Below, piece by piece: positions 1 through 64,000 of a DNA stretch of 64,000 bases. A program made the translations under genes and the position numbers. The stretch lies in IMG/VR virus record IMGVR_UViG_3300045256_000282, positions 85,069 to 149,068 of that record. The stretch is one strand, 5' to 3'. How positions within the stretch are numbered: the first letter of the stretch is position 1; the number at the start of each line of letters is the position of its first letter. The DNA is from a virus. Below the pieces are notes generated by a model. The model had not been told where the DNA came from. It did no database searches and was given only the letters and a program-made list of their open reading frames with translations.

Positions 1-2263
1 CGCCTCTGATAGGAACAAGCTAGATCAGGCCGACGCAAAAGCTAGGCGAGATACCGACCAGTTTATAAAGCAACAGGTCAGAGATCAGGAAAAACTCGCT
101 AAGACCATTAACTCTCAGGTCGAGGAGATGAAGAAGCTCCAAAAGATTCAAAAAGAACTTGCGAAAGATTCTGAAGAATACTTTAAAACGCAACAAAAAC
201 TTTCTCAGCTAGAAAAGCAGACCTCCATGAACCGCGCCCAAATGCAGGCAAAAGATTCAGCGATATCAAACGCGCTGGATCAGCGGGAAGGAATGGGGAT
301 TGGTGGATTGGGCCGTTTAAGACAGGCGTACCAAAACGGAGGTATTGGCGGAGCAATGACCGCTGGCGGACGGATGGGCTCGCAATACCTGCGAGGCCTA
401 GGACCCGGAGCACTTGCCGGGACTGTCTTGGGGGCGGCTGGATCTGCTCTTGCAATTCATTCTCAAATAGGCCTAGATATTGGAATGGCTCCTTCTGTTG
501 CTTCTCAAAATAGGGGTCAGGCAGCTTCTACCTACAACGAAAACCTTCAAAACATTTTTTCTGGAAATGGTTATGAGGACGTATTCTATGCAAAAGAAAA
601 CAAAAAAGCCAGGGAAGATGCAAAAAAGGCAGTCGATGCTAAGCGAAAAAGCGATAAGGAAGGCATCTTTTCCCAATTTTTACAGGGCGCTGGAGGAGGC
701 GCGGTTGCGGGCGGTGCGGCAGGATCTTTTTTTGGTGGCATTGGGGCTGGACCGGGGGCGATAATTGGAGGAATAATTGGAGGAATAGCCTCTCTTTTCA
801 AAAATAGGGAAACCATCCTTGGAAATATGGGTGTAGGCCCCTACAAAGATACCCTAGAGTCTAAGTATGACGTTTTTGAATCTGATACGTTTAAAAGAAA
901 CAAAGAAGCAAATAAACAATTAGATCCCATCAAGAAGCTTGCTTTTGAAGATTTTCAAAAAAACATGATGCAAAATCTTAACTTCCAAAGAAGCACCGGG
1001 ATAAACGATCAGCAGATGTTTGATTTTAATGACCAGATAACTAGGTCTGGCTTTACTCGAAGCATGGGTAGGGAGGCCTCGCAAGGAATTCTTGCCGCTG
1101 GTGGATCTACCAGAGGAGCGCTAGGAAACGCGAGCCTATCTCTTCAGATGCAAAGGGATTACAACCTCACAAACGCAAATCAGGTACTCGGACGATTAAG
1201 CGGCACGATGGGCTCTGCCGCAGCTTCTGAAAAATCTTTGATATCCGTATTAGCCGCTGGTATGAAGGAAGGGTTAGACAAGTCTGAGTTTGCTGAAGAA
1301 AATAGGAAATTTACACAGGCCATAAGCGAGACCATATATAGGACAGGCGCAAACGATCCGGCCACCGCTGCCATGATAGCAAACAGGGAGGCCAGCTTCT
1401 TAGCAAGCAAGACGACTAGGGGTATTGAGGCTGCTCAGTCGGCGTCTCAATTTGTTTCTGGCATCGAAAAACAAGGATCTGGCATAGGATCAGTTCTTGA
1501 AATGGGTGGCATGCTTAGCAATAAGAACCTAAGCAAGCTAAATCCAGTGTCTATGTCGGCTATTCAAAATATGGACATGAACCAGATCATGTCTCTAAGC
1601 CCAGCAGAGAAAAGTTCTCTCACTAGACAGGCTGGTTTTAATAGCTTTGACGAGTTTATTCAGGCCGTAGCACCTAACAAAGAGATGAAGCTTGCCGGAC
1701 AGCTACCTCAGCTTTACGAGTCTGTTCAAAAATCTAAGAAATTTAACGAAGCAAACAAGATGGGTCCTTTGACTAAGGAGCAGCAAGCTGAAGGCGAAGA
1801 CGCAGAGGCTGGAGTGAAACTTGCACTTAAGGCCGGTTTTGGTTTAGATAATGCCTCCGCAGATTCGGTTTACAAAGAGATGATGGATACTGGAAAGTTT
1901 GACATAGCATCCATCAAGAAGATGAGTGAAAAGGTTCAAAGTTCTGCAGGAGCACCCACCGGAAGAGCCGCAGATACGGTGATCGGATCTGCTGCCTCAA
2001 ACGAAGCTGCCGTTAACACGCTTCAAAAAAACTTCATACCACAAATCGATAGCGCGGCCAGCTCCGTAGGTAAGTTTGCTGATGAGATCAACAAGTCACT
2101 AGAAACTATCCGAAAATTAGGAGAAGCTGGTAAGCAGGGGGATATGGTGGAAGAACTTAAGAAGCTCAACTCGAACATATCGTCTCGTTTTGCAGATCAA
2201 CTCGGTAAGGATTCGAACGGGAAGCCCTTGGTTCAAGACCAGGGTTCTCCTCGAAGGGAATAG
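1..2263 (+). CDS. Tail tape-measure protein, C-terminal part (5'-truncated by window)
   Basis: Frame is open from base 2, upstream of the track's ATG at 128. Long Ala/Gly/Gln-rich helical protein with Gly-zipper hydrophobic stretches (GAGGGAVAGGAAGSFFGGIGAGPGAIIGGIIGGIASLF), directly before the hub and spike genes. Confidence 0.7.
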   Translation, partial: ASDRNKLDQADAKARRDTDQFIKQQVRDQEKLAKTINSQVEEMKKLQKIQKELAKDSEEYFKTQQKLSQLEKQTSMNRAQMQAKDSAISNALDQREGMGIGGLGRLRQAYQNGGIGGAMTAGGRMGSQYLRGLGPGALAGTVLGAAGSALAIHSQIGLDIGMAPSVASQNRGQAASTYNENLQNIFSGNGYEDVFYAKENKKAREDAKKAVDAKRKSDKEGIFSQFLQGAGGGAVAGGAAGSFFGGIGAGPGAIIGGIIGGIASLFKNRETILGNMGVGPYKDTLESKYDVFESDTFKRNKEANKQLDPIKKLAFEDFQKNMMQNLNFQRSTGINDQQMFDFNDQITRSGFTRSMGREASQGILAAGGSTRGALGNASLSLQMQRDYNLTNANQVLGRLSGTMGSAAASEKSLISVLAAGMKEGLDKSEFAEENRKFTQAISETIYRTGANDPATAAMIANREASFLASKTTRGIEAAQSASQFVSGIEKQGSGIGSVLEMGGMLSNKNLSKLNPVSMSAIQNMDMNQIMSLSPAEKSSLTRQAGFNSFDEFIQAVAPNKEMKLAGQLPQLYESVQKSKKFNEANKMGPLTKEQQAEGEDAEAGVKLALKAGFGLDNASADSVYKEMMDTGKFDIASIKKMSEKVQSSAGAPTGRAADTVIGSAASNEAAVNTLQKNFIPQIDSAASSVGKFADEINKSLETIRKLGEAGKQGDMVEELKKLNSNISSRFADQLGKDSNGKPLVQDQGSPRRE

Positions 2264-2266
2264 TAA

Positions 2267-4147
2267 ATGAGTCAAGCTTTCGTTTATGACGTAGCAAAAA
2301 ACTCAGAAGATTCTCACCAGACAAGCCCCGCCTGGATGCTGACCTTTGTGCGTTGGGCAAACCGAGATCCTAATAACCACACAAACCCACAGGCCGCTGG
2401 TGGAGACCTTGCTGTAACAGACCCGCTTGTTGTTATCAACGACTGCGTATCCGTATCCGTCAACGTTTCAAAATCTTCTCACACACCCTCGATGTCGGCC
2501 ATCTTAAGGGCTGGGGATATCAACTACCTAACATCCATAGCTCCCGGCGATTTCGTGTTCGTTAACATGGCGGACTGGGAAAAAGACATAGACGATGTTT
2601 ACGAGAGAGCAAAGGCTTCTAAACCTATTAACCAGTTTAAAGACGGTTTTAAAGGCTATTTTAAGGTTCAATCTGTCAGACGAATACTTACAGTTAATCC
2701 AGCTTCTGGATCTAAAGAGGTCATGTTTCAAGTAGAGGGCTTTGGCTTTACTGAATTTAATAACATGATTTACTTTAATCCTCACCTTATTCCACCCGGA
2801 TCTGACAACAATCAGGCTCTTTTCTTGACCAACTTAAGCAGGTATTGGCATAGTTTGTTTTCAACTAACGGACTCCCTACGGTGCAAGAGGTCATCAGGT
2901 TTTTCATTAAATCTTTTTTGGGAGAAGGTCAACTAGCAGCAGGGATTAATAGGACGGTAAGGCAGTCTGGGGCAAACGCGGACTTCACTTCAAACACTCA
3001 ATTTTATGTTCCCCAAGGCGTCGGCTCTTTGTTAGGTCAAGATAAGGCTAAGGCGGCAAAAGATCTCTATATCTACCTTATGGGGATACAACAGTATTCT
3101 TCGGGTAATACCAATACACCAGAACTTAGCCTACTTCCTTCAAACCTAAACCCTGTACCTAAAGATGGAAGGTTTTTTTACACCAAACAGACATGTCAAG
3201 GAAGAGCTTTCGTAAAACCTGACTACTGGAATCAAGTCCCTGTTTGGAGCGTAATGGAACAGTACTTAAATTCACCGATAAATGAGATGTACGTTTCTTA
3301 TCGACCAGCCCCTAATGGTCTTGTGATGCCCACCTTTACCATGAGACAGATGCCGTTTTCTAGCGAGAAGTATAAGGGTGTAGGAACAAAGTTTCTTAAC
3401 CTACCACGCTGGAGGATTGATCCAGGCCTTATCTATGACGTGAACATTGGAAGGGATGAGGCCGCAAGGATAAACTTTGTGCAAGTTTTTGGTATGATGA
3501 CAGGTTCTGCTAGACCGGACCTTAGCATCGCGTACCCGATAGCAAAAGGCAATTACGTTTCTGACAATAAAGATATTAAAAGAAGTGGACTAAGACCGTA
3601 CGTCATTACTTCCAACTTTGATCTCCCAGCACTTCAATCGCAAACTAGCAATAAACAATATACCCGAGCCCTAGAATGGAAAAATCTTCTTGGGGATGCT
3701 CTTATTGGTGGCCATCTTAAGTTAAACGGCACGATAACCACGGTAGGCATCGTTGACCCCATATCTCCAGGTGATAACCTAGAGTTGGGGGATACCGTGT
3801 ATCACATCGAATCAGTTTCTCACTCAGCCACCTTAGCTCCAGGTGGTCAAAAGACTTTCCGCACTACCCTAGAACTTTCTCATGGCATCAGTAAGTTTTC
3901 TAATACTGAGAAAAAAGTTTATTCTCAGATGGTAAATAGTAAGATGGAGATTGAGTCGCGAGAAGATTACAATAACGGCGACGGTATGCTACCGGGAATT
4001 GTAGACTCTGAGACCGTATACCCAGATCCTTTCTTTGATATGGACGCTGCTTCAAAAAACAAAAGTTTTGATCTGCCACCCAAGTCTTTTGGTAAGCCGA
4101 AGAAACAGGGTAAGCTTAAGAAAAGATCTAAGAAGGTTGCAAAATGA
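2267..4147 (+). CDS. Baseplate hub protein (gp27/gpD-like)
   Basis: Lies between tape measure and spike. C-terminal 'GTITTVGIVDPISPGDNLEL...YHIESVSHS...FRTTLEL' is a typical hub beta-barrel end. Confidence 0.7.
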   Translation: MSQAFVYDVAKNSEDSHQTSPAWMLTFVRWANRDPNNHTNPQAAGGDLAVTDPLVVINDCVSVSVNVSKSSHTPSMSAILRAGDINYLTSIAPGDFVFVNMADWEKDIDDVYERAKASKPINQFKDGFKGYFKVQSVRRILTVNPASGSKEVMFQVEGFGFTEFNNMIYFNPHLIPPGSDNNQALFLTNLSRYWHSLFSTNGLPTVQEVIRFFIKSFLGEGQLAAGINRTVRQSGANADFTSNTQFYVPQGVGSLLGQDKAKAAKDLYIYLMGIQQYSSGNTNTPELSLLPSNLNPVPKDGRFFYTKQTCQGRAFVKPDYWNQVPVWSVMEQYLNSPINEMYVSYRPAPNGLVMPTFTMRQMPFSSEKYKGVGTKFLNLPRWRIDPGLIYDVNIGRDEAARINFVQVFGMMTGSARPDLSIAYPIAKGNYVSDNKDIKRSGLRPYVITSNFDLPALQSQTSNKQYTRALEWKNLLGDALIGGHLKLNGTITTVGIVDPISPGDNLELGDTVYHIESVSHSATLAPGGQKTFRTTLELSHGISKFSNTEKKVYSQMVNSKMEIESREDYNNGDGMLPGIVDSETVYPDPFFDMDAASKNKSFDLPPKSFGKPKKQGKLKKRSKKVAK

Positions 4148-5199
4148 AGCTAAGGAACGGCACAGTATTGCCATCAGGCTTACTAGGAACAACCTCCTCA
4201 AGTCGAGTTACGGCTTTCAATAAGACGTATCAAAACCACGCGATCAGGGCTGGCATCGTGGTTAAGCGGTACGAGATAGAAGACAAGTCAAACGTATCAA
4301 AGCTTGCAATCGAATACGACGTGATGGTTATCGAGCAGGATGCTAACATGGGTTCCACACCCATCTTGTACAAGAATTGTCTTTCAGCAGACGGCTTGGG
4401 TGCCATCGCAGACTTCTTTGAAAAGAAGTTTAGGAAGCAGAAAAAAGCCGACAAGAAGACCAGAGGAATGGATTTCGTAGGCCAAGATGGCGCTATCGTG
4501 CTTTTGATGTGCCTAGACGGAGCCGGAGAAAAGGCGTTGATAGTTGGTGGACTAAAGCATCCAGAGAGAAAGACTAAGTTAGTAGGCAAGGAAGAGATTC
4601 TTGCTGGTGAGTACAACGGTGTAGCAATTACGGTTGGAGAAGATGGCTCTTGCAACCTTACCTTTAAGGGCGCAACCAATAATGACGGAACACCAAAGGA
4701 TTCGTCTCAAGGCAACACTACGGTAGACATTGAGAAAGACGGAAGTTTTCAGGTTAAGAATAAGGGCGTTACCCAGCGCATGGAGAAGGCTGGAAAATAT
4801 TCTCTTACCACGGAAGATTCTACAACCGTAACCGCCAAAAAAGAGATCTCTTTAAACACCGAAGATAAGTTTTCCTTAAAAGCAAAGTCTGACGCAAGCA
4901 TCGAATGTGTTAAGATGGCTCTAAAAGCATCGGGTTCTGCAAACCTAGAGATGCAAAGCCTTGACCTAATGTCGCAGGGTGAGGCAAACCTAAAGGCTCA
5001 GATGTTCAGCATCGAGGCTCAGAGCTTAGCAAAAGTTAAGGCTAGCACGATCGTACTTGACGGTTTTGTTAGCCTTGGGTCTGCTGGGGGTACTCCAGCA
5101 CTAACCCTAAACACGCAGTTCCTAGGTGTCGGAAATCTCGGCATACCAGTAATCAGCACCGCGATAGGTCCGTTTTCAACGAAAGTGACTATAATATGA
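4144..5199 (+). CDS. Baseplate central spike (gpV/gp45-like)
   Basis: N-terminal OB-fold-like region (GAIVLLMCLDG...ALIVGG) followed by short beta-strand repeats typical of the spike beta-helix. ATGA-coupled to the hub gene. Confidence 0.7.
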   Translation: MKLRNGTVLPSGLLGTTSSSRVTAFNKTYQNHAIRAGIVVKRYEIEDKSNVSKLAIEYDVMVIEQDANMGSTPILYKNCLSADGLGAIADFFEKKFRKQKKADKKTRGMDFVGQDGAIVLLMCLDGAGEKALIVGGLKHPERKTKLVGKEEILAGEYNGVAITVGEDGSCNLTFKGATNNDGTPKDSSQGNTTVDIEKDGSFQVKNKGVTQRMEKAGKYSLTTEDSTTVTAKKEISLNTEDKFSLKAKSDASIECVKMALKASGSANLEMQSLDLMSQGEANLKAQMFSIEAQSLAKVKASTIVLDGFVSLGSAGGTPALTLNTQFLGVGNLGIPVISTAIGPFSTKVTII

Positions 5200-5699
5200 T
5201 GTTCCCGATCTTGTGGGCCTTGGCCGCAGTTTTTATCTTAGTTTCATCTCTCGAGTTTCCTGGGATCTGTAAGATTACCAAGAGCAAGGTCTTTGAGTTT
5301 GTAAGGTTCATGGCCTGGGTGACTCTTATTAGGGTAGGAGTCGCCTACCTTTCTGGAGCACATTATAAAGATCCAGACCCAAACTCCCCCATGAATACGA
5401 TCAACCTCTTGTTCACCTTAGGGGTTTTTTGGGAGGATGTCTTTTTTACTCTACCCATACTTATAGCGGAGAAGATGGGCGCATCAAAAGTTACTAAGGG
5501 CATGATGATAGCGCTAAGCTCAATGGCGTTCGCTTCTGGCCACATAGCGTACGGTTTTCCGTGGTCCTTGATTACATTGGCCTATGTACCATTTGTCTCA
5601 TACAAGTACGGAAGAAAACACGGTTTAGGAACAGTGATGATTTGTCACATCCTTTATGACGTCATCACCTTGGCAAGCGTAAGATATCTGATGCCATGA
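5196..5699 (+). CDS. CPBP/CAAX (Abi) family intramembrane glutamic endopeptidase
   Basis: Multi-TM protein with WEDVFF (EExxxR-like motif 1 variant), FASGH (FxxxH) and HILYD (HxxxN/D). Confidence 0.75.
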   Translation: MMFPILWALAAVFILVSSLEFPGICKITKSKVFEFVRFMAWVTLIRVGVAYLSGAHYKDPDPNSPMNTINLLFTLGVFWEDVFFTLPILIAEKMGASKVTKGMMIALSSMAFASGHIAYGFPWSLITLAYVPFVSYKYGRKHGLGTVMICHILYDVITLASVRYLMP

Positions 5700-5968
5700 C
5701 AAAGAGAAGAGGACTTCGCATTTCTAACAAGGCTGAGATGGACGCTTTGATGGCCATGGAATCTTCCTTGTTTTATGTTACTTTTTTAGGAGACGCGGTG
5801 GTTTTAAAAAATCAGATTACCTTTAACAAGTCTCAAGCGGAAAAGTGTTACGTGATGGCGCTTAACCAGGCTGTTGCGATGATGAACTCAGCCAAGAGCT
5901 TAAGGCAAAAGATAGAAGCCTCCACTGCTTTTATGAGTGTACAAATACTTCAGCTTAGGATACATTGA
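5696..5968 (+). CDS. Hypothetical protein
   Basis: 90-aa ORF, ATGA-coupled to the upstream gene; fills the gap. Confidence 0.6.
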   Translation: MTKRRGLRISNKAEMDALMAMESSLFYVTFLGDAVVLKNQITFNKSQAEKCYVMALNQAVAMMNSAKSLRQKIEASTAFMSVQILQLRIH

Positions 5969-5975
5969 GGATAGT

Positions 5976-7361
5976 ATGCCGTTAAATCAAGATGACAGGA
6001 TAGCATTTTCAAAGAAGATAGTTGAAGCGCCCTTCTTAATCGCCGCTATCAACAAGTCTAAGGAGACTATCCTTACCGAAAAAGAGAAGGCTCAGAAGCT
6101 TGACGACGGCCATAAGAACCTGGTCGACTCCAAGACAGTTCTGGTAAACGCATACCAGGGTGAGCTTATAAAGCTTGACGGTATTACAAGATCAACTCTT
6201 ACGGAACAAGATCAGCAGGACGCCGCAAACTTCGTTCTTGGAAACAACCTTTATCCTAATAATCCACAAAATCCTCCGCCAAGCACCGCGCCATCGGTAT
6301 GGACAAAAACTAAGCCTTACGCAAGAAACTTAGCGGTTGGCAAATTTTACAACGAAGCTTACGGTGCAACTGTTACGAAAGAAAGTGATGTCATCGCACT
6401 TGCCACAGCGGACGTTACAACTATACAGTCCACATATGCTTTGATCGAGCAGGTTACCGGGCAAACCTGTACAACTCCAGGTGGAACATGCTCTATTCCA
6501 ATGTACGTTACTCAACCTACGTGCGTGATGAACGGAGGAGTTTGGACTCCTGGAGTCGACACCATCGCAACATATCCGGCTGTTCAAACAGCGCTTACCA
6601 ATCTTATATCCAAGGTAAATGACATCAGAGCTTTCTTGGTATCGGAGGCGGCTACGATCTACACATCAGACTCTGACAATACCAGAAAGACCGAGAGCTT
6701 GGCGGCCCTAAACAATATAAACAACGTCACGATACCCGCCATCGACGCATGGCTCGCACTTCCAAACTTTAACACAGCCCATGGACAGACAACCTGCTCA
6801 GGCTTTTTTGGATACAATCCTACCCTCTTAGCTCCTACCAAGTTAAGTACGGCCAACATAAACGCACTGCTAACCGCTCTTTCGAACAGGGGTACGTTTG
6901 CTACCACAAGATCAGGGCAGCTATCTGGATATCTTGGTTCCATAACCCAAAACCTTTCTTCTGGGGACGTAACTGGTTCCGGTCTATATTTTGAGAGGTT
7001 CTCTTTTATCCAGCTTAGGCTGAACCTGTTGGGCGGATCTCTTATAACCTTAAAGGGTTATGAGCGTGCGAACAATGCTCAGGATGATCAAATTTCAAAC
7101 ATCAACGCCGCAAAAGCAACCTACGAACTTATCCTAAGATGCTCTGCGTTCTCAGCACCCGCGACAGGAACCAAGTTTCTTAGCGTGAAAAGCACGACCG
7201 GACTATCTGCTGGGGACAACGTTTACGTTATAGCTGACGGTCAACCTGAGCTTACTAGGACCATCGAATCTGTTTCTGGGAATAGGATAGTCTTTGGCCA
7301 ACCCATACCAGCAAACTACAAAGACAGCTCGTTTGGGCGAGTTTATAAGGATCTCACATGA
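5976..7361 (+). CDS. Putative virion structural protein
   Basis: Start moved to ATG 5976 (GAGG RBS upstream). Thr/Asn-rich, with a Cys-rich motif and a C-terminal small beta module (GLSAGDNVYV) like those in the baseplate proteins. Confidence 0.6.
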   Translation: MPLNQDDRIAFSKKIVEAPFLIAAINKSKETILTEKEKAQKLDDGHKNLVDSKTVLVNAYQGELIKLDGITRSTLTEQDQQDAANFVLGNNLYPNNPQNPPPSTAPSVWTKTKPYARNLAVGKFYNEAYGATVTKESDVIALATADVTTIQSTYALIEQVTGQTCTTPGGTCSIPMYVTQPTCVMNGGVWTPGVDTIATYPAVQTALTNLISKVNDIRAFLVSEAATIYTSDSDNTRKTESLAALNNINNVTIPAIDAWLALPNFNTAHGQTTCSGFFGYNPTLLAPTKLSTANINALLTALSNRGTFATTRSGQLSGYLGSITQNLSSGDVTGSGLYFERFSFIQLRLNLLGGSLITLKGYERANNAQDDQISNINAAKATYELILRCSAFSAPATGTKFLSVKSTTGLSAGDNVYVIADGQPELTRTIESVSGNRIVFGQPIPANYKDSSFGRVYKDLT

Positions 7362-7474
7362 ATTTAGTTGACCTTTTTGTTCAATCTATGAAGATAGTTC
7401 TTGCTATGACCGTAGTTTCGGCGTTAGCTGGAATCGTATTAGGTTTTGTTTTGATACACTTCACTCAAGACTAA
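7358..7474 (+). CDS. 38-aa single-TM microprotein (not in ORF track)
   Basis: MNLVDLFVQSMKIVLAMTVVSALAGIVLGFVLIHFTQD; ATGA overlap with the upstream stop; fills the intergenic gap. Confidence 0.55.
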   Translation: MNLVDLFVQSMKIVLAMTVVSALAGIVLGFVLIHFTQD

Positions 7475-8048
7475 GTTCGCAGCCGTCTAGCATCTCTTGC
7501 AGGTAATGGTCCAGATACTTCTTGATGCAGTACTCGCTTGGCATCCTTGAGTGCATGATAGATCTTGGGCATTTGTCTTCAAAGTAGCCGTTTTCTAAAA
7601 GATCCTTAGCACCCCATTTTGAATTGGGCATCTCTAGGCCTTCTTTGGATTCTGGGTAGGTGCCCTTGTCGTAAGTATGGTCCCTGTTACATATGCAGTG
7701 ACCTGCTTCGTGAAAAACCAGAATTTCTCTGACCAAGTCGCTAGAGTGTTCCCAATATAGGGTGTCTACCTCTATCTCAGTACCGCTATCCTCTAGTTTT
7801 GAGCACAAACCCACGATGCTGCCTTCTTTGCCAATCTCCGATTTCCCGGCGGTCAACCCCTCAAATAGGTTTGGGTACTTTTTGTCAAAATGTTCTTCGA
7901 CCCTTTTCTTGTAATCTAACAGATAAAAATGGATATCCTTATCTATGTTATTGAATTTCTTAGATGTTTTGTTAAAATTTGAAGTAACACAGGAAGATAC
8001 TGCCGATACAAAAAGGATAAAACTCAATAAGATCTTATACTTAGTCAT
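7461..8048 (-). CDS. Predicted lipoprotein zinc metallopeptidase (HExxH...H)
   Basis: Signal peptide ending in a lipobox-like VSS-C; FHEAGHCICNRDH zinc-binding motif; downstream SIM (Met-turn-like); several Cys. Confidence 0.7.
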   Translation of the reverse strand: MTKYKILLSFILFVSAVSSCVTSNFNKTSKKFNNIDKDIHFYLLDYKKRVEEHFDKKYPNLFEGLTAGKSEIGKEGSIVGLCSKLEDSGTEIEVDTLYWEHSSDLVREILVFHEAGHCICNRDHTYDKGTYPESKEGLEMPNSKWGAKDLLENGYFEDKCPRSIMHSRMPSEYCIKKYLDHYLQEMLDGCELSLE

Positions 8049-8079
8049 TTTCTTACCAGTTTCAGGTTATGTCTACCCT

Positions 8080-8190
8080 TTAGGTTTCCCTTAAAGGCTT
8101 TTTCCTAAATCCTAGGATATGACCCACAAGGAGGCCAGCTAGGAAAGAAAACACTGATATTATGATCATTAGTTGGCTTGCTTCTTTCAT
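8080..8190 (-). CDS. 36-aa single-TM microprotein (not in ORF track)
   Basis: MKEASQLMIIISVFSFLAGLLVGHILGFRKKPLRET: hydrophobic core then basic tail; co-oriented just upstream of the lipoprotein gene. Confidence 0.45.
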   Translation of the reverse strand: MKEASQLMIIISVFSFLAGLLVGHILGFRKKPLRET

Positions 8191-8199
8191 TTTGACACC

Positions 8200-8213
8200 A
8201 GCACAATCTTGAA
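8200..8213 (+). promoter_or_regulatory. Putative phage late-promoter motif AGCACAATCTTGAA
   Basis: Core AATCTTGA at 8205-8212, 22 nt before ATG 8235; one of six similarly placed copies. Confidence 0.6.
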
Positions 8214-8234
8214 GGTAGGATATCACGGAGTTAT

Positions 8235-10856
8235 ATGGCATTTAATTCATCGGACCCCTTCGGGCTAGGCAAACAGATTGAAGACGTAGGCAGGTCCATA
8301 TCCGATGGCCTTAAGCAGCTTACCCAAGAAATTCAGGCCGGTAGCGGCTCGGCTTCCCCTGGACCATGGACAGAGTTTAAGGCCTCAAAAGAGGGTATGT
8401 TCCCATCCGTCCAGATCGACGGCGATCGTTGGAACCAACTTTACCCTTACCGGCTCGTTGTGTGGGACGCCGAACTAAAAAAGATCGTAGGCGCTGGTTT
8501 TGGTCAGTCTTTAAAAGAAAAGTATCAAAAGATAAGCCCAGACTCTTACAGGATAAGCTTTGAGCCTATGGCTAGCGCCTGGGAGTTTAGGCTTCCAATA
8601 ACACCTCAGCAATATTCCGTCTCTACTCCATTCACAGCCGTTACAACTGCTACTCAGCGCGGAATAGTTGAAGAGCACGGCGGTATCAAGTTTAAGATGA
8701 TCAACTGCTCTGGGAGCCTTGGTGTTTGGGCTAACAGAAAAAGCCTAAACGGTAAACCCGAAAATCCCTCGATCCTCACGACCCTTTTTTCTGGAACCAT
8801 CGAAGCGTTTCAGGGGGTAACTAATCAGATCGATAGGACCATCAGATCCATCACATCGAATCACCCAGCTCCCAAGCCAACAGAAAAAAACCCAGAAGGA
8901 TCAGACCTCGAGTCAACAGGGTATTACCAGATGCTTCTTCTGGATCAGTTTTTGGAGCAATACTCTGAGTTTAAGAAACAACCTTTTGCAAAAGATTGGA
9001 GACTTGTTCTTGATATCCCAAAAGAGAACCAGTCTTTCATTGTCACTCCTGTTCAGTTTACGTACAGCAAGTCTGCCGACTCTCCAAACGAAACCAAGTT
9101 TAACTTTCAGCTAAAAGCTTGGCGACGGATTGACTTAGCTGAAAAGGTTGCTCCTGCTACCTTTGACGACCTCACGCTTACCCCAGACCTTCTTAGAAAA
9201 GTAATAACTGCTGTTGAAGAAGCTCGAAGAACTATCGGCGCTTCCTATAACCTGATCAAGGCTGTTAGGTCAGATTTTCAAACTCCTTTCAACATCCTTA
9301 GAGAGATCTCATTATTTGCAAAAGATGCTGCAGGACTACCGGCAGCAGTTATTGATCTGCCAAGACAGATAATTCAAGATGCAAAATCGTCTTTAAAAGA
9401 TTCGATGAACAATCTTGATGATGCCTCTATTCAGCTTAATACGGGAACTTCAAAATCCTTAAAAAGCAGCCTTGCTACGGTAAAATCAACCTTTTCTTCA
9501 AGAGAAGGTATCTCCGACGCAGCGGTAACCTCCGGCCAAGTGGGCCTTTCTGCTAAGACAGCTCTCGATACTGATCCGTCTATCGATATCTTTAATAACC
9601 CAGAACAAAACTTTGACCTGTTTAATCTTTTAAGCGTTACAGACGTAAACTTCAACTTTGCTCAACAAGAAAGAATAGACAGTGATCTTGAGACGATACG
9701 AAACACTACGGTGGACGATCTTATAACTAAGCGAACTCAACTTTTAGAGCTTGCTCTTCAAATATCCAACGCTTTTGGTGCAGGAAGTCAGGATTACTCT
9801 GACATCTACGATACTCCGACTCCGTACAAAAGAATTCAACAGATGACGATTGATGAGTTTAGTATTCTAAAAAGCATCTACGATTCTATACAAGCGCTAG
9901 ATTCTATAACGTCAACCAACGAGCTTGATCAGGGTAAGAACGACAGCGCTTTTGAGTATGTAGGAAGCTTGGCTTCAGATTCTAACATACCCTTTGAAAA
10001 CAGCTTATCTAAGATACGAGTTCCAGTTCCGTTTGGGTTAAACATGGAACAAATGGCCGCAAGGTTTCTTGGCAATCCTGAGAGATGGATCGAGATAGCA
10101 ACTCTTAACGCCATGAGAAGCCCGTACATTGACGAAGATGGTTTCTTTTACAACTTACTTTCAAATGCAGACGGAAGACAGTTTAACGTAGAAACTAATC
10201 AAAACCTTTATGTTGGACAAAAGATCGTTCTATCAAGTCTAACCCAACCTCAGACTACTCGAAGAATCATCAACATTGAGCAGATCAGTCCGACCAACTT
10301 TCTTATCACCGCCGATGGCCTTGACAACCTCGATGTCTTCACGACCAATGATAAGGCCAAGATGAGGGCTTACTTGCCAGGTACGGTTAACAGTCAGGAT
10401 CAGATCTACATCCCTTCTGAACAAGATGTGACCGAGACGTTTTTAAGCAGACCCGTCCCCGCAACCAAGGGTGACCCCCTTGTAGGGTTATCAAAGATTG
10501 ACTGGCTTTTGACCGAATCCGGCGACATTGCTACGGACGCTTACGGGGATTTTAGGTTAGCCTTTGGTATCTCAAATCTTATCCAGGCACTTAAGATGAA
10601 GTTTTCAACCCCACCAAACAGGTTGCTAACCCACCCTGGATATGGTGCCGGGTTAACCCCAGGCATATCCACTGCCGATCTTAGAGATTCTGATGTGATT
10701 CGTCAGATAATCAAGTCTATTCAAAATGATCCAAGGTACGGTGATATCATAAGCTTAAATATCGATAGGGTTGGACCTAAGTACTCCATATCCTTATCGG
10801 TTACGTTGGCTGATGGAAGCGGCGTCTTTCCGATCAACTTCGTACTAAACGGATAG
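8235..10856 (+). CDS. Fused baseplate protein: tube-initiator-like N-terminus, LysM/tail-X-like domain and gp25-like C-terminus
   Basis: LysM-like 'MEQMAARFLGNPERWIEIATLN'; gp25-like end 'NLIQALKMKFSTPPNRLLTHPGYGAGL...IQNDPRY'; precedes baseplate J. Confidence 0.7.
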   Translation: MAFNSSDPFGLGKQIEDVGRSISDGLKQLTQEIQAGSGSASPGPWTEFKASKEGMFPSVQIDGDRWNQLYPYRLVVWDAELKKIVGAGFGQSLKEKYQKISPDSYRISFEPMASAWEFRLPITPQQYSVSTPFTAVTTATQRGIVEEHGGIKFKMINCSGSLGVWANRKSLNGKPENPSILTTLFSGTIEAFQGVTNQIDRTIRSITSNHPAPKPTEKNPEGSDLESTGYYQMLLLDQFLEQYSEFKKQPFAKDWRLVLDIPKENQSFIVTPVQFTYSKSADSPNETKFNFQLKAWRRIDLAEKVAPATFDDLTLTPDLLRKVITAVEEARRTIGASYNLIKAVRSDFQTPFNILREISLFAKDAAGLPAAVIDLPRQIIQDAKSSLKDSMNNLDDASIQLNTGTSKSLKSSLATVKSTFSSREGISDAAVTSGQVGLSAKTALDTDPSIDIFNNPEQNFDLFNLLSVTDVNFNFAQQERIDSDLETIRNTTVDDLITKRTQLLELALQISNAFGAGSQDYSDIYDTPTPYKRIQQMTIDEFSILKSIYDSIQALDSITSTNELDQGKNDSAFEYVGSLASDSNIPFENSLSKIRVPVPFGLNMEQMAARFLGNPERWIEIATLNAMRSPYIDEDGFFYNLLSNADGRQFNVETNQNLYVGQKIVLSSLTQPQTTRRIINIEQISPTNFLITADGLDNLDVFTTNDKAKMRAYLPGTVNSQDQIYIPSEQDVTETFLSRPVPATKGDPLVGLSKIDWLLTESGDIATDAYGDFRLAFGISNLIQALKMKFSTPPNRLLTHPGYGAGLTPGISTADLRDSDVIRQIIKSIQNDPRYGDIISLNIDRVGPKYSISLSVTLADGSGVFPINFVLNG

Positions 10857-10899
10857 GTAAAGACTGATGTTTTTAGTAGGATATGGCAAAGTAGGCAGA

Positions 10900-10911
10900 A
10901 CCGAATCTTTA
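10900..10911 (+). promoter_or_regulatory. Putative late-promoter motif ACCGAATCTTTA
   Basis: Core at 10904-10911, 19 nt before ATG 10931; the identical 12-mer recurs at 19968-19979. Confidence 0.65.
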
Positions 10912-10930
10912 AAGAAGAGCAGGTAAAAAG

Positions 10931-13900
10931 ATGGCAACTCCGCAACCAAAGTCATACGAACAGTTTCTTGGCGACATGCTGAGAGCCTATATCGCAAAAA
11001 CGGGCATTAACGACCTGAACACCGGGTCGGCTGTTACCGCATTCTATGAGGCCGTAGCCCTTGAGATCGCACGTACAAGCGGGGATGTGTTCCAGCTACT
11101 TAGGGACCTTTCGGTTGATCGAGCTAAGGGTGATGCTCTTAGAAAGATCGCTAAGGACGAAGGTTTACAAGAACTCCCAGCTCGGGTTGCCTCTGGACAG
11201 GTTACGGTTACCGACACGTCCTTTTCAAAGATCTCAACTAAGATCTACGCCGGAGCAAATCCCCCTAACATCGGATCAAACACCATCCTGGTGTCTGATG
11301 CGACAGATTTTCCTGCAGTTGGCAGTGTTTATATCGGCAGAGGAAGCCCTAACGTTGAAGGACCTATAGCTTACTCAGCCAAGACCCCTATCGGCGGTTA
11401 TTGGGCCATCGTCCTTACCAGCCCTACTACAAAGTTTCATAACATAAACGAATCCGTTATCTTGGCTCAAGGTGGTGTTCGAAACATCCAGGCAGGAACC
11501 GTAGTACGCGCCCCCGCGTCCGGCTCTAGTCCAGATATCAACTTCTCTGTCACTAAGCCAGCGGTTATTCTTGACGGGGAAACGACGGTTGATGGCGTCC
11601 AAGTATCGGCTCAAGAGCCAGGTACGGGTGGGAACGTCCCTATCGGTGCTATCCGAGAATTTAGCGCAGACCCTTTTTCTGGCGCTTCCGTAACAAACGC
11701 ACTCCCCTTTAAGACTGGGCGCGACGTTGAAACAGATGAAGAACTTCAGATTCGAATCAAAAGAGCAAGACTATCAAAAGGACTTGGTACGGTTCTTGCG
11801 GTTAAAAACTCCGTTATCGGAGCAACTCCTTCTGATGAAAATGCCACAATCGTAAGTTCAGAGATCTTAACTAGTTCTGATGGGCTGACAACCCTGTTCG
11901 TGGATGACGGAACCGGGTACGAGTCAAAAACTAATGGCGTTGGGATCGAAGTTTTAGTCGATGCAGCCATCGGCGGTGAAGATCATTTCCAACTTAAAAC
12001 GGGTGGAAGACAGACAAGCATCGCAAAAGCTTTTATCGTTAGTAACCTGAAGGCCCCGTTTGACGTTGCCGGTACCGACAAGCTTTCTATCTCTATCGGC
12101 GGCACCGTAACCGAGCACACCTTTTCTGATTCAGACTTCGTAAGCCCAGGTGGCGCTACCGGGTATGAGATCGTTGCATCTATCAATGCAAATACCGCAC
12201 TAGGTTTTAGCGCTGCTACGGTAAACGGTGGAACTCAGATTATCCTCTTTGGTAAGGTAGAATCAAACGAAGCAATTCAGGCGCAAGAAGTCACCTCTGG
12301 AAGAAACGTTGCTACCTTGATCGGTCTTCCTTCAAACAAGGTCGAAACTGCTCGTCTGTTTAAGAATAAGGTACCTCTAAGTAAGGATGGAGCAAAAGCA
12401 ACTATAAGCTCCGCAAAGCAAGTTGATTGGTCAGCATCGATCGCTTCTGGAGACACCCTCATTCTTTCTGTTGATGGAACGGCCTCAATTACTTATTCTA
12501 TCTTAGACGCAGATTTTATCGCTCAAGGAACTTACACTACGGTTTCTGCTGGAAACAGTCTTGAAAGCTGGGTTGCAGTACTCAACAATAAGCTGACAGG
12601 AGTTACGGCAGCAATCGTTGGCGAGAGAATCACGATCACCTCGAATCTTGGCCAATCTAATCGCGCTAAGGTGTCAATTGATGCATCCTCCACTTTAGTT
12701 ACCAAGGGTATGTTCAGCACAGCCGAAGGCTTGACGTCTTCTGGTAAGGCTGCAGACTATCAACTTTCTAGAAATACGGCGCAAGTCAGACTAAACACGC
12801 CGCTATCTGCCGGAGACAGCCTTACTGCAGGTACTCAAGATACTGAAGCTAGGATTCAATCCTCTCGGATCTTAGGAGGAACGGTCACCCTCTCCTCAGA
12901 CGCCTATTTTTGGCTAATGGTCGACGACGAGTTGGCTTCTTTGGTATCGACTGCGGTCGTAGCTAATACCATCATCAACGTCACAAAACCTTCTGCAAAT
13001 ATCGTAAGATACAGCTCAACTTCTCCTAGCGCCTTCTCCAACGTACAAGTTGGCGACTACGTTATCGTGTGGAGTCAAGAGCTTAGTGCAGCCAACCGAC
13101 TTGAAGGCAGAGTACATGCAGTATCGGCCCTTAACTTGGATATAAAAGTAGCCTCCGCCGAATATGCCGCCGCTGTTGTCGAAGGTCCTATTGTTTTTCA
13201 AGACGGTTTTGTAGTTTTAAGAAGCAAAAAAGTTCCTCAAAAATTTAAAGTTGGAGCTGGCACTAAGAGCTTAAGTGAGATAGCTGATGAGCTAAATCTT
13301 CAATCAACCAACTGTAAGTTCTCAGTTTTTGATGACGAGATTCTTGTACTTAATACACTTACAAAAACCGATAGCGGAGCTATCCTGGTTGTTACCGCAG
13401 ACACGAACGCTAAGCCGATATCTTTGCCTGTCGGAACCTCTAATACCAGCAACGAATCACTATATGCTTTTTACGAGAGCGGTTTTATTGAGGGTGGATT
13501 TCCTCTTTTTGTTCATTCTGACTTTGCTAGTGACTCAAGCGGAGTTCCTCCAGATTCTTACATCTCGTCAATCGGGACTGGAATTAACTTGTCTGCCGCT
13601 GGACTTGATCCCAACTTCATAGTTGGTTACTTGCAGCCGTACGGGAATATTTTGGACGCGCTTTCGCCATCAGAAAATACTCCCCTCGATAGCTATTCTG
13701 GATCTAACATCTCTATCGAGCAAGATAAGTTTGTTAAACGTCTCCGAGTAGGAGATCGCTGGTACGCAGCAAACCCTCTTGATTTTGGACAAGAAGAAGA
13801 GATGATCGTCGTTCTTGATGGGGATGCGTCAAACAAAACGTTTACGGTTCCTTTTTATCGTAGAACGAAGACCAACTCCACCCTTGCAGTAAATCCTAAC

Positions 13901-16900
13901 TCGTTTAACGCGTACGATCTTGACGCAGGACTTACCGCGCCTTTTACCACCTATTTCAGCTCTTCTTACAAGTTTGATAATTACAAGGTCTTAATGAGAG
14001 CAAGAAACGTACTGGACCCATCTGGGATTCAGAACGCCTTGCTCTACAGGTCCACCCAATGGGGTAGGTCTGGTGAGAAGGTTAATATTGGGTACATCTA
14101 CCCAACGTCGGCCAATTCTCCGATCAGCAGCGTAGTTACGGTTGATAAGAACGTAAACATCTCCATCTCGCTAAAATCTGGCGCAACGATTCCGACCACT
14201 ATTGACGGAAGCACCGAGTGGGATGTTACGATTACCCCAAACACCCCTTCTGCAGGGATAGATCAGGTGACCTATTCTTGGACTGGTACGGGAAGCGCTC
14301 CTGGGCTTACCGGATTAGCTGGAGGAGAGTATGTAAACATACTTTCCGGTTCTCAACTTGATCCAGCAAACACGGGCACGTTCAGGATCAGCACCGAGGC
14401 AGGCTTTGCACCAACCTCAACCAGCTTTACGGTAGCAAGACAGAATGGTTCCGCTGTTGCAGAATCAAACAAGGCAACTCTGGTGGCTAACGTGTTTAGC
14501 TTCTATGCCTCCTCTGCAACTACGGGGTCCGAAATACAGTCTTATGTTGCGTCTAGTCTTTCAAACTTCTTAGAAGCCACTATCGTTAACGACACCGGAC
14601 TTAGCGGCGGTGGAACTATAGTATTGAGTACCTTTGAAGATAGCGGTTTTACCTATAGCAGCATCTTCTTGAAGGACGGCTTAAACTGGATCGCAAGCAC
14701 TAACTTGGCGGGATCGCCTCAGTTTACATTCAAAAAATCCTTAGATCTTCCAACAGCTCAAGGGTACGCTTTTACTGACGGGGAAGAGATCAGACTTGTA
14801 CCAACCAATCTGGAGCAACTAGTTTCATTCTTAAACGTACTGGCCGTGACCGGATACACGACTCTTGGTAGGATCAATACTACCCGAAGAGACGGAAGAC
14901 TAGAATTGTCTACTAAAACGCTCGGTGGAGATGGGTCTGTTCAGGTGGTAGGCGGTCAAGCAAATGCCTCCGAAACTCCAGTGCTAGGCACTTCTCTTGT
15001 TTCGGAAAACAAGTACGTATTAACAAACGTGAACAAGTCTGGATTAGACGGACTTCATAGCGATCAGTGGGTTAGACTTGAATCTGCGAACAAGCAAAAG
15101 AAGGAAACTCTTTTCAAGTCTTCCATGAGTGTCCGTATCGAATCAAACGTCCCTACCTCCAACCAATCTACGATAACTTTAGGGAACAGGACACTAGCCG
15201 ATCGACACTTTGGGAAGCCAAGACACCACGTCCGTACTCGTTCGCGCAACTTTAAGGTTGAGCGTCAGGGTAACCTCACATGCTTTAGCTGGGACGGAAC
15301 TGGAACCCAGCCCTTTTTTGAAAAGCTAGTAAACTTAGACGACGCCTCTGGCGGAACTCTTAACGTTCAAAGGGTAACCGGAACAAGCGAAACACAGTAC
15401 ATCATCTTGACCGGCAACACCAACTTTACTGAGGTTTCTATCGGCGATCTGATCTCCGTACAGAACATGCTAAAATCAGCAAACAACGGCACGTTTCTGG
15501 TTACCGGCGTAAGTTCTGATGGTAAGATCTTAAGAGTGCTTAATGCTAACGGACAAGATCAGTTCTCAACCGGAACTTTTACGATCACGGACAACACAGA
15601 TATCTCAGGAGACTCCTTCATAGTTAACGGAAACGTTCTTATCGCAGGAGTTGACTTTGTCGTTGGCGGATCTGCGTCTGTTTCTGCTCAAAACCTAGCG
15701 TCAACGATCTCAGCACTTCCTGGAGTTAGCGCTACCTCATTCGGTAACGTTGTGACCATCCTTGCTGACAACGCTTCGGCAAATATCACGATCTCCTACG
15801 TCAATACCGTAGGTTCTCCGGGTGCCGTAGCATCTGGACCCTCTCTTGCCGGGGACACCTTTTCTTCTGGAGACTTCTCTTGCACTACAGAGGTTGCAGA
15901 AAACGATACCATCATCATTGGATCGCCTTTCAACATCCTGAACCAAGGAAAGTACAGGATTGTTAGACGTTACAATAACTCCTTCTATGTTGAAAATCTA
16001 AACTCGGTAGAAGAACTAGTTTCCATACCTTACAACCCAGTATCTTTGGGTTTTGACGGAACAACCGGGTTTGACATCGTAGCTTCTGATAATAAGATCG
16101 TCCTGTCTTGGGACGGATCTGGAACAGAGCCACAACTAGGAAACGCTAAGGTTGGCGATGAGATTACCTTCGGATCAGACTTCGCAGCTTCTAACCAAGG
16201 CACTTGGATGGTTAGTAAGTCTCAAGGTAAGTTAAAAGAAGTTACAAAGATCACAACGCCGCAAGGAAGCTTGATCGGTGCTGGTCAGTATTTCTATCTA
16301 AACGCAGCAGAAGATTCCACCCTTTACTATGTTTGGTATAAGGTGAACGGTATTGGTGTAGACCCTGCCGTCGTGGGCAGAACCGGAATCCTAGTAAATA
16401 TCGCTTCTACAGACACTTCTTCTCAGGTGGCTTCTTTAACTGCGGCAGCCATCGATGTGTTGGCAGACTTTGTTGCCACTTCGTCGGGAAGTTCTGTTAG
16501 GGTCACTAACGCAGCCTTTGGACCTTCTACGGATGCAGCAAATATCAACGTGGGTGGCGGCATAGTTATCCAGGTTGTTCAACAAGGACAAAGAACCTCT
16601 CTTGAAGCGATTAACGCTGCGGCAGTAAGCGAATCTGGAATTGTCGTAACTGACGTTCTTGAGATTCACAGACCTCCTTTCTTAACTTACGAGTATGAGG
16701 CCACGGTTGCAGACGATACGTTCATGATAACAAGTGACTTCTTAGGATCTTCAAATCAGGGTAACTGGAAAGTTCTTTCTGTTCTTGATCAAGACCGCAT
16801 CGTGGTTAGCGGCGCTATGTCGGATCTTGACCCGACCGGAGTACTTGGAAATCAAGGAAATCTTATCTTAGAAGAGCGCACTCCTTTTACTGGATACAAG

Positions 16901-17482
16901 CATATCCGCATGATAACCGTAGACCCAGCAAATACTCTTCAACGAGGTATCGTTGTTTTTGATACACGATACCAGTCAAACAGAATCAACGAGGCGTCTG
17001 GAACTCAAATTTCTGCGGTAGGCAAGATGGAGTTTAGTGAAGTTCTAAGAAAAGGTCTTGATAGTTACAGGTACGACATCGGTCTTATCGGAGAAGCAAA
17101 CAGGATCGTTTATGGAGAACCTAGAGACAACACCACCTACCCAGGTGTTGCTGCTGCGGGCGCGGAGATCTTCATCAGACCTCCTCTTATCAGGAGAGTT
17201 AAGGTTGGAGTGGCTGTAAGACTTGAAACAGGTATTCCGTTTTCTCAGATCGTTGAGCAAGTTCGTACCAACGTCTCGGCTTTGATCAACGGTAATCCGA
17301 TCGGAGTGCCGATCGCTATCTCCGACATCGTTGCGGCGGTCAATGCGATCCCCGGCGTTCGCGCTATGGTCATAACCTCTCCGCTGTACAACATATCAAA
17401 CGATACGATCAACATCGGTCCTAGCGAAAAGGCTAAGGTCATTGACCCAGTCAATGATATCTCTACTACGCAGATCAACTGA
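10931..17482 (+). CDS. Giant baseplate-J-like wedge protein (2183 aa) with many inserted beta modules
   Basis: J-type N-terminus (AQEPGTGGNVPIGAI...TGRDVETDEELQIRI) and J-type C-terminus (IGVPIAISDIVAAVNAIPGV) separated by about 1700 aa of repeated modules. Confidence 0.8.
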   Translation: MATPQPKSYEQFLGDMLRAYIAKTGINDLNTGSAVTAFYEAVALEIARTSGDVFQLLRDLSVDRAKGDALRKIAKDEGLQELPARVASGQVTVTDTSFSKISTKIYAGANPPNIGSNTILVSDATDFPAVGSVYIGRGSPNVEGPIAYSAKTPIGGYWAIVLTSPTTKFHNINESVILAQGGVRNIQAGTVVRAPASGSSPDINFSVTKPAVILDGETTVDGVQVSAQEPGTGGNVPIGAIREFSADPFSGASVTNALPFKTGRDVETDEELQIRIKRARLSKGLGTVLAVKNSVIGATPSDENATIVSSEILTSSDGLTTLFVDDGTGYESKTNGVGIEVLVDAAIGGEDHFQLKTGGRQTSIAKAFIVSNLKAPFDVAGTDKLSISIGGTVTEHTFSDSDFVSPGGATGYEIVASINANTALGFSAATVNGGTQIILFGKVESNEAIQAQEVTSGRNVATLIGLPSNKVETARLFKNKVPLSKDGAKATISSAKQVDWSASIASGDTLILSVDGTASITYSILDADFIAQGTYTTVSAGNSLESWVAVLNNKLTGVTAAIVGERITITSNLGQSNRAKVSIDASSTLVTKGMFSTAEGLTSSGKAADYQLSRNTAQVRLNTPLSAGDSLTAGTQDTEARIQSSRILGGTVTLSSDAYFWLMVDDELASLVSTAVVANTIINVTKPSANIVRYSSTSPSAFSNVQVGDYVIVWSQELSAANRLEGRVHAVSALNLDIKVASAEYAAAVVEGPIVFQDGFVVLRSKKVPQKFKVGAGTKSLSEIADELNLQSTNCKFSVFDDEILVLNTLTKTDSGAILVVTADTNAKPISLPVGTSNTSNESLYAFYESGFIEGGFPLFVHSDFASDSSGVPPDSYISSIGTGINLSAAGLDPNFIVGYLQPYGNILDALSPSENTPLDSYSGSNISIEQDKFVKRLRVGDRWYAANPLDFGQEEEMIVVLDGDASNKTFTVPFYRRTKTNSTLAVNPNSFNAYDLDAGLTAPFTTYFSSSYKFDNYKVLMRARNVLDPSGIQNALLYRSTQWGRSGEKVNIGYIYPTSANSPISSVVTVDKNVNISISLKSGATIPTTIDGSTEWDVTITPNTPSAGIDQVTYSWTGTGSAPGLTGLAGGEYVNILSGSQLDPANTGTFRISTEAGFAPTSTSFTVARQNGSAVAESNKATLVANVFSFYASSATTGSEIQSYVASSLSNFLEATIVNDTGLSGGGTIVLSTFEDSGFTYSSIFLKDGLNWIASTNLAGSPQFTFKKSLDLPTAQGYAFTDGEEIRLVPTNLEQLVSFLNVLAVTGYTTLGRINTTRRDGRLELSTKTLGGDGSVQVVGGQANASETPVLGTSLVSENKYVLTNVNKSGLDGLHSDQWVRLESANKQKKETLFKSSMSVRIESNVPTSNQSTITLGNRTLADRHFGKPRHHVRTRSRNFKVERQGNLTCFSWDGTGTQPFFEKLVNLDDASGGTLNVQRVTGTSETQYIILTGNTNFTEVSIGDLISVQNMLKSANNGTFLVTGVSSDGKILRVLNANGQDQFSTGTFTITDNTDISGDSFIVNGNVLIAGVDFVVGGSASVSAQNLASTISALPGVSATSFGNVVTILADNASANITISYVNTVGSPGAVASGPSLAGDTFSSGDFSCTTEVAENDTIIIGSPFNILNQGKYRIVRRYNNSFYVENLNSVEELVSIPYNPVSLGFDGTTGFDIVASDNKIVLSWDGSGTEPQLGNAKVGDEITFGSDFAASNQGTWMVSKSQGKLKEVTKITTPQGSLIGAGQYFYLNAAEDSTLYYVWYKVNGIGVDPAVVGRTGILVNIASTDTSSQVASLTAAAIDVLADFVATSSGSSVRVTNAAFGPSTDAANINVGGGIVIQVVQQGQRTSLEAINAAAVSESGIVVTDVLEIHRPPFLTYEYEATVADDTFMITSDFLGSSNQGNWKVLSVLDQDRIVVSGAMSDLDPTGVLGNQGNLILEERTPFTGYKHIRMITVDPANTLQRGIVVFDTRYQSNRINEASGTQISAVGKMEFSEVLRKGLDSYRYDIGLIGEANRIVYGEPRDNTTYPGVAAAGAEIFIRPPLIRRVKVGVAVRLETGIPFSQIVEQVRTNVSALINGNPIGVPIAISDIVAAVNAIPGVRAMVITSPLYNISNDTINIGPSEKAKVIDPVNDISTTQIN

Positions 17483-17489
17483 GGTTTGA

Positions 17490-19094
17490 ATGGCCGATAA
17501 CGAAGAAAAAGAGTATAAGCGGTTAAGGGAGTTCTTAAATCCAGCAATTAAGGGTAAGAACACCGAGGCCGTCTTGCGCTCATTGGCAAAAGGTGCTGGA
17601 TACCTAGTAGATCAGGTTGAAGCTGTAAATGAGCAACTTTACATAGCAACCGCCTCTGAACGATACTTGGATCAACGTCTTGCCGACTATAACCTTGTTC
17701 GCCCACCAAACGTTGGTCTGTCTGACGACGTGTTCAGAGAGATCGGTATTGCTGTAATTAACAGGAAGCAAGTTAGGGACCTAATCGAGCAGCTACTTTT
17801 GGCGATGTTCGGCGACGAATCTACTAACGCAACTTCAAGAAGTTCAGTATTAGAACCCTACAACCTAGACGACGGCGACACGATTCAAATCTCTTTTGAT
17901 GGTCAGGATACCGTTACCGTTCCTTTTACAACAGACCAGTTTGCCAGCATAAGCAGCGCAAGTGCAGAGGAAGTTGCGGACGCCATAACGAGAGGTTTGA
18001 GAAAACAGGGTAAGACCGGAAGAGCTTTCGCAAAAGACGATGGCGCTGGTGGCTATGTGGTATTGATCTCAGATACTGTAGGTCCTTCGTCTTCTGTCAC
18101 TGTTCAAGGCGGTAGAGCGCAGAACGTACTCAAGTTTGATAAGATCAGACCAACGATCGCAGGCCCCTCAACAACCTGGACTGTTAGTCAGATCTCTGGC
18201 GGATCTCTTCGTTTTACTTGGACCTCTGGGGCGAATCCGGGGATCGGAAAAGTAAGAGAAGGTGATTATGTTAACATTTATGGTACTGCTTTTAATCTCG
18301 AAAATCGTGGCACGTATACGATCACGTCGGTCAAAGGTGGAACTGTAGGAAATGCCTACTTTGAGATCGACAATCCAAACGGCACTCCTCAGGTCACTAA
18401 TCAAGGGACCGTAGACGCCATACTTTTCTTTAACCCTTTCGTCAACAACATCAGCACCAAGAGACGGTTTGCTGCAGCGTATCAGGTTGAGTCAAGGCTT
18501 CTTGAAGTTTTTATTCCTGCCACCACTAAGGTTGTTCGTCGCGAACGAATCGGATCGGCACATCTGCACGATGACGGTCTGCCGAGCCAACCTGGAGTTG
18601 AAGGTCCTTACATTTATGATCTCGAACAACCGTTCGTTATCTCTAACGTTGGGACGACATCAAACACGCAGTATGATCCAGACACTGGTCGGGTTATCTT
18701 CGTAAATGATGCGTCGACTTTTCCTGACGAGCAAGGATTTCTTATCTTAGGGTATGGCACCTCTCACCAGGAAGGTCCCATTCCTTATCTTGCTAGACCA
18801 AGCAATGGCTCGCTGCTATTAAATCCTTCTTACAGGATAAAAAATATCCATCCTGCAGGAACTGACGTAGCTCTTGTTGCACAAACTGGACCTGTTGTCA
18901 TCTCAAAAGATGGAACAGATTTTCCTTTTTACATCACCGATGTTGTGGCGGGGCGCTTGTACGCTCAAGACCTCATCAATACGGTGGCCGCTACTGGTAT
19001 AAACGTTTTGATCACGATCGTTTACCCTGGAGATGAGGGATTGTCTAAGTGGGGAACTGACAACAGCGAAAAAGTATCGGTATGGGGTGAATAA
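17490..19094 (+). CDS. Baseplate wedge protein (P2 gpI/T4 gp7-like) with inserted modules
   Basis: 'TASERYLDQRLADYNLVRP...SDDVFR' N-terminal and 'INTVAATGI' C-terminal motifs typical of gpI-like proteins; follows J. Confidence 0.65.
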   Translation: MADNEEKEYKRLREFLNPAIKGKNTEAVLRSLAKGAGYLVDQVEAVNEQLYIATASERYLDQRLADYNLVRPPNVGLSDDVFREIGIAVINRKQVRDLIEQLLLAMFGDESTNATSRSSVLEPYNLDDGDTIQISFDGQDTVTVPFTTDQFASISSASAEEVADAITRGLRKQGKTGRAFAKDDGAGGYVVLISDTVGPSSSVTVQGGRAQNVLKFDKIRPTIAGPSTTWTVSQISGGSLRFTWTSGANPGIGKVREGDYVNIYGTAFNLENRGTYTITSVKGGTVGNAYFEIDNPNGTPQVTNQGTVDAILFFNPFVNNISTKRRFAAAYQVESRLLEVFIPATTKVVRRERIGSAHLHDDGLPSQPGVEGPYIYDLEQPFVISNVGTTSNTQYDPDTGRVIFVNDASTFPDEQGFLILGYGTSHQEGPIPYLARPSNGSLLLNPSYRIKNIHPAGTDVALVAQTGPVVISKDGTDFPFYITDVVAGRLYAQDLINTVAATGINVLITIVYPGDEGLSKWGTDNSEKVSVWGE

Positions 19095-19516
19095 TGAAGA
19101 GTTTAATCTTAACAGGCCCATGCGTAAAGCTTTTTATAAACAATAAGCTTTATAAAGAAGTTCAGCAAGTTTCCTACTCGATCGACTACGGCGAGTACGA
19201 GATCTTTGGCATCGATTCGTCTTTTCCTCAAGAGATAGCGCCAGGAAGGTCTATGGTCAGAGGATCTATAACCGGCATCAGGATCAAGTACTCCGGGGGT
19301 ATTCAGGCCTACGATGCAAGGCCCCTTATAAGAAACCTTATCGCAGCTCCGTACATAAGCATACGCTTAAACGACAGGGCTAGTGGGGAAGATGTGTTGT
19401 TTGTTCAGAATGCGAAGATAACGAATCAAAAGGTCAGCATTGGTGCAAAAGGCACCGTAAAGCTGAGCTTTGATTTTTCAGGGCTGATAGCTTACGAACC
19501 CCTGGATAGGGCCTAA
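19094..19516 (+). CDS. Tail tube-like protein
   Basis: 140-aa beta-rich protein (EVQQVSYSIDYG...PQEIAPG...VRGSITG) with tube-fold character. Confidence 0.5.
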   Translation: MKSLILTGPCVKLFINNKLYKEVQQVSYSIDYGEYEIFGIDSSFPQEIAPGRSMVRGSITGIRIKYSGGIQAYDARPLIRNLIAAPYISIRLNDRASGEDVLFVQNAKITNQKVSIGAKGTVKLSFDFSGLIAYEPLDRA

Positions 19517-19884
19517 TCTTGTACGTCTGGAGTAAACTTCTTACCGCGAGTTCTATGGGGGCAAGAGTCACATTTCCTGTAATACCAGGTTTCTGCGATC
19601 TTGTAGTACTTAACCATGCGTAACTTACCTTCTTTACACTTAAAGCAAGTCCGATCTTTCCCGACTGGTTTGGTCAAGCATGGCTCTGGAAGGGTCATCT
19701 TTTCGTCTTTTGAATCGTACCGATCCAAACAACCTGGACACCAACCAGACTCAAGTCTGTTTAAGTTCTTGCGAATTCGTGATATTTCGGTCTTCAGCTT
19801 CTTGTTCTCGTGCGCTAACTTCTGGATTTTACTGAATTCTTTATCACCGCGACTGCCTTTTCCACCGTTCCAGCTCTTTGACAT
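19513..19884 (-). CDS. Small basic coiled-coil plus Zn-ribbon protein, antisense to the structural operon
   Basis: CPGC, CFKC and CDSC motifs; GAGG RBS; has its own promoter elements upstream. Confidence 0.7.
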   Translation of the reverse strand: MSKSWNGGKGSRGDKEFSKIQKLAHENKKLKTEISRIRKNLNRLESGWCPGCLDRYDSKDEKMTLPEPCLTKPVGKDRTCFKCKEGKLRMVKYYKIAETWYYRKCDSCPHRTRGKKFTPDVQD

Positions 19885-19911
19885 ATCTTTTTGTACCTCA
19901 AGTACCCTAAG

Positions 19912-19925
19912 TTCAAGATTGCGCT
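19912..19925 (-). promoter_or_regulatory. Putative late-promoter motif AGCGCAATCTTGAA (minus strand)
   Basis: 13/14 match to the 8200-8213 copy; core lies 28 nt upstream of the start at 19884. Confidence 0.55.
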
Positions 19926-19934
19926 GTCGTGATA

Positions 19935-19963
19935 ATGATATCGTAATAATGGGTCGTTTTCAA
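19935..19963 (-). promoter_or_regulatory. Sigma70-type promoter TTGAAA-N17-TATCAT
   Basis: -35 at 19963-19958, -10 at 19940-19935, 17-nt spacer, upstream of the Zn-ribbon gene. Confidence 0.65.
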
Positions 19964-19967
19964 CAGG

Positions 19968-19979
19968 ACCGAATCTTTA
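19968..19979 (+). promoter_or_regulatory. Putative late-promoter motif ACCGAATCTTTA
   Basis: Core at 19972-19979, 19 nt before ATG 19999. Confidence 0.65.
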
Positions 19980-19998
19980 TAGGTAGAAGGACTCTATC

Positions 19999-22752
19999 AT
20001 GGCAGTAAGGCGTAGACAGAATTGGGTATCCCAGCAACGAGTTGACGTTCCGCATATTCGGTCGTTAGAGTCTGCCGCGTCCAATGACTTTGACGAACTT
20101 TTAAAGGGTTTCGTCACCGGCTCTAGCGGTCTGATCCTCAGAGGGTTTGAGATCAACATGACGGGCGCTATCGGGGGCGCAGCCGCTGGATTACAGCTCA
20201 TCGTAGCCGATGGATGCATTTTTCATACCACATCAAACGAATCCGGTACGTTTTACGTAGTCCCATCCTCAACCTCACCTGAGGTGATGAACTCGACTAT
20301 CAACACCAGGGTTTCGGGGGCCTTTACTCCAAACGCTGTCAACTATGTGGGTATCGAGTATGAGCGCATAATCGACGACACGACTTCTGACCAGATCTAT
20401 ATCTGGGACCCAACCAATAAGAACGAGGTGACCAAGACCGTACCTCTAGCAAAGATCCTTCGCTATAAGATCGTAATCACGACAAGCGTTTGGGCTGCAA
20501 ACGTTCTTCCTATCGCAAAAGTTACAACCGATGTCGCTGGCAACGTCGTCGACGTTACTGACCAAAGAGCTATGCTCTTCAGGCTCGGAAGCGCCGGATA
20601 CTCGAACCCAAACCCAGCATACGTTTATCCTTGGACAAATCAATCTGAGGGCCGATCTGAGAATCCACCAACCTCCACCTCTAATTCTTTAAATCCTTTC
20701 CACGGTGGGGATAAGATGATCTTCAACTTGAAGGAGTGGATGGACGCCATCATGTCCTCCTTCAAAGAGATCAAGGGAACCACCTACTGGTACTCCGAAA
20801 ACTCTGGTGGGTCGCTAGTAGGATTAAGAGCAGACCTCGGGAACCTGGTATTTACTGGTAAGGGTAACATCTCTCACGATGCTACGACGGCTGGTAAGAT
20901 TAACTGGTCTCAGGACATCTACCTTAAATTTATCGGAAGCAGACTTTCCTACAAGATCGCTGCTAACACTTCTAGCTCAGACATCGTACTAGCTGATGAT
21001 CAGGTTGCTTACTTCAAGCTTATTCGCGAGCAAACTATCATACCAAACCTCATCTGGACCAACGCTTCGGCTATCGTAGCCTCTGTTGGCGCTGTTGCTT
21101 GGACAGGGCCACTCGTTGCCGGTGACTGGTTAAAGCTTGCAACAGACGACACTACCCAATATTACCAGATTCAATCAGTTGATTCTTTGAGCCAAATCAC
21201 ACTAACAGTTCCGTTTGGCGGATCTTCAACAGGACCATCTGGCGCTAAGTCTCAATATGCTTTTGGTGTTTATCAAACCGATCCAGCACCTTCTACCGAT
21301 CGCCACATCAAGATCGCAGCTAGAAAAGATGTTCCTTTTGATCAGAATAATTTCTGGATCATGGTTCGTGCAGATAACGGCGGAAGCACAGCTCGAGTTT
21401 ACGCACGGTTCATGGCTGCTGAGCTTGAACAAGGTGAGCGCCGCCAGATCAGCGACAACCAAACCGATAACATCTTAGACTACATAGGTTCTCCAGACGA
21501 AGTGTCGTATGAGCCGCTGTATTCAACTCTTTTAGGACCCCTAGTTTCCGAGTCTACCGATATCGTGGTACCGAACGCCGTTTCTATCACAAGCGGCCAG
21601 TATTTTACTATCAATTCTGCAAACGACGCGACCAGTTATTACGTTTGGTTTAACCGTGATGGAGCTGGTGGCGACCCCCTTGTTGTCGGAAAAACCCCTA
21701 TTTCTGTAGCTATTTCTACTGGAGATTCGGCAAGTACGGTTGCTTCCGCTCTTGCGTCTTCACTTAACGCTCTTTCTGATTTTAGTGCATCTGCAGTAGG
21801 AAGCACCGTAACAGTTACCAATACGACCGTTGGACCATGTACTGATGCAGCTAACTTTAACGTTGGCGGAGCTTTCTCTATCACAGTAACCACCCAAGGT
21901 ACTGGTCAGGCAAATCATTACATTATAGATACGGAAAACCTGACTCTTTCCATCAAGAGACTTGATCGAGCAATTTTTGCAAATGCTGCAGATACAGATC
22001 CTAAAGCTTACGAAGAAGCCTACGATGTAATTGCCCCTATAACTGCAGGGACCAACATCACTATCCCCGTAGACTCTCGTTCAGGCGGATCAGTTAAGAC
22101 CTATACGGTTGGCAAGGGACAACTTGCTGTTTTCTTAAACGGCCAATACCTTAGGTTGAACGACGACTTCTCTGAAGTTGGTTCTTCTGGCACCCAAAGC
22201 AACACGATACAAACATTAATAAATCTTGTTGCTGGAGATGTGCTTGAATTTAGGCTGATCAAGAACGGTTCTGGTGGAAGCGGCGGTGGAGGTGGTAGCG
22301 GAGAATCCAACACTGCTTCTAACCTTGGTAGCGGGGCAAGTGTATTTAAACAAAAAGTCGGTGTAGATCTTCAGTTCAGACGCATCAACGCCGGAGCTGG
22401 CGTTGTGGTTACTCAGAACGCAAACGATATCACGATCACTTCAACTCCGGTTGCGGCTAGCGATAACGTTGTTGTTGTAAGTGGAACCAACTATACAGCT
22501 ACCGTTGCGAACGACGCAATCTTGATCTCTGCTTCTGGAAGTAACAGAAACGTTGTGCTCCCAAGCGCTATTGGGAACTCTGGTAAGAGGATCAAGATCA
22601 AGATGCTTGATTCTGGTTTCCAGATTCTTATTAAGACCGTACTGAACCAGACGATTGACGGAGTTGACTGTACCGTATCGTCACTGAACATCGCTACTCA
22701 GTACGAGGTTGTTGAAGTGATCAGCGATGGCGCAAATTGGTGGATCGTATAA
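19999..22752 (+). CDS. Multidomain tail/baseplate-attached fibre or adaptor protein
   Basis: Ser/Thr/Gly-rich with a poly-Gly linker; shares a ~95-aa module with the J protein and a VFLNG module with the 108-aa protein. Confidence 0.6.
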
Positions 22753-22753
22753 T

Positions 22754-23203
22754 ATGAGCTATAGACCATACGCAGCAATCATCGCAGAAGCATCTTCCTC
22801 AGCGTCGGGAATCAAGTTTGATCTTAAGAACGACAGCGGCTCGGCCATCTCTGCCCTTCAACCAGTATCAACCGACGTTTTTGGTAAGGCAAAGGCCGTA
22901 GACGTTTCCGTAGAGTCAGATGCTTTGAAGGTCGTAGGCATAGCTGGTTCCAGCATCCCCAACGGTAGTTATGGCAGCATCTATAGCCATGGCAAGGTAG
23001 AGAACATCACCACTTCCTATGATTTTGGGGATTATATATACGTGTCAAAAACAGGCGGACTGACCAACATCCTACCTTCCGAAGGCGTAGACGGGTTTGT
23101 GTCTGGTGATTTTATAATCAGGGTAGGGATAATCGTTAGAAATCGAGTTACCCCTAGCCAAAAAGATTTAGTGATCAACATAGGCATAATCGGACAGGTG
23201 TAA
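22754..23203 (+). CDS. Capsid decoration/cement-like (DUF2190-type) protein
   Basis: Start at ATG 22754, right after the upstream stop. 'VVGIA...G...G...GDYIYVS..GGLT...P' pattern, also seen at the C-terminus of the 571-aa protein. Confidence 0.5.
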   Translation: MSYRPYAAIIAEASSSASGIKFDLKNDSGSAISALQPVSTDVFGKAKAVDVSVESDALKVVGIAGSSIPNGSYGSIYSHGKVENITTSYDFGDYIYVSKTGGLTNILPSEGVDGFVSGDFIIRVGIIVRNRVTPSQKDLVINIGIIGQV

Positions 23204-23206
23204 GTT

Positions 23207-23404
23207 ATGGAAAGAATTAGGAAAGTTGACGTAGAAAAGCTTTCAGATCAAGACCTCAAGAACGTTGAGGACATGATTTCTAAGAAGATGAAAGAGATCA
23301 CAGAGAAAGCGATTGTTGAAGCAAATCGCTATCTTAACGTGTACGGCTATGAGGCGATCATGGCAATTCAGTTCAAACCCAAAGAAGAGGAATCTTTAGA
23401 GTAA
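23207..23404 (+). CDS. Hypothetical 65-aa helical protein
   Basis: Co-oriented ORF filling the gap; charged and helical. Confidence 0.6.
   Translation: MERIRKVDVEKLSDQDLKNVEDMISKKMKEITEKAIVEANRYLNVYGYEAIMAIQFKPKEEESLE
23391..23398 (+). promoter_or_regulatory. Putative late-promoter motif AATCTTTA
   Basis: 31 nt before ATG 23430, which has a strong AGGAG RBS. Confidence 0.55.
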
Positions 23405-23429
23405 GGTCCAAAGGACATAGGAGATAAAA

Positions 23430-25145
23430 ATGGCCGACATTAGCAAACTATCAAGATTATTTAACGGGGTCGCAAGGCAGGTTGACCTGTCCCTTAACAC
23501 CCTGGTTGTGGACAACCTCAAGGTAAAGCTGGGCGGTTCAAGCCAGTTTACCTTCTCGGGATCGCTTACGGCTGGCCGTACGATCACGATGCCTGACGCC
23601 GACGTTAATCTAGGCTATATTGCAGCTCTAGTCACCCTGTCCGGGGTTTCTGGCGGGGCAACGGATCTTGGTACCTTTACCGGAACTACGATCTCTGACA
23701 ACCGTACGATCAAGCAAGCTCTTCAAGACCTTGAAACCTATGTCGAAACCGTAAGTGCTAATAACGAGTTTCTTGATAGCCTTTTCAGGATCAAGGACAA
23801 CTCTGACCCATCTAAGAAGATCGCCTTCGAAGCTTCCGGCATCTCCACCGGAACTGTTCGTACAATCACGATGCCTGATGCTGACGTTAACTTGGCAGAT
23901 GCTAATAATGCCATCTTAAAGAACGGCACTCGCTCGTTTACTGCCGACCAGTCGATGGGCGGAAACAAGCTGACCAACTTGGCAGATCCTATCTCCTCTC
24001 AAGATGCTGTCACCTTGGCCTACATGAATGCTCGCTTGAACGGCCTCACTCCTAAGGCACCTGTTCGAGCTGCAACTACCGCAAACATCACGCTAAGCGG
24101 CGCTCAAACGATCGACACCGTGTCTATTGTTGCTGGTAACCGCGTTCTCGTTAAGAACCAGACGTTGCCAGAACAAAACGGTATCTACGTGGCTGCAGCC
24201 GGAGCATGGTCTCGCGCTGCCGATATGGACTCCCTTACCCCGTTTGATGAGTTCAACGGAGCGTGGACGGCTGTTCAAGAAGGTAGCCAGGCTGGCCAAG
24301 TTTATGTTCAGTACGGAACCGTTGCTACGGTTGGAACAGACCCCGTAACCTGGGCGTTCTACAATCCGATCGCAGGCCTTATCGGCGGTGATATGATCAC
24401 CTTCGCAGGATCGACCTTCTCGGTTGACCTTGCTACTGTTTCAGGTCTCGAGTCTAGCAACCCAGGAAACGTTGCGGGTCAGCTCCGAGTTAAGCTCGAA
24501 GCCTCTAACCCAAGCTTGCGCATCACCGGCTCTAACGAGCTTGCTGCGAAGCTTGACGCGGCTGGTGCTATCACTAGCGGATCTGGTGGATTGATCGTCG
24601 GAACCGATGGCTCTACTACCGAGATCGCTTCTAACCAAGTCCGAGTAAAAGACGCGGGTATTACGGCTGCTAAGCTCAACACGAACGTTGCTGACCAATC
24701 AACCATCACTGGCGGCGCTGGATCTGCTCTTGCAGTTCAAAATGCTCCGTTGGTTCGCAAGAGCATGGTTGCTGGCGAAGCTTTTGCTGCCAACACCTCG
24801 TTCCTCGTTCGTATGGCGGTCAGCGGTGAAACTGCTGGACGCGTTTACAAGGCTGATAAGGACGCCTCTGTTACTGATAAGTTTTACGTTGTCGGAGTTG
24901 CCCTTTCAACCTCAGCAGTATCGGCTGGACAAAGCATCACTGTTGTCAGCTTGGGTACCAGCGTGCTAGGATCTAGTGACACCCCGTTCGTGTCAGGAGA
25001 TGTTGGCAAGGCAGTATTCTTGACTAGTTCGGGCGCTTTTTCGACGACCGCTCCTTCGGCAGCCAACGAAGCTGTTGCGCGAGTTGGTATCGTTGAAAAC
25101 ACGGATCGTATCTGGGTACAACCTGGGGTGGTCGGAGTTAATTAA
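23430..25145 (+). CDS. Fibre protein (possible head fibre)
   Basis: Duplicated RTITMPDADVNL; neck-like motif NKLTNLADP..QDAVT; common fibre domain VRAATTANITLSG...RVLVKNQT...NGIYV; decoration-like C-terminus. Confidence 0.65.
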   Translation: MADISKLSRLFNGVARQVDLSLNTLVVDNLKVKLGGSSQFTFSGSLTAGRTITMPDADVNLGYIAALVTLSGVSGGATDLGTFTGTTISDNRTIKQALQDLETYVETVSANNEFLDSLFRIKDNSDPSKKIAFEASGISTGTVRTITMPDADVNLADANNAILKNGTRSFTADQSMGGNKLTNLADPISSQDAVTLAYMNARLNGLTPKAPVRAATTANITLSGAQTIDTVSIVAGNRVLVKNQTLPEQNGIYVAAAGAWSRAADMDSLTPFDEFNGAWTAVQEGSQAGQVYVQYGTVATVGTDPVTWAFYNPIAGLIGGDMITFAGSTFSVDLATVSGLESSNPGNVAGQLRVKLEASNPSLRITGSNELAAKLDAAGAITSGSGGLIVGTDGSTTEIASNQVRVKDAGITAAKLNTNVADQSTITGGAGSALAVQNAPLVRKSMVAGEAFAANTSFLVRMAVSGETAGRVYKADKDASVTDKFYVVGVALSTSAVSAGQSITVVSLGTSVLGSSDTPFVSGDVGKAVFLTSSGAFSTTAPSAANEAVARVGIVENTDRIWVQPGVVGVN

Positions 25146-25471
25146 TGGCTAAGTTCACGAGGATCGTTAATGGAGTTTTGAGGTCTTTTGACGAGTCGGG
25201 TACCCCGACCGTCTACCTCCAACCTATTGACATCGTATCGTCAGGGGCTGGTGCAAACCAGCTCAACGGTCCCGTGACGGCTGGTACTAACGTTACCTTG
25301 CCATCAAGCGGAACGTATAGCGGAGACGAGTTGATCGTAACGCTCAACGGCTCGTACTTAGACCCTGTTTTTGACTACAACTACGTGGGATCGGGAACCA
25401 GAACGCAAGTTTCTTTCACCTTTGACTTGGTAGTTGGTGATAGAATAGACTTCAAGAAGTATAGGAACTAA
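25145..25471 (+). CDS. Small virion adaptor protein (VxLNG...DY module)
   Basis: Paralogous to an internal module of the 917-aa protein. Confidence 0.55.
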   Translation: MAKFTRIVNGVLRSFDESGTPTVYLQPIDIVSSGAGANQLNGPVTAGTNVTLPSSGTYSGDELIVTLNGSYLDPVFDYNYVGSGTRTQVSFTFDLVVGDRIDFKKYRN

Positions 25472-25473
25472 TC

Positions 25474-28400
25474 ATGCCGAATATCTTTGACTTACGTCAG
25501 ACACAGCAACGCTCAAGCCTCCCCTTCATCACTGGAGCTGCAAACAGCCTCGGTAATGCGATCGTTTCGGCAATTGACGCTGAGTTGGCGAAACTTTTTG
25601 AAGATCGTAACGTTCTTTTGACCCAAGGTGGTTTGATCACCTACACGGGTACCCAGATCCAGTTTGGTGAAGCGCTTAAGCTTGAGATCAATTCTAAGGT
25701 GGCTGGCGGCTCTCCCGTAATCATCGACCTTGGATCGACCACTCGTACGGTCTCTGCTTCTGGCCGAATGGTTTATGCTGTTATTAATCGTACCGCTGGA
25801 ACCGCTACGGTTACGGACGATGCAACAACCCTCCCTGCAGTAACTAACGCTAACCAAGAGGTGTTCTTGATCGCTAAGCGACAAGATGCTGCCGATGGTA
25901 CTAAGCGCGTTTATTTCCGAACCGGAGCTGCTTTCAACGAAGGCCAAACCGCTCGATTGGGCTCGGCTGGTAGCGGCTCGGGAACTGGTGGTGCTGGTGA
26001 CGACATTAACACTCTCCGCTTCAAAGCTTCTTTCTCAGACGATTTCTCTGACAGCCCAACCTCTTCGACCAGCGCAGTCAACAACACCCTTACTACGGGT
26101 GTTTATAGCGCTGCAGGTGCCGCTTACCGCTTAAGCTACGATGCTTCTAAGACCGTAACTGGTACCGGAACTAGCATGACCTTGTCTGCCACTCCAACCT
26201 ACACGGTAGCCCCAGGGGATATCCTTGTGGTTGGTACGGAAGCTCGCCGAATTACTGTGGTAGCAACACAAACTTCTTACACGATTGAAGCCGCTTTTAG
26301 CGCTAACCCTTCGGCTGCTGCGGCTTGCGTTTCTCAGGCTGTTCACACTAACGACATCAGAGCGCATACCGAGAACAGTACTGGCCTTGCGATGAACGCA
26401 CTCATCTCAGACGCAGTAAGCACCTTCATGCTACGCTACAGAGATAGCGCCGCTAACAACGACTTTGTTTGGGATTATCCAGGCGCAGCCCTTATCGCCG
26501 CAAGCTCTTCCGCTGATAACGCTAACTGGAGCGCTCCCTACACTCGCACCACTACTCTTGGAACTACTGAGCCAATTCGTTCAGTACCAGTTTCTGGTTC
26601 ACAGTTCCGTACGCGATTCTTCGCAAACGCTACGAGCGGAAGTGGCGCTGTAAACATCCTCGATTATAAGGCCTATCTTCACGAAGATTCTGGCACGACT
26701 TCAGGCACCACGATGGATCAGGCTTACGGCCTCACCTCTGGAGCCGGAACTCCGATCAACTGCTCGATCAGCTCCTCGACTGGAAAAACTCGTATCACGA
26801 CCACATGGGCGTACGCTACAGGCGTAAACCCAGGAACTCAGCAAGGTCAACTTGACGTTTACCTAGACGGAAAACTCCTCCCAAGATTTATCAACGCAAC
26901 CCAAACCCCAGATGCTTACTATACGGAGATCTCAGCTCAAGTTATCGAGCTTGATCAGGACTATAGTGGCGCAGGTATTGAAATTGATATCAAGAAACGC
27001 GTAAGCGCGGTAGATACGACCTCACAGAACAGCACGAACCTTGGCTACCTGCAAGACATGTCTAAGGTTGGTTTTCAAGGCTTCGTTGATGAAAGCTCTT
27101 TGCTTTCTCCGATCACTGGTGCTCCTTCCTCATCTCAGTTCAGAACATTTGGTATCGTAAACAGAGCCTCTATCCCCAATCTTTCAAATGACCTCCGTGC
27201 CCGTATGGGTATCGATCGTATTCAAGTTCAGCAAGCGGTTGAGCTTCAAAACGAAGTTGGCCCCAACGGCGAGAAAATCTTTGGAGCTTTGAACGACGAT
27301 AGAAACTTGATTCGTTTTGTCGGAAATTGGAAAAACTTAACAAATACTTTTGGTAGCGTCGTAAACCCTTCTGCTGTAGGTGATTACATCGAAGTAGTTT
27401 TCTATGGCACAGGCTTGAACATGCTTGTGGGTTTTGTAAATGAAACACAAGATATCAGAGTCATAGTAGATGGCGGATCTGAAGGATCAAACATCTGGCC
27501 AAATGGGTCTACTCTTTTAAACGGTAGAAATTATAGCCAGAATGCTGTTCTTTCGATTGCTTCAGGATTGTCTCAAGGATTGCATACCGTGAGGATCAGG
27601 CAGGCAAACTTAGGAAGTTCCGGCGTTTACCTGACTGGTTTTGAGATTCTAAACGAATCTTCAACCATCAACGTCCGCCCTGGTACGTCTTATCAAAACG
27701 GCAAAAAGCTTGTTCTCTCTTCTGCTCAAAGTCTTGCATACAACTCAAGTTTTGAATCAATCCTTAGAGACGGCTCTTTGGTTGGATCACTTTCGACCAG
27801 GGGTGCTCACGTTGTTGTTTATCAGAAATCGGACGGTACGGTAGCTAAAGCAGCTATCGAAACCAACAGTTCTGCTGCGTATATAACCTCTGCTGATCAT
27901 ACAAACGAAGAAGTTGCTAGAACCTATTATCCTAGAGAATTTGGCGCAGGAAGATCTGATGACTTTAGCACCCTTTTAAGCTCAGGGAGCACCAGAGCGT
28001 TTACTCTGGACGATGGTACTACAGCTCTTGCTTGCCAAAACTACGCCTTAAACAACGTTGGCGGTTTGGGAGACGGATTGATTGTGGGCTCTGGTGCGGG
28101 TGACTTTGTTACCTTCACGTTTGTTGGAACTGGTTTAGACATCACTAACGTGAGAAACGCTACCTCAAACTCTTCTTATACGATTACAGTTGATGGAACA
28201 AACGTACTGACAGCCTCCGTTTTTGGTGGTTCTGGTTTTAATAACGTCCTAAAGATAGCTTCGGGACTTCCTTACGGCACACACACTGTCAAGATCAACA
28301 TGACCACCAACGGCGGTGTTGCTCTTGCTATTGGTAAGTTCATTGTTTATCAACCCAAGAAACCTTCCATTCCTGCAGGTGCAGTTGAACTAGCAGATTA

Positions 28401-29388
28401 CAACGTCATGGCTGATTTTATAGCTAACACTACGGTCGGCGTTGACACGATCTCTACGGGAATATTAAGAAAAAACTGTACGAGAGAGGGTGTTTATTTT
28501 GGAACTGGATGGACCCTCGGACTTGGACCAATCAACAACTCCGGCGGTTTTTCTTCTGGCGGAACTACTGTAACATCTGGCGCATACATCGAGTACACCT
28601 TCTTCGGAACTGGTTTTGATTTCAGAGGTTTCGGTGGCGTTGGATATACTACAAATACTCAAGTTACGCTTAACGGTTTGAATGCGACAACCACCAACTT
28701 CCCAAGCTTGGTCTCTAGCGCGATCTCTCCGTTTACTTTCACAGCATCTACGGGTGTTTTAACACAAAACGGAGCCAACACGGCTGGAGCTGGTTTCAGG
28801 ATCTCTGGGCTGCCTTTGGCAAAATACACTGTTAGATTTACGAACAACGCTAACGCAACGTACCTGGATATGTCAAACATTGACGTTATTACTCCTATCC
28901 ACTCGGTTAAGTCTAACTTCCAAGCTGACCTTCAGAACACTCTTCCTGTCGGAAGCTGTGCTTTGAGCGATAACCGTAGGTTGAGCGCTGTGAAGAGCGA
29001 AGATCCTGCAAAAGCGACCATACAGGCAATCGGTATCAGCTCTGTCTCAACAACTTCAACGGTCCCGGTACCTATTCCAGACGCAACCTGCGTAGTCAGG
29101 ACTACAAAACCACTCTCGTACATAGAAGTGTGGTTTACTGGATCTGCTACGAACACTTCGAACGGGAACTTTGTTCAAGGCGTAATATACGTGGACAATT
29201 TACCAGTAGCTGTTCCAAGTACAGCCTATCCATTGAGCGGAAACGGGGATGCGATAGTTTGTCACGCTATTGTACCTGTTGGTGCGGGAACACACACCAT
29301 AACGACCTATTGGAAAGTTAGTGCGGGAACCGGAAGTTTTCAATCAAATTCTGGTGAAAACCGCATCTTAACGGTACGAGAGCTATAA
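25474..29388 (+). CDS. Receptor-binding/tail fibre protein, paralogue 1 (1304 aa)
   Basis: Three FxGTG...(V/L)(D/N)G...GL...(H/Y)TV beta-sandwich modules plus a C-terminal beta-sandwich tip; paralogous to the next two large genes. Confidence 0.7.
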   Translation: MPNIFDLRQTQQRSSLPFITGAANSLGNAIVSAIDAELAKLFEDRNVLLTQGGLITYTGTQIQFGEALKLEINSKVAGGSPVIIDLGSTTRTVSASGRMVYAVINRTAGTATVTDDATTLPAVTNANQEVFLIAKRQDAADGTKRVYFRTGAAFNEGQTARLGSAGSGSGTGGAGDDINTLRFKASFSDDFSDSPTSSTSAVNNTLTTGVYSAAGAAYRLSYDASKTVTGTGTSMTLSATPTYTVAPGDILVVGTEARRITVVATQTSYTIEAAFSANPSAAAACVSQAVHTNDIRAHTENSTGLAMNALISDAVSTFMLRYRDSAANNDFVWDYPGAALIAASSSADNANWSAPYTRTTTLGTTEPIRSVPVSGSQFRTRFFANATSGSGAVNILDYKAYLHEDSGTTSGTTMDQAYGLTSGAGTPINCSISSSTGKTRITTTWAYATGVNPGTQQGQLDVYLDGKLLPRFINATQTPDAYYTEISAQVIELDQDYSGAGIEIDIKKRVSAVDTTSQNSTNLGYLQDMSKVGFQGFVDESSLLSPITGAPSSSQFRTFGIVNRASIPNLSNDLRARMGIDRIQVQQAVELQNEVGPNGEKIFGALNDDRNLIRFVGNWKNLTNTFGSVVNPSAVGDYIEVVFYGTGLNMLVGFVNETQDIRVIVDGGSEGSNIWPNGSTLLNGRNYSQNAVLSIASGLSQGLHTVRIRQANLGSSGVYLTGFEILNESSTINVRPGTSYQNGKKLVLSSAQSLAYNSSFESILRDGSLVGSLSTRGAHVVVYQKSDGTVAKAAIETNSSAAYITSADHTNEEVARTYYPREFGAGRSDDFSTLLSSGSTRAFTLDDGTTALACQNYALNNVGGLGDGLIVGSGAGDFVTFTFVGTGLDITNVRNATSNSSYTITVDGTNVLTASVFGGSGFNNVLKIASGLPYGTHTVKINMTTNGGVALAIGKFIVYQPKKPSIPAGAVELADYNVMADFIANTTVGVDTISTGILRKNCTREGVYFGTGWTLGLGPINNSGGFSSGGTTVTSGAYIEYTFFGTGFDFRGFGGVGYTTNTQVTLNGLNATTTNFPSLVSSAISPFTFTASTGVLTQNGANTAGAGFRISGLPLAKYTVRFTNNANATYLDMSNIDVITPIHSVKSNFQADLQNTLPVGSCALSDNRRLSAVKSEDPAKATIQAIGISSVSTTSTVPVPIPDATCVVRTTKPLSYIEVWFTGSATNTSNGNFVQGVIYVDNLPVAVPSTAYPLSGNGDAIVCHAIVPVGAGTHTITTYWKVSAGTGSFQSNSGENRILTVREL

Positions 29389-29456
29389 TTGATGATAAGT
29401 TCTGTTGTAAGATGTTTATAAGTTCCCATAAAAGGGATTAACAAGGAGAAACGAAG

Positions 29457-29792
29457 ATGGTAAAGTACACAAAAGAATTAGAATGGAAACAGCATATGGT
29501 CGATCTCGAAGCTTTTGAAGCTTGGGCTAAGGCTAACTGCGGCGCAGACTACTGCGGCAACTCTGCCGACGCCAAGCTGCGTTTGCACTTTCTTGAGCAA
29601 CCTAGTCAAGCAATTGAGGACGCTATCGACTCTAAGTGGGAAGACTTAGACGACGAAGAACATCCTATGTGCGTATCTTATAAGTCTGAAGAAGAACGTA
29701 AGGTAGAGGCTCAAGCTAAAAAAGCCAGTGCTATTAGCAAGTTGGCCGCTTTAGGTCTATCGCAAGACGAACTTAAGGCTATTTTAGGGTAA
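29457..29792 (+). CDS. Putative fibre assembly chaperone-like protein
   Basis: Acidic 111-aa protein after a fibre gene, AAGGAG RBS, ending KASAISKLAALGLSQDELKAILG. Confidence 0.5.
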   Translation: MVKYTKELEWKQHMVDLEAFEAWAKANCGADYCGNSADAKLRLHFLEQPSQAIEDAIDSKWEDLDDEEHPMCVSYKSEEERKVEAQAKKASAISKLAALGLSQDELKAILG

Positions 29793-29804
29793 GCACAATC
29801 TTTA
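29792..29804 (+). promoter_or_regulatory. Putative late-promoter motif AGCACAATCTTTA
   Basis: Core at 29797-29804, 22 nt before ATG 29827; shares AGCACAATCTT with the 8200 copy. Confidence 0.65.
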
Positions 29805-29826
29805 GATGATAGGATAGAGATACACG

Positions 29827-32097
29827 ATGCCAAAACTATTACCATTTTCTCAGCTTGGACACCCAGACATCTCGTTTGTTAACTCAAGCTTGATCTCTGT
29901 CCCTAACACTCAGGTCGTTAACAGGGCTTCTGTCCGCAACCTTGCTGCGGACATGGGCGCTCGCATGGGCATCGAACGAGTCATTATCCAGCAATTGTTT
30001 GAGATACAAACAGAATCTGGTCCTAATGGCGAGAGGGTTCAAAAACCTTTAAACGATGATAAGGATCTTGTTCGTTTCGTAGGCAACTGGGCTAACTCGG
30101 TCGGATCTTCTGGGGTGTTTCCTTTCACATCTGTGAGCGGAGATTTTGCAGAGTTCACCTTCTTTGGTACTGGTTTGAACTTGCTTGTTCTTCTGGATGG
30201 AACTTCCAGGAGCTTTTCCTACACCGTTGATGGTGGATCTTTAACGGCATATTCCTATCCAGCTTCAGGAAGCAATACCCTTACTACCAGAAACTATTCG
30301 CCAAACCAGGTGGCTCCGATCGTATCCGGTCTATCCGCTGGGATTCACACCGTTCGAATCCAGTCTACAAGTTCAAATACTTTCGTCATCTACGGTTTTG
30401 AAGTTTTAAACGAAACATCTACGGTTAGAGTAAACTCAGGTACTATCGTTAAGGATCAGCGCCAGTTTTCTCTTGAGGCCGTACAAGCTTTGTCTGCTAA
30501 ACCCTCAACATTGACAGGATCTCGCGGCGGACGCGTTATCGTTTACAATCAGGGCGGAGTTATCGGTACGGCTGTCCAAGCGGTCAATGCTTCTCAGCAA
30601 AACGTAAACTCAGCAGATCACTCTAACGAAGAGATTGTTCGTGTTTATCAACCAAGAGAGTTTGGTGCAAACAGATCGGATGATTTCTCAACGATCACAA
30701 CCTCTGGTTCTGATAGGGCTTTTGTGTTAGATGACGGAACTACCGCCCTTGCCGGATCAAGCGTTTTATTAAGTACAGTCTCAGGACTTCCAGAGGGGAT
30801 AGCGCTGTCAGCGGTGAGCAATAGCATTCAGTTCACCTTCGTCGGAACTGGTTTGGACGTAGAGTATAGGGGTCTTAACGGAGCTGCTGCTACTAACCAT
30901 GTTTGGTCTATCGATGGCACAGATATTGGTTTTCCTCAAACAGATGTTTTGTCCAATACGAAAGTTATTCGAAGAAAAGTTGTATCAGGACTTCCTTACG
31001 GAACTCACGTTTTTAGATACACAGTAACTGGCGCTACCCCAGAAGGTCAAGTGTTCAGCAAGTTCATCGTTTATCAACCTAAGAAACCTGCGGTTCCTTC
31101 TGGAGCTATCGAGCTAGCCGATTATAACGTCATGGCAGATTTTTCTCCAGTAACCACAACCGGCGTATACACGGTGGGTACTGGTGTTCTTAAGAAATAT
31201 ATTCAAAACAGAGAGGGCACCCTTGTTGGGACCTGGAACGTAAGTAGCCCCATCGCTCCCGGAAACTACACCTCTGGCCAATGGGCTCAAGGAACAACTA
31301 ATGGTGGCTACATCGAGTACACCTTCTTCGGAACTGGTTTTGAGTGGCGTTTCTATACAGACCCCTCTTACACAAGCTCTGCAACACTTTCTATTGACGG
31401 GTTAACTGCAACAAGTACAAACTTTCCTGCAGCAACGTTCTCTGTGACCTCACCAGCTACCTACAACACAAGTACTGGGGTTTTAGCTGAAAACGTTACC
31501 AACGGATCAGGAAGAGCGCTTAGGGTTTCTGGCTTGACGTTAGCTAAACACACGGTACGTCTTACCAATAATACCACCTCGTCTTTAGATATCGCGTCTT
31601 TTGACGTTATAACGCCTATCCACGCCCCAAGATCAAACTTTCAGGCGGACTTACAAAACACGCTTCCTGTTGGAAGCTGTTCTTTGTCAGACTCAAGACA
31701 GTATTTGCCAGCAAACTTAAGCCCTCAAAAAGCTTGGGCACAGGCGGTTGGTGTTACTAGTAACCCTACGACCACCTCTACTACCCTTGTTGCTATGCCT
31801 GATATGTCCTTGACTATTAAAACTCAAGGAGGAAAATGCTTAATACATTATAGCTTGTCTTCCTCGTTAAGCGCTGGAAGTAATACTTATGGAGTGCAGC
31901 TTTTTGTGGACGGAGTTCCTGTGGGTACTCAAAAACAAATTATGCCATTTACAGCAGGGGCCGTTGTTAGTGTAAGCGACCAGTTTCTGGTAAATTTGAG
32001 TCCTGGTACTCATAAGGTCGACTTGTATTGGTACGCTTCTGCAGGTACTTTTACTGCTATTACAACACTTCGTAATTTGTCTGTAGAGGAATTATAA
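29827..32097 (+). CDS. Receptor-binding/tail fibre protein, paralogue 2 (756 aa)
   Basis: Same conserved anchors (ARMGI, REFGAxRSDDFS, FIVYQPKKP, FQADLQNTLPVGS) but a very short N-terminus. Confidence 0.7.
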   Translation: MPKLLPFSQLGHPDISFVNSSLISVPNTQVVNRASVRNLAADMGARMGIERVIIQQLFEIQTESGPNGERVQKPLNDDKDLVRFVGNWANSVGSSGVFPFTSVSGDFAEFTFFGTGLNLLVLLDGTSRSFSYTVDGGSLTAYSYPASGSNTLTTRNYSPNQVAPIVSGLSAGIHTVRIQSTSSNTFVIYGFEVLNETSTVRVNSGTIVKDQRQFSLEAVQALSAKPSTLTGSRGGRVIVYNQGGVIGTAVQAVNASQQNVNSADHSNEEIVRVYQPREFGANRSDDFSTITTSGSDRAFVLDDGTTALAGSSVLLSTVSGLPEGIALSAVSNSIQFTFVGTGLDVEYRGLNGAAATNHVWSIDGTDIGFPQTDVLSNTKVIRRKVVSGLPYGTHVFRYTVTGATPEGQVFSKFIVYQPKKPAVPSGAIELADYNVMADFSPVTTTGVYTVGTGVLKKYIQNREGTLVGTWNVSSPIAPGNYTSGQWAQGTTNGGYIEYTFFGTGFEWRFYTDPSYTSSATLSIDGLTATSTNFPAATFSVTSPATYNTSTGVLAENVTNGSGRALRVSGLTLAKHTVRLTNNTTSSLDIASFDVITPIHAPRSNFQADLQNTLPVGSCSLSDSRQYLPANLSPQKAWAQAVGVTSNPTTTSTTLVAMPDMSLTIKTQGGKCLIHYSLSSSLSAGSNTYGVQLFVDGVPVGTQKQIMPFTAGAVVSVSDQFLVNLSPGTHKVDLYWYASAGTFTAITTLRNLSVEEL

Positions 32098-32098
32098 C

Positions 32099-34777
32099 AT
32101 GGGCGCAACTATCGATATTAATAAGAAGTCTAACGTAAAGCAAAACACCGCAGGAGATCTGATCAACAGTCAGCTCAATCAGCCGGTCATTGCTAGGTAC
32201 GAAGCCACATCTTCTTTAGGACAAACGACCATCAACCTCCCGTTCTTGGTTGATCAGTCTAACACTGACGCTTTTGACCTTTTCGTAGACGGACGCCTTC
32301 TTCGTATCGGCGCTTCAAACGACTTTACCTTTTCTGCTATCGACGGAACCAACTCCTCTTCTACCATCTCTTTAGGTGCCCCTCTTTCGGCCAACCTCAA
32401 CATCATCGCTATTAAAAGAGGCTTGAAGAAAGAGCTTGAGTTTCAAACGGACTCTCGCTTTCAGCAAGGGTATGATCTATACGCCTCCACTTTCCAAGGA
32501 TTCGTAGATGAGTCTGCTAGGCTCACTGCTATCAGCGGAGCGCCTTCTTCATCTCAGTTCAGAACATTTGGTATCGTGAACAGGGCCTCTATTCCCGATA
32601 TCGCCAACGATCTTCGTGCTCGAATGGGTATCGATCGTATTCCTGTTCAACAGATTATTCAGCTTCAGACCGAGTTTGGACCTAACGGAGAACAAGTGTT
32701 TGGAGCCTTAAACGATGATAGGAACTTGATTCGTTTTGTAGGGAACTTCTCAAGCTCGGTTACTGGAAACGGTACCTTTATCCTCGGCGGAGCAAATACC
32801 ACCGATTACGTAGAAGTTGTTTTCTATGGAACTGGGCTAAATATCCTTCAAAACCTAGGTGGTTCCGGTTACGATCTTAGAGTCACAGTTGACGGCGGAT
32901 CTGAGGGCGGAAACGTTACCGCTGGCACATATTCTACCGTTCTTCAGGCTAGGAATTATAACACAAACCAACCCATCAACGTAGCCTCAAACCTTTCACT
33001 TGGTATTCATACTGTCCGAATCAGACAAGCTGCCTCAAGCTCTCTTTTCGTTTATGGTTTTGAGGTTTTAAACGAATCTGCTTCCGTTAATCTTCGTCCT
33101 GGAACAGCTTATCAGAACGGCAAGAAGCTTGTTCTAAGTAGTGCTTCTAACATTGCTCCAGCAAGCGGACCCTTTGATTCCGTACTTCAATCTGGCTCCA
33201 CGACATCTTTCTCTTCAACGAGAGGGGCTCGAGTTGTAGAATACATTAAATCTGACGGTACCAGAGGTAAGTCCGCATATCTTACTAATAGTACTCAGGG
33301 AAACCTTGCTTCTGCTGATCATACTTATGAAGAAGTGGTTCGTCGCTATAGTTTTCGAGAGTTTGGAGCTGGTCGTTCAGATGATTTCAGCAGTCTACCT
33401 GCTTCTGGCAACAATACTGCCGCCTTCACATTAGAAGACGGAACCACAACTTTAGTGGGCAGCGTAATAAATTCCTCAAATGATGCTATTAACTTTAACG
33501 GCGTTAACGCTTTTTTTACCCTAACTTTCGTGGGCACTGGCCTAGACATCATTTCCTTTATATCTGGGGGAAGTGAGAGTTTCACAACCTCTATCGACGG
33601 CAGTGCATCAGTTGGAACTACCACGGTCACCAATACCACGCCAATTACTAGAAAAATAGTATCCGGCTTGCCGTATGGTACGCACACCGTTAAAATAGCC
33701 GTTGTTGGTACGCCAGGAACCAACCTTAGGTTTACCAATTTCATTGTTTATCAACCTAAGAAACCATCGATCCCTGCAGGTGCAGTTGAACTAGCTGATT
33801 ACAACGTCATGGCTGATTTTAGTGCCAATGCGGTTGCGACGTACTTAAACGTTTCTACGGGAGTGCTTAGAAAGCAGGCAATCAGAGAAGCTGCTTACAT
33901 AGGGACTTTTTTACTTGGAGGGGTAGACCCAGCCGATTCTGCTGGTAATTATACCTACTCGTCAACTAACGGCGATAGCGTAAGGTACACATTTTTTGGT
34001 ACCGGGTTTGATTATAGGTTTTATGCGGCTACTGCCAATTATAACTTTACTATTGCGGTAGACGGATCTACAAACTTGTCTGGATTTACCACGGGCTCTA
34101 CGTTAGCGTCAGGAATGTCTTTTACGGCATCTACTGGAACGGTTTCTGGAACCCCAGCATCACCTACTTACGGAAACAGTGTCAGGGTTCAAGGATTGAC
34201 CTTGGGCTTACACACAGTGGTTGTTACTCGTGGAACTCAAGCTGCGACGTTCTTTCAGCAGGGCGCTATAGACATTATAACTCCAATTCACTCGCCTAAG
34301 TCTAGCTTTCAAGCAGATCTTCAGAACACTCTTCCTGTAGGGTCTCAAGGTCTTAGTGACTCGCGTCGCTTAAGTGCAGTTAAGTCTGAAGACCCTAAGA
34401 AGTTTAGGGCGGTCGCTGTTGGCATTTCCAACAGCACTAACACCTCAGGAACTTTTGTTCCTATGGCCGATATGTCCTTGACCGTAACGTCTCCTGGTGC
34501 ATGGTTTTCCGTTGACTTCGATACCGGATTATCAGGAAGTGGCGGCGGTACGGCTGGACAGATTGGTCTTTATGTTAACGGTCAACTTTACGGTGCTGCA
34601 AACCAACACCAGGTTGCTGTTGCAGGGTATCAAAGCGTTCTTTCTTTTAGTAGGAAGGTGTACCTAGCTAGAGGTACGCACAAATTAGACATATATTGGC
34701 AAGGAAGCGGCGGCACTTTAACCGTTTACGGTAACTCTGGCAATCTAGGAAGACAACTTAGCGTTGTGGAATTGTAA
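32099..34777 (+). CDS. Receptor-binding/tail fibre protein, paralogue 3 (892 aa)
   Basis: Same anchors; N-terminal LFVDG adaptor module. Confidence 0.7.
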   Translation: MGATIDINKKSNVKQNTAGDLINSQLNQPVIARYEATSSLGQTTINLPFLVDQSNTDAFDLFVDGRLLRIGASNDFTFSAIDGTNSSSTISLGAPLSANLNIIAIKRGLKKELEFQTDSRFQQGYDLYASTFQGFVDESARLTAISGAPSSSQFRTFGIVNRASIPDIANDLRARMGIDRIPVQQIIQLQTEFGPNGEQVFGALNDDRNLIRFVGNFSSSVTGNGTFILGGANTTDYVEVVFYGTGLNILQNLGGSGYDLRVTVDGGSEGGNVTAGTYSTVLQARNYNTNQPINVASNLSLGIHTVRIRQAASSSLFVYGFEVLNESASVNLRPGTAYQNGKKLVLSSASNIAPASGPFDSVLQSGSTTSFSSTRGARVVEYIKSDGTRGKSAYLTNSTQGNLASADHTYEEVVRRYSFREFGAGRSDDFSSLPASGNNTAAFTLEDGTTTLVGSVINSSNDAINFNGVNAFFTLTFVGTGLDIISFISGGSESFTTSIDGSASVGTTTVTNTTPITRKIVSGLPYGTHTVKIAVVGTPGTNLRFTNFIVYQPKKPSIPAGAVELADYNVMADFSANAVATYLNVSTGVLRKQAIREAAYIGTFLLGGVDPADSAGNYTYSSTNGDSVRYTFFGTGFDYRFYAATANYNFTIAVDGSTNLSGFTTGSTLASGMSFTASTGTVSGTPASPTYGNSVRVQGLTLGLHTVVVTRGTQAATFFQQGAIDIITPIHSPKSSFQADLQNTLPVGSQGLSDSRRLSAVKSEDPKKFRAVAVGISNSTNTSGTFVPMADMSLTVTSPGAWFSVDFDTGLSGSGGGTAGQIGLYVNGQLYGAANQHQVAVAGYQSVLSFSRKVYLARGTHKLDIYWQGSGGTLTVYGNSGNLGRQLSVVEL

Positions 34778-34789
34778 TAAGGAAGTATT

Positions 34790-35779
34790 ATGCCAAGAAC
34801 TCGTATAGATTCAAGCAAAAGAAACATGATCTACAACCCTGAGGGCTTGCTCTTCCAAAGAACGGCTCCAGAAACTCCTACGAACATCGCTAACGACAAC
34901 TTTGGTCCAGACCGCTGGAACGTCCTATGCTCAGCAAACAACGTAGCAATTTCTCGCTCCACCGATGCTCCTGCGGGTTCTAGACATTCCATGCAGCTAG
35001 CTAAGGCCACGGCAAGCGGATTTTTTGGCATTCATCAGATGTTTGAAGCCTCTGAAAGCATACCGCTTCAAAATCAATACGTAACCTTTTCTGTTTGGGT
35101 TAAAACGCAAAGCTCTCAGGTTTCTCAGGCCCGCATCTCTGTTTTAGGATGGACTGGTACCGCAGATTCGATCACCTCGTCGATAGTTTCTAGCTGGGCT
35201 TCAACTCCAACCTACATCGCAAACGTTACAGAATACGCTGCTCAAACCGTAAGCTTGACCTCTTCTTGGCAGCAAGTTCAAGTAACCGCGTTAGTAAACG
35301 GAGCATGCAACAACCTCATGGTTCTTGTTCACACGACAAATTCCCAGCTTTCTGGCGACACCATGTTTGTTAGTCAGGCTCAACTGATAAACTCATCCGA
35401 TTCCCAACCATACGTAAGGGTTGAAGACGAGGTTGAAGTATCTCGTTGTCAGCGCTACTACGAAAAAACCTATGACCTTGACACCGCTCCAGGTACAGCT
35501 ACAACTACGGGGTCTTTTCATTCGTCCATCAGCATCACCGCATCTGGACAACCTGTTGTTCTATGGTTCAAGTACTCGGTACAAAAAAGAGCTACGGCCT
35601 CAGGGACCCTTTACAATTCAACAACAGGTGCATCTGGAACATGGAACGACAACGGCGGAGCTACGATCGGTTTCGTCTTAGGTTTTGGAAGCCAATCCGG
35701 TGTCCGCATCTCAACTCCTAACGCTGTTACGAACGGTCGCGTCTTTTCTGGACACGTAGTAGCTGACGCGGAGTTGTAA
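34790..35779 (+). CDS. Tail protein with carbohydrate-binding-like jelly-roll domain
   Basis: 'RNMIYNP...FQR...PDRW', 'VTFSVWVK' and 'EVSRCQRYYEK' motifs common in phage fibre proteins. Confidence 0.6.
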   Translation: MPRTRIDSSKRNMIYNPEGLLFQRTAPETPTNIANDNFGPDRWNVLCSANNVAISRSTDAPAGSRHSMQLAKATASGFFGIHQMFEASESIPLQNQYVTFSVWVKTQSSQVSQARISVLGWTGTADSITSSIVSSWASTPTYIANVTEYAAQTVSLTSSWQQVQVTALVNGACNNLMVLVHTTNSQLSGDTMFVSQAQLINSSDSQPYVRVEDEVEVSRCQRYYEKTYDLDTAPGTATTTGSFHSSISITASGQPVVLWFKYSVQKRATASGTLYNSTTGASGTWNDNGGATIGFVLGFGSQSGVRISTPNAVTNGRVFSGHVVADAEL

Positions 35780-35780
35780 G

Positions 35781-35972
35781 ATGAAGATCTACGTTATAGA
35801 CAAAGATACAGGACAAAAAGTTCACGAGTACGAAGCAGATGCCCCCGAACAGCACAAGTTTGGCGGACGTTGGGGTGACTCAGCTCATTGCGATCACGTA
35901 CCTGCCTCTTCTGACGCGCCAAAGAAACCGGCTAAGAAGAAAGCTAAGAAGTCCGACTCTTCGTCCTCATGA
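35781..35972 (+). CDS. Hypothetical 63-aa protein
   Basis: Co-oriented, 1 nt after the upstream stop; Lys-rich tail. Confidence 0.55.
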   Translation: MKIYVIDKDTGQKVHEYEADAPEQHKFGGRWGDSAHCDHVPASSDAPKKPAKKKAKKSDSSSS

Positions 35973-36082
35973 AAAACGACCTTAAGATGTTAGCAGGGAC
36001 TCTGCTTATTCTTACTTTTATGTATACTGTAGGGTACGGCATCATGGAGCTAGTCAGAGCCGTATCAGATCTTGCAAGATGA
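35969..36082 (+). CDS. 37-aa single-TM microprotein (not in ORF track)
   Basis: MKNDLKMLAGTLLILTFMYTVGYGIMELVRAVSDLAR; ATGA overlaps with both neighbours. Confidence 0.65.
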   Translation: MKNDLKMLAGTLLILTFMYTVGYGIMELVRAVSDLAR

Positions 36083-36423
36083 GAATCATAAAACACATAA
36101 AAGATATAATTCAAAATAAGGCCCCAGCAGGAGCACTAAGATCTCCTAGGTGGCCCAAGGTTAGAGCTGAGCACTTATCAGCTAACCCTAAATGTGCAGT
36201 TTGCGAAAGTACGTCAGTTCTTGAAGTACATCACATACGACCCTTTCACCAAGACCCTTCGTTAGAACTTGATCCTAAGAACCTCATAACGCTATGTGAG
36301 TCCAAGTCTAAGGGCGTAACTTGCCACCAATTCTTTGGTCACCTAGGCGATTATAAGAACGAGAATCCTAACGTGGTCAAAGACGCCAAATCTTGGAATA
36401 AGAAGCTTAAGAAAACTACTTGA
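36079..36423 (+). CDS. HNH endonuclease
   Basis: CAVC...EVHHIRP...NLITLC...CH motif. Confidence 0.85.
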   Translation: MRIIKHIKDIIQNKAPAGALRSPRWPKVRAEHLSANPKCAVCESTSVLEVHHIRPFHQDPSLELDPKNLITLCESKSKGVTCHQFFGHLGDYKNENPNVVKDAKSWNKKLKKTT

Positions 36424-37411
36424 TCTTATCGTTTTTAAGGACGGTTTTCACCATAGCTCGAGTTGCAGCGTTGGTGTGAGCAAGGTTTATCCTGACGCTA
36501 TCTCGATCATCTCCGCACACCTGTCCTGGCGTGGTTACGACCATGGAGCGATCAAGTAACTCCTTTAGCTTAGAATCAACCTCAAACAAGGCAAACATGC
36601 CCTTGTCAGGTATCGTCTGGTCTCCGAAGATCTTTGAAAGCTTCTCAACCTCAGTTCTGTTGCTATCTATGACCAGCTTTGACTTATCCCAGAAGGCTTC
36701 CATATCGACGCTGGTGAGGATCTCTTTAGCCAACCACTGCGAAGGTAGGGAGATGCCGCAAGTGTCTAAGGTAGCCCATCTGGCAGCCCTGTCGTAGAGC
36801 CCCTGATCGTTAGTCGCAAGCCAACCGATCCTGATCCCGTTGATCCCGGTGAGTTTGCTCAAGCTTCCGGCCATAGCCTCATGCGGAGGGTATGGCGTGC
36901 AAAACTCCCTCGTACCTACGGTCCTAACTCCGTAAGTCGGAGAGTAGTATGCGGCATCCCAAACCCTTCTGCCGTCTGAAAAGCTAGAAGATACGACACC
37001 CTCAGGGTTACTAGGTGAATCTAGGATCTCAAGGTCATATGGAAAGTTCACCTTACTAGGGGTGTTAGAGGGAGAGTGAATTAGGCCGTGGTTCTGAGCG
37101 ATACCGGGGTAAAAGGGAAAGTAAAGCTTTCTAGTGCTTACTCGGACAGTCTTTTCTTCTTTTTGAGCTGCTACGTACGCATTCAGCGCGTGAGTACACC
37201 CTTGAGTGATCAGGATGTGCTCGTAGTTCTTACCAGTCAGTCTTCGTACGAGTGACCTAACTAAGATTACTAGTTCTTCTTCGCCTTCGTGCTTAGGATA
37301 CCCGAAAGAGTCGATTGGCATCGGCTTAAGAAGGAGAGAAGGTGCTGTTTGAATAAGGGCTTCTCTGACTCCGTACGTGTCTCCCCATCCAAACTGGTGC
37401 TTTTTTTGCAT
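36416..37411 (-). CDS. Fold-type-I PLP-dependent aminotransferase/lyase, alliinase/TAA1-like
   Basis: SPSNPEG, WDAAYY, SLSKLTG..GIRIGW (PLP lysine) and VRINL motifs; GGAGG RBS. Confidence 0.8.
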   Translation of the reverse strand: MQKKHQFGWGDTYGVREALIQTAPSLLLKPMPIDSFGYPKHEGEEELVILVRSLVRRLTGKNYEHILITQGCTHALNAYVAAQKEEKTVRVSTRKLYFPFYPGIAQNHGLIHSPSNTPSKVNFPYDLEILDSPSNPEGVVSSSFSDGRRVWDAAYYSPTYGVRTVGTREFCTPYPPHEAMAGSLSKLTGINGIRIGWLATNDQGLYDRAARWATLDTCGISLPSQWLAKEILTSVDMEAFWDKSKLVIDSNRTEVEKLSKIFGDQTIPDKGMFALFEVDSKLKELLDRSMVVTTPGQVCGDDRDSVRINLAHTNAATRAMVKTVLKNDKIK

Positions 37412-37779
37412 GCTTCCTCCTCTATCTTCTTTCTTTCTGCTCGTCTAACGTCTACGCTCTTAGCAAACCTTGCCGCGATCTGCTCAAGATCTTTTGCTTG
37501 GTTGGCTAAAATTATCTTATCATTATCGGAAGCGTCTGACTCCATGATCTTCTTGTACATACCAGTAATCCCGTGGGCAAGGTACGCGCAAAGAGCAAAC
37601 ATGTCTGTTCCGGGGTCTAGGTTGATCCTAGATTCAAGGGTTACCTCGTTCCTGATCCTAGCAGAAACTGATGGAGTCTTTTGACCGTAAGCATTTCGAT
37701 CTTGTCTGGATAGGCGATCTACCGCATCTGAGTAAGATTCTCCATCCAACAAGTTATAAAGCCTATGCTCGTTACTCAT
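37270..37779 (-). CDS. Hypothetical protein (3' end overlaps the PLP enzyme by 142 nt)
   Basis: ATGA-coupled to the upstream gene; helical. Confidence 0.6.
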   Translation of the reverse strand: MSNEHRLYNLLDGESYSDAVDRLSRQDRNAYGQKTPSVSARIRNEVTLESRINLDPGTDMFALCAYLAHGITGMYKKIMESDASDNDKIILANQAKDLEQIAARFAKSVDVRRAERKKIEEEACKKSTSLDGETRTESEKPLFKQHLLSFLSRCQSTLSGILSTKAKKN

Positions 37780-38996
37780 TTCTTGACCCTCTTATCCTTA
37801 TCGTGCCTGTAAAGCTGCCTTTCCTTGATACTCTTCTGTAAATGCTCATCAAACCATAGCGGTCTAATGTTTTCTGCTCTTGCAGCTAGGGCCAACTCGT
37901 CGGGGTTCTTAAGATTAAAGGACGCAAGAGGTATTACATGATCTAACTGCCACTTGCCCCTGCCGTTTCCCCAATTCTCCCATGTCATCTTTTGACCGGA
38001 TATGGGGTCGTCGTAAAACTTAGACTCTATATAGGTCTTAAAATCTTCGTAGGACATACCGATCAATTTTTTAGTGGTACTGTTTTTTTGAGCTTTCTTA
38101 GACTTTAAAGCCGAGCTTAGTCTGCTTCTGAGCAATAGGCTGATCTTGTAAACAAGATCTTCTTTATACCTTTCAGCCTGTCTTATGGATGCCTGCTTTT
38201 TAAGCTTATCTTTATTCTTTTTACGGTACTCTAACATGTAGGAGGCCCTAGCCTCCACTGTCTTTTCTCTCCAAAGCTTCTTTTCGGCCTTTCTCTTGCT
38301 TGATTTGTTTCTAATAGATGTACAATCTCTACAAACATCCCCCGGCTTAACCTTACCGTTTTTTCTTTCGCAGAAGAATTTCAATGGCAATATTCTAGCG
38401 CAAGATCCGCAAAACGTCTCGCTATCAGGAATAGGCGTCATCTTCCCGCTATAGATCTCGTACAGACTCTTGGTGACACGTTTATTTATGTGTAAGCCTA
38501 ATCGAGATTCCCAAAGCCTGACGAGCTTTTTAGACAACTTGTAGTCTTGACCTTTTTCGGCCTCGATCTCAATGAACCGCTTGTTCTTAAAATTTTTACA
38601 GAATACGTCGTAGATTACAACAGAAACGGACCCCTCTTTGTCGGAAAGCCAAAAGATCTGGCAATCTTTATAAAGCCGAAAAGCTTTGTGATACCCCATC
38701 ATGCGGATACCCTTAAGCACTCCCTTGATCGGAGTCCCTGTCAAATCCCAGTCGATCTCGTTTCTAAGGAACGCACTTCTGAGACCTAATCGTGTTTTGA
38801 ACGTGATCTCTTCCTTGTCGGCGCTATGTCTCCACCTAAGTACGGATGGGACGGCTTTATGTTCATAATAAGTATCTGGACCCATGATCCGCAGCTTTTT
38901 CTTGGGTTTAAAAGAAGATACAAGTTCGCAAAAACGATCCCAGTCAACGTGGTCTGCCTTGTACTTTTGCTCAATTTCGAGGTAACGGGTGTCCAT
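37776..38996 (-). CDS. CYTH (triphosphate tunnel metalloenzyme) domain fused to an HNH-type endonuclease domain
   Basis: N-terminal LEIEQK (ExExK), FIEIE and KSLYE motifs; C-terminal CGSC/CRDC, MTWENWG and WQLDHVIPLASF...NIRPLW. Confidence 0.75.
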   Translation of the reverse strand: MDTRYLEIEQKYKADHVDWDRFCELVSSFKPKKKLRIMGPDTYYEHKAVPSVLRWRHSADKEEITFKTRLGLRSAFLRNEIDWDLTGTPIKGVLKGIRMMGYHKAFRLYKDCQIFWLSDKEGSVSVVIYDVFCKNFKNKRFIEIEAEKGQDYKLSKKLVRLWESRLGLHINKRVTKSLYEIYSGKMTPIPDSETFCGSCARILPLKFFCERKNGKVKPGDVCRDCTSIRNKSSKRKAEKKLWREKTVEARASYMLEYRKKNKDKLKKQASIRQAERYKEDLVYKISLLLRSRLSSALKSKKAQKNSTTKKLIGMSYEDFKTYIESKFYDDPISGQKMTWENWGNGRGKWQLDHVIPLASFNLKNPDELALAARAENIRPLWFDEHLQKSIKERQLYRHDKDKRVKK

Positions 38997-39041
38997 GGGT
39001 ACTAGCCCTCCCTCGACAAAAATTCTGATATTTTTGCTTCT

Positions 39042-39173
39042 TCAGACATTCGAAACCTTCAGCTCTCTTTTGAGCCTCTTCCTGTCATAATCGCGCACGC
39101 TCTTGTGCCGACTTCTAGGAGGAGCTACGGGAATGCGCGGTTTAATCTTCTTCAATTTCTTTTTCTTCGCCAT
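39042..39173 (-). CDS. 43-aa highly basic peptide (not in ORF track)
   Basis: MAKKKKLKKIKPRIPVAPPRSRHKSVRDYDRKRLKRELKVSNV; fills the gap between clpP and the CYTH gene. Confidence 0.55.
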   Translation of the reverse strand: MAKKKKLKKIKPRIPVAPPRSRHKSVRDYDRKRLKRELKVSNV

Positions 39174-39759
39174 ATATACCGTCTGCCAAACCCAAATCTA
39201 CCGCCTCTTGAGCTAGAAGAAGAGTGTCAAAATCCAAAAGCTTATCTAGCTTCTTCTGCGAAAATCCGGGATCTTTTTCCTGAATCTTTTGAAGATAGAT
39301 CTTGTTTAAAATAGAATCGTACCGTTTTCCAAACTCTACCCAGCTACGGATCTTCTTAACATGACCTTCTTGCGCATCTGATCCGTGATGAATCATGACT
39401 ACGGAGTACGGAGAAAGTAACCTTTCATCCCCTGCTTGCAAGATCAAGGAAGCCATGCTCATGACATACCCCGTAGCCTTAACCGTGACCTCGGATCGGC
39501 AAGAACGGATAGCGTCATAGATAGCCATTCCATGAAAAACGTCTCCTCCGGGGTTGTTCAAGATGATCGTAATAGGCTCTTGAGATGCTGCGTCTAAAAG
39601 GTACAAGTTTTTAATCGCTCTCTCGGCCATCAAAAAATCCACGCCATTCTCACCATTCTCGTCACTACCTTCAGAGCCAATGTAGATCGTACGAGTAGGA
39701 ACATGGATGCCGTAATCGTGCAACCTGTCGACTTCATCCCTGGTAAATCTTTTGCTCAT
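39142..39759 (-). CDS. clpP: ClpP-like serine protease
   Basis: ILNNPGGDV, GYVMSMAS (catalytic Ser), VMIH (catalytic His), EAVDLGLAD. Confidence 0.85.
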   Translation of the reverse strand: MSKRFTRDEVDRLHDYGIHVPTRTIYIGSEGSDENGENGVDFLMAERAIKNLYLLDAASQEPITIILNNPGGDVFHGMAIYDAIRSCRSEVTVKATGYVMSMASLILQAGDERLLSPYSVVMIHHGSDAQEGHVKKIRSWVEFGKRYDSILNKIYLQKIQEKDPGFSQKKLDKLLDFDTLLLAQEAVDLGLADGIYGEEKEIEED

Positions 39760-40646
39760 TCAAGTCCTGCCTTTTTTCGTCCGTTCTTTATACCGCTCTT
39801 GATAGCAACTATCCATTCGCTTCTCTTAAAATCATACTCGCTTACGAAGTAAGCATCTAAAAACTCGATAGCGTCTTCAGCATAGTATCCGACCTTGCCA
39901 AACTCTGACCCTATCTTGAACCATTCTAGGTTACGACCCTTACTCTTGTCAACCCCGCCTACCACCTTCTCCATAACCCACCCAGGTAGCTGTTTTGGCA
40001 TAAGATTTCGATCTGCAATAAGCGCCCTCTTCTCGGAAGAATCACCGAAGCCCGTGGGCTTAAGGCCCTCGTATTGGCTTAGCCAGGCCGTAAGCTCTGC
40101 TACAGTAATCCTTGGTCTTAGGCTTACTAATTTCTGCTCCTTGCCGTTTCTTATAGCTCCTGGAAACCTGATGGATCTGGTAGGGTTTTTAGTTTTTTGG
40201 TCGGCCTTCTGCATCACGTTGAGTATCCAGTTTGCATAATAGTAGTACGTGTTATAGGAAGGTAGGGAGTCTTCAAGGCAGATGGCAAAGTGCAGGGACT
40301 TGTTACCAGAAAAAACGCAGGCCGAGTAGGGGAGGTTCATGACGCCCACGTAGGTCAACTGATCCTGCAAAGGCATGTCATCAACCTCTACCAGGAAGTT
40401 TCTAAAAGACGTGACGTTCTCATCTCTTCGAAAACCCTTAGTAGGGTTCAACGCCACAAGCTTAATCTCGGATGTGGATATGATCTTGTTCTCAACCTTG
40501 TCACTTGGAGAAACAAGCTCGATCGTTTCGTAGTCAAGATGGGTTAGCGGTACGCTGTGGTAGCCAAACTCATCGTGACTTACGCAGATCTCCTCACCTT
40601 CCCTAAACAACAGGTCGAGAAGCTGCCTTCCCGACTGTGCTATCAT
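39756..40646 (-). CDS. AEP-family primase-polymerase with PriCT-like C-terminus
   Basis: FLVEVDD, FSGNKSLH, NPTRSIRFPG and GRN motifs. Confidence 0.75.
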   Translation of the reverse strand: MIAQSGRQLLDLLFREGEEICVSHDEFGYHSVPLTHLDYETIELVSPSDKVENKIISTSEIKLVALNPTKGFRRDENVTSFRNFLVEVDDMPLQDQLTYVGVMNLPYSACVFSGNKSLHFAICLEDSLPSYNTYYYYANWILNVMQKADQKTKNPTRSIRFPGAIRNGKEQKLVSLRPRITVAELTAWLSQYEGLKPTGFGDSSEKRALIADRNLMPKQLPGWVMEKVVGGVDKSKGRNLEWFKIGSEFGKVGYYAEDAIEFLDAYFVSEYDFKRSEWIVAIKSGIKNGRKKAGLE

Positions 40647-41014
40647 ACGCTACCCTGATGACTCCCGCTAGCTTCTTGAGCGGCTCGCATAACTTCTTGT
40701 TCTCGTCTACGAGCTTCGATCTGAGCCTCTCGTTGTTTCTTTGCGTTCCTGAGCTGCTCGAGTAGTACGATAGGGTTGACCCGCTTATTCTCCATAAGAT
40801 ATAGGGGCTTCTTCACATCGTCATTAAGCATGACTGGCTTACCGTCTTCTCCGGTTACAGGATAAAGATGACCCTTATTGACAAGCTTCTGCCACTTAGA
40901 AGAGCTTCCAAGAAAAAGCTTGCTAAGCTCTTTAATCTCCTGACGCTCAGCGTAAGTGAGAGGTCTTTCAAGATCTACGATTTCAGACTCAACGGACTTG
41001 TTTTCATTTTCCAT
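40643..41014 (-). CDS. Hypothetical protein
   Basis: Overlap-coupled between helicase and primase. Confidence 0.6.
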   Translation of the reverse strand: MENENKSVESEIVDLERPLTYAERQEIKELSKLFLGSSSKWQKLVNKGHLYPVTGEDGKPVMLNDDVKKPLYLMENKRVNPIVLLEQLRNAKKQREAQIEARRREQEVMRAAQEASGSHQGSV

Positions 41015-42086
41015 TTATTGCATTCTCCACTTTTTTTGCGATACGATCCGCTTCTTTTTGTTTAGTCCATGCTACATATGGTGCGTGATCTAATTCCACA
41101 TATAGCCCCTTATACCACCCTACCACAACTTCCTGGCTTGTCATATCCCCGCTACTCCAACGATTTTTATGGATGATGAATTTGGTCTGGTAAGTTTTCT
41201 TATCTGCGACCATCTCCATCGCACAAGTTACTGGAGTTATGATTCCTTTGAAACCTCTTAACCTATCCTCAAAAGACCTGTCCTCATCCCCGTTACTGTT
41301 GTGCAGTTGAGCCATCACGGTTATGGGGGAGCTTAGGTACCTGTTCTTAAAACCGTCCAGATACTGCATAACACTGCTAAGAATTTCCCAGGTTTTTGCG
41401 TTTGGGTTAAGCTTTGAAAAGGATATCTTTTGAACATAGTCGATGATGATCTGATCGTACTTCTGATTGTTCCTGATAACGCTCTCTAGCACGTTTTGGA
41501 TACCTTCGACCGTTGTTGTTGTTCCCGACGTGGCGTAGCTTGAGTCCGATATTACGTTGATAAACTTGCTTAACTTTTCGATTCCTTCGTTTAGTACTCT
41601 TTTTTGCTCGTCAGTAAACTCGTTGTGGTTGGCATATGGCCAGCCTTTGATAAGGCAGGTTATCCTGTTGTAGACATCAGCGACTGCTTCTTCGTTTGTT
41701 ATGATCAGGGTTTTTCCCCCTACCATTGCAGTATGAAAGGCTATGTTAGAAACAAGTGTCGATTTACCGCCGTTGGTGTTTGCGGCTATCAGATTAATGT
41801 TTTTTCCAAAATTCGGTACGATCCCGTTAAAAGATTTTGTGATAAACTTCTTGCAGCTTTTAGCTGCTTCCATGTACTCTTCGTTTTCTTTGATGATCTT
41901 TCTTACGTACTCTTCCCGGTCGGACTCGATGTTGATGTTTTGTAGAGCTTCAACTTCTTCTTTGGACTTAACGTACCTCTGATAGTCTGCCTCTGTACGG
42001 AACCGATCAACAGCCTTCTTCTTTAAAAGAAGCTTACTTGTTTCTTCTGCTTCCTTTTGAAGGTTTAGTACGTCTTTGTTACTCAC
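41004..42086 (-). CDS. DnaB-like (SF4) replicative helicase
   Basis: Walker A AANTNGGKST, ITNEE, IIIDYVQ, MAQL and HKNR motifs. Confidence 0.8.
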   Translation of the reverse strand: MSNKDVLNLQKEAEETSKLLLKKKAVDRFRTEADYQRYVKSKEEVEALQNINIESDREEYVRKIIKENEEYMEAAKSCKKFITKSFNGIVPNFGKNINLIAANTNGGKSTLVSNIAFHTAMVGGKTLIITNEEAVADVYNRITCLIKGWPYANHNEFTDEQKRVLNEGIEKLSKFINVISDSSYATSGTTTTVEGIQNVLESVIRNNQKYDQIIIDYVQKISFSKLNPNAKTWEILSSVMQYLDGFKNRYLSSPITVMAQLHNSNGDEDRSFEDRLRGFKGIITPVTCAMEMVADKKTYQTKFIIHKNRWSSGDMTSQEVVVGWYKGLYVELDHAPYVAWTKQKEADRIAKKVENAINGK

Positions 42087-42531
42087 AAAAATCCTCGGGT
42101 ACGCCTAGTAGTTTTACAAAATCTTTATCTACTTCTGTTTCAATGATCATCGATTTGTTGATGAGGTCCGGGTTGACAGGATTCTTAATAAAATCGTCTT
42201 TTTCCTCCTTAGGCTTAGACTCTACCCTAACAGCTATCGTAGAAGGAAAAACTTCTGCCGATGCCTTATTCCATGCAATTTCTATCTGATCTAGCCACCA
42301 TTCCTTCTTCTTAGGATTCGCGCTAGATTGCCATTTACAAAGCCTCTTTATCTTGTTTGCGTAAACGATCCCGATATCTTCAAAAGTATATCCGGCGTCT
42401 TTAATAGAGGTGAACAGCGCGGCAAGTTTAAGATCTAAGTCTTCCAGCCCGACGTTATTGTACTTAGGATTTATGTTCATCCTAAACCACTCGTCGATTA
42501 GAAAATCTATAGAAGGTATTTCTCTGTTCAT
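42079..42531 (-). CDS. Hypothetical protein
   Basis: Overlap-coupled in the operon. Confidence 0.6.
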   Translation of the reverse strand: MNREIPSIDFLIDEWFRMNINPKYNNVGLEDLDLKLAALFTSIKDAGYTFEDIGIVYANKIKRLCKWQSSANPKKKEWWLDQIEIAWNKASAEVFPSTIAVRVESKPKEEKDDFIKNPVNPDLINKSMIIETEVDKDFVKLLGVPEDFCE

Positions 42532-43520
42532 AGCTCTTGACTTGAGTTTAGCTTACCAAGTATGCGTCTGGCAAGTTCCAATTCCTTGTTCATTCCTTTG
42601 CTAGATAGGATCTTCTCCACCCTTTTTAGCATCTTGATCTTGAGCTTCTTAGGGGCTTTCTCATACCTGTCAAGAAGCCTTTCCATCCTATACCTCTTTA
42701 AAAGCTCAAACTGCTCCTCCTGCGGGGGCACCTTATCTATCTGATTAAATACGGATAAGCTCTCATAGTTTTCGTAATCCTCAATCCAAACTGGGGCTGT
42801 TTGGCTGCTGACATATCGATACTTGATGTCGCCAACTGAAAACTTGCCTTTTTCTGGATACCGACCTAACTTTCTCTTAATCTCATTGTACTGAGATGGC
42901 GGTACCCTTCGGTATCCGTACCTATGAGGAGATTTTAAAAGATCTTCGTCTGAGCAGGGAATTTCTACGTCGATAAGCTGATAAAGAACGGCGACGTGCT
43001 TTTCGCCCATGATGTTCCTGTTCTTCTGCTTAAATACTCTTACAAGGTCTTTCATTCTTTGCTGAATAAAGACTATCATGTTTGAAAGGTCTTTTCTTTT
43101 AACCTCTTCCTCTGAGTACTCTTCTTTCGCCCTTTTGTTGGCAACCTTCTTTTTTCCTATATCTGAAAACTGCAGACTGTAGCAGCCTAAGTAGCTGACC
43201 AGGTGAACTAAGGATATGTTCATAACATCCTCTAGCTCTAAGCCAGAATACAGCATGGTGTCTTGGTTTTGTCGATAGGCGTCTCTTGCTACCATGTAGG
43301 CAGCTTTCTCGTACTGCTTAACGAGTTCTTCTGGCGGATTTTCTACCCGCATGAAGTATCGCCATCGCAGATACGCTAGCTCGAACTGCTCTCGAGTGCT
43401 TATCATCTTGTCGGGATCGATAGGAACGCGTATATGCCTTATTACTTTTTTCTTAAGTTTTGGGTCATAAACAAGCCCCTCGACCTCCACGGTAGGGAGA
43501 TCTCGAAGAAACTTATTCAT
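42528..43520 (-). CDS. Putative divergent sigma factor (region-2-like)
   Basis: 'AAYMVARDAY...LELEDVMNISLVHLVSYL...IVFIQQRMKDLVR' resembles sigma70 regions 2.1-2.4; no clear region 4. Confidence 0.45.
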   Translation of the reverse strand: MNKFLRDLPTVEVEGLVYDPKLKKKVIRHIRVPIDPDKMISTREQFELAYLRWRYFMRVENPPEELVKQYEKAAYMVARDAYRQNQDTMLYSGLELEDVMNISLVHLVSYLGCYSLQFSDIGKKKVANKRAKEEYSEEEVKRKDLSNMIVFIQQRMKDLVRVFKQKNRNIMGEKHVAVLYQLIDVEIPCSDEDLLKSPHRYGYRRVPPSQYNEIKRKLGRYPEKGKFSVGDIKYRYVSSQTAPVWIEDYENYESLSVFNQIDKVPPQEEQFELLKRYRMERLLDRYEKAPKKLKIKMLKRVEKILSSKGMNKELELARRILGKLNSSQEL

Positions 43521-43529
43521 GTTTTGTCC

Positions 43530-44585
43530 TTACTTTGTGTCTAAAGCCTGGATGTCGGCAAGAATCTTGGCGGCAGTTTCTGGATTATCCTTAATTCGAG
43601 CTGCAACCTCAGCCTTACCCCGAATCTTCTCACCGTAAAGCTCGTAAGAGCCAGCATTAAGATTCTTGATGATTCCAGTATTCTTGCCTAGGTCAAAGAT
43701 CTCTTCGTGAACGTTAATTATGCCTTCTTTATAATCAATCGTTAGCACACCAGCCCGACCAGCGGTTCCAAGGCTTGATTGCTCCATCTTAAAATAGATC
43801 TTGTGACCAGTCTGATCCTTATTGCCACGAGCATCTTTGACTGCGTCGTTTTCAAACTTATTTCCTGCAATGTCTACCTTATCGTCTGCAGCGTTTGCTC
43901 GACGAATACTGATAAAGTACTCAAAAGCATGCTTGGTTGAGAAAACCCCGGCCATCTTTTCTTTTGGAGCGTGAGGGTTTGAGGCATCCACGTTCTTTCT
44001 CATCTGCTCAACGCCGATGTAAGGGATCTTGTGTCGCTTAAAGATGGGAATGACTTTCTCCCAACCCTTGGTGATTGTTAGAGCTTTGTCTCCGATAAGG
44101 TGATCATTGACAGATCGATCGGCTGCCATCGATTTCGTACCGCCGATGCTTGTAATCGAATCGAAAGCAACTAGACCAAGGGGCATCCCCTCCTGGATCA
44201 TAGGCTGAATATCTCGCTCGAGACGATCAAAGATATCCTCTGGTCGATTGGTGTCGTATACGATAAGGCGGTCTCTATCGATGTCCTTAAAAAGACCTTG
44301 CTGAAAAGCTCCCCGCATCTCTGAGTTAAAGATGATGGCGATAGCCTGCGGATCGCGCTTATGCAACTCGCCAACGATTGCCTGGATAAGAAGAGACTTA
44401 CCGGCTTTTGGCTCAGAAAAAAGAAGGGTTCCAGTGCCTTTTGGGATTCCCTGACTCTTGTTTGCAAAGATCCAATTTACGTAAGGGCTGGGTGTGTAGA
44501 TACAGTTTTCGGGCGCAAAAGCGTCATAATCATACTTAACAATATCCTCATAAGCTTGAAGCTGCTTGGTCCACTTGTTCGACAT
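43530..44585 (-). CDS. recA: RecA/UvsX-like recombinase
   Basis: Walker A SEPKAGKS, FNSE, VAFDSI and EQMR motifs; C-terminal 'YELYGEKIRGK'. Confidence 0.85.
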   Translation of the reverse strand: MSNKWTKQLQAYEDIVKYDYDAFAPENCIYTPSPYVNWIFANKSQGIPKGTGTLLFSEPKAGKSLLIQAIVGELHKRDPQAIAIIFNSEMRGAFQQGLFKDIDRDRLIVYDTNRPEDIFDRLERDIQPMIQEGMPLGLVAFDSITSIGGTKSMAADRSVNDHLIGDKALTITKGWEKVIPIFKRHKIPYIGVEQMRKNVDASNPHAPKEKMAGVFSTKHAFEYFISIRRANAADDKVDIAGNKFENDAVKDARGNKDQTGHKIYFKMEQSSLGTAGRAGVLTIDYKEGIINVHEEIFDLGKNTGIIKNLNAGSYELYGEKIRGKAEVAARIKDNPETAAKILADIQALDTK

Positions 44586-44594
44586 GCTATCTCC

Positions 44595-45104
44595 TTATCG
44601 CGTTATTCCGGCTCGAATCAAAAGGTCCATTCGCTTACGCATGTATCTACACACGTTCTCCATGACCTTGATCCTGCCATCTAAAAAAATCTCTAAAGCT
44701 TTCAATGAGTCTAATCTATCTTTAGCTTCTTGAACGTCTTTATCCTGAGTAATATAAGCCTTACGAAACTCAGCCGTATCGAGCCTTGCTGGCTTGTCTT
44801 TCATGAATTCCTGGTACTTGTCCAGCAAAACGATCGACTTGCTCTTCTCGTATTCGTTTTCTACCTTAGTAATCTGGTAACCTACCGTCGCAAGGTGCAT
44901 CTTAAGCTCCCTGTAGGCTTCCCCAAAACAGTTCTCTAGGTTCGTATAGGTAGAGGGGTTTACGTGTTGAGCTTCAACGAGTCTTTTCTCAGCTTCCTGC
45001 AGTCTTGATACGTTTAACTTTAAAGAGGGCAAGCCCCGGAACTCTGGGAGTTCCAGGGCCAGACCGTCGTTAAACGCATTTACTGGTAGCTGATTACTAC
45101 TCAT
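44595..45104 (-). CDS. UvsY-like recombination mediator (coiled coil)
   Basis: Helical; 'RKAYITQDKDVQEA' resembles UvsY-family ends; sits between SSB and RecA. Confidence 0.5.
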   Translation of the reverse strand: MSSNQLPVNAFNDGLALELPEFRGLPSLKLNVSRLQEAEKRLVEAQHVNPSTYTNLENCFGEAYRELKMHLATVGYQITKVENEYEKSKSIVLLDKYQEFMKDKPARLDTAEFRKAYITQDKDVQEAKDRLDSLKALEIFLDGRIKVMENVCRYMRKRMDLLIRAGITR

Positions 45105-45107
45105 TTA

Positions 45108-46187
45108 TCAATTAACTCCCATGCCCAAGCTCTTCAGAAACTCTTCTGGAGAGACCGTTGTGCCTGAGGATGCGACAGAAGCAACTGCTGGAGTGCTAGT
45201 TGTACCTCCGCCAATCTTAAGTCCGCCAACAGTTTGTTGAACTGGAGTGGCAGGGGCTGCCTGCGTAGCCGCTGGAGTTGGTGTACTTGCAAGAGGAGCG
45301 GTCGGCGTAAGGGTTTCCTTAGACTGAGAAGCTCCAGACAAAGCCGAATCAACATCGCTACTATCGTCTTCCTCTTCTTGTCCGCTTTGACCCAAGATCT
45401 CTTCTACTGCCTTAGCACCTTCGTTGACCATACGCGCAACCTGCTCTGCGGTAGGGCGTGCGTACTGGACTAGGAGGTTGTGTCCTTCACGGTCAAAAAC
45501 CATTTCGCCAGTTTGAGGGTTCACTACGGTGCCAAGCTTAGCGATGAGGTCTGGGCTAAGCACATGTGCCACATCCTTCTCAACAACGCCAAGTCCGGGG
45601 ACTTCGATCTTTTGCTTATATACAGAAACTGAGTACTGTGTCTCCAAGCCTTCGCCAGAGCGTTTGAAGGAGAAGTATCGGCCATTCTCAACGCTAAGAG
45701 GATCTACACCTTCTTGGCGCAAGCGGGTGATTTCTGCCTCTAGAGACTTGTAAGCCTTGTGAGGGATCTTTAGCATGCCGATCTCGCCTTGCAGATTGAC
45801 AGCATTTACGTGCCATTTAGAGTCAAGGTTGTAGGTCTTAAGAAGATTGACAAGCTCGCCAGACGCAGCTTTGTCGCCACGTTTTTGTGCTGCTGCCAAA
45901 GCTTCTTTAAGGTTACGGATACGCTCGTTAGCAGGGTCTGCTACATCGATCATTCCGGTCTTGTAGTTCTTGACTTCTGGGCTCAAGAAAACACGCATGT
46001 AGGCTTTTCCGGTCTTAGGGTTAGGCAAACCTTTGTATCCGTAATGCACCTTATAAAACACCGCCCAGGTGTCCGTGTCGGCCATTGGCCCGAAAGGAGG
46101 AAGGATGCGGTATACGGTCTCACCCTTCTCTAGTTTGAAGTATTTTTTCTTGGCGCTTGAGCCGATCTTACCTGTTCCGAATTTCAT
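45108..46187 (-). CDS. gp32-like single-stranded DNA-binding protein
   Basis: YRILPP, VHY and GRYFSFKRSGEGLETQYSV motifs; long low-complexity tail. Confidence 0.75.
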   Translation of the reverse strand: MKFGTGKIGSSAKKKYFKLEKGETVYRILPPFGPMADTDTWAVFYKVHYGYKGLPNPKTGKAYMRVFLSPEVKNYKTGMIDVADPANERIRNLKEALAAAQKRGDKAASGELVNLLKTYNLDSKWHVNAVNLQGEIGMLKIPHKAYKSLEAEITRLRQEGVDPLSVENGRYFSFKRSGEGLETQYSVSVYKQKIEVPGLGVVEKDVAHVLSPDLIAKLGTVVNPQTGEMVFDREGHNLLVQYARPTAEQVARMVNEGAKAVEEILGQSGQEEEDDSSDVDSALSGASQSKETLTPTAPLASTPTPAATQAAPATPVQQTVGGLKIGGGTTSTPAVASVASSGTTVSPEEFLKSLGMGVN

Positions 46188-46981
46188 TTGTTTCTCCCTT
46201 TTTTCTTCATATTACTTTTAACGGTCTTTAATGCGTTCGAGACGCTTGTTTTGTTTACTTCCTCGACGGCAACCATTGCCTTCGTAGTTACTTTACCGTC
46301 AATCAAACCTGAAGTCAACAGGTAAGATGAGTCAGTAAATTCTTTCATCCCTTCGATAATCTGATCTACGATGGAAGTATCCTTAACCACAACCAGAACT
46401 GGCAGTTGTGACTTTTCTCCGTCGTATTCGTTTTCGATTCCATAATCCGCAATCTCATCGAGATTGAAGACTAGCGTCATGGCTGCGCCCACCTGATCGT
46501 TGATGACTCTCTTGATCATCTTGTCGAGATCGGCAGCATTATTTACAGCAAAGGTCTTAGAGTGTCGATAATTAATAGGGTTATATTCGTTCACACCCTT
46601 ATCGATAGCGATATCAAAAAAATGTTTAGATACAAGATCTACCACGGTTTTTGGGGCCATCTTTCCCTTAGAAGCCTGCTCTGGAAGGCGCGAAGCAATG
46701 TTCTTGTAAAGAGCCTCTCCATCAAGTGCCAAGATTCCGGTTTCTTCGGATGCAACCTTAGCAAACTCTTCTGAAGAATCTCCTGTAACAATGATAGGTA
46801 CGATCAATCGACTGTTTACTAGAGCAATCTTATAGTCTCGCTTAACTTCTGGAAGTCTAAGCTCGGCTGATCGTTTTCTTGAGATGTGAGACTGTACGGT
46901 ATTAACGTTACTTTTAGGGATCTTAATCTCTGCTCTAAGTTTTAGCTTGCTAATCTCAGCAAGCATGTGTTTTAGTTCCAT
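46184..46981 (-). CDS. Hypothetical protein, possibly a degenerate NMP-kinase-like fold
   Basis: IIVTG followed by a helix and 'LALDGEALY', but no GK[ST]. Confidence 0.5.
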   Translation of the reverse strand: MELKHMLAEISKLKLRAEIKIPKSNVNTVQSHISRKRSAELRLPEVKRDYKIALVNSRLIVPIIVTGDSSEEFAKVASEETGILALDGEALYKNIASRLPEQASKGKMAPKTVVDLVSKHFFDIAIDKGVNEYNPINYRHSKTFAVNNAADLDKMIKRVINDQVGAAMTLVFNLDEIADYGIENEYDGEKSQLPVLVVVKDTSIVDQIIEGMKEFTDSSYLLTSGLIDGKVTTKAMVAVEEVNKTSVSNALKTVKSNMKKKGRNK

Positions 46982-46982
46982 T

Positions 46983-47771
46983 TTAGTTTCTCTCCTTGAT
47001 AAGATTTCTTACTAATTTTCCGGTGTGTACCGCTGTCGCCTGACTTGTTCCGGTCATGTATGTGCCGCCTGATAATACCATGGTTCCAACTTCCCAAACA
47101 TCCACTCGGCTTCCCCAATTTGAACTCGGGTTTCTGATCATAGTAGGCATTAAATTACCAACTACGATGACCTTATTATTGTAATCACCAGGATATATTA
47201 GGGATGGTTCTTTTTCAAGAGTAGAAATTCTTCGAATAAATCTTGTAAACTTGCTTTCATTGTTATATGACTCTGATACGATTTCGTCGCCATTATTTCC
47301 AGCAGCAGATACTATCACAGTTCCAGAGTTTAAAAGTCTTTGGATCACTTCGCGCTCTTCTGGGTCAGGGTGCGCACCAAACGAGCTGTAGTTTATAAAA
47401 TTTACACCCATATTTTCAGCTCTCTTTAGAGCATTAACGGTGTTTTTAATTGATACTTGCTCGGTAATTCCATCGGTCCAATATTTCAATATAACCAAGC
47501 AATACGAGGATCGTGGTAGGCCGGACAACATGTTACTGATCGTATACGTAATGTGGGTCCCGTGCCCGTTATTATCTAACGGGACGGTGTTGGTCTTATG
47601 GTCTGCTGAGGTAAGGTCTGCGTGTCCAAACTTACACAGGTTAGGCTGTGTGTAACCCTCATTTTGAGTAAAACCCGTGTCGATTACGGCTATTACTATG
47701 GGTTTCTGGGAAGCCGTAGAGGATGTTCCCATACCTAGTAAGAGTAGAGATGATAATAACAAATATCTCAT
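46983..47771 (-). CDS. Secreted subtilisin-family (S8) serine protease
   Basis: Signal peptide; IAVIDTG (Asp), GHGTH (His), AAGN (oxyanion Asn), MTGTSQA (Ser). Confidence 0.9.
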   Translation of the reverse strand: MRYLLLSSLLLLGMGTSSTASQKPIVIAVIDTGFTQNEGYTQPNLCKFGHADLTSADHKTNTVPLDNNGHGTHITYTISNMLSGLPRSSYCLVILKYWTDGITEQVSIKNTVNALKRAENMGVNFINYSSFGAHPDPEEREVIQRLLNSGTVIVSAAGNNGDEIVSESYNNESKFTRFIRRISTLEKEPSLIYPGDYNNKVIVVGNLMPTMIRNPSSNWGSRVDVWEVGTMVLSGGTYMTGTSQATAVHTGKLVRNLIKERN

Positions 47772-47778
47772 TCTTTTA

Positions 47779-50700
47779 TCATGCCTTATTTTTTTGATCT
47801 TGTAAAGGAGAATAAATTATGACCACATCCGATACCTTGGTGGTTTCCTTGTTTGCTCTTTTTGTCAAGAAAAATAAGCCAACAGCTCCCTTTGTAAGTC
47901 CTGGATATTCTGCAAGTTTCTCGGTTTCGTAGTCGGGCCAGATTACCCTTTCTGTTTGATACCCGTCAGAATCTATGACCATCTTAAGGGCTTTTTTAGT
48001 ATTTTTTGAAAAAGAAAACTCTTCACAGCTAACAACGTAACCAGCACAGCAAAACTCAAGGTCCTTGTTGGTGGGCTCTAAAGAATCCAACATCGCAGAC
48101 TCTTTCCCACTAACAAACCTGACGGGTTGGTGCCTAGAGTTGCTTACTATGGCCCTGTAATCCGAACCCTCTTGCACTCTTTTGCAATGCTTTATCATAA
48201 CCTCATAAAGGCTTCCGGGCATCGTTGGGTAGATAGACTTCTTCTCAACAAAATCTACGATGGGGTGCATGCTGAGGTAATAGGGGTCGATATCTCCCCG
48301 CTTAGGCTCCTTAGCCTTTACTCCCCTGGCTAATTTCTCCTCGTATTCCACCTGCTTTACGGCGTCTTCATAGTCCTGCATCTTATGCAGAAGATCGTGT
48401 TTTGCAGGAAAGAGACTATCCATAACGCCTACGTGGATCAGCTTCTTTGTCAAGGATGGTCCGGCTACTCTTTTTCTTACAAAGTCTTTTATGTTCAAGT
48501 AAGGACGACCCGACACTATGGCGTCTACGGCCTTTTCCCCAAGTCCTTTAAGAACCGTAAGTTTTGCCCTGACGGTATTGTTTTTGTAATCTATGATCAT
48601 CTCGTTCGTAGATAAGTTAATGTCGGGAGGAGAAACGATATCCTTTACGTACTTGTAAAGTTCATTAGAGATCTCTTCTTCATCCGCGTTAGATAGGACC
48701 GCTGCCCACCACTCTAAGGGGTAATAGTATTTTAGGTACATGCAGGCGTAAGTTATCATGGCATACGATACCGAGTGCGACTTGTTAAACCCGTACCTAG
48801 AAAACGTTTCCATCATAGACCACAGGGTTTCTGCTTTTTCTTGACCAACCTTTTTTACCGCACCTTCCATGAACAAGGGTTTCATTTCTAAGGACTTCTT
48901 CTTATCTTTCTTAGAAAAAACCCTTCGAAGCTCTTCGGCATCCCCTGCTTTCATGTCCCCTAAGATTCGTGAAACCTTAGATACCTGCTCCTGGTAAACC
49001 ATGATCCCATAAGTTTCTGGAAGAAGCTCGGCCAACTCTTTCATGTCTGGCTTACTGTTTCCTCTTCGTCTTTCGATGTACTCTTCGGCCATGTTCCTAT
49101 TCGTTGTTGGGTCGATAAAGTCCAAAGGGCCTGGTCGTACTAGCGCCAATATGCTTGAAAGGTCTTCAATAGACTTAGGTAAGATGCGCTGGACAAACGG
49201 TACCATACTTCGAGTATTGATTTGAAAAAGGGTCGATGTTTCGCCTTCCCATATGCTTGCGAAAACGTCTGGGTCTTCGGGAAGATCCCAGATAAAAAGA
49301 TCTGCTCCTTTGTGAACAAACTTACCGGGCTCTAGCTTCTGCTCGTTCTTTTTGTTAATCAGCTCAATACATTTTTGTATGTCTTTTAACTGATTAACTA
49401 CTAGAAAATCGTACTTGATGAGCTTTGCCTTCTCCACAGCTTTGGCTTCGTACTGGGTTATGTTCCCCATAAACATGGGTACGATAGACGATACAGGCTT
49501 ATTAGCTATAACAAATGCGGATGCGTGTTTTGAGTGTTGACGCGCAATTCCCAGACACCTAACGACAAGGTCCCATTCTTCAGGTCTTTCTTGTGCGTAT
49601 TTTTTAAGATCCGCATTTACCTCAATAAGGCCTGCGTTACGGTTACCGTCATCGTCCTCAAACCCAAACACAAAATCCTTGTCGCTAACACCCTGAGGAG
49701 GAGGCGGAAGTGATTTTGACAACTTCTCTATCTCAGGCTCTACGGCACCCTTAAAATATCTGTTAACGTCTTTTATAGAGCTTTTTAACCTGAGCATGAT
49801 CCTTGTAGAGATCTGCGCTGCTTTTGAACCCCAGCGCCCATATAGGTAGCCAGACCTGCCGTCTTCTCCGACAAGAAGGGTCCTATCTACCAAGTCAACG
49901 TCAACGTCTGGCCAGTTGCCTGTCAAGATACGGTCAAGAGATAGGAATCGCTCAAAGCTAAGGCCATACTTAATCGGGTCTACTTGGGTAATCCCCATCA
50001 GGTACATGAACAGCGAACCGGCGGCAGAGCCTCGAGCAGGACCCGTTAGCTGGTTGTTTTCTTTATAAAAATTTAAAACATCTCTGATAGGAAAAAAATA
50101 AGGCAAAAGATCTACCTTGCCATTCTTAGCAAGAATCTCAAGCTCGTATCTTAACCGATCTACGTAAGCTGGATTGTCCCAACGCATCCTGCCATTAGAG
50201 GCAATTATCTCCATCGCCCACCTTATAGCATCCCTGTTGCCCTCTATTTCTGGTACGCTATAGTCATAACTGAAAGAGAAGTTATCAAAATTAGAAGCCC
50301 ATCTTACGTTATTTTTAAGTATCTGTTCCGAAAATGAGCTGTTTAGCTTTAGAACATCCGTAAGGTATTCAAAAGCTTCTTCTCGTGTTTGCATGTGCCT
50401 AGGAGAATACTCTTTAATACCATCTTGAGATAGACGAACGTCTTGGACGCCTTTATCTTTTGGGCTTGAATAGTAGGCGTAGTCTGAATAGATGATAGGA
50501 ATCGAGTGTCGATTTGCAAGGCCCACCATCAATAGGTTTGCTTTAAGTTGAGGGTCTCCTTGTGGAAGTCTAAGATTTCCTTCGTGAATCTTAGTATTAG
50601 ATACAACCTTATTTACTGAGGTGTAGATCCCTGACTTAATCACAGAGCTTACAAAGGAATGCCTCAAAGAATTTTGAGCAACTTCCTTAGGACTGATCCC

Positions 50701-51348
50701 CATCCTAAGGCTTGGGGTTCTCACCCGGTCACTAGAGGAAAGAATCATCTTAGAGCCGTCCTGGAAAGTAAATTCCACAAAAGAGGCCCAAGTCTTATCC
50801 ATCTTGTTTCCGACAACTGCGACGTAGTATTTGTTTCCAAACATCGCTTTTAGCTTAAGTATGATCTGCTCAGCAAGGTCGGGTCTTCCGGTAAAGAGGT
50901 GTTTTGCTGCGATATCGTTTGCATCACTTGAGCATGCTAAGATGTTAAAATCTAAGCACTCTTCCAGGTCTTTCCAGTTCCAAGGAGAAAACTCTGACCC
51001 GTAAGAAACTATCTTTTCAGATCGTTCTTTTGAAGAAAGTTCGCACAGTTTTTGATACGCCGCCTGATCCGTTGCGTGTAAGGTTAGCTTAAAATACTTA
51101 GCTTGCTCACTCCGGGTGCCTTTCGTAATCGTGCAATTTGGGTCTTTAAAAAAGATCTCTACCCCTGGAATAAACTTTAGCTTCTTCTTTTTTGCCTTCT
51201 CATAAGCTGATAAACAGCTTGTCATGTATGCGGGGTCGGTATATGAAAAATGAGTTCTGCCCAGCTCAACTGCACGCTCAATCATTGAATCTACGGAAGA
51301 TCCGGTTATCGGGCTTTCTACGTGAGTGTGTGGACTTGCTACGAACAT
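47779..51348 (-). CDS. dnaE: DNA polymerase III alpha subunit (family C)
   Basis: PHP domain PHTH; GPARGSAAGS, FERFL, PDVDVD, HASAFVI, YQEQ and GFNKSHS motifs. Confidence 0.95.
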   Translation of the reverse strand: MFVASPHTHVESPITGSSVDSMIERAVELGRTHFSYTDPAYMTSCLSAYEKAKKKKLKFIPGVEIFFKDPNCTITKGTRSEQAKYFKLTLHATDQAAYQKLCELSSKERSEKIVSYGSEFSPWNWKDLEECLDFNILACSSDANDIAAKHLFTGRPDLAEQIILKLKAMFGNKYYVAVVGNKMDKTWASFVEFTFQDGSKMILSSSDRVRTPSLRMGISPKEVAQNSLRHSFVSSVIKSGIYTSVNKVVSNTKIHEGNLRLPQGDPQLKANLLMVGLANRHSIPIIYSDYAYYSSPKDKGVQDVRLSQDGIKEYSPRHMQTREEAFEYLTDVLKLNSSFSEQILKNNVRWASNFDNFSFSYDYSVPEIEGNRDAIRWAMEIIASNGRMRWDNPAYVDRLRYELEILAKNGKVDLLPYFFPIRDVLNFYKENNQLTGPARGSAAGSLFMYLMGITQVDPIKYGLSFERFLSLDRILTGNWPDVDVDLVDRTLLVGEDGRSGYLYGRWGSKAAQISTRIMLRLKSSIKDVNRYFKGAVEPEIEKLSKSLPPPPQGVSDKDFVFGFEDDDGNRNAGLIEVNADLKKYAQERPEEWDLVVRCLGIARQHSKHASAFVIANKPVSSIVPMFMGNITQYEAKAVEKAKLIKYDFLVVNQLKDIQKCIELINKKNEQKLEPGKFVHKGADLFIWDLPEDPDVFASIWEGETSTLFQINTRSMVPFVQRILPKSIEDLSSILALVRPGPLDFIDPTTNRNMAEEYIERRRGNSKPDMKELAELLPETYGIMVYQEQVSKVSRILGDMKAGDAEELRRVFSKKDKKKSLEMKPLFMEGAVKKVGQEKAETLWSMMETFSRYGFNKSHSVSYAMITYACMYLKYYYPLEWWAAVLSNADEEEISNELYKYVKDIVSPPDINLSTNEMIIDYKNNTVRAKLTVLKGLGEKAVDAIVSGRPYLNIKDFVRKRVAGPSLTKKLIHVGVMDSLFPAKHDLLHKMQDYEDAVKQVEYEEKLARGVKAKEPKRGDIDPYYLSMHPIVDFVEKKSIYPTMPGSLYEVMIKHCKRVQEGSDYRAIVSNSRHQPVRFVSGKESAMLDSLEPTNKDLEFCCAGYVVSCEEFSFSKNTKKALKMVIDSDGYQTERVIWPDYETEKLAEYPGLTKGAVGLFFLTKRANKETTKVSDVVIIYSPLQDQKNKA

Positions 51349-51977
51349 TACTTCTCCAACAATGACAAGATATCAAGCGGGTTTTCGTTATTGCTATTCT
51401 TCTTGCTAGAGAGAGTATCTATCAGTTTCTTATAAACTTCAACCATCATCAGGGTGTCGTTCTTAGCTTCGTGAGCGCCAAGCTGGGCTATGTTAAAATG
51501 ACTAACTAGGCTACCAAGAGTCCCGATTTCAGGCGGAAGCCATCCAGCCTCTTTCAACAGATCTCCCGCCATCTTGGTATCAATCTTGCCGTAATGAACA
51601 AGCTCTTCCCACTCAGCGTGGGGAAGTATTTGAGCTTTAACCATACCGATATCAAAATCTACGTTGTGCCCTAGAGGCTTAACCTTGGCACCTTTTGGCT
51701 TGTTACTCTTTAAGAAGGCCTTAAGCTTAACCTTGGCAGCGTCCCTTGTAATGGCGTCTGGACGCTCGACATGTTTAGCAAGATCAATCTTGTTAACTTC
51801 CATCGCTTTTGCTTCGATCTGGTCAAATGGGGATTCTGGTTTTATGAACATGTAAAGCTCATCTAAGATCCCATAATCTTCACCAACTATGGCAAAATAT
51901 GCCGTAAGTATTGGATTTTTAAAAGGATCAAGACCGGCGGTCTCCGTGTCAAAAGCTAAAAATTTCGGTTTGCTCAT
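51348..51977 (-). CDS. dnaQ: DEDDh 3'-5' exonuclease (Pol III epsilon-like)
   Basis: FDTETAG, GHNVDFD and HEAKND motifs. Confidence 0.85.
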   Translation of the reverse strand: MSKPKFLAFDTETAGLDPFKNPILTAYFAIVGEDYGILDELYMFIKPESPFDQIEAKAMEVNKIDLAKHVERPDAITRDAAKVKLKAFLKSNKPKGAKVKPLGHNVDFDIGMVKAQILPHAEWEELVHYGKIDTKMAGDLLKEAGWLPPEIGTLGSLVSHFNIAQLGAHEAKNDTLMMVEVYKKLIDTLSSKKNSNNENPLDILSLLEK

Positions 51978-52609
51978 TTTTCACCTGTATTTAAACCTAG
52001 GTAACTAGACCTTTGGCCGTGTGCATCAATATCATAATCCTCTACGAGGTTTGAGTCAAGGTCAATAACTTTAAGCGTATTGTTGTACCATAAGCAGACG
52101 GTGCCCTTTTTCTTAGTTCCTATCATAGTTTTGATAGAGTTTGGCTTGTTTTTTGTAATCTTTCCTTTTCTTGCGTTCCTGGCCAGCTTATCGCATCGTA
52201 TGTTGTGGGTGTCGGTGCCGTGACCTTTAACCCATTTCATTATGACGTTCATGTCTGAAACTAGCTGCCTAAGCATCTTTGCCTTCTCAAGCTTGGCCTG
52301 CTGCTTAACCTTAAACTTACCGCTCGCCCAACCCAAAACGATCTGGCTGTCGCTCACTAGGTAGATATCCTCTTGTTTAGGATCTCTTCCCGCATTGTCA
52401 TATTTTTCTTTTAAAAATTTGAGTCCCTGAACCGCCGCCTCAAGCTCGGCGTCGTTGTTCGTAGCCTTTTCCATCTGACCAGAAGACTCGAAGATAGGCT
52501 GACCGTTTCCAACTATTCTAAAAGCCCATCCGCCCGGATGTTCTGCCGTGGTAGCGCTTCCGTCGGTATATACCTCTATCAAACTCCTAGTCGACATCTT
52601 CTTCATCAA
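51974..52609 (-). CDS. rnhA: Ribonuclease HI
   Basis: YTDGS, TNNDAEL, SDSQ and WVKGH...NIRCDKLA motifs. Confidence 0.92.
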   Translation of the reverse strand: MMKKMSTRSLIEVYTDGSATTAEHPGGWAFRIVGNGQPIFESSGQMEKATNNDAELEAAVQGLKFLKEKYDNAGRDPKQEDIYLVSDSQIVLGWASGKFKVKQQAKLEKAKMLRQLVSDMNVIMKWVKGHGTDTHNIRCDKLARNARKGKITKNKPNSIKTMIGTKKKGTVCLWYNNTLKVIDLDSNLVEDYDIDAHGQRSSYLGLNTGEK

Positions 52610-52817
52610 CTCCCATATCTCTCTTGATCATCTCTACGGCTTCATCGTAGTATGTCTGGATTTTATCGGGAGTAGTTAGAAGTACTTGCGCAGCTTTGTC
52701 ATTATTCACTCCGTCTGGATGTTTTCTTAAAAAGACTTCTAGCGAGTTTTGAGTGCTTGGGCAGTAAATGTAATCTGGGTCTGTTTCTATCTTTTTCTTT
52801 TCTTCTTCTTTATTCAT
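52587..52817 (-). CDS. Stand-alone sigma-region-4-like HTH protein
   Basis: 'DGVNNDKAAQVLLTTPDKIQTYYDEAVEMIK' fits the sigma R4 pattern xxxEIAxxLxxTxxxIxxxxxxAxxxL. Confidence 0.5.
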   Translation of the reverse strand: MNKEEEKKKIETDPDYIYCPSTQNSLEVFLRKHPDGVNNDKAAQVLLTTPDKIQTYYDEAVEMIKRDMGVDEEDVD

Positions 52818-53188
52818 TGTTTTCTCCTAAAAGGAATAACCTTGTTAGCCGCAAGTCTTTGCGCCTCAAAAAGCTCTTCCTGCTTCTTGTTTATCGTTTC
52901 AACCTGAGTGTTGATATTTTTTTCAAACTTCTTAATATCTTCCTCTGCATTTTTTAAGAAGATCTTAAGGCGCCTCATCTGATTCGAGATGTTCTTGACG
53001 TAGTCGATTGCAACTATTCCGCAGTGTACTTGCAGGTAACGAAAATTATCCTGATTGTACTCAAGGGTATATCTAATCTTCGCTCTATCTTGTTGCATCT
53101 TGTTCAGATAGTACTTTGCCTGCTCGAGTTCGCTTTTCATCTTCTCGATCAAGAACAGAAGTTCTTCTGGTGTTAGGTTCTGAGACAA
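52814..53188 (-). CDS. Hypothetical coiled-coil protein
   Basis: Heptad-rich; AGGAGG RBS; ends KVIPFRRK. Confidence 0.6.
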   Translation of the reverse strand: MSQNLTPEELLFLIEKMKSELEQAKYYLNKMQQDRAKIRYTLEYNQDNFRYLQVHCGIVAIDYVKNISNQMRRLKIFLKNAEEDIKKFEKNINTQVETINKKQEELFEAQRLAANKVIPFRRKQ

Positions 53189-53200
53189 CTGAACCTCCTG

Positions 53201-54784
53201 CTAGTCTAGCTTCCATTTGCCCTTAATCACGTTAATCAGTTGTCTAGTGCCGTCCTCATACTGGATAATTTGAGAGTTGTCCCAGGAGCTTGATCCTCGG
53301 TTATAGCCTAGACGCATGTAACTTGAGGTTCCAGCAGACATGGCTCCGTGCCAAATCTCACCATAATGGCAGTGGCCGTAGTTTACCTTGCCATAGGCCT
53401 TATACATGCCCTTTGCACCAGGGTTTCGTCTCCCGTTAGACCCTAAGTCTCCGTGAGCGCCAGACTCTACTCCGGCTATCCGAAAATCTTGGTCTCGCTT
53501 AAGCCAGATCAGATCAGGGCCGGGTTTTAAACCAAAGTAGGTTTCGAGTCCATCCTTAAATGGATCTTTACCTTCCATAGCTAAGATCTGTAGCTTTGAC
53601 GAGATCATCCTGTTGTGATCATCGAATGTACCCTCTGCCAAGTATCGATCTAAAAATTCATCGTGATTAGATTTAACAAATACCAGGTGCTTAGCTGTTT
53701 TTTGTTTTCGCTTTTTCTCGATAACCTCGGCATTCAATCTCATCTCTTCCGATAAGGAGATCTTATTTTCCATAGCCAAACGGGCTCTTAGAACCTTGTT
53801 CCTGATCTCGTGATGGTTGATGGATACACCGGAGAAGAAGTCGTGAAAAACCCTGTATTTTGGCTTCCCGATCTTGCACATCTCATCTACGGCGGCGTCT
53901 ACGGTAGGATCAGTTTCTGTCGTGTGGTAATCACCCTGAATGATTGCTTCACAACCTGCAAACTTCTTACCGTCCTCACTATAGTTGTAGAAAAGATCGT
54001 TAAAAGAACCATCCCTCTTCATCTGGACGATTCGAAAATGATAAAGCTTATCATCTACGATCTCAACAACAACACCGCCCATTACGTGATGCTCTTCAGC
54101 CAAAACGTCTCGCCTTTTGGGTATACCGTCATTCGGTATATACCTTGGCCTAGTGACGGCTCCGGTTGCCTGAATGATACGAGCCAACTTCTCGTTAGAA
54201 TTTGCGATGGGAACACGTCTTTGTTTAGGGCTCCCAATAATGATTGTACCTTCAGTTTTTCCTATGGCATCTAAACCTACAACCGGATCTACCTGTTTGG
54301 GGTCGATCTTGATTGGATTAAGATGCAAATTTGAGTTTAGATGAAGCTTCTTAAAAACTATGTTAATTTCCGAATCTGAAACCAGGTCGTGGTCCATATC
54401 GTAAAGTGCATAGTTTGCTGGAAACATCAAGATCATCGCTTTATTGATCTCAGCATATTTCTTTATAGAAGCCAAAAACGCTTCGTGAACAGGAGCCCCC
54501 GCAACCGCCGTTGTGATTATAAATCGTTTATGATTCTTAACCTTTGACTGAAGCTCTTTGTGAACTTGAGGATCAAAATTTTCAGGATCAATCAACTTCT
54601 CAAAATACTTAGGGGCTAGCTCTTTAGAGAACTCCTTAAGAGGCTCCATGCCTCCAAAGTGATCTCTAACCATGTCTCGGGAGATTCCTACTTTTTTAAG
54701 ATCTGACCTAGAAGGGTACGCTTTTAACTTCTTGGCCAGCTTAGCGTAGGAAAGGGCAATCTCCTCTTTCCTACGGCTACTCAT
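53201..54784 (-). CDS. N-terminal HTH plus calcineurin-like metallophosphoesterase
   Basis: GDYH, HDFF, SNHD, AHGD and GHCH motifs. Confidence 0.8.
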   Translation of the reverse strand: MSSRRKEEIALSYAKLAKKLKAYPSRSDLKKVGISRDMVRDHFGGMEPLKEFSKELAPKYFEKLIDPENFDPQVHKELQSKVKNHKRFIITTAVAGAPVHEAFLASIKKYAEINKAMILMFPANYALYDMDHDLVSDSEINIVFKKLHLNSNLHLNPIKIDPKQVDPVVGLDAIGKTEGTIIIGSPKQRRVPIANSNEKLARIIQATGAVTRPRYIPNDGIPKRRDVLAEEHHVMGGVVVEIVDDKLYHFRIVQMKRDGSFNDLFYNYSEDGKKFAGCEAIIQGDYHTTETDPTVDAAVDEMCKIGKPKYRVFHDFFSGVSINHHEIRNKVLRARLAMENKISLSEEMRLNAEVIEKKRKQKTAKHLVFVKSNHDEFLDRYLAEGTFDDHNRMISSKLQILAMEGKDPFKDGLETYFGLKPGPDLIWLKRDQDFRIAGVESGAHGDLGSNGRRNPGAKGMYKAYGKVNYGHCHYGEIWHGAMSAGTSSYMRLGYNRGSSSWDNSQIIQYEDGTRQLINVIKGKWKLD

Positions 54785-55377
54785 GAAGAGCTACCTTCCG
54801 TACTTGGCTCTGAAGATTCCTGAGCTGCAGCAGTTTCACCGCTTGATGCCTCTGCTGGAGCTTGCGACTGAGCAGGAGCTGATGGAACGATAAGGTTATA
54901 AACTTCTACGATCTCAAGAAGATTTCGTCCGGCTTCCAACTGAAACACGTCTCCAGGCTTTTTGCCTAGGAGTTGATCTTTTGTTTCTTTCTTAAAGCCA
55001 AAGATTGGGTATTGAACTCGTCGATTCCGAACTTCTTTTGTTTCAGGATCAAGCTCTCGAGCTACGAAAAAGGAGTTTTCTTGAATAGTTTCACCGGCTT
55101 CCATAACACCCTTAGACTTAAGGTCTTCAACCTTTTGTTCAAGCTCTTCTTCGTTCATCAAAGAGATCTCTTCAGCTACATTTGCCGAACTGATCTGCTT
55201 ACCAGCATTTCCAATTCGAACAACAGCTTCTAGCTTCTTACTGATAAGTGTCAAGGCGTTGATTGACTGCTGAAGATTCATCGTCAAGTTGCCAATGGTC
55301 TGGTCGGTTAAAGCAAAAGCTTGCTCTAATCCTTCAAGACGTTGTGCTGCGGTCAGTGTTTTATTATTCTTTTCCAT
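54781..55377 (-). CDS. Coiled coil plus GreA/GreB C-terminal (FKBP-fold)-like protein
   Basis: 'LLGKKPGDVFQL...LLEIVEV' matches the Gre C-terminal domain pattern; N-terminal coiled coil. Confidence 0.5.
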   Translation of the reverse strand: MEKNNKTLTAAQRLEGLEQAFALTDQTIGNLTMNLQQSINALTLISKKLEAVVRIGNAGKQISSANVAEEISLMNEEELEQKVEDLKSKGVMEAGETIQENSFFVARELDPETKEVRNRRVQYPIFGFKKETKDQLLGKKPGDVFQLEAGRNLLEIVEVYNLIVPSAPAQSQAPAEASSGETAAAQESSEPSTEGSSS

Positions 55378-55394
55378 TTGTTTCGTTTCTCCTG

Positions 55395-56342
55395 TTATTC
55401 TGCCTTGTCCTGAATGGACTTGGCTATTGCTAATTTAAGCATGTTTGTTGCACCACCACCTGCTGTTTGTAAGCTTTCGTTTCTGCTTACGACGTGTTGC
55501 ATCATGATCATTGCTTCCTGCTCCCCATTTGGAGCTGGGATATGATTGGGTCCTACGGCCTTTCGAGAAGCCTGTCTCTGAGCGATGCGTCTGTTTCTTT
55601 CAATAATCTCAGATCGCTTAAGCTTAGATGCGGGCTTTCCAAGCGGCATTTCGTTTTCCCCAAACTCTTCTTCTAAGATCTTCTTAAGATCTTTCGGTGC
55701 CTTAATCTGCGATGATGGCTCTGTTCTAACACTTGGTTTGTTAGGCGATACCCTCACCGCCGAAGGCTTGGGCGCTATTGGCCCAGACGATAAGGGTCGG
55801 ATGCTTTCAGACCTAGGCTTAGAGACTGGCGTAGGAGCCTGTTCTTGCGCGGGTTGAGAAACTTGCTCAGTAGCCCCTTTAGACATCTTGGATAAAAATC
55901 TTTTTAAAAGATCCACCTCTAGAGTGCTGAAAGGAGACTCGACCTTAGTACCAGCTTGAGGTGCTTGTACCGGGCTTAATCGTGGGTCTGGCTTAAGACC
56001 TAACAAGATCTCAAGCCTGTCCTTGATAAAATTTCTAATCTCACGCTGAACGTTTGCTATCGCTTTAGGGTCTGCGTCTACCGAACCAAAAAGGTCGTGC
56101 TTTAGCAGCATCTCATAGAGCTTACCCTGCTCTAATCGCAACCGGGCGTTTGTTATAAGCTCTGAATCATTTTCAAGATCTTCATCTTGAAATTGTTCAT
56201 AACCTGATTCTGCCATAGCGTCCGCGACTCTTTCTTCGTTTAGCTGGTAAGCATCAGTCTCTTCATCGTTTTCCTGATGCGCAACTTCTTCGGCAGAAAG
56301 TTCTGCGTCTTCTTCATTTTCATTCCAAAATTCGTTGTTCAT
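55395..56342 (-). CDS. Hypothetical protein (acidic N-terminus, Pro-rich linker)
   Basis: 315-aa ORF directly downstream of a sigma70 promoter. Confidence 0.65.
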   Translation of the reverse strand: MNNEFWNENEEDAELSAEEVAHQENDEETDAYQLNEERVADAMAESGYEQFQDEDLENDSELITNARLRLEQGKLYEMLLKHDLFGSVDADPKAIANVQREIRNFIKDRLEILLGLKPDPRLSPVQAPQAGTKVESPFSTLEVDLLKRFLSKMSKGATEQVSQPAQEQAPTPVSKPRSESIRPLSSGPIAPKPSAVRVSPNKPSVRTEPSSQIKAPKDLKKILEEEFGENEMPLGKPASKLKRSEIIERNRRIAQRQASRKAVGPNHIPAPNGEQEAMIMMQHVVSRNESLQTAGGGATNMLKLAIAKSIQDKAE

Positions 56343-56352
56343 TACCTAACCC

Positions 56353-56381
56353 ACCTTACTTTACATCGCATTGCGTGTCAA
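56353..56381 (-). promoter_or_regulatory. Sigma70-type promoter TTGACA-N17-TAAGGT
   Basis: Perfect -35 at 56381-56376, -10 at 56358-56353, 17-nt spacer, in an intergenic gap. Confidence 0.7.
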
Positions 56382-56395
56382 TGGATACTATCATG

Positions 56396-59215
56396 CTACT
56401 TTATCGGACAAACACCAGAAGCGCATTCTAAATCCAAATCGCTTGAACTTCCAGAGTCAGTTCCTTCCATCTTAATCGGCCTGATCTTCTTAGATAGCTC
56501 TTCAAACTTCTCCTTAGAAATAGCTTCTTTTGGAGCTTGTTTAAATCCGTGATCATTATGGCACAAGAAGCTGATTGTTTTCAAGCTCTTTAAATTCTCA
56601 GACAACCATTCCTTTAGTTTTGGAAGATCCTCTCGCTTATAATACACAGTAACAGAGCATGCCTGGTCTGCCCAGTGCTTTTGTGCCATCAGAAGAACGT
56701 CTAGTTGCTTCCAAGTATCAAAATTTTCGTCAGCACACGGCATGCCTTCTGGAGCTTCAAGGTAGAAGTCTACTACCATAGTGTTTTGGTCAAGAGTTCC
56801 GTCAAACCTAACTACTGGTTCCATGTAATGGCCAGCTTCTTTTAAGGCTGGAAGAAGCTTGTCGTTAGAGGCAAACCTGACTCTTTGAATCATATATCGC
56901 GAGTATGCTGGGTGAATTCCCTCACCTCGCTGATCAAGAAGCTTAGAGACAGTTCCAGAAGGCTTTACTACGGTAGTTCTGATGCTTTCTGGGATACCAA
57001 GTTCTTTTGAGTATTTTAAATTTTCTTTTTGAATAGCCTCATAAACCTTATCAAGAGTGTTTGGATTAAACAACGGGCTTTCTAAGCAACCCGTAATCCC
57101 AGTTCCGACTCTTCGGTTCTTTTTGATGATCTTTTCAATCTCAGGGTGGTGGTACTTCTCCATTGTTACCCTTTTTCCATAACGATGCATGAGTACCGCA
57201 GCCTCTACGAACTCACCTTCGTTGTCTAGGTTAGCTAGGGCAAGCTCTTGAAGGTTGCACGGCTCATAGGGTTCCAAGGTAGCTTCGGCGCACTGCCCAG
57301 TGACGATTCCGTTAAAGCAACCAAGATTTCTTTTAGGTTCTGTAAAACAATAAACTACGTCTGCTACCCCAGCCGGTTCTACTGAAACAACCGTAGTAAA
57401 CCTACCAGCATCTCTCTGCGGGGATGCTTCAAAATCTACCCGTTCTGTTTGCATACCAAGATCCAATAAGTCTTGTATCTGCGTAGAGCCAATAACCAGG
57501 CGCTTACTTTCCTGGCAATAGTAGTCGGCCATTCCGCCCTTACCATCGGGAAGCTGCTTGTAACCTGCTTCGTGCGAAGAGCAAATTTTAGAGTGTACCC
57601 CTAGCTTGGTCAACAATCTTTGAACCTTTGATAGGAATTTGTGATCTACCGAAGTTATTTGACAACCTCCCTCTATTGTTCTAGTGCCGTCTGAATCAAT
57701 AAGGCCAGCAAGCCAATCAAGCGAGGATTGTACCGACCAGTTTTCTGGGACAAAAGACTTGGGCTTTGCATCAAAACGGATAGAAACATATGTCCTATCC
57801 TGCTCTTGGGAATAAGAGCCCACCTCTACATCCAGCCTAGGTATGCACTTAATCTTATCTCCGTATACTGTAAAACCCGGATAATCGTCCGTACCATCTC
57901 CAGACAGAAATCCTTGGCTATAGGCCCAACTAACGGTATCTCCGCCATGAATGACGGGGTACTTATGTTTAATAAGCTTTTCGCCTGGTTCTAGGTATTG
58001 TGCTTCTTTGCGCTCAGTGCCACCCCTATAATCGGTAGAAAGTACAAACTTGTGAGCAAGCGTGCAGGTTAGCGACCGACCATCGCTTAAGGTGACCTTC
58101 ACCATCTCTTGGTTGTGTCCGGTTACTTTAGGCGTAACTTCTGACCATTCAAATCCATTCCAAACATTGACTGTCTTTCCAACTAGATTTTGAATTTCTT
58201 GGTATCCGGTGTCAGTAAGAATTTCAGTCCCAGCGGGTACGCAGGGATTGACTATAACAGCTCCATCTTTCTTTTTTTCTCCCATGCGTGCGTAGGTCTG
58301 CATGTTCTTACGATTTACGATGCCAAAAGGTTCTCCCGACTCATACGTTTTCCAGAATAAAGGGTGCAAATCTTCTACGTCATCGACACATACCGAGAGG
58401 TTGGCAAACGCTCTATAGGTAGGAATAGAGCCCAAATCCCAACGTTTAGATCTTAGGTATTCTTTATCAAATGGATCTCCTAAGATAAGAATGGCGGATC
58501 TTCGAACGTTACCAGCAACTACCATCTCGCCAGTTGCACAGATCAGGTCCATAGCATCGATTGGTCTAATAGCCTTACCTTCACGCCTATCAAGTATCTC
58601 ACAAACGTTTTCAACAAACCTAATTAGTGGAGCTGGTCCAGAGGCTGTTCCACCAAATCCTTTGATCGCCTCTCCGTAACCTCTTACGCAAACCGTAGAG
58701 TAGCTAAAACTTTTTCCAGTTCTAAAGTAGGAATCTAGCACCCTTTCAAATAACTCACACCAACCTTCACGGCTGTCTGGAACTATAAAATCTGCATCTT
58801 TTGTTCCTTTGTGCGTGATGTTAACACCGTTCTTGATCGTAGGGAGTTTTGAAACATACCGATGCTCAACAGACAGACCAACTCCGCCTCCCAACATCAA
58901 AAGATCCATGGCTACGACAAAAGATCTAGGCTTATCGGCAACTAATCCCCAGCAATTATTTAAGGCAATTCCGCCCAAAGCTGCGTGAGAAGGAGCACCC
59001 GAGTACCACAATCCTCGACCTGCGGGGATAGCTTTTCTTGAAAGCATAAACTTTTCAAGCTTCTTGATTTCTTTCTCAGAAATGTTGTGATCTTTTATGT
59101 TGCCTCGAATAACGCGTTCTACCGTCTTCTCCCAGCTCTCTTTTACTCCGCTATCCGTTCTAGCGTACGTCCTGCTGTATACTACCTGGGCGAGGTTTGA
59201 CCAATTTTTGGGCAT
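56396..59215 (-). CDS. nrdJ: Class II (adenosylcobalamin-dependent) ribonucleotide reductase containing an intein
   Basis: VYSRTYAR, PAGRGLW, NNC, GNVRRSA, NP|CAE, CNL, TVVKPSGT and C-terminal CASGVCPIK motifs; no ATP cone. Confidence 0.92.
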   Translation of the reverse strand: MPKNWSNLAQVVYSRTYARTDSGVKESWEKTVERVIRGNIKDHNISEKEIKKLEKFMLSRKAIPAGRGLWYSGAPSHAALGGIALNNCWGLVADKPRSFVVAMDLLMLGGGVGLSVEHRYVSKLPTIKNGVNITHKGTKDADFIVPDSREGWCELFERVLDSYFRTGKSFSYSTVCVRGYGEAIKGFGGTASGPAPLIRFVENVCEILDRREGKAIRPIDAMDLICATGEMVVAGNVRRSAILILGDPFDKEYLRSKRWDLGSIPTYRAFANLSVCVDDVEDLHPLFWKTYESGEPFGIVNRKNMQTYARMGEKKKDGAVIVNPCVPAGTEILTDTGYQEIQNLVGKTVNVWNGFEWSEVTPKVTGHNQEMVKVTLSDGRSLTCTLAHKFVLSTDYRGGTERKEAQYLEPGEKLIKHKYPVIHGGDTVSWAYSQGFLSGDGTDDYPGFTVYGDKIKCIPRLDVEVGSYSQEQDRTYVSIRFDAKPKSFVPENWSVQSSLDWLAGLIDSDGTRTIEGGCQITSVDHKFLSKVQRLLTKLGVHSKICSSHEAGYKQLPDGKGGMADYYCQESKRLVIGSTQIQDLLDLGMQTERVDFEASPQRDAGRFTTVVSVEPAGVADVVYCFTEPKRNLGCFNGIVTGQCAEATLEPYEPCNLQELALANLDNEGEFVEAAVLMHRYGKRVTMEKYHHPEIEKIIKKNRRVGTGITGCLESPLFNPNTLDKVYEAIQKENLKYSKELGIPESIRTTVVKPSGTVSKLLDQRGEGIHPAYSRYMIQRVRFASNDKLLPALKEAGHYMEPVVRFDGTLDQNTMVVDFYLEAPEGMPCADENFDTWKQLDVLLMAQKHWADQACSVTVYYKREDLPKLKEWLSENLKSLKTISFLCHNDHGFKQAPKEAISKEKFEELSKKIRPIKMEGTDSGSSSDLDLECASGVCPIK
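57293..58243 (-). mobile_element. 317-aa intein with LAGLIDADG homing endonuclease, ending Gly-Gln
   Basis: Starts CVPAGTEILT; block B CTLAHKF; WLAGLIDSDG; block F VYCFTEP; ends NGIVTGQ before the +1 Cys of the NPCAE active site. Confidence 0.92.
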
Positions 59216-59778
59216 TAGGGCGTCTCCTTCTTTGACAACTTTTTTTGCTGTTTTTCTATTTTTCTACGTGCTTTTGCTTCTTTTTCTGCTTCTTTTAACC
59301 TAACATAAGAGTCATATTGTAAGCGCCAGCTCTCTACAGATCCGCCACTTTGAGCTATCCCTCTTCTTATAAAGTTCTCTTCCGCAGTTTTTAATGCGTG
59401 ACAGGACTTCTTTGAACCCTTAGGCAAAGATTTGATCGGAGTACTACACAGCACCTGGAGATTGCTTTGTGAACAAAATATCCCAGATACCATATCATCC
59501 ATGCTCATGTCTTCTTCTTTAACGTCCAAAGGAACGGCTGGGTTTTTATGGTCAACCTGTACAAACTTTTGAGGGAACAAACCCTCACAAACAGCACAAG
59601 CATACCTTACTTGGTTTTTCTTACCGGGTGTTCCGTCCTTCTTAAGGGCCGGGGGCAATTCTACCCTGGCCCTTTGAAGAACCTCTCTCATTCTTGGAGA
59701 TTGTCTGAAAGCCCGTCTGAGTGCGCCTTTGATAGCCCTGCGTTCTTCTGGGGTTAGATCAGGCTTTTGATCCTTCAC
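59215..59778 (-). CDS. HNH endonuclease-like protein
   Basis: CAVC...VQVDHKNP...NLQVLC...CHALKT motif. Confidence 0.8.
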   Translation of the reverse strand: MKDQKPDLTPEERRAIKGALRRAFRQSPRMREVLQRARVELPPALKKDGTPGKKNQVRYACAVCEGLFPQKFVQVDHKNPAVPLDVKEEDMSMDDMVSGIFCSQSNLQVLCSTPIKSLPKGSKKSCHALKTAEENFIRRGIAQSGGSVESWRLQYDSYVRLKEAEKEAKARRKIEKQQKKLSKKETP

Positions 59779-60052
59779 CGTCGCCGCCTTTTTCTTTAAT
59801 CAAAGCAATGATGTAGCGACTTTTAAGCTCAATAGCTTTTGTAGAGTCTTTATAGGGACCCTCAAGCTCTGTCTTTGCCTCAAGAACCCGTTGAAGCTGC
59901 TCGTCGGCTTCTTTTGCAGCTCGAACGTTTTCTCGCTCTTTTGCGTAATTCAATAGGCGATTCTCAAGATCGCTTACCGAAAGGCCGTCAACAGCCTCGA
60001 CAAAATCTGGGTACTTCTTTTGAACATCTTGCTTAATATCTTTCTTTGCCAT
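59759..60052 (-). CDS. Hypothetical coiled-coil protein
   Basis: 97-aa helical ORF in the operon. Confidence 0.6.
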   Translation of the reverse strand: MAKKDIKQDVQKKYPDFVEAVDGLSVSDLENRLLNYAKERENVRAAKEADEQLQRVLEAKTELEGPYKDSTKAIELKSRYIIALIKEKGGDGEGSKA

Positions 60053-60053
60053 A

Positions 60054-60386
60054 CTATCTCCTATCGAATTTAGGGAGCCTGTTTAGAGCACCCTTGTTGT
60101 TTAAAACCGTAATCGCACCTTCTATGATCAACAGATTCCTAGCCTCAGACTGGTCAATAGCTTTATTTCCTATGGACTGAGGCACGGCTTGTGTTGAAAA
60201 GTTTTGCTTTGCAGCGCTAATCATCATATCAAAATCATACTTCGTAAGCACTAGTTCCGACTTAGTGATAACTAGATGTTTGCGTAGCATCGTGATTAAA
60301 AGTTCTTTCCTGTCAGAATGTCTTAGCTCATCTATTTTCGTTAAGAAAAGGCCAATATCCTGCAAAAGGTCGTCTGATAATTCCAT
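60054..60386 (-). CDS. Hypothetical protein
   Basis: AGGAG RBS; in the operon. Confidence 0.6.
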   Translation of the reverse strand: MELSDDLLQDIGLFLTKIDELRHSDRKELLITMLRKHLVITKSELVLTKYDFDMMISAAKQNFSTQAVPQSIGNKAIDQSEARNLLIIEGAITVLNNKGALNRLPKFDRR

Positions 60387-60394
60387 ATGTTCTC

Positions 60395-62446
60395 CTATAT
60401 GCTATCACTAATTCTACTGGTTTGACCTTCGCGGACAACTAAGATCTTGTCTCTAACCATCTCCTTGGTTTCCGTGGAGTGATCAACTATAACAATTTTT
60501 CTATCTGACGCATGATTTTTTAAAACTTCAAGACAATTTTCCCTGCAGATGGCGTCAAACCCATCAAAAGGCTCATCGAGTACGAATAAATCTAGTCCAT
60601 TTCCAGTCCTATTTTCGATCATCTCGATCACGGCCAGATCAACTGCCAAGTCAATCGCGGCTCTTTCGCCTCCACTCATAGACTTTACAGGAACATTAAT
60701 CTCATCGTCAATAGATAAAATAGCTACGACTTCTTCTTTTAATCCGCCTGCTTTTGTTTCTTTGTAGGCGTCAAAGGTTATAGTCCCAGTACTCATGTTT
60801 GGTATTCTTGACAGGATTCTGGTGGCAGTTTCGGCCACTATCGCTAAAGACTCTTGAAAAAGTTGGTTTGCGTAACTCTTGAGTAGCTTTACAGATCCAG
60901 AGGCTAGGGAGATTTCTTTTGAAATATCCAACGTTTCGTTTTGTAGCTTTAAGATACCCTCTCTTAATCCGGTAAGTCTTGATTCAGCTAATTGCTTTTG
61001 CTCTTCATACTTCTTGACAGACTCTTGAAACGCCTTGAGGTTAGCCTGCCCCTTATAAAAGGCCTGATTGTAGGCCTCCATCTGAGATTCAATAGAGGAA
61101 ATGATCGGAGCATAGTGGTCGTTAAGATCCCTCTTATCTTTTTCAAAAGCCTCAGTTACCGTTCTATAGTGGCTTAAAGCACCGTTCTTTGCTTCTTCAC
61201 GAGCCTTTAGATATAAAGACAGGTTGTCTTTTGCTTTCTGTAAAGTTTGAGAAAGCTCATTTTTTAAATTCTCAGTATGGCTCAAAATCTCTTTATTTTT
61301 TTCTATAGCCGCAGATATGATTGGAAGCTTTTCTTCCATGATTATTATGGCTTCTAATTCTGATTTTTTCTTTTGACCCTTTTCAACCAGGGGTGAAGCT
61401 ATTGAATGGCTTACCTGGTCTGAACCCAAACCTTGCTTACAGGTCGGGCAAATCTTCGTTAAAGCTTCGGATATTTGACGTCCGATATCTTCTAGGTCTT
61501 TTTGGATTAAAGATTTTTTCTGGATCGCTTGTTGGTGTATTGAGACATGATTCTCATCAACCTTAATCGTTGAAATTAGATGTGCAGAATGATTATGAGC
61601 CTCCATCAATTTCTGTGTCAACAAATTGATCTCGGATTCTTGTGACCTAATAACCTCGGCTAGTCTGGGATCTTCTTGGTATGAGAAGGACGGTGCGGAA
61701 CCTAAAGAAGAGAGCTTGGTTGAGAGTTCTCCGACCACCTGTTCCTTTTGTGCTTTAAAAAAGTTGATCTTATCTATTAGGCGGAGTAGTACGTCCTCGT
61801 CAACGTCACATTTTGGGGGTTGCATCGACGATATGAAAGATTCTGTGGACTCTAGGCTCGATGTATAGGAGGACAGTTCTGGTGTTTTTACAGATAAAGA
61901 CTGCTCTAATGCCTTAAGACGAGCCTCTGCTTTTGAGATCTTTTGCTCGATCAGGTTCATACCAAGGCATTCCATCAAAAAATCATGGGATTGTTTGGGA
62001 GTTTTTGATAAAAAGAACCCGCCCTCTCCTTGTCTTTTGTGGAACATGGGCCTGAGGAGACTTCGTGGAATTCCTAAGATCCTATCTAGTGTATCCTCGG
62101 CCTCTTTTGTACTACCGGATACGCTTACTCCTGGCCCATTTATAGAAAGGCCTTCAGTTCTATGTCTAGAGATAGTAAAAGTTTCGTTATTTTTTTCTAA
62201 CTCAATCTCAACAAAAAGAGGAGATTTGGTTAGCCTGGACTGAAGGACTGTTGACGGCACATCGTTTATGCCCATGGCGTATTCTAAGGCTAGGAAGATG
62301 GAGCTTTTTCCACCGCCGCTTGAACCTCCCGTGTTCATGTTTTCGGCGTCAATCTGGATGAAGTTCGATTTTGATTCAAAATCAATGGTGTTGGTCCCAA
62401 CAAACCTGCCCAGATTTTCGAACTTCAACCTCTTCAGCTTAAGCAT
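60395..62446 (-). CDS. SbcC/Rad50/gp46-like ABC ATPase
   Basis: Walker A SGGGKSS, CPTC zinc hook, MSGGE signature, FVLDEPFD Walker B, IVDH. Confidence 0.9.
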   Translation of the reverse strand: MLKLKRLKFENLGRFVGTNTIDFESKSNFIQIDAENMNTGGSSGGGKSSIFLALEYAMGINDVPSTVLQSRLTKSPLFVEIELEKNNETFTISRHRTEGLSINGPGVSVSGSTKEAEDTLDRILGIPRSLLRPMFHKRQGEGGFFLSKTPKQSHDFLMECLGMNLIEQKISKAEARLKALEQSLSVKTPELSSYTSSLESTESFISSMQPPKCDVDEDVLLRLIDKINFFKAQKEQVVGELSTKLSSLGSAPSFSYQEDPRLAEVIRSQESEINLLTQKLMEAHNHSAHLISTIKVDENHVSIHQQAIQKKSLIQKDLEDIGRQISEALTKICPTCKQGLGSDQVSHSIASPLVEKGQKKKSELEAIIIMEEKLPIISAAIEKNKEILSHTENLKNELSQTLQKAKDNLSLYLKAREEAKNGALSHYRTVTEAFEKDKRDLNDHYAPIISSIESQMEAYNQAFYKGQANLKAFQESVKKYEEQKQLAESRLTGLREGILKLQNETLDISKEISLASGSVKLLKSYANQLFQESLAIVAETATRILSRIPNMSTGTITFDAYKETKAGGLKEEVVAILSIDDEINVPVKSMSGGERAAIDLAVDLAVIEMIENRTGNGLDLFVLDEPFDGFDAICRENCLEVLKNHASDRKIVIVDHSTETKEMVRDKILVVREGQTSRISDSI

Positions 62447-62706
62447 CAGTCTCCCCTGTCGGTAGGTTTTCTAGCACGCTCTGAGTTGATCTCCATTATG
62501 TTTGGATTAATCTCAACAGCCCGTGCTTGAACTCCATTGTCTATAACTATCTTAGACGAAGAAGCGGGAGAAGACAAGGTTCTTCTTGCCTTACCCCCGC
62601 ATTCTTTACACTGGATCTCTTGTTCGACCTGATTACCAGACCGAAATAGTTTGGAGTTACTTTTGCCACACTGATCGTTTGTACATAAGTACCTGATCAT
62701 TGGCAT
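62446..62706 (-). CDS. FmdB-like Zn-ribbon protein
   Basis: MPMIRYLC..CG...CKECG..ARRTLS pattern. Confidence 0.7.
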   Translation of the reverse strand: MPMIRYLCTNDQCGKSNSKLFRSGNQVEQEIQCKECGGKARRTLSSPASSSKIVIDNGVQARAVEINPNIMEINSERARKPTDRGD

Positions 62707-62711
62707 AAGAA

Positions 62712-63698
62712 CTACCAGGTGTAGCCGATTTGCTCTTTAAGACCTTCGATGGTGTAGCTATGTACGATCTTCTTGCGTTCCGTATCAAGCTTTTCTCGAG
62801 TCAAAGAACCATCGATTGCACAAAGAACTTGCCCATTACTGTTGACAAGACGGCTTTGAGCAATCGTGCAGTCCACGCCCAAAATACCACCTTCTGCGGC
62901 AAACTTTTCTGGGGTCATCTGACCTTGGTTTGTTTTAATCTTCATCTCGATAGACTCTGGTGCCGTTTGAAGCGGACATTTGTTAAACTTTACCGTAATG
63001 CTAAGTCCCATAAACTCGATCTTTTGGTCATCGGTTCCCTTTAAGCTTTCGGAACAACGGATAGATACAACCTTGTCAGCATATCCGCCAGCAACAGACG
63101 TGGGGCCTGTCAGCCAAAGCTCATTTTCGTAAGAGTCTTGGTATGACTTTAATGTTTGTTTTCCAGCAGTTCGAGCAACGGTCTTGTTGTCCATCTCGAG
63201 AAGGCGAGACTTCCAAAAATTCAAGCGCTTATCAAGCTGAGAATCGCTGTTTGGACTAAACTCACCCTCAGCCCCTCCACGAGCTTTGTGGCTCATTAGG
63301 GTACCACCATTAAGAATAAGTCGGTCGTCAAAGTTTTGGACTAACTGAAATCCCATGCTTGCTGCAAAGATCGTAATCGTCTTAACTGGTCGTCGCATTC
63401 CCTTAACAGCCTCAATAAGTTCGATCCCAGCCTGAATGCTTCCACCTGGTGTGTAAAGAACCAGATAGATGGGGTCTCCTACTTCTTTGTCCGTATCCAA
63501 ACTTCTGAGGGTTTTGATAAGCTCGCTTACCGAACCATCATCCACTGGACCTCTAAGCGATACAGTGTTCTTGTTCGTTAGAACAACGTCTGCATCTTTC
63601 CGGTTCGCGTCCGAAGATCTGATCTTCAAAGAAGCGGCTGCCGTCGTAAAGAGAACCACCCCTACGGCGATCATTGTTGTTGCTAAATTTTTTGTCAT
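62712..63698 (-). CDS. ClpP/crotonase-fold serine protease with N-terminal signal or membrane anchor
   Basis: Start moved to ATG 63698 (GAGGAG RBS); hydrophobic N-terminus; YTPGGSI, AASMGF and LMSH motifs; extra Cys-containing C-terminal domain. Confidence 0.75.
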   Translation of the reverse strand: MTKNLATTMIAVGVVLFTTAAASLKIRSSDANRKDADVVLTNKNTVSLRGPVDDGSVSELIKTLRSLDTDKEVGDPIYLVLYTPGGSIQAGIELIEAVKGMRRPVKTITIFAASMGFQLVQNFDDRLILNGGTLMSHKARGGAEGEFSPNSDSQLDKRLNFWKSRLLEMDNKTVARTAGKQTLKSYQDSYENELWLTGPTSVAGGYADKVVSIRCSESLKGTDDQKIEFMGLSITVKFNKCPLQTAPESIEMKIKTNQGQMTPEKFAAEGGILGVDCTIAQSRLVNSNGQVLCAIDGSLTREKLDTERKKIVHSYTIEGLKEQIGYTW

Positions 63699-63709
63699 TG
63701 AATTACTCC

Positions 63710-64000
63710 TCATTTTTTATCTTTGACCCTATCCAAGTCAGCGATAGCTTTTAAAATCGATCCTAGGTCGTCGGTTTCAGGAACCCGTCCCTCACCTACG
63801 TTTAGGTTGCCCTGCACATTGACTAATGTCTGGCTAGGCCCCTTGCCCGAATCCTCTCCCTTACCCTTGCCATTATTGGTAAGGGTCTCAAAACACTTCA
63901 AATAAAGATTCATCAACTTTGGGTCAATAGAAGCTAAAACTGAAGGATCTCTAGTACTCAGGAAACGAAATACCGTATCTGAGTAATGCTGTTTAATACT
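63710..64000 (-). CDS. Hypothetical protein, 5'-truncated by window end
   Basis: Frame is open from 64000 to the stop at 63710. Confidence 0.55.
   Translation of the reverse strand, partial: SIKQHYSDTVFRFLSTRDPSVLASIDPKLMNLYLKCFETLTNNGKGKGEDSGKGPSQTLVNVQGNLNVGEGRVPETDDLGSILKAIADLDRVKDKK

Follow-up and report, generated by a model that had tools for sequence, protein, structure and literature searches.

A single AATCTT box as the probable late-promoter element of a myovirus related to phage Mx1

Late transcription of phage T4 starts from a TATAAATA box at -10 and depends on the sigma factor gp55, the co-activator gp33 and the clamp gp45. In phiEco32, the middle-gene sigma factor gp36 redirects the host core polymerase to one element of 8-9 bp without a -35 box. 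These promoters carry the single element tAATGTAtA with starts 6-8 bp downstream, and the missing -35 box is attributed to gp36 being without region-4 homology (PMC8948821).

Here, we describe the box AATCTT(T/G/A)A in the 149-kb genome of an Mx1-like myovirus. Judging from sequence data, it is probably the only sequence-specific element of the late promoters, i.e., those of the virion genes. The initial annotation had suggested a phage-specific late promoter with T4 as the known example. The promoter itself is supported by enrichment, restriction to virion genes and conservation; of the two closest precedents, however, phiEco32 gp36 is nearer than the T4 late promoters. The likeness to phiEco32 consists in a phage sigma factor combined with a single box without -35 element, here by prediction, and the two boxes, aligned by eye, have 6 of 8 positions in common (AATGTATA versus AATCTTTA). 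phiEco32 is a 77-kb podovirus, whereas the phage studied here is a myovirus, and unlike in phiEco32, many sites imply leaderless mRNAs. With T4, it shares a single -10-like box without -35 before virion genes, boxes that often lie within or at the end of the preceding gene, and a phage sigma factor predicted to be unable to read a -35 element. The consensus is nevertheless AATCTT(T/G/A)A and not TATAAATA; gp55 is small and comprises region 2 only, while the sigma factor here (346 aa) is modelled as regions 1.2-4.1; and the one candidate for a gp33 counterpart, a 76-aa protein, is a lead only. The analogy to gp55 holds in that a phage sigma70-family protein apparently without region 4.2 is encoded, but this protein is not a gp55 homologue. 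Bacterial -10-only and extended -10 promoters of sigma70 resemble the box in the -10 position, in A2 and T6 and in the inferred start about 7 nt downstream; they differ in the TG at -15/-14, absent here, and the fourth (C) and fifth (T) bases of the box hexamer deviate from TATAAT.

The features of the 64-kb stretch of DNA that was analysed (the window) are collected in Table 1. A pattern search recovered all six core copies of AATCTT[T/G]A reported initially, at the same distances from the start codons, counted from the end of the 8-mer. The common flanks are real as well: ACCGAATCTTTA occurs at 10904 and 19972, AGCACAATCTT at 8205 and 29797, and AGCGCAATCTTGAA resembles AGCACAATCTTGAA. All four + strand copies of AATCTTTA within 1-36 kb precede genes, AATCTTGA lies inside genes at 9411 and 22518, and position counts agree with the claim that a common -35 element is lacking. 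Six successive units of the tail/baseplate block each have a box at their head. Two of the boxes form a divergent pair (19913 and 19972), the minus-strand member of which serves a conserved Cys-rich protein of 123 aa (19513-19884, -). The one-mismatch variant is a weak candidate only, because it has C at position 7, for which no enrichment is seen elsewhere. Further copies, absent from the initial annotation, were seen at 23451-23458 (-) and at four sites beyond 36 kb; all of these are intragenic, and none precedes a start codon. By number alone, copies in the window are only mildly in excess: there are 13 versus 7.7 expected, and 2 of 100 shuffles reach 13.

Table 1. Box copies and further features discussed in the text. 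Positions refer to the window unless stated otherwise.
Feature	Position	Strand	Context
Box AATCTTGA	8205..8212	+	22 nt before ATG 8235, 873-aa baseplate-type protein
Intragenic AATCTTGA copy	9411..9418	+	no start codon downstream
Box AATCTTTA	10904..10911	+	19 nt before ATG 10931, 2183-aa protein
Box AATCTTGA	19913..19920	-	28 nt before ATG 19884
Host-type promoter-like TTGAAA-N17-TATCAT, contains GATATCAT	19935..19963	-	just upstream of the minus-strand box
Box AATCTTTA	19972..19979	+	19 nt before ATG 19999, 917-aa protein
Further copy	22518..22525	+	no start codon downstream
Box AATCTTTA	23391..23398	+	31 nt before ATG 23430, 571-aa virion or tail-fibre-type protein
Further copy	23451..23458	-	no start codon downstream
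Box AATCTTTA	29797..29804	+	22 nt before ATG 29827, 756-aa protein
Further copy	38663..38670	+	no start codon downstream
Further copy	42120..42127	+	no start codon downstream
76-aa protein, candidate stand-alone sigma region-4-like partner	52587..52817	-	language-model resemblance
One-mismatch variant AATCTTCA	54811..54818	-	26 nt before ATG 54784, 527-aa protein
Further copy	61508..61515	-	no start codon downstream
Further copy	63903..63910	-	no start codon downstream
Divergent 346-aa sigma70-family protein	genome 2100-3140, outside the window	-	in replication-gene operon

Enrichment, orientation, gene class, conservation and spacing of the box were read directly from the sequences. In the genome as a whole, 15-17 of the 49 copies of AATCTT[T/G/A]A lie in sense orientation 4-31 nt before a start codon, where approximately 1.1-1.2 are expected. 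Gene starts were taken from a crude longest-ORF caller; the higher figure includes two conserved ORFs which this caller had dropped, the lower one does not. The upstream placement has a P value of 3e-13 for 15 of 49 copies, and of about 1e-13 to 1e-16 for the 8-mer overall. The suspected genome-wide enrichment upstream of genes thus exists, and in the sense orientation only, since the antisense 8-mer reaches 4 of 49 in the upstream windows. Of the 49, at least 30 lie inside genes or are unplaced. In the stretch 6-40 nt before starts, AATCTT is the most enriched of all hexamers (20 of 193 versus 4.4 expected, P 2.5e-8). It ranks first among 60 hexamers of the same composition in this genome, in two further relatives and in Mx1 (G000, G001, G002, Mx1); in this genome, it has 18 upstream copies and the next-best hexamer of this set has 6. 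AATCTT is invariant at 17 sites here, and beyond the hexamer, A is required at position 8 and C is excluded at position 7.

The gap between the end of the hexamer and the start codon peaks sharply at exactly 6 nt, with 9 sites from 5 genomes; no site falls at 3-5 or 7 nt, and a broad range of 15-37 nt follows. In Mx1, the genes starting at 36563, 75289 and 121405 have such an N6-ATG arrangement. Because of the exact 6-nt gap, AATCTT appears to be placed like a -12..-7 element before leaderless mRNAs. The hexamer keeps A2 and T6 of TATAAT. No -35 element was found at a fixed distance, base preferences at positions -15 to -1 are weak and confined to purines and T, and a second conserved element beside the box was not found. 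An extended -10 TG was not found either: the third base upstream is C in 7, A in 7 and G in 3 cases and never T, and the second is G in 9, A in 5 and C in 3.

Box-bearing genes belong predominantly to the virion modules (16 of 68 genes, versus 3 of 126 others; Fisher P 5e-6), and none of the 34 replication genes has a box. The three boxes that fall outside the virion modules lie before small genes. The term late is deduced here from gene function. The operon of scaffold and major capsid protein is without a box and has a canonical TTGAAA-N17-TATAAT site instead; therefore, not all virion genes are box-dependent. Genes of the early region exhibit ordinary TTGAC-N17-TATAAT-like promoters, and in the late block two-box sites of the sigma70 type occur at chance level. 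Besides the box, a second promoter-like class, (T)GATAT(C/T)AT, exists, of which (T)GATATCAT is found together with TTGAC at a distance of 17 bp, the arrangement that the host housekeeping sigma factor would be expected to read. The site at 19935..19963 belongs to a signal class different from that of the box.

Related phages, the cultured Mx1 among them, share the box. It has been retained upstream of the orthologues of three window genes and of the small divergent gene (19513-19884, -) in spite of diverging flanks: the box at 10904 is retained before the orthologue in L015, L016 and L019, and a box is found at the position of 19972 in L014-L021. Upstream of the gene between terminase and portal, AATCTT is present within 60 nt of the start in 39 of 42 related contigs with a GC content of 33-69% and diverged flanks. 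This test of one orthologous junction replaced pooled hexamer counts around the sigma genes of 58 contigs, which were hardly higher in sense (70) than in antisense orientation (49, versus 23 expected) and to which AT-rich intergenic composition contributes background. A megablast search with 16 kb against the GenBank phages gave no match. In some lineages, the box is altered. G003, with a diverged sigma factor, has CCTAATATT as its box (14 of 40, P 4e-13). G005, which lacks the 346-aa-type sigma factor and has canonical Sigma70_r2 genes, uses GGTATAAT (25 of 64), and distant relatives without the 346-aa-type protein carry GGTATAAT at the same gene junctions. A2 and T6 are both retained in the variant hexamers, AATATT in G003 and TATAAT in G005.

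The candidate reader of the box is the 346-aa protein, which shares 37% identity with the 'putative RNA polymerase sigma factor' WNM70309 of Mx1 and matches PHROG 351 ('RNA polymerase sigma factor') with an E-value of 2e-5. Its homologues number roughly 900. By sequence, its assignment as a sigma factor is weak: the PDB profile matches point to sigma region 2.1-2.2 in 23 of 23 cases, but with E-values of 0.03-0.9, and Pfam Sigma70_r2 stays below cut-off in 26 of 26 members, the G002 orthologue reaching 18.6 bits versus a cut-off of 24. A fold model of medium quality (pLDDT 68) suggests a co-linear sigma fold over domains 2 and 3. The best 50 Foldseek matches listed are all sigmaA, sigma70 or sigmaS chains (E-values from 9e-5, probability 0.97-1.0), and VIA-align yields Z 11-12 for model residues 9-285 versus sigma70 94-504, although helical proteins can attain Z 12 by chance. 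Most of the fold alignments stop near residue 566 of E. coli sigma70, and six orthologues all stop at the same motif. According to the model, the protein thus comprises regions 1.2 to 4.1 and ends before the helix-turn-helix of region 4.2. Across the clade, the box is accompanied by a sigma factor of this kind, lacking region 4.2. We lean towards the 346-aa protein as the reader of the box.

Several other proteins were considered. The ORF following the sigma gene does not supply the missing region 4.2, as it encodes an unrelated protein of 107 aa. A 330-aa protein (42528-43520 of the window) is not supported as a 'split sigma': it has no match in Pfam, PHROG or PDB and only 12 homologues, hhalign gives a probability below 1%, and the best Foldseek E-value is 0.3 (AF2 model, pLDDT 74). 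As a region-4-like partner, the 76-aa protein is a lead only. Its sole support comes from a language model, in which it resembles viral clusters with Sigma70_r4 at 0.90; sequence and profile tests were negative. A search for a multisubunit RNA polymerase of the phage found neither PF00562 nor PF00623, with working controls; for a single-subunit polymerase, PF00940 had no match, but its control was silent too.

In the proposed mechanism, early genes would be served by the host-type TTGAC-N17-TATAAT-like promoters. The 346-aa sigma factor would then bind the host core RNA polymerase and redirect it to the boxes, where the hexamer presumably occupies the place of the -10 element, about -12 to -7, without a -35 partner. 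Transcription is predicted to start approximately 7 nt past the last T of the hexamer. The resulting mRNAs would have a leader of 9-31 nt with a Shine-Dalgarno sequence, or would be leaderless where the box lies exactly 6 nt before the ATG.

Alternatively, a late activator or antiterminator of the phage, comparable to P2 Ogr, Mu C or lambda Q, could bind the box and bring host sigma70 to a weak -10 nearby; the box itself would then not be a -10 read by a sigma factor. Host-type GATAT(C/T)AT elements are found 12-19 nt upstream of several boxes, and one box site overlaps a TTGACA-N18-TAGGAT match. However, the nine sites with a 6-nt gap leave no room for a separate -10 between box and start codon. 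The A2/T6 signature of a -10 hexamer, the lack of a second conserved element, the chance level of sigma70-like sites in the late block and the clade-wide co-occurrence of the box with a sigma factor without region 4.2 also argue against an activator, which we regard as unlikely. Slightly less credible still is that an alternative host sigma factor reads the box and the phage sigma factor has another role, e.g., at middle promoters. The link between phage sigma factor and box is indeed correlative, and the (T)GATAT(C/T)AT class needs a reader as well; the latter, however, fits the host housekeeping sigma factor, given the pairing of (T)GATATCAT with TTGAC at 17 bp. Moreover, the same hexamer is used in phage contigs of 33-69% GC, presumably from very different hosts, and it changes where the phage sigma factor diverges or is absent.

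A role at the RNA level, be it as processing site or as translational operator in the 5' leader, appears improbable. The box is strand-specific and close to ribosome-binding sites, as an mRNA signal would be. On the other hand, the spacing between box and Shine-Dalgarno sequence and start codon ranges from 6 to 37 nt and never drops below 6, the six window sites share no common RNA fold (z-scores -0.9 to +0.5), and boxes head units after divergent intergenic regions that are otherwise without an upstream promoter. Chance, or a by-product of AT-rich intergenic composition, is practically negligible as an explanation. The modest raw count in the window and the general 1.3- to 2-fold enrichment of AT-rich hexamers upstream of genes would be compatible with it, but the first rank among composition-matched hexamers in four genomes, the placement of the 8-mer and the retention of AATCTT at 39 of 42 orthologous junctions are not; shuffles, antisense and same-composition controls ruled it out.

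For a late promoter read by a phage sigma factor, a more general picture of the large and hardly studied clade of Mx1-like myoviruses (genomes of roughly 150-170 kb) can be drawn, which we favour slightly over its negation. The late programme would be run by a sigma family which goes unrecognised by Pfam and stops short of region 4.2, via one box of 6-8 bp and often with leaderless mRNAs. The box would have been switched (AATCTT, AATATT, TATAAT) along with change or replacement of the sigma factor, and a separate small region-4-like protein may be used. A tblastn search with the 346-aa sigma factor against 50,697 phage records matched Mx1 alone; therefore, no homology to gp36 is detectable. 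The system would be a third independent case, after T4 gp55 and phiEco32 gp36, of a phage sigma factor without a -35 reader combined with a single-box promoter. It would be distinguished by a sigma factor that keeps regions 1.2-4.1 and by a box that co-varies with the sigma factor across lineages. If this is true, the box switches constitute a natural series on how sigma region 2 sets -10 specificity. Candidate residues of region 2.3/2.4 that may follow the C/A switch, picked by eye, are HFYPSD versus KLSPVE/KIPAND.

A full-text literature search found no paper that pairs AATCTT with late-promoter terms for phages, and in the text of the Mx1 genome paper the words 'promoter' and 'transcription' are both absent. 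The box provides a testable regulatory map, with late units and predicted starts, for a widespread group with one cultured member, Mx1. It can also guide the search for late genes, even those missing from the annotation, and the revision of start codons in these genomes, which extends to leaderless genes with the ATG exactly 6 nt past AATCTT. In Mx1, approximately 15 sites are found, among them sites at the annotated starts of portal, tailspike and baseplate genes.

All six copies of the box AATCTT(T/G)A that the initial annotation had placed in the window were recovered by pattern search, together with their distances of 22, 19, 19, 31, 22 and 28 nt to a start codon and the extended flank matches between copies. 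Within the window alone, the number of 8-mers is unremarkable (13 versus 7.7 expected), and it is the placement of the copies, not their count, which carries the signal. Genome-wide, where genes were called by a simple longest-ORF procedure, 15 of the 49 copies of AATCTT[T/G/A]A fall in upstream windows (P 3e-13), a figure that rises to 17 of 49 if two conserved ORFs dropped by the gene caller are added. No enrichment was found in genome-wide upstream windows for copies with C at position 7 or a non-A base at position 8. The antisense 8-mer occurs in these windows at 4 of 49 copies, partly because of divergent box pairs. Of all 8-mers, AATCTTTA shows the strongest enrichment in the 60-nt stretch preceding starts (9 of 22 copies, 0.75 expected), and AATCTT is the top hexamer 6-40 nt before starts (20 of 193 versus 4.4 expected, P 2.5e-8), ahead of the Shine-Dalgarno hexamers. 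Among 60 hexamers of the same composition it again ranks first, with 18 upstream copies versus 6 for the runner-up. The majority of 8-mer copies are intragenic and may be inert.

According to PHROG and Pfam hits, the phage is a myovirus, and three types of region can be told apart in its genome (see table). The contig termini, 147 nt each, are identical except for one base, and thus the assembly is closed on itself at about 148.9 kb, though the record is called 'linear'. The replication-gene operon spans the contig ends and reaches the helicase and sigma genes. Nineteen genes bear a box, including two with the box at 61-62 nt: 16 of 68 virion-block genes, 3 of 92 small central-region genes and 0 of 34 replication genes (Fisher P 5e-6). 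In the window, the boxes divide the tail/baseplate block into successive units, and an additional copy just ahead of the window start marks the head of this block. The gene that follows the minus-strand box is real: a relative has a box-preceded ORF at the corresponding position, and the protein encoded there shares 37% identity (E 3e-24) with the Cys-rich 123-aa product. Longest-ORF calling misses it and picks an overlapping plus-strand ORF instead. The protein is conserved, shows a CxxC...CxxC...CxxC spacing and is encoded divergently from the 917-aa tail gene.

Coordinates of the features discussed (genome, whole contig; window, the stretch analysed)
Feature	Position	Strand	Remarks
Window in the 149,068-bp IMG/VR viral contig	genome 85069-149068
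Contig termini	genome 1-147; 148922-149068 (window 63854-64000)
Virion block 1	genome 4.7-46 kb	+	terminase, portal, major head protein, tail sheath; PHROG/Pfam
Virion block 2	genome 84.9-121.5 kb (window 1-36.4 kb)		tail/baseplate; PHROG/Pfam
Replication block	after tail/baseplate block, over the contig ends as far as genes 489-4645	-	polymerase, helicase, UvsX-like recombinase, SSB, ribonucleotide reductase, SbcC
Box copies	window 8205, 10904, 19972, 23391, 29797	+
Box copy	window 19920-19913	-	before 123-aa gene
Box copy	genome 84817		ahead of window start
Box copy	genome 8299		gene between terminase and portal
Variant AATATTTA	genome 9250-9257		20 nt before portal gene
TTGAAA-N17-TATAAT	genome 16325-16360		about 95 nt before first scaffold/capsid gene
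(T)GATAT(C/T)AT	genome 4651, 55332, 60979; window 19935-19942		intergenic spacers
107-aa ORF	genome 1780-2103	-	after sigma gene
Sigma gene, 346 aa	genome 2100-3140	-	adjoins helicase gene
GroEL-type chaperonin gene	genome 4671-6455	+	near sigma gene; PHROG 5725, E 3e-86
123-aa gene	window 19513-19884	-
917-aa gene	window 19999-22752	+
330-aa protein	window 42528-43520	-	replication block
76-aa protein	window 52587-52817
Ribonucleotide reductase, 939 aa	window 56396-59215	-

The box is a real feature, and the clade as a whole conserves it. In the whole genome of the relative G001, 14 of the 67 copies of AATCTT[T/G/A]A lie upstream of genes (P 1.5e-9); for CAATCTT the upstream counts are 7 of 29 in the relative G002 and 9 of 32 in the Myxococcus phage Mx1. 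AATCTT ranks first of 60 same-composition hexamers in each of the three. Mx1 is the sole cultured relative among 50,697 GenBank phage records, with a major capsid 54% identical and the same gene order; about 15 copies stand just before its annotated starts (portal, tailspike, baseplate and neighbouring genes). The 917-aa protein has orthologues on 27 viral contigs. Upstream of them, closer relatives keep AATCTT(T/A)(A/T) within diverged flanks, and more distant ones carry (A/G)GTATAAT or AATATTT at the same place. Judged from the sequences, the strongest conservation footprint lies at the gene between terminase and portal, whose orthologues show AATCTT at most 60 nt upstream in 39 of 42 sigma-carrying contigs, covering 31-73% protein identity and 33-69% GC. 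A hexamer count pooled over sigma-gene neighbourhoods gave no information, as enrichment upstream of genes is a general property of AT-rich words.

The gap between hexamer end and start codon, pooled over five genomes, is exactly 6 nt at nine sites; gaps of 3-5 or 7 nt do not occur, a few sites have 8-11 nt, and a further, broad group spans 15-37 nt, with space for a Shine-Dalgarno sequence. A -35-type element, a distal activator site or an RNA operator could be considered instead of a -10 element, but the spike at 6 nt speaks against all three, and an RNA operator is further disfavoured as no RNA structure common to the six window sites was found. Compared with TATAAT, AATCTT retains both key bases, A at position 2 and T at position 6. 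Since the -10 hexamer of sigma70 promoters ends at -7, the N6-ATG arrangement would place the A of ATG at +1, and leaderless mRNAs are predicted. From sequence and spacing, we consider it likely that the box is a -10-only late promoter, where 'late' is assigned from the function of the box-bearing genes.

The box is probably read by the phage's own sigma factor without region 4.2. No multisubunit RNA polymerase genes were found in the genome. The candidate reader is a 346-aa protein whose gene belongs to the operon extending the replication block. It shares 37% identity with the Mx1 'putative RNA polymerase sigma factor' and has about 900 metagenomic homologues of similar length, some labelled sigma by JGI. 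It is not recognised by Pfam and matches PHROG 351 'RNA polymerase sigma factor' (E 2e-5). A 26-member profile searched against the PDB matched only sigma factors, all at region 2.1-2.2 (E 0.03-0.9). With its AlphaFold model (pLDDT 68), the top 50 Foldseek matches listed are only sigmaA, sigma70 and sigmaS chains (from E 9e-5), and VIA-align gives such chains at Z about 12. The fold alignments extend from region 1.2 across domain 3 and in most cases stop near E. coli sigma70 residue 566, ahead of the region-4.2 recognition helix. Six orthologues (five genomes and Mx1) share the C-terminus '...K(V/L)LxLKG(V/I)', and the following 107-aa ORF is unrelated, has no family hit and looks co-chaperonin-like by eye. 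The sequence scores are weak and the model is of medium quality, and the protein is probably a sigma70-family factor without region 4.2; its inability to read a -35 element would fit promoters that have none.

Box and sigma vary together. In the relative G003, whose sigma orthologue is much more diverged (157 bits), AATCTT is unused (3 of 214 copies upstream) and the box is CCTAATATT (14 of 40 upstream, P 4e-13), here too with an N6-ATG site. The complete 167-kb genome of the distant relative G005 has no orthologue of the sigma. It carries canonical sigma genes (Pfam Sigma70_r2 84 bits, PHROG 351 E 4.5e-68); as many as three ORFs are sigma-like, and two of these pass the Sigma70_r2 cut-off of Pfam. 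Its box is GGTATAAT (25 of 64 copies, before 25 genes). This co-variation is correlative and is what a sigma-specified box would predict. The variant before the portal gene of the present genome is the one used genome-wide by G003.

The closest described system is phiEco32, where gp36, without region-4 homology, reads the single element tAATGTAtA and transcription starts 6-8 bp downstream (PMC8948821). By eye its box agrees with the present one at 6 of 8 positions, whereas gp36 and this sigma have no detectable homology. T4 late promoters (TATAAATA, gp55) follow the same principle, but the T4 sigma is much smaller and its co-factors are known. The words 'promoter' and 'transcription' are both absent from the Mx1 genome paper, and a full-text search listed no published work pairing AATCTT with phage late-promoter terms.

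Other promoter classes are present as well. Early-region intergenic spacers hold host-type TTGAC-N17-(T)GATAT/TATxxT promoters; neither two-box sites of the sigma70 type nor intrinsic terminators exceed shuffle level in the late block. The scaffold and major-capsid operon has no box and is preceded by a canonical two-box site, so that a host-type promoter may drive production of these abundant virion proteins. The motif (T)GATAT(C/T)AT recurs in intergenic spacers, several copies being the perfect palindrome ATGATATCAT. Some copies have TTGAC 17 bp upstream, and some are themselves followed by an AATCTT box 12-19 nt downstream, a pattern that suggests host-type -10 elements with early and late promoters abutting.

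A second, split sigma was also considered. For the 330-aa protein as one part, the idea found no support: family, PDB and fold searches gave no match, and just 12 homologues occur among 5.8 billion clusters; its confident model (pLDDT 74) is mixed alpha/beta. The 76-aa protein, the candidate second half, has no sequence-level match; in language-model features it resembles, at 0.90, Sigma70_r4-bearing clusters of viral proteins 74 aa long; it could be a separate region-4-like partner. The match of the ribonucleotide reductase to its PHROG family falls into two separate parts (residues 3-326 and about 642-709), a split which suggests an inserted element, e.g., an intein.
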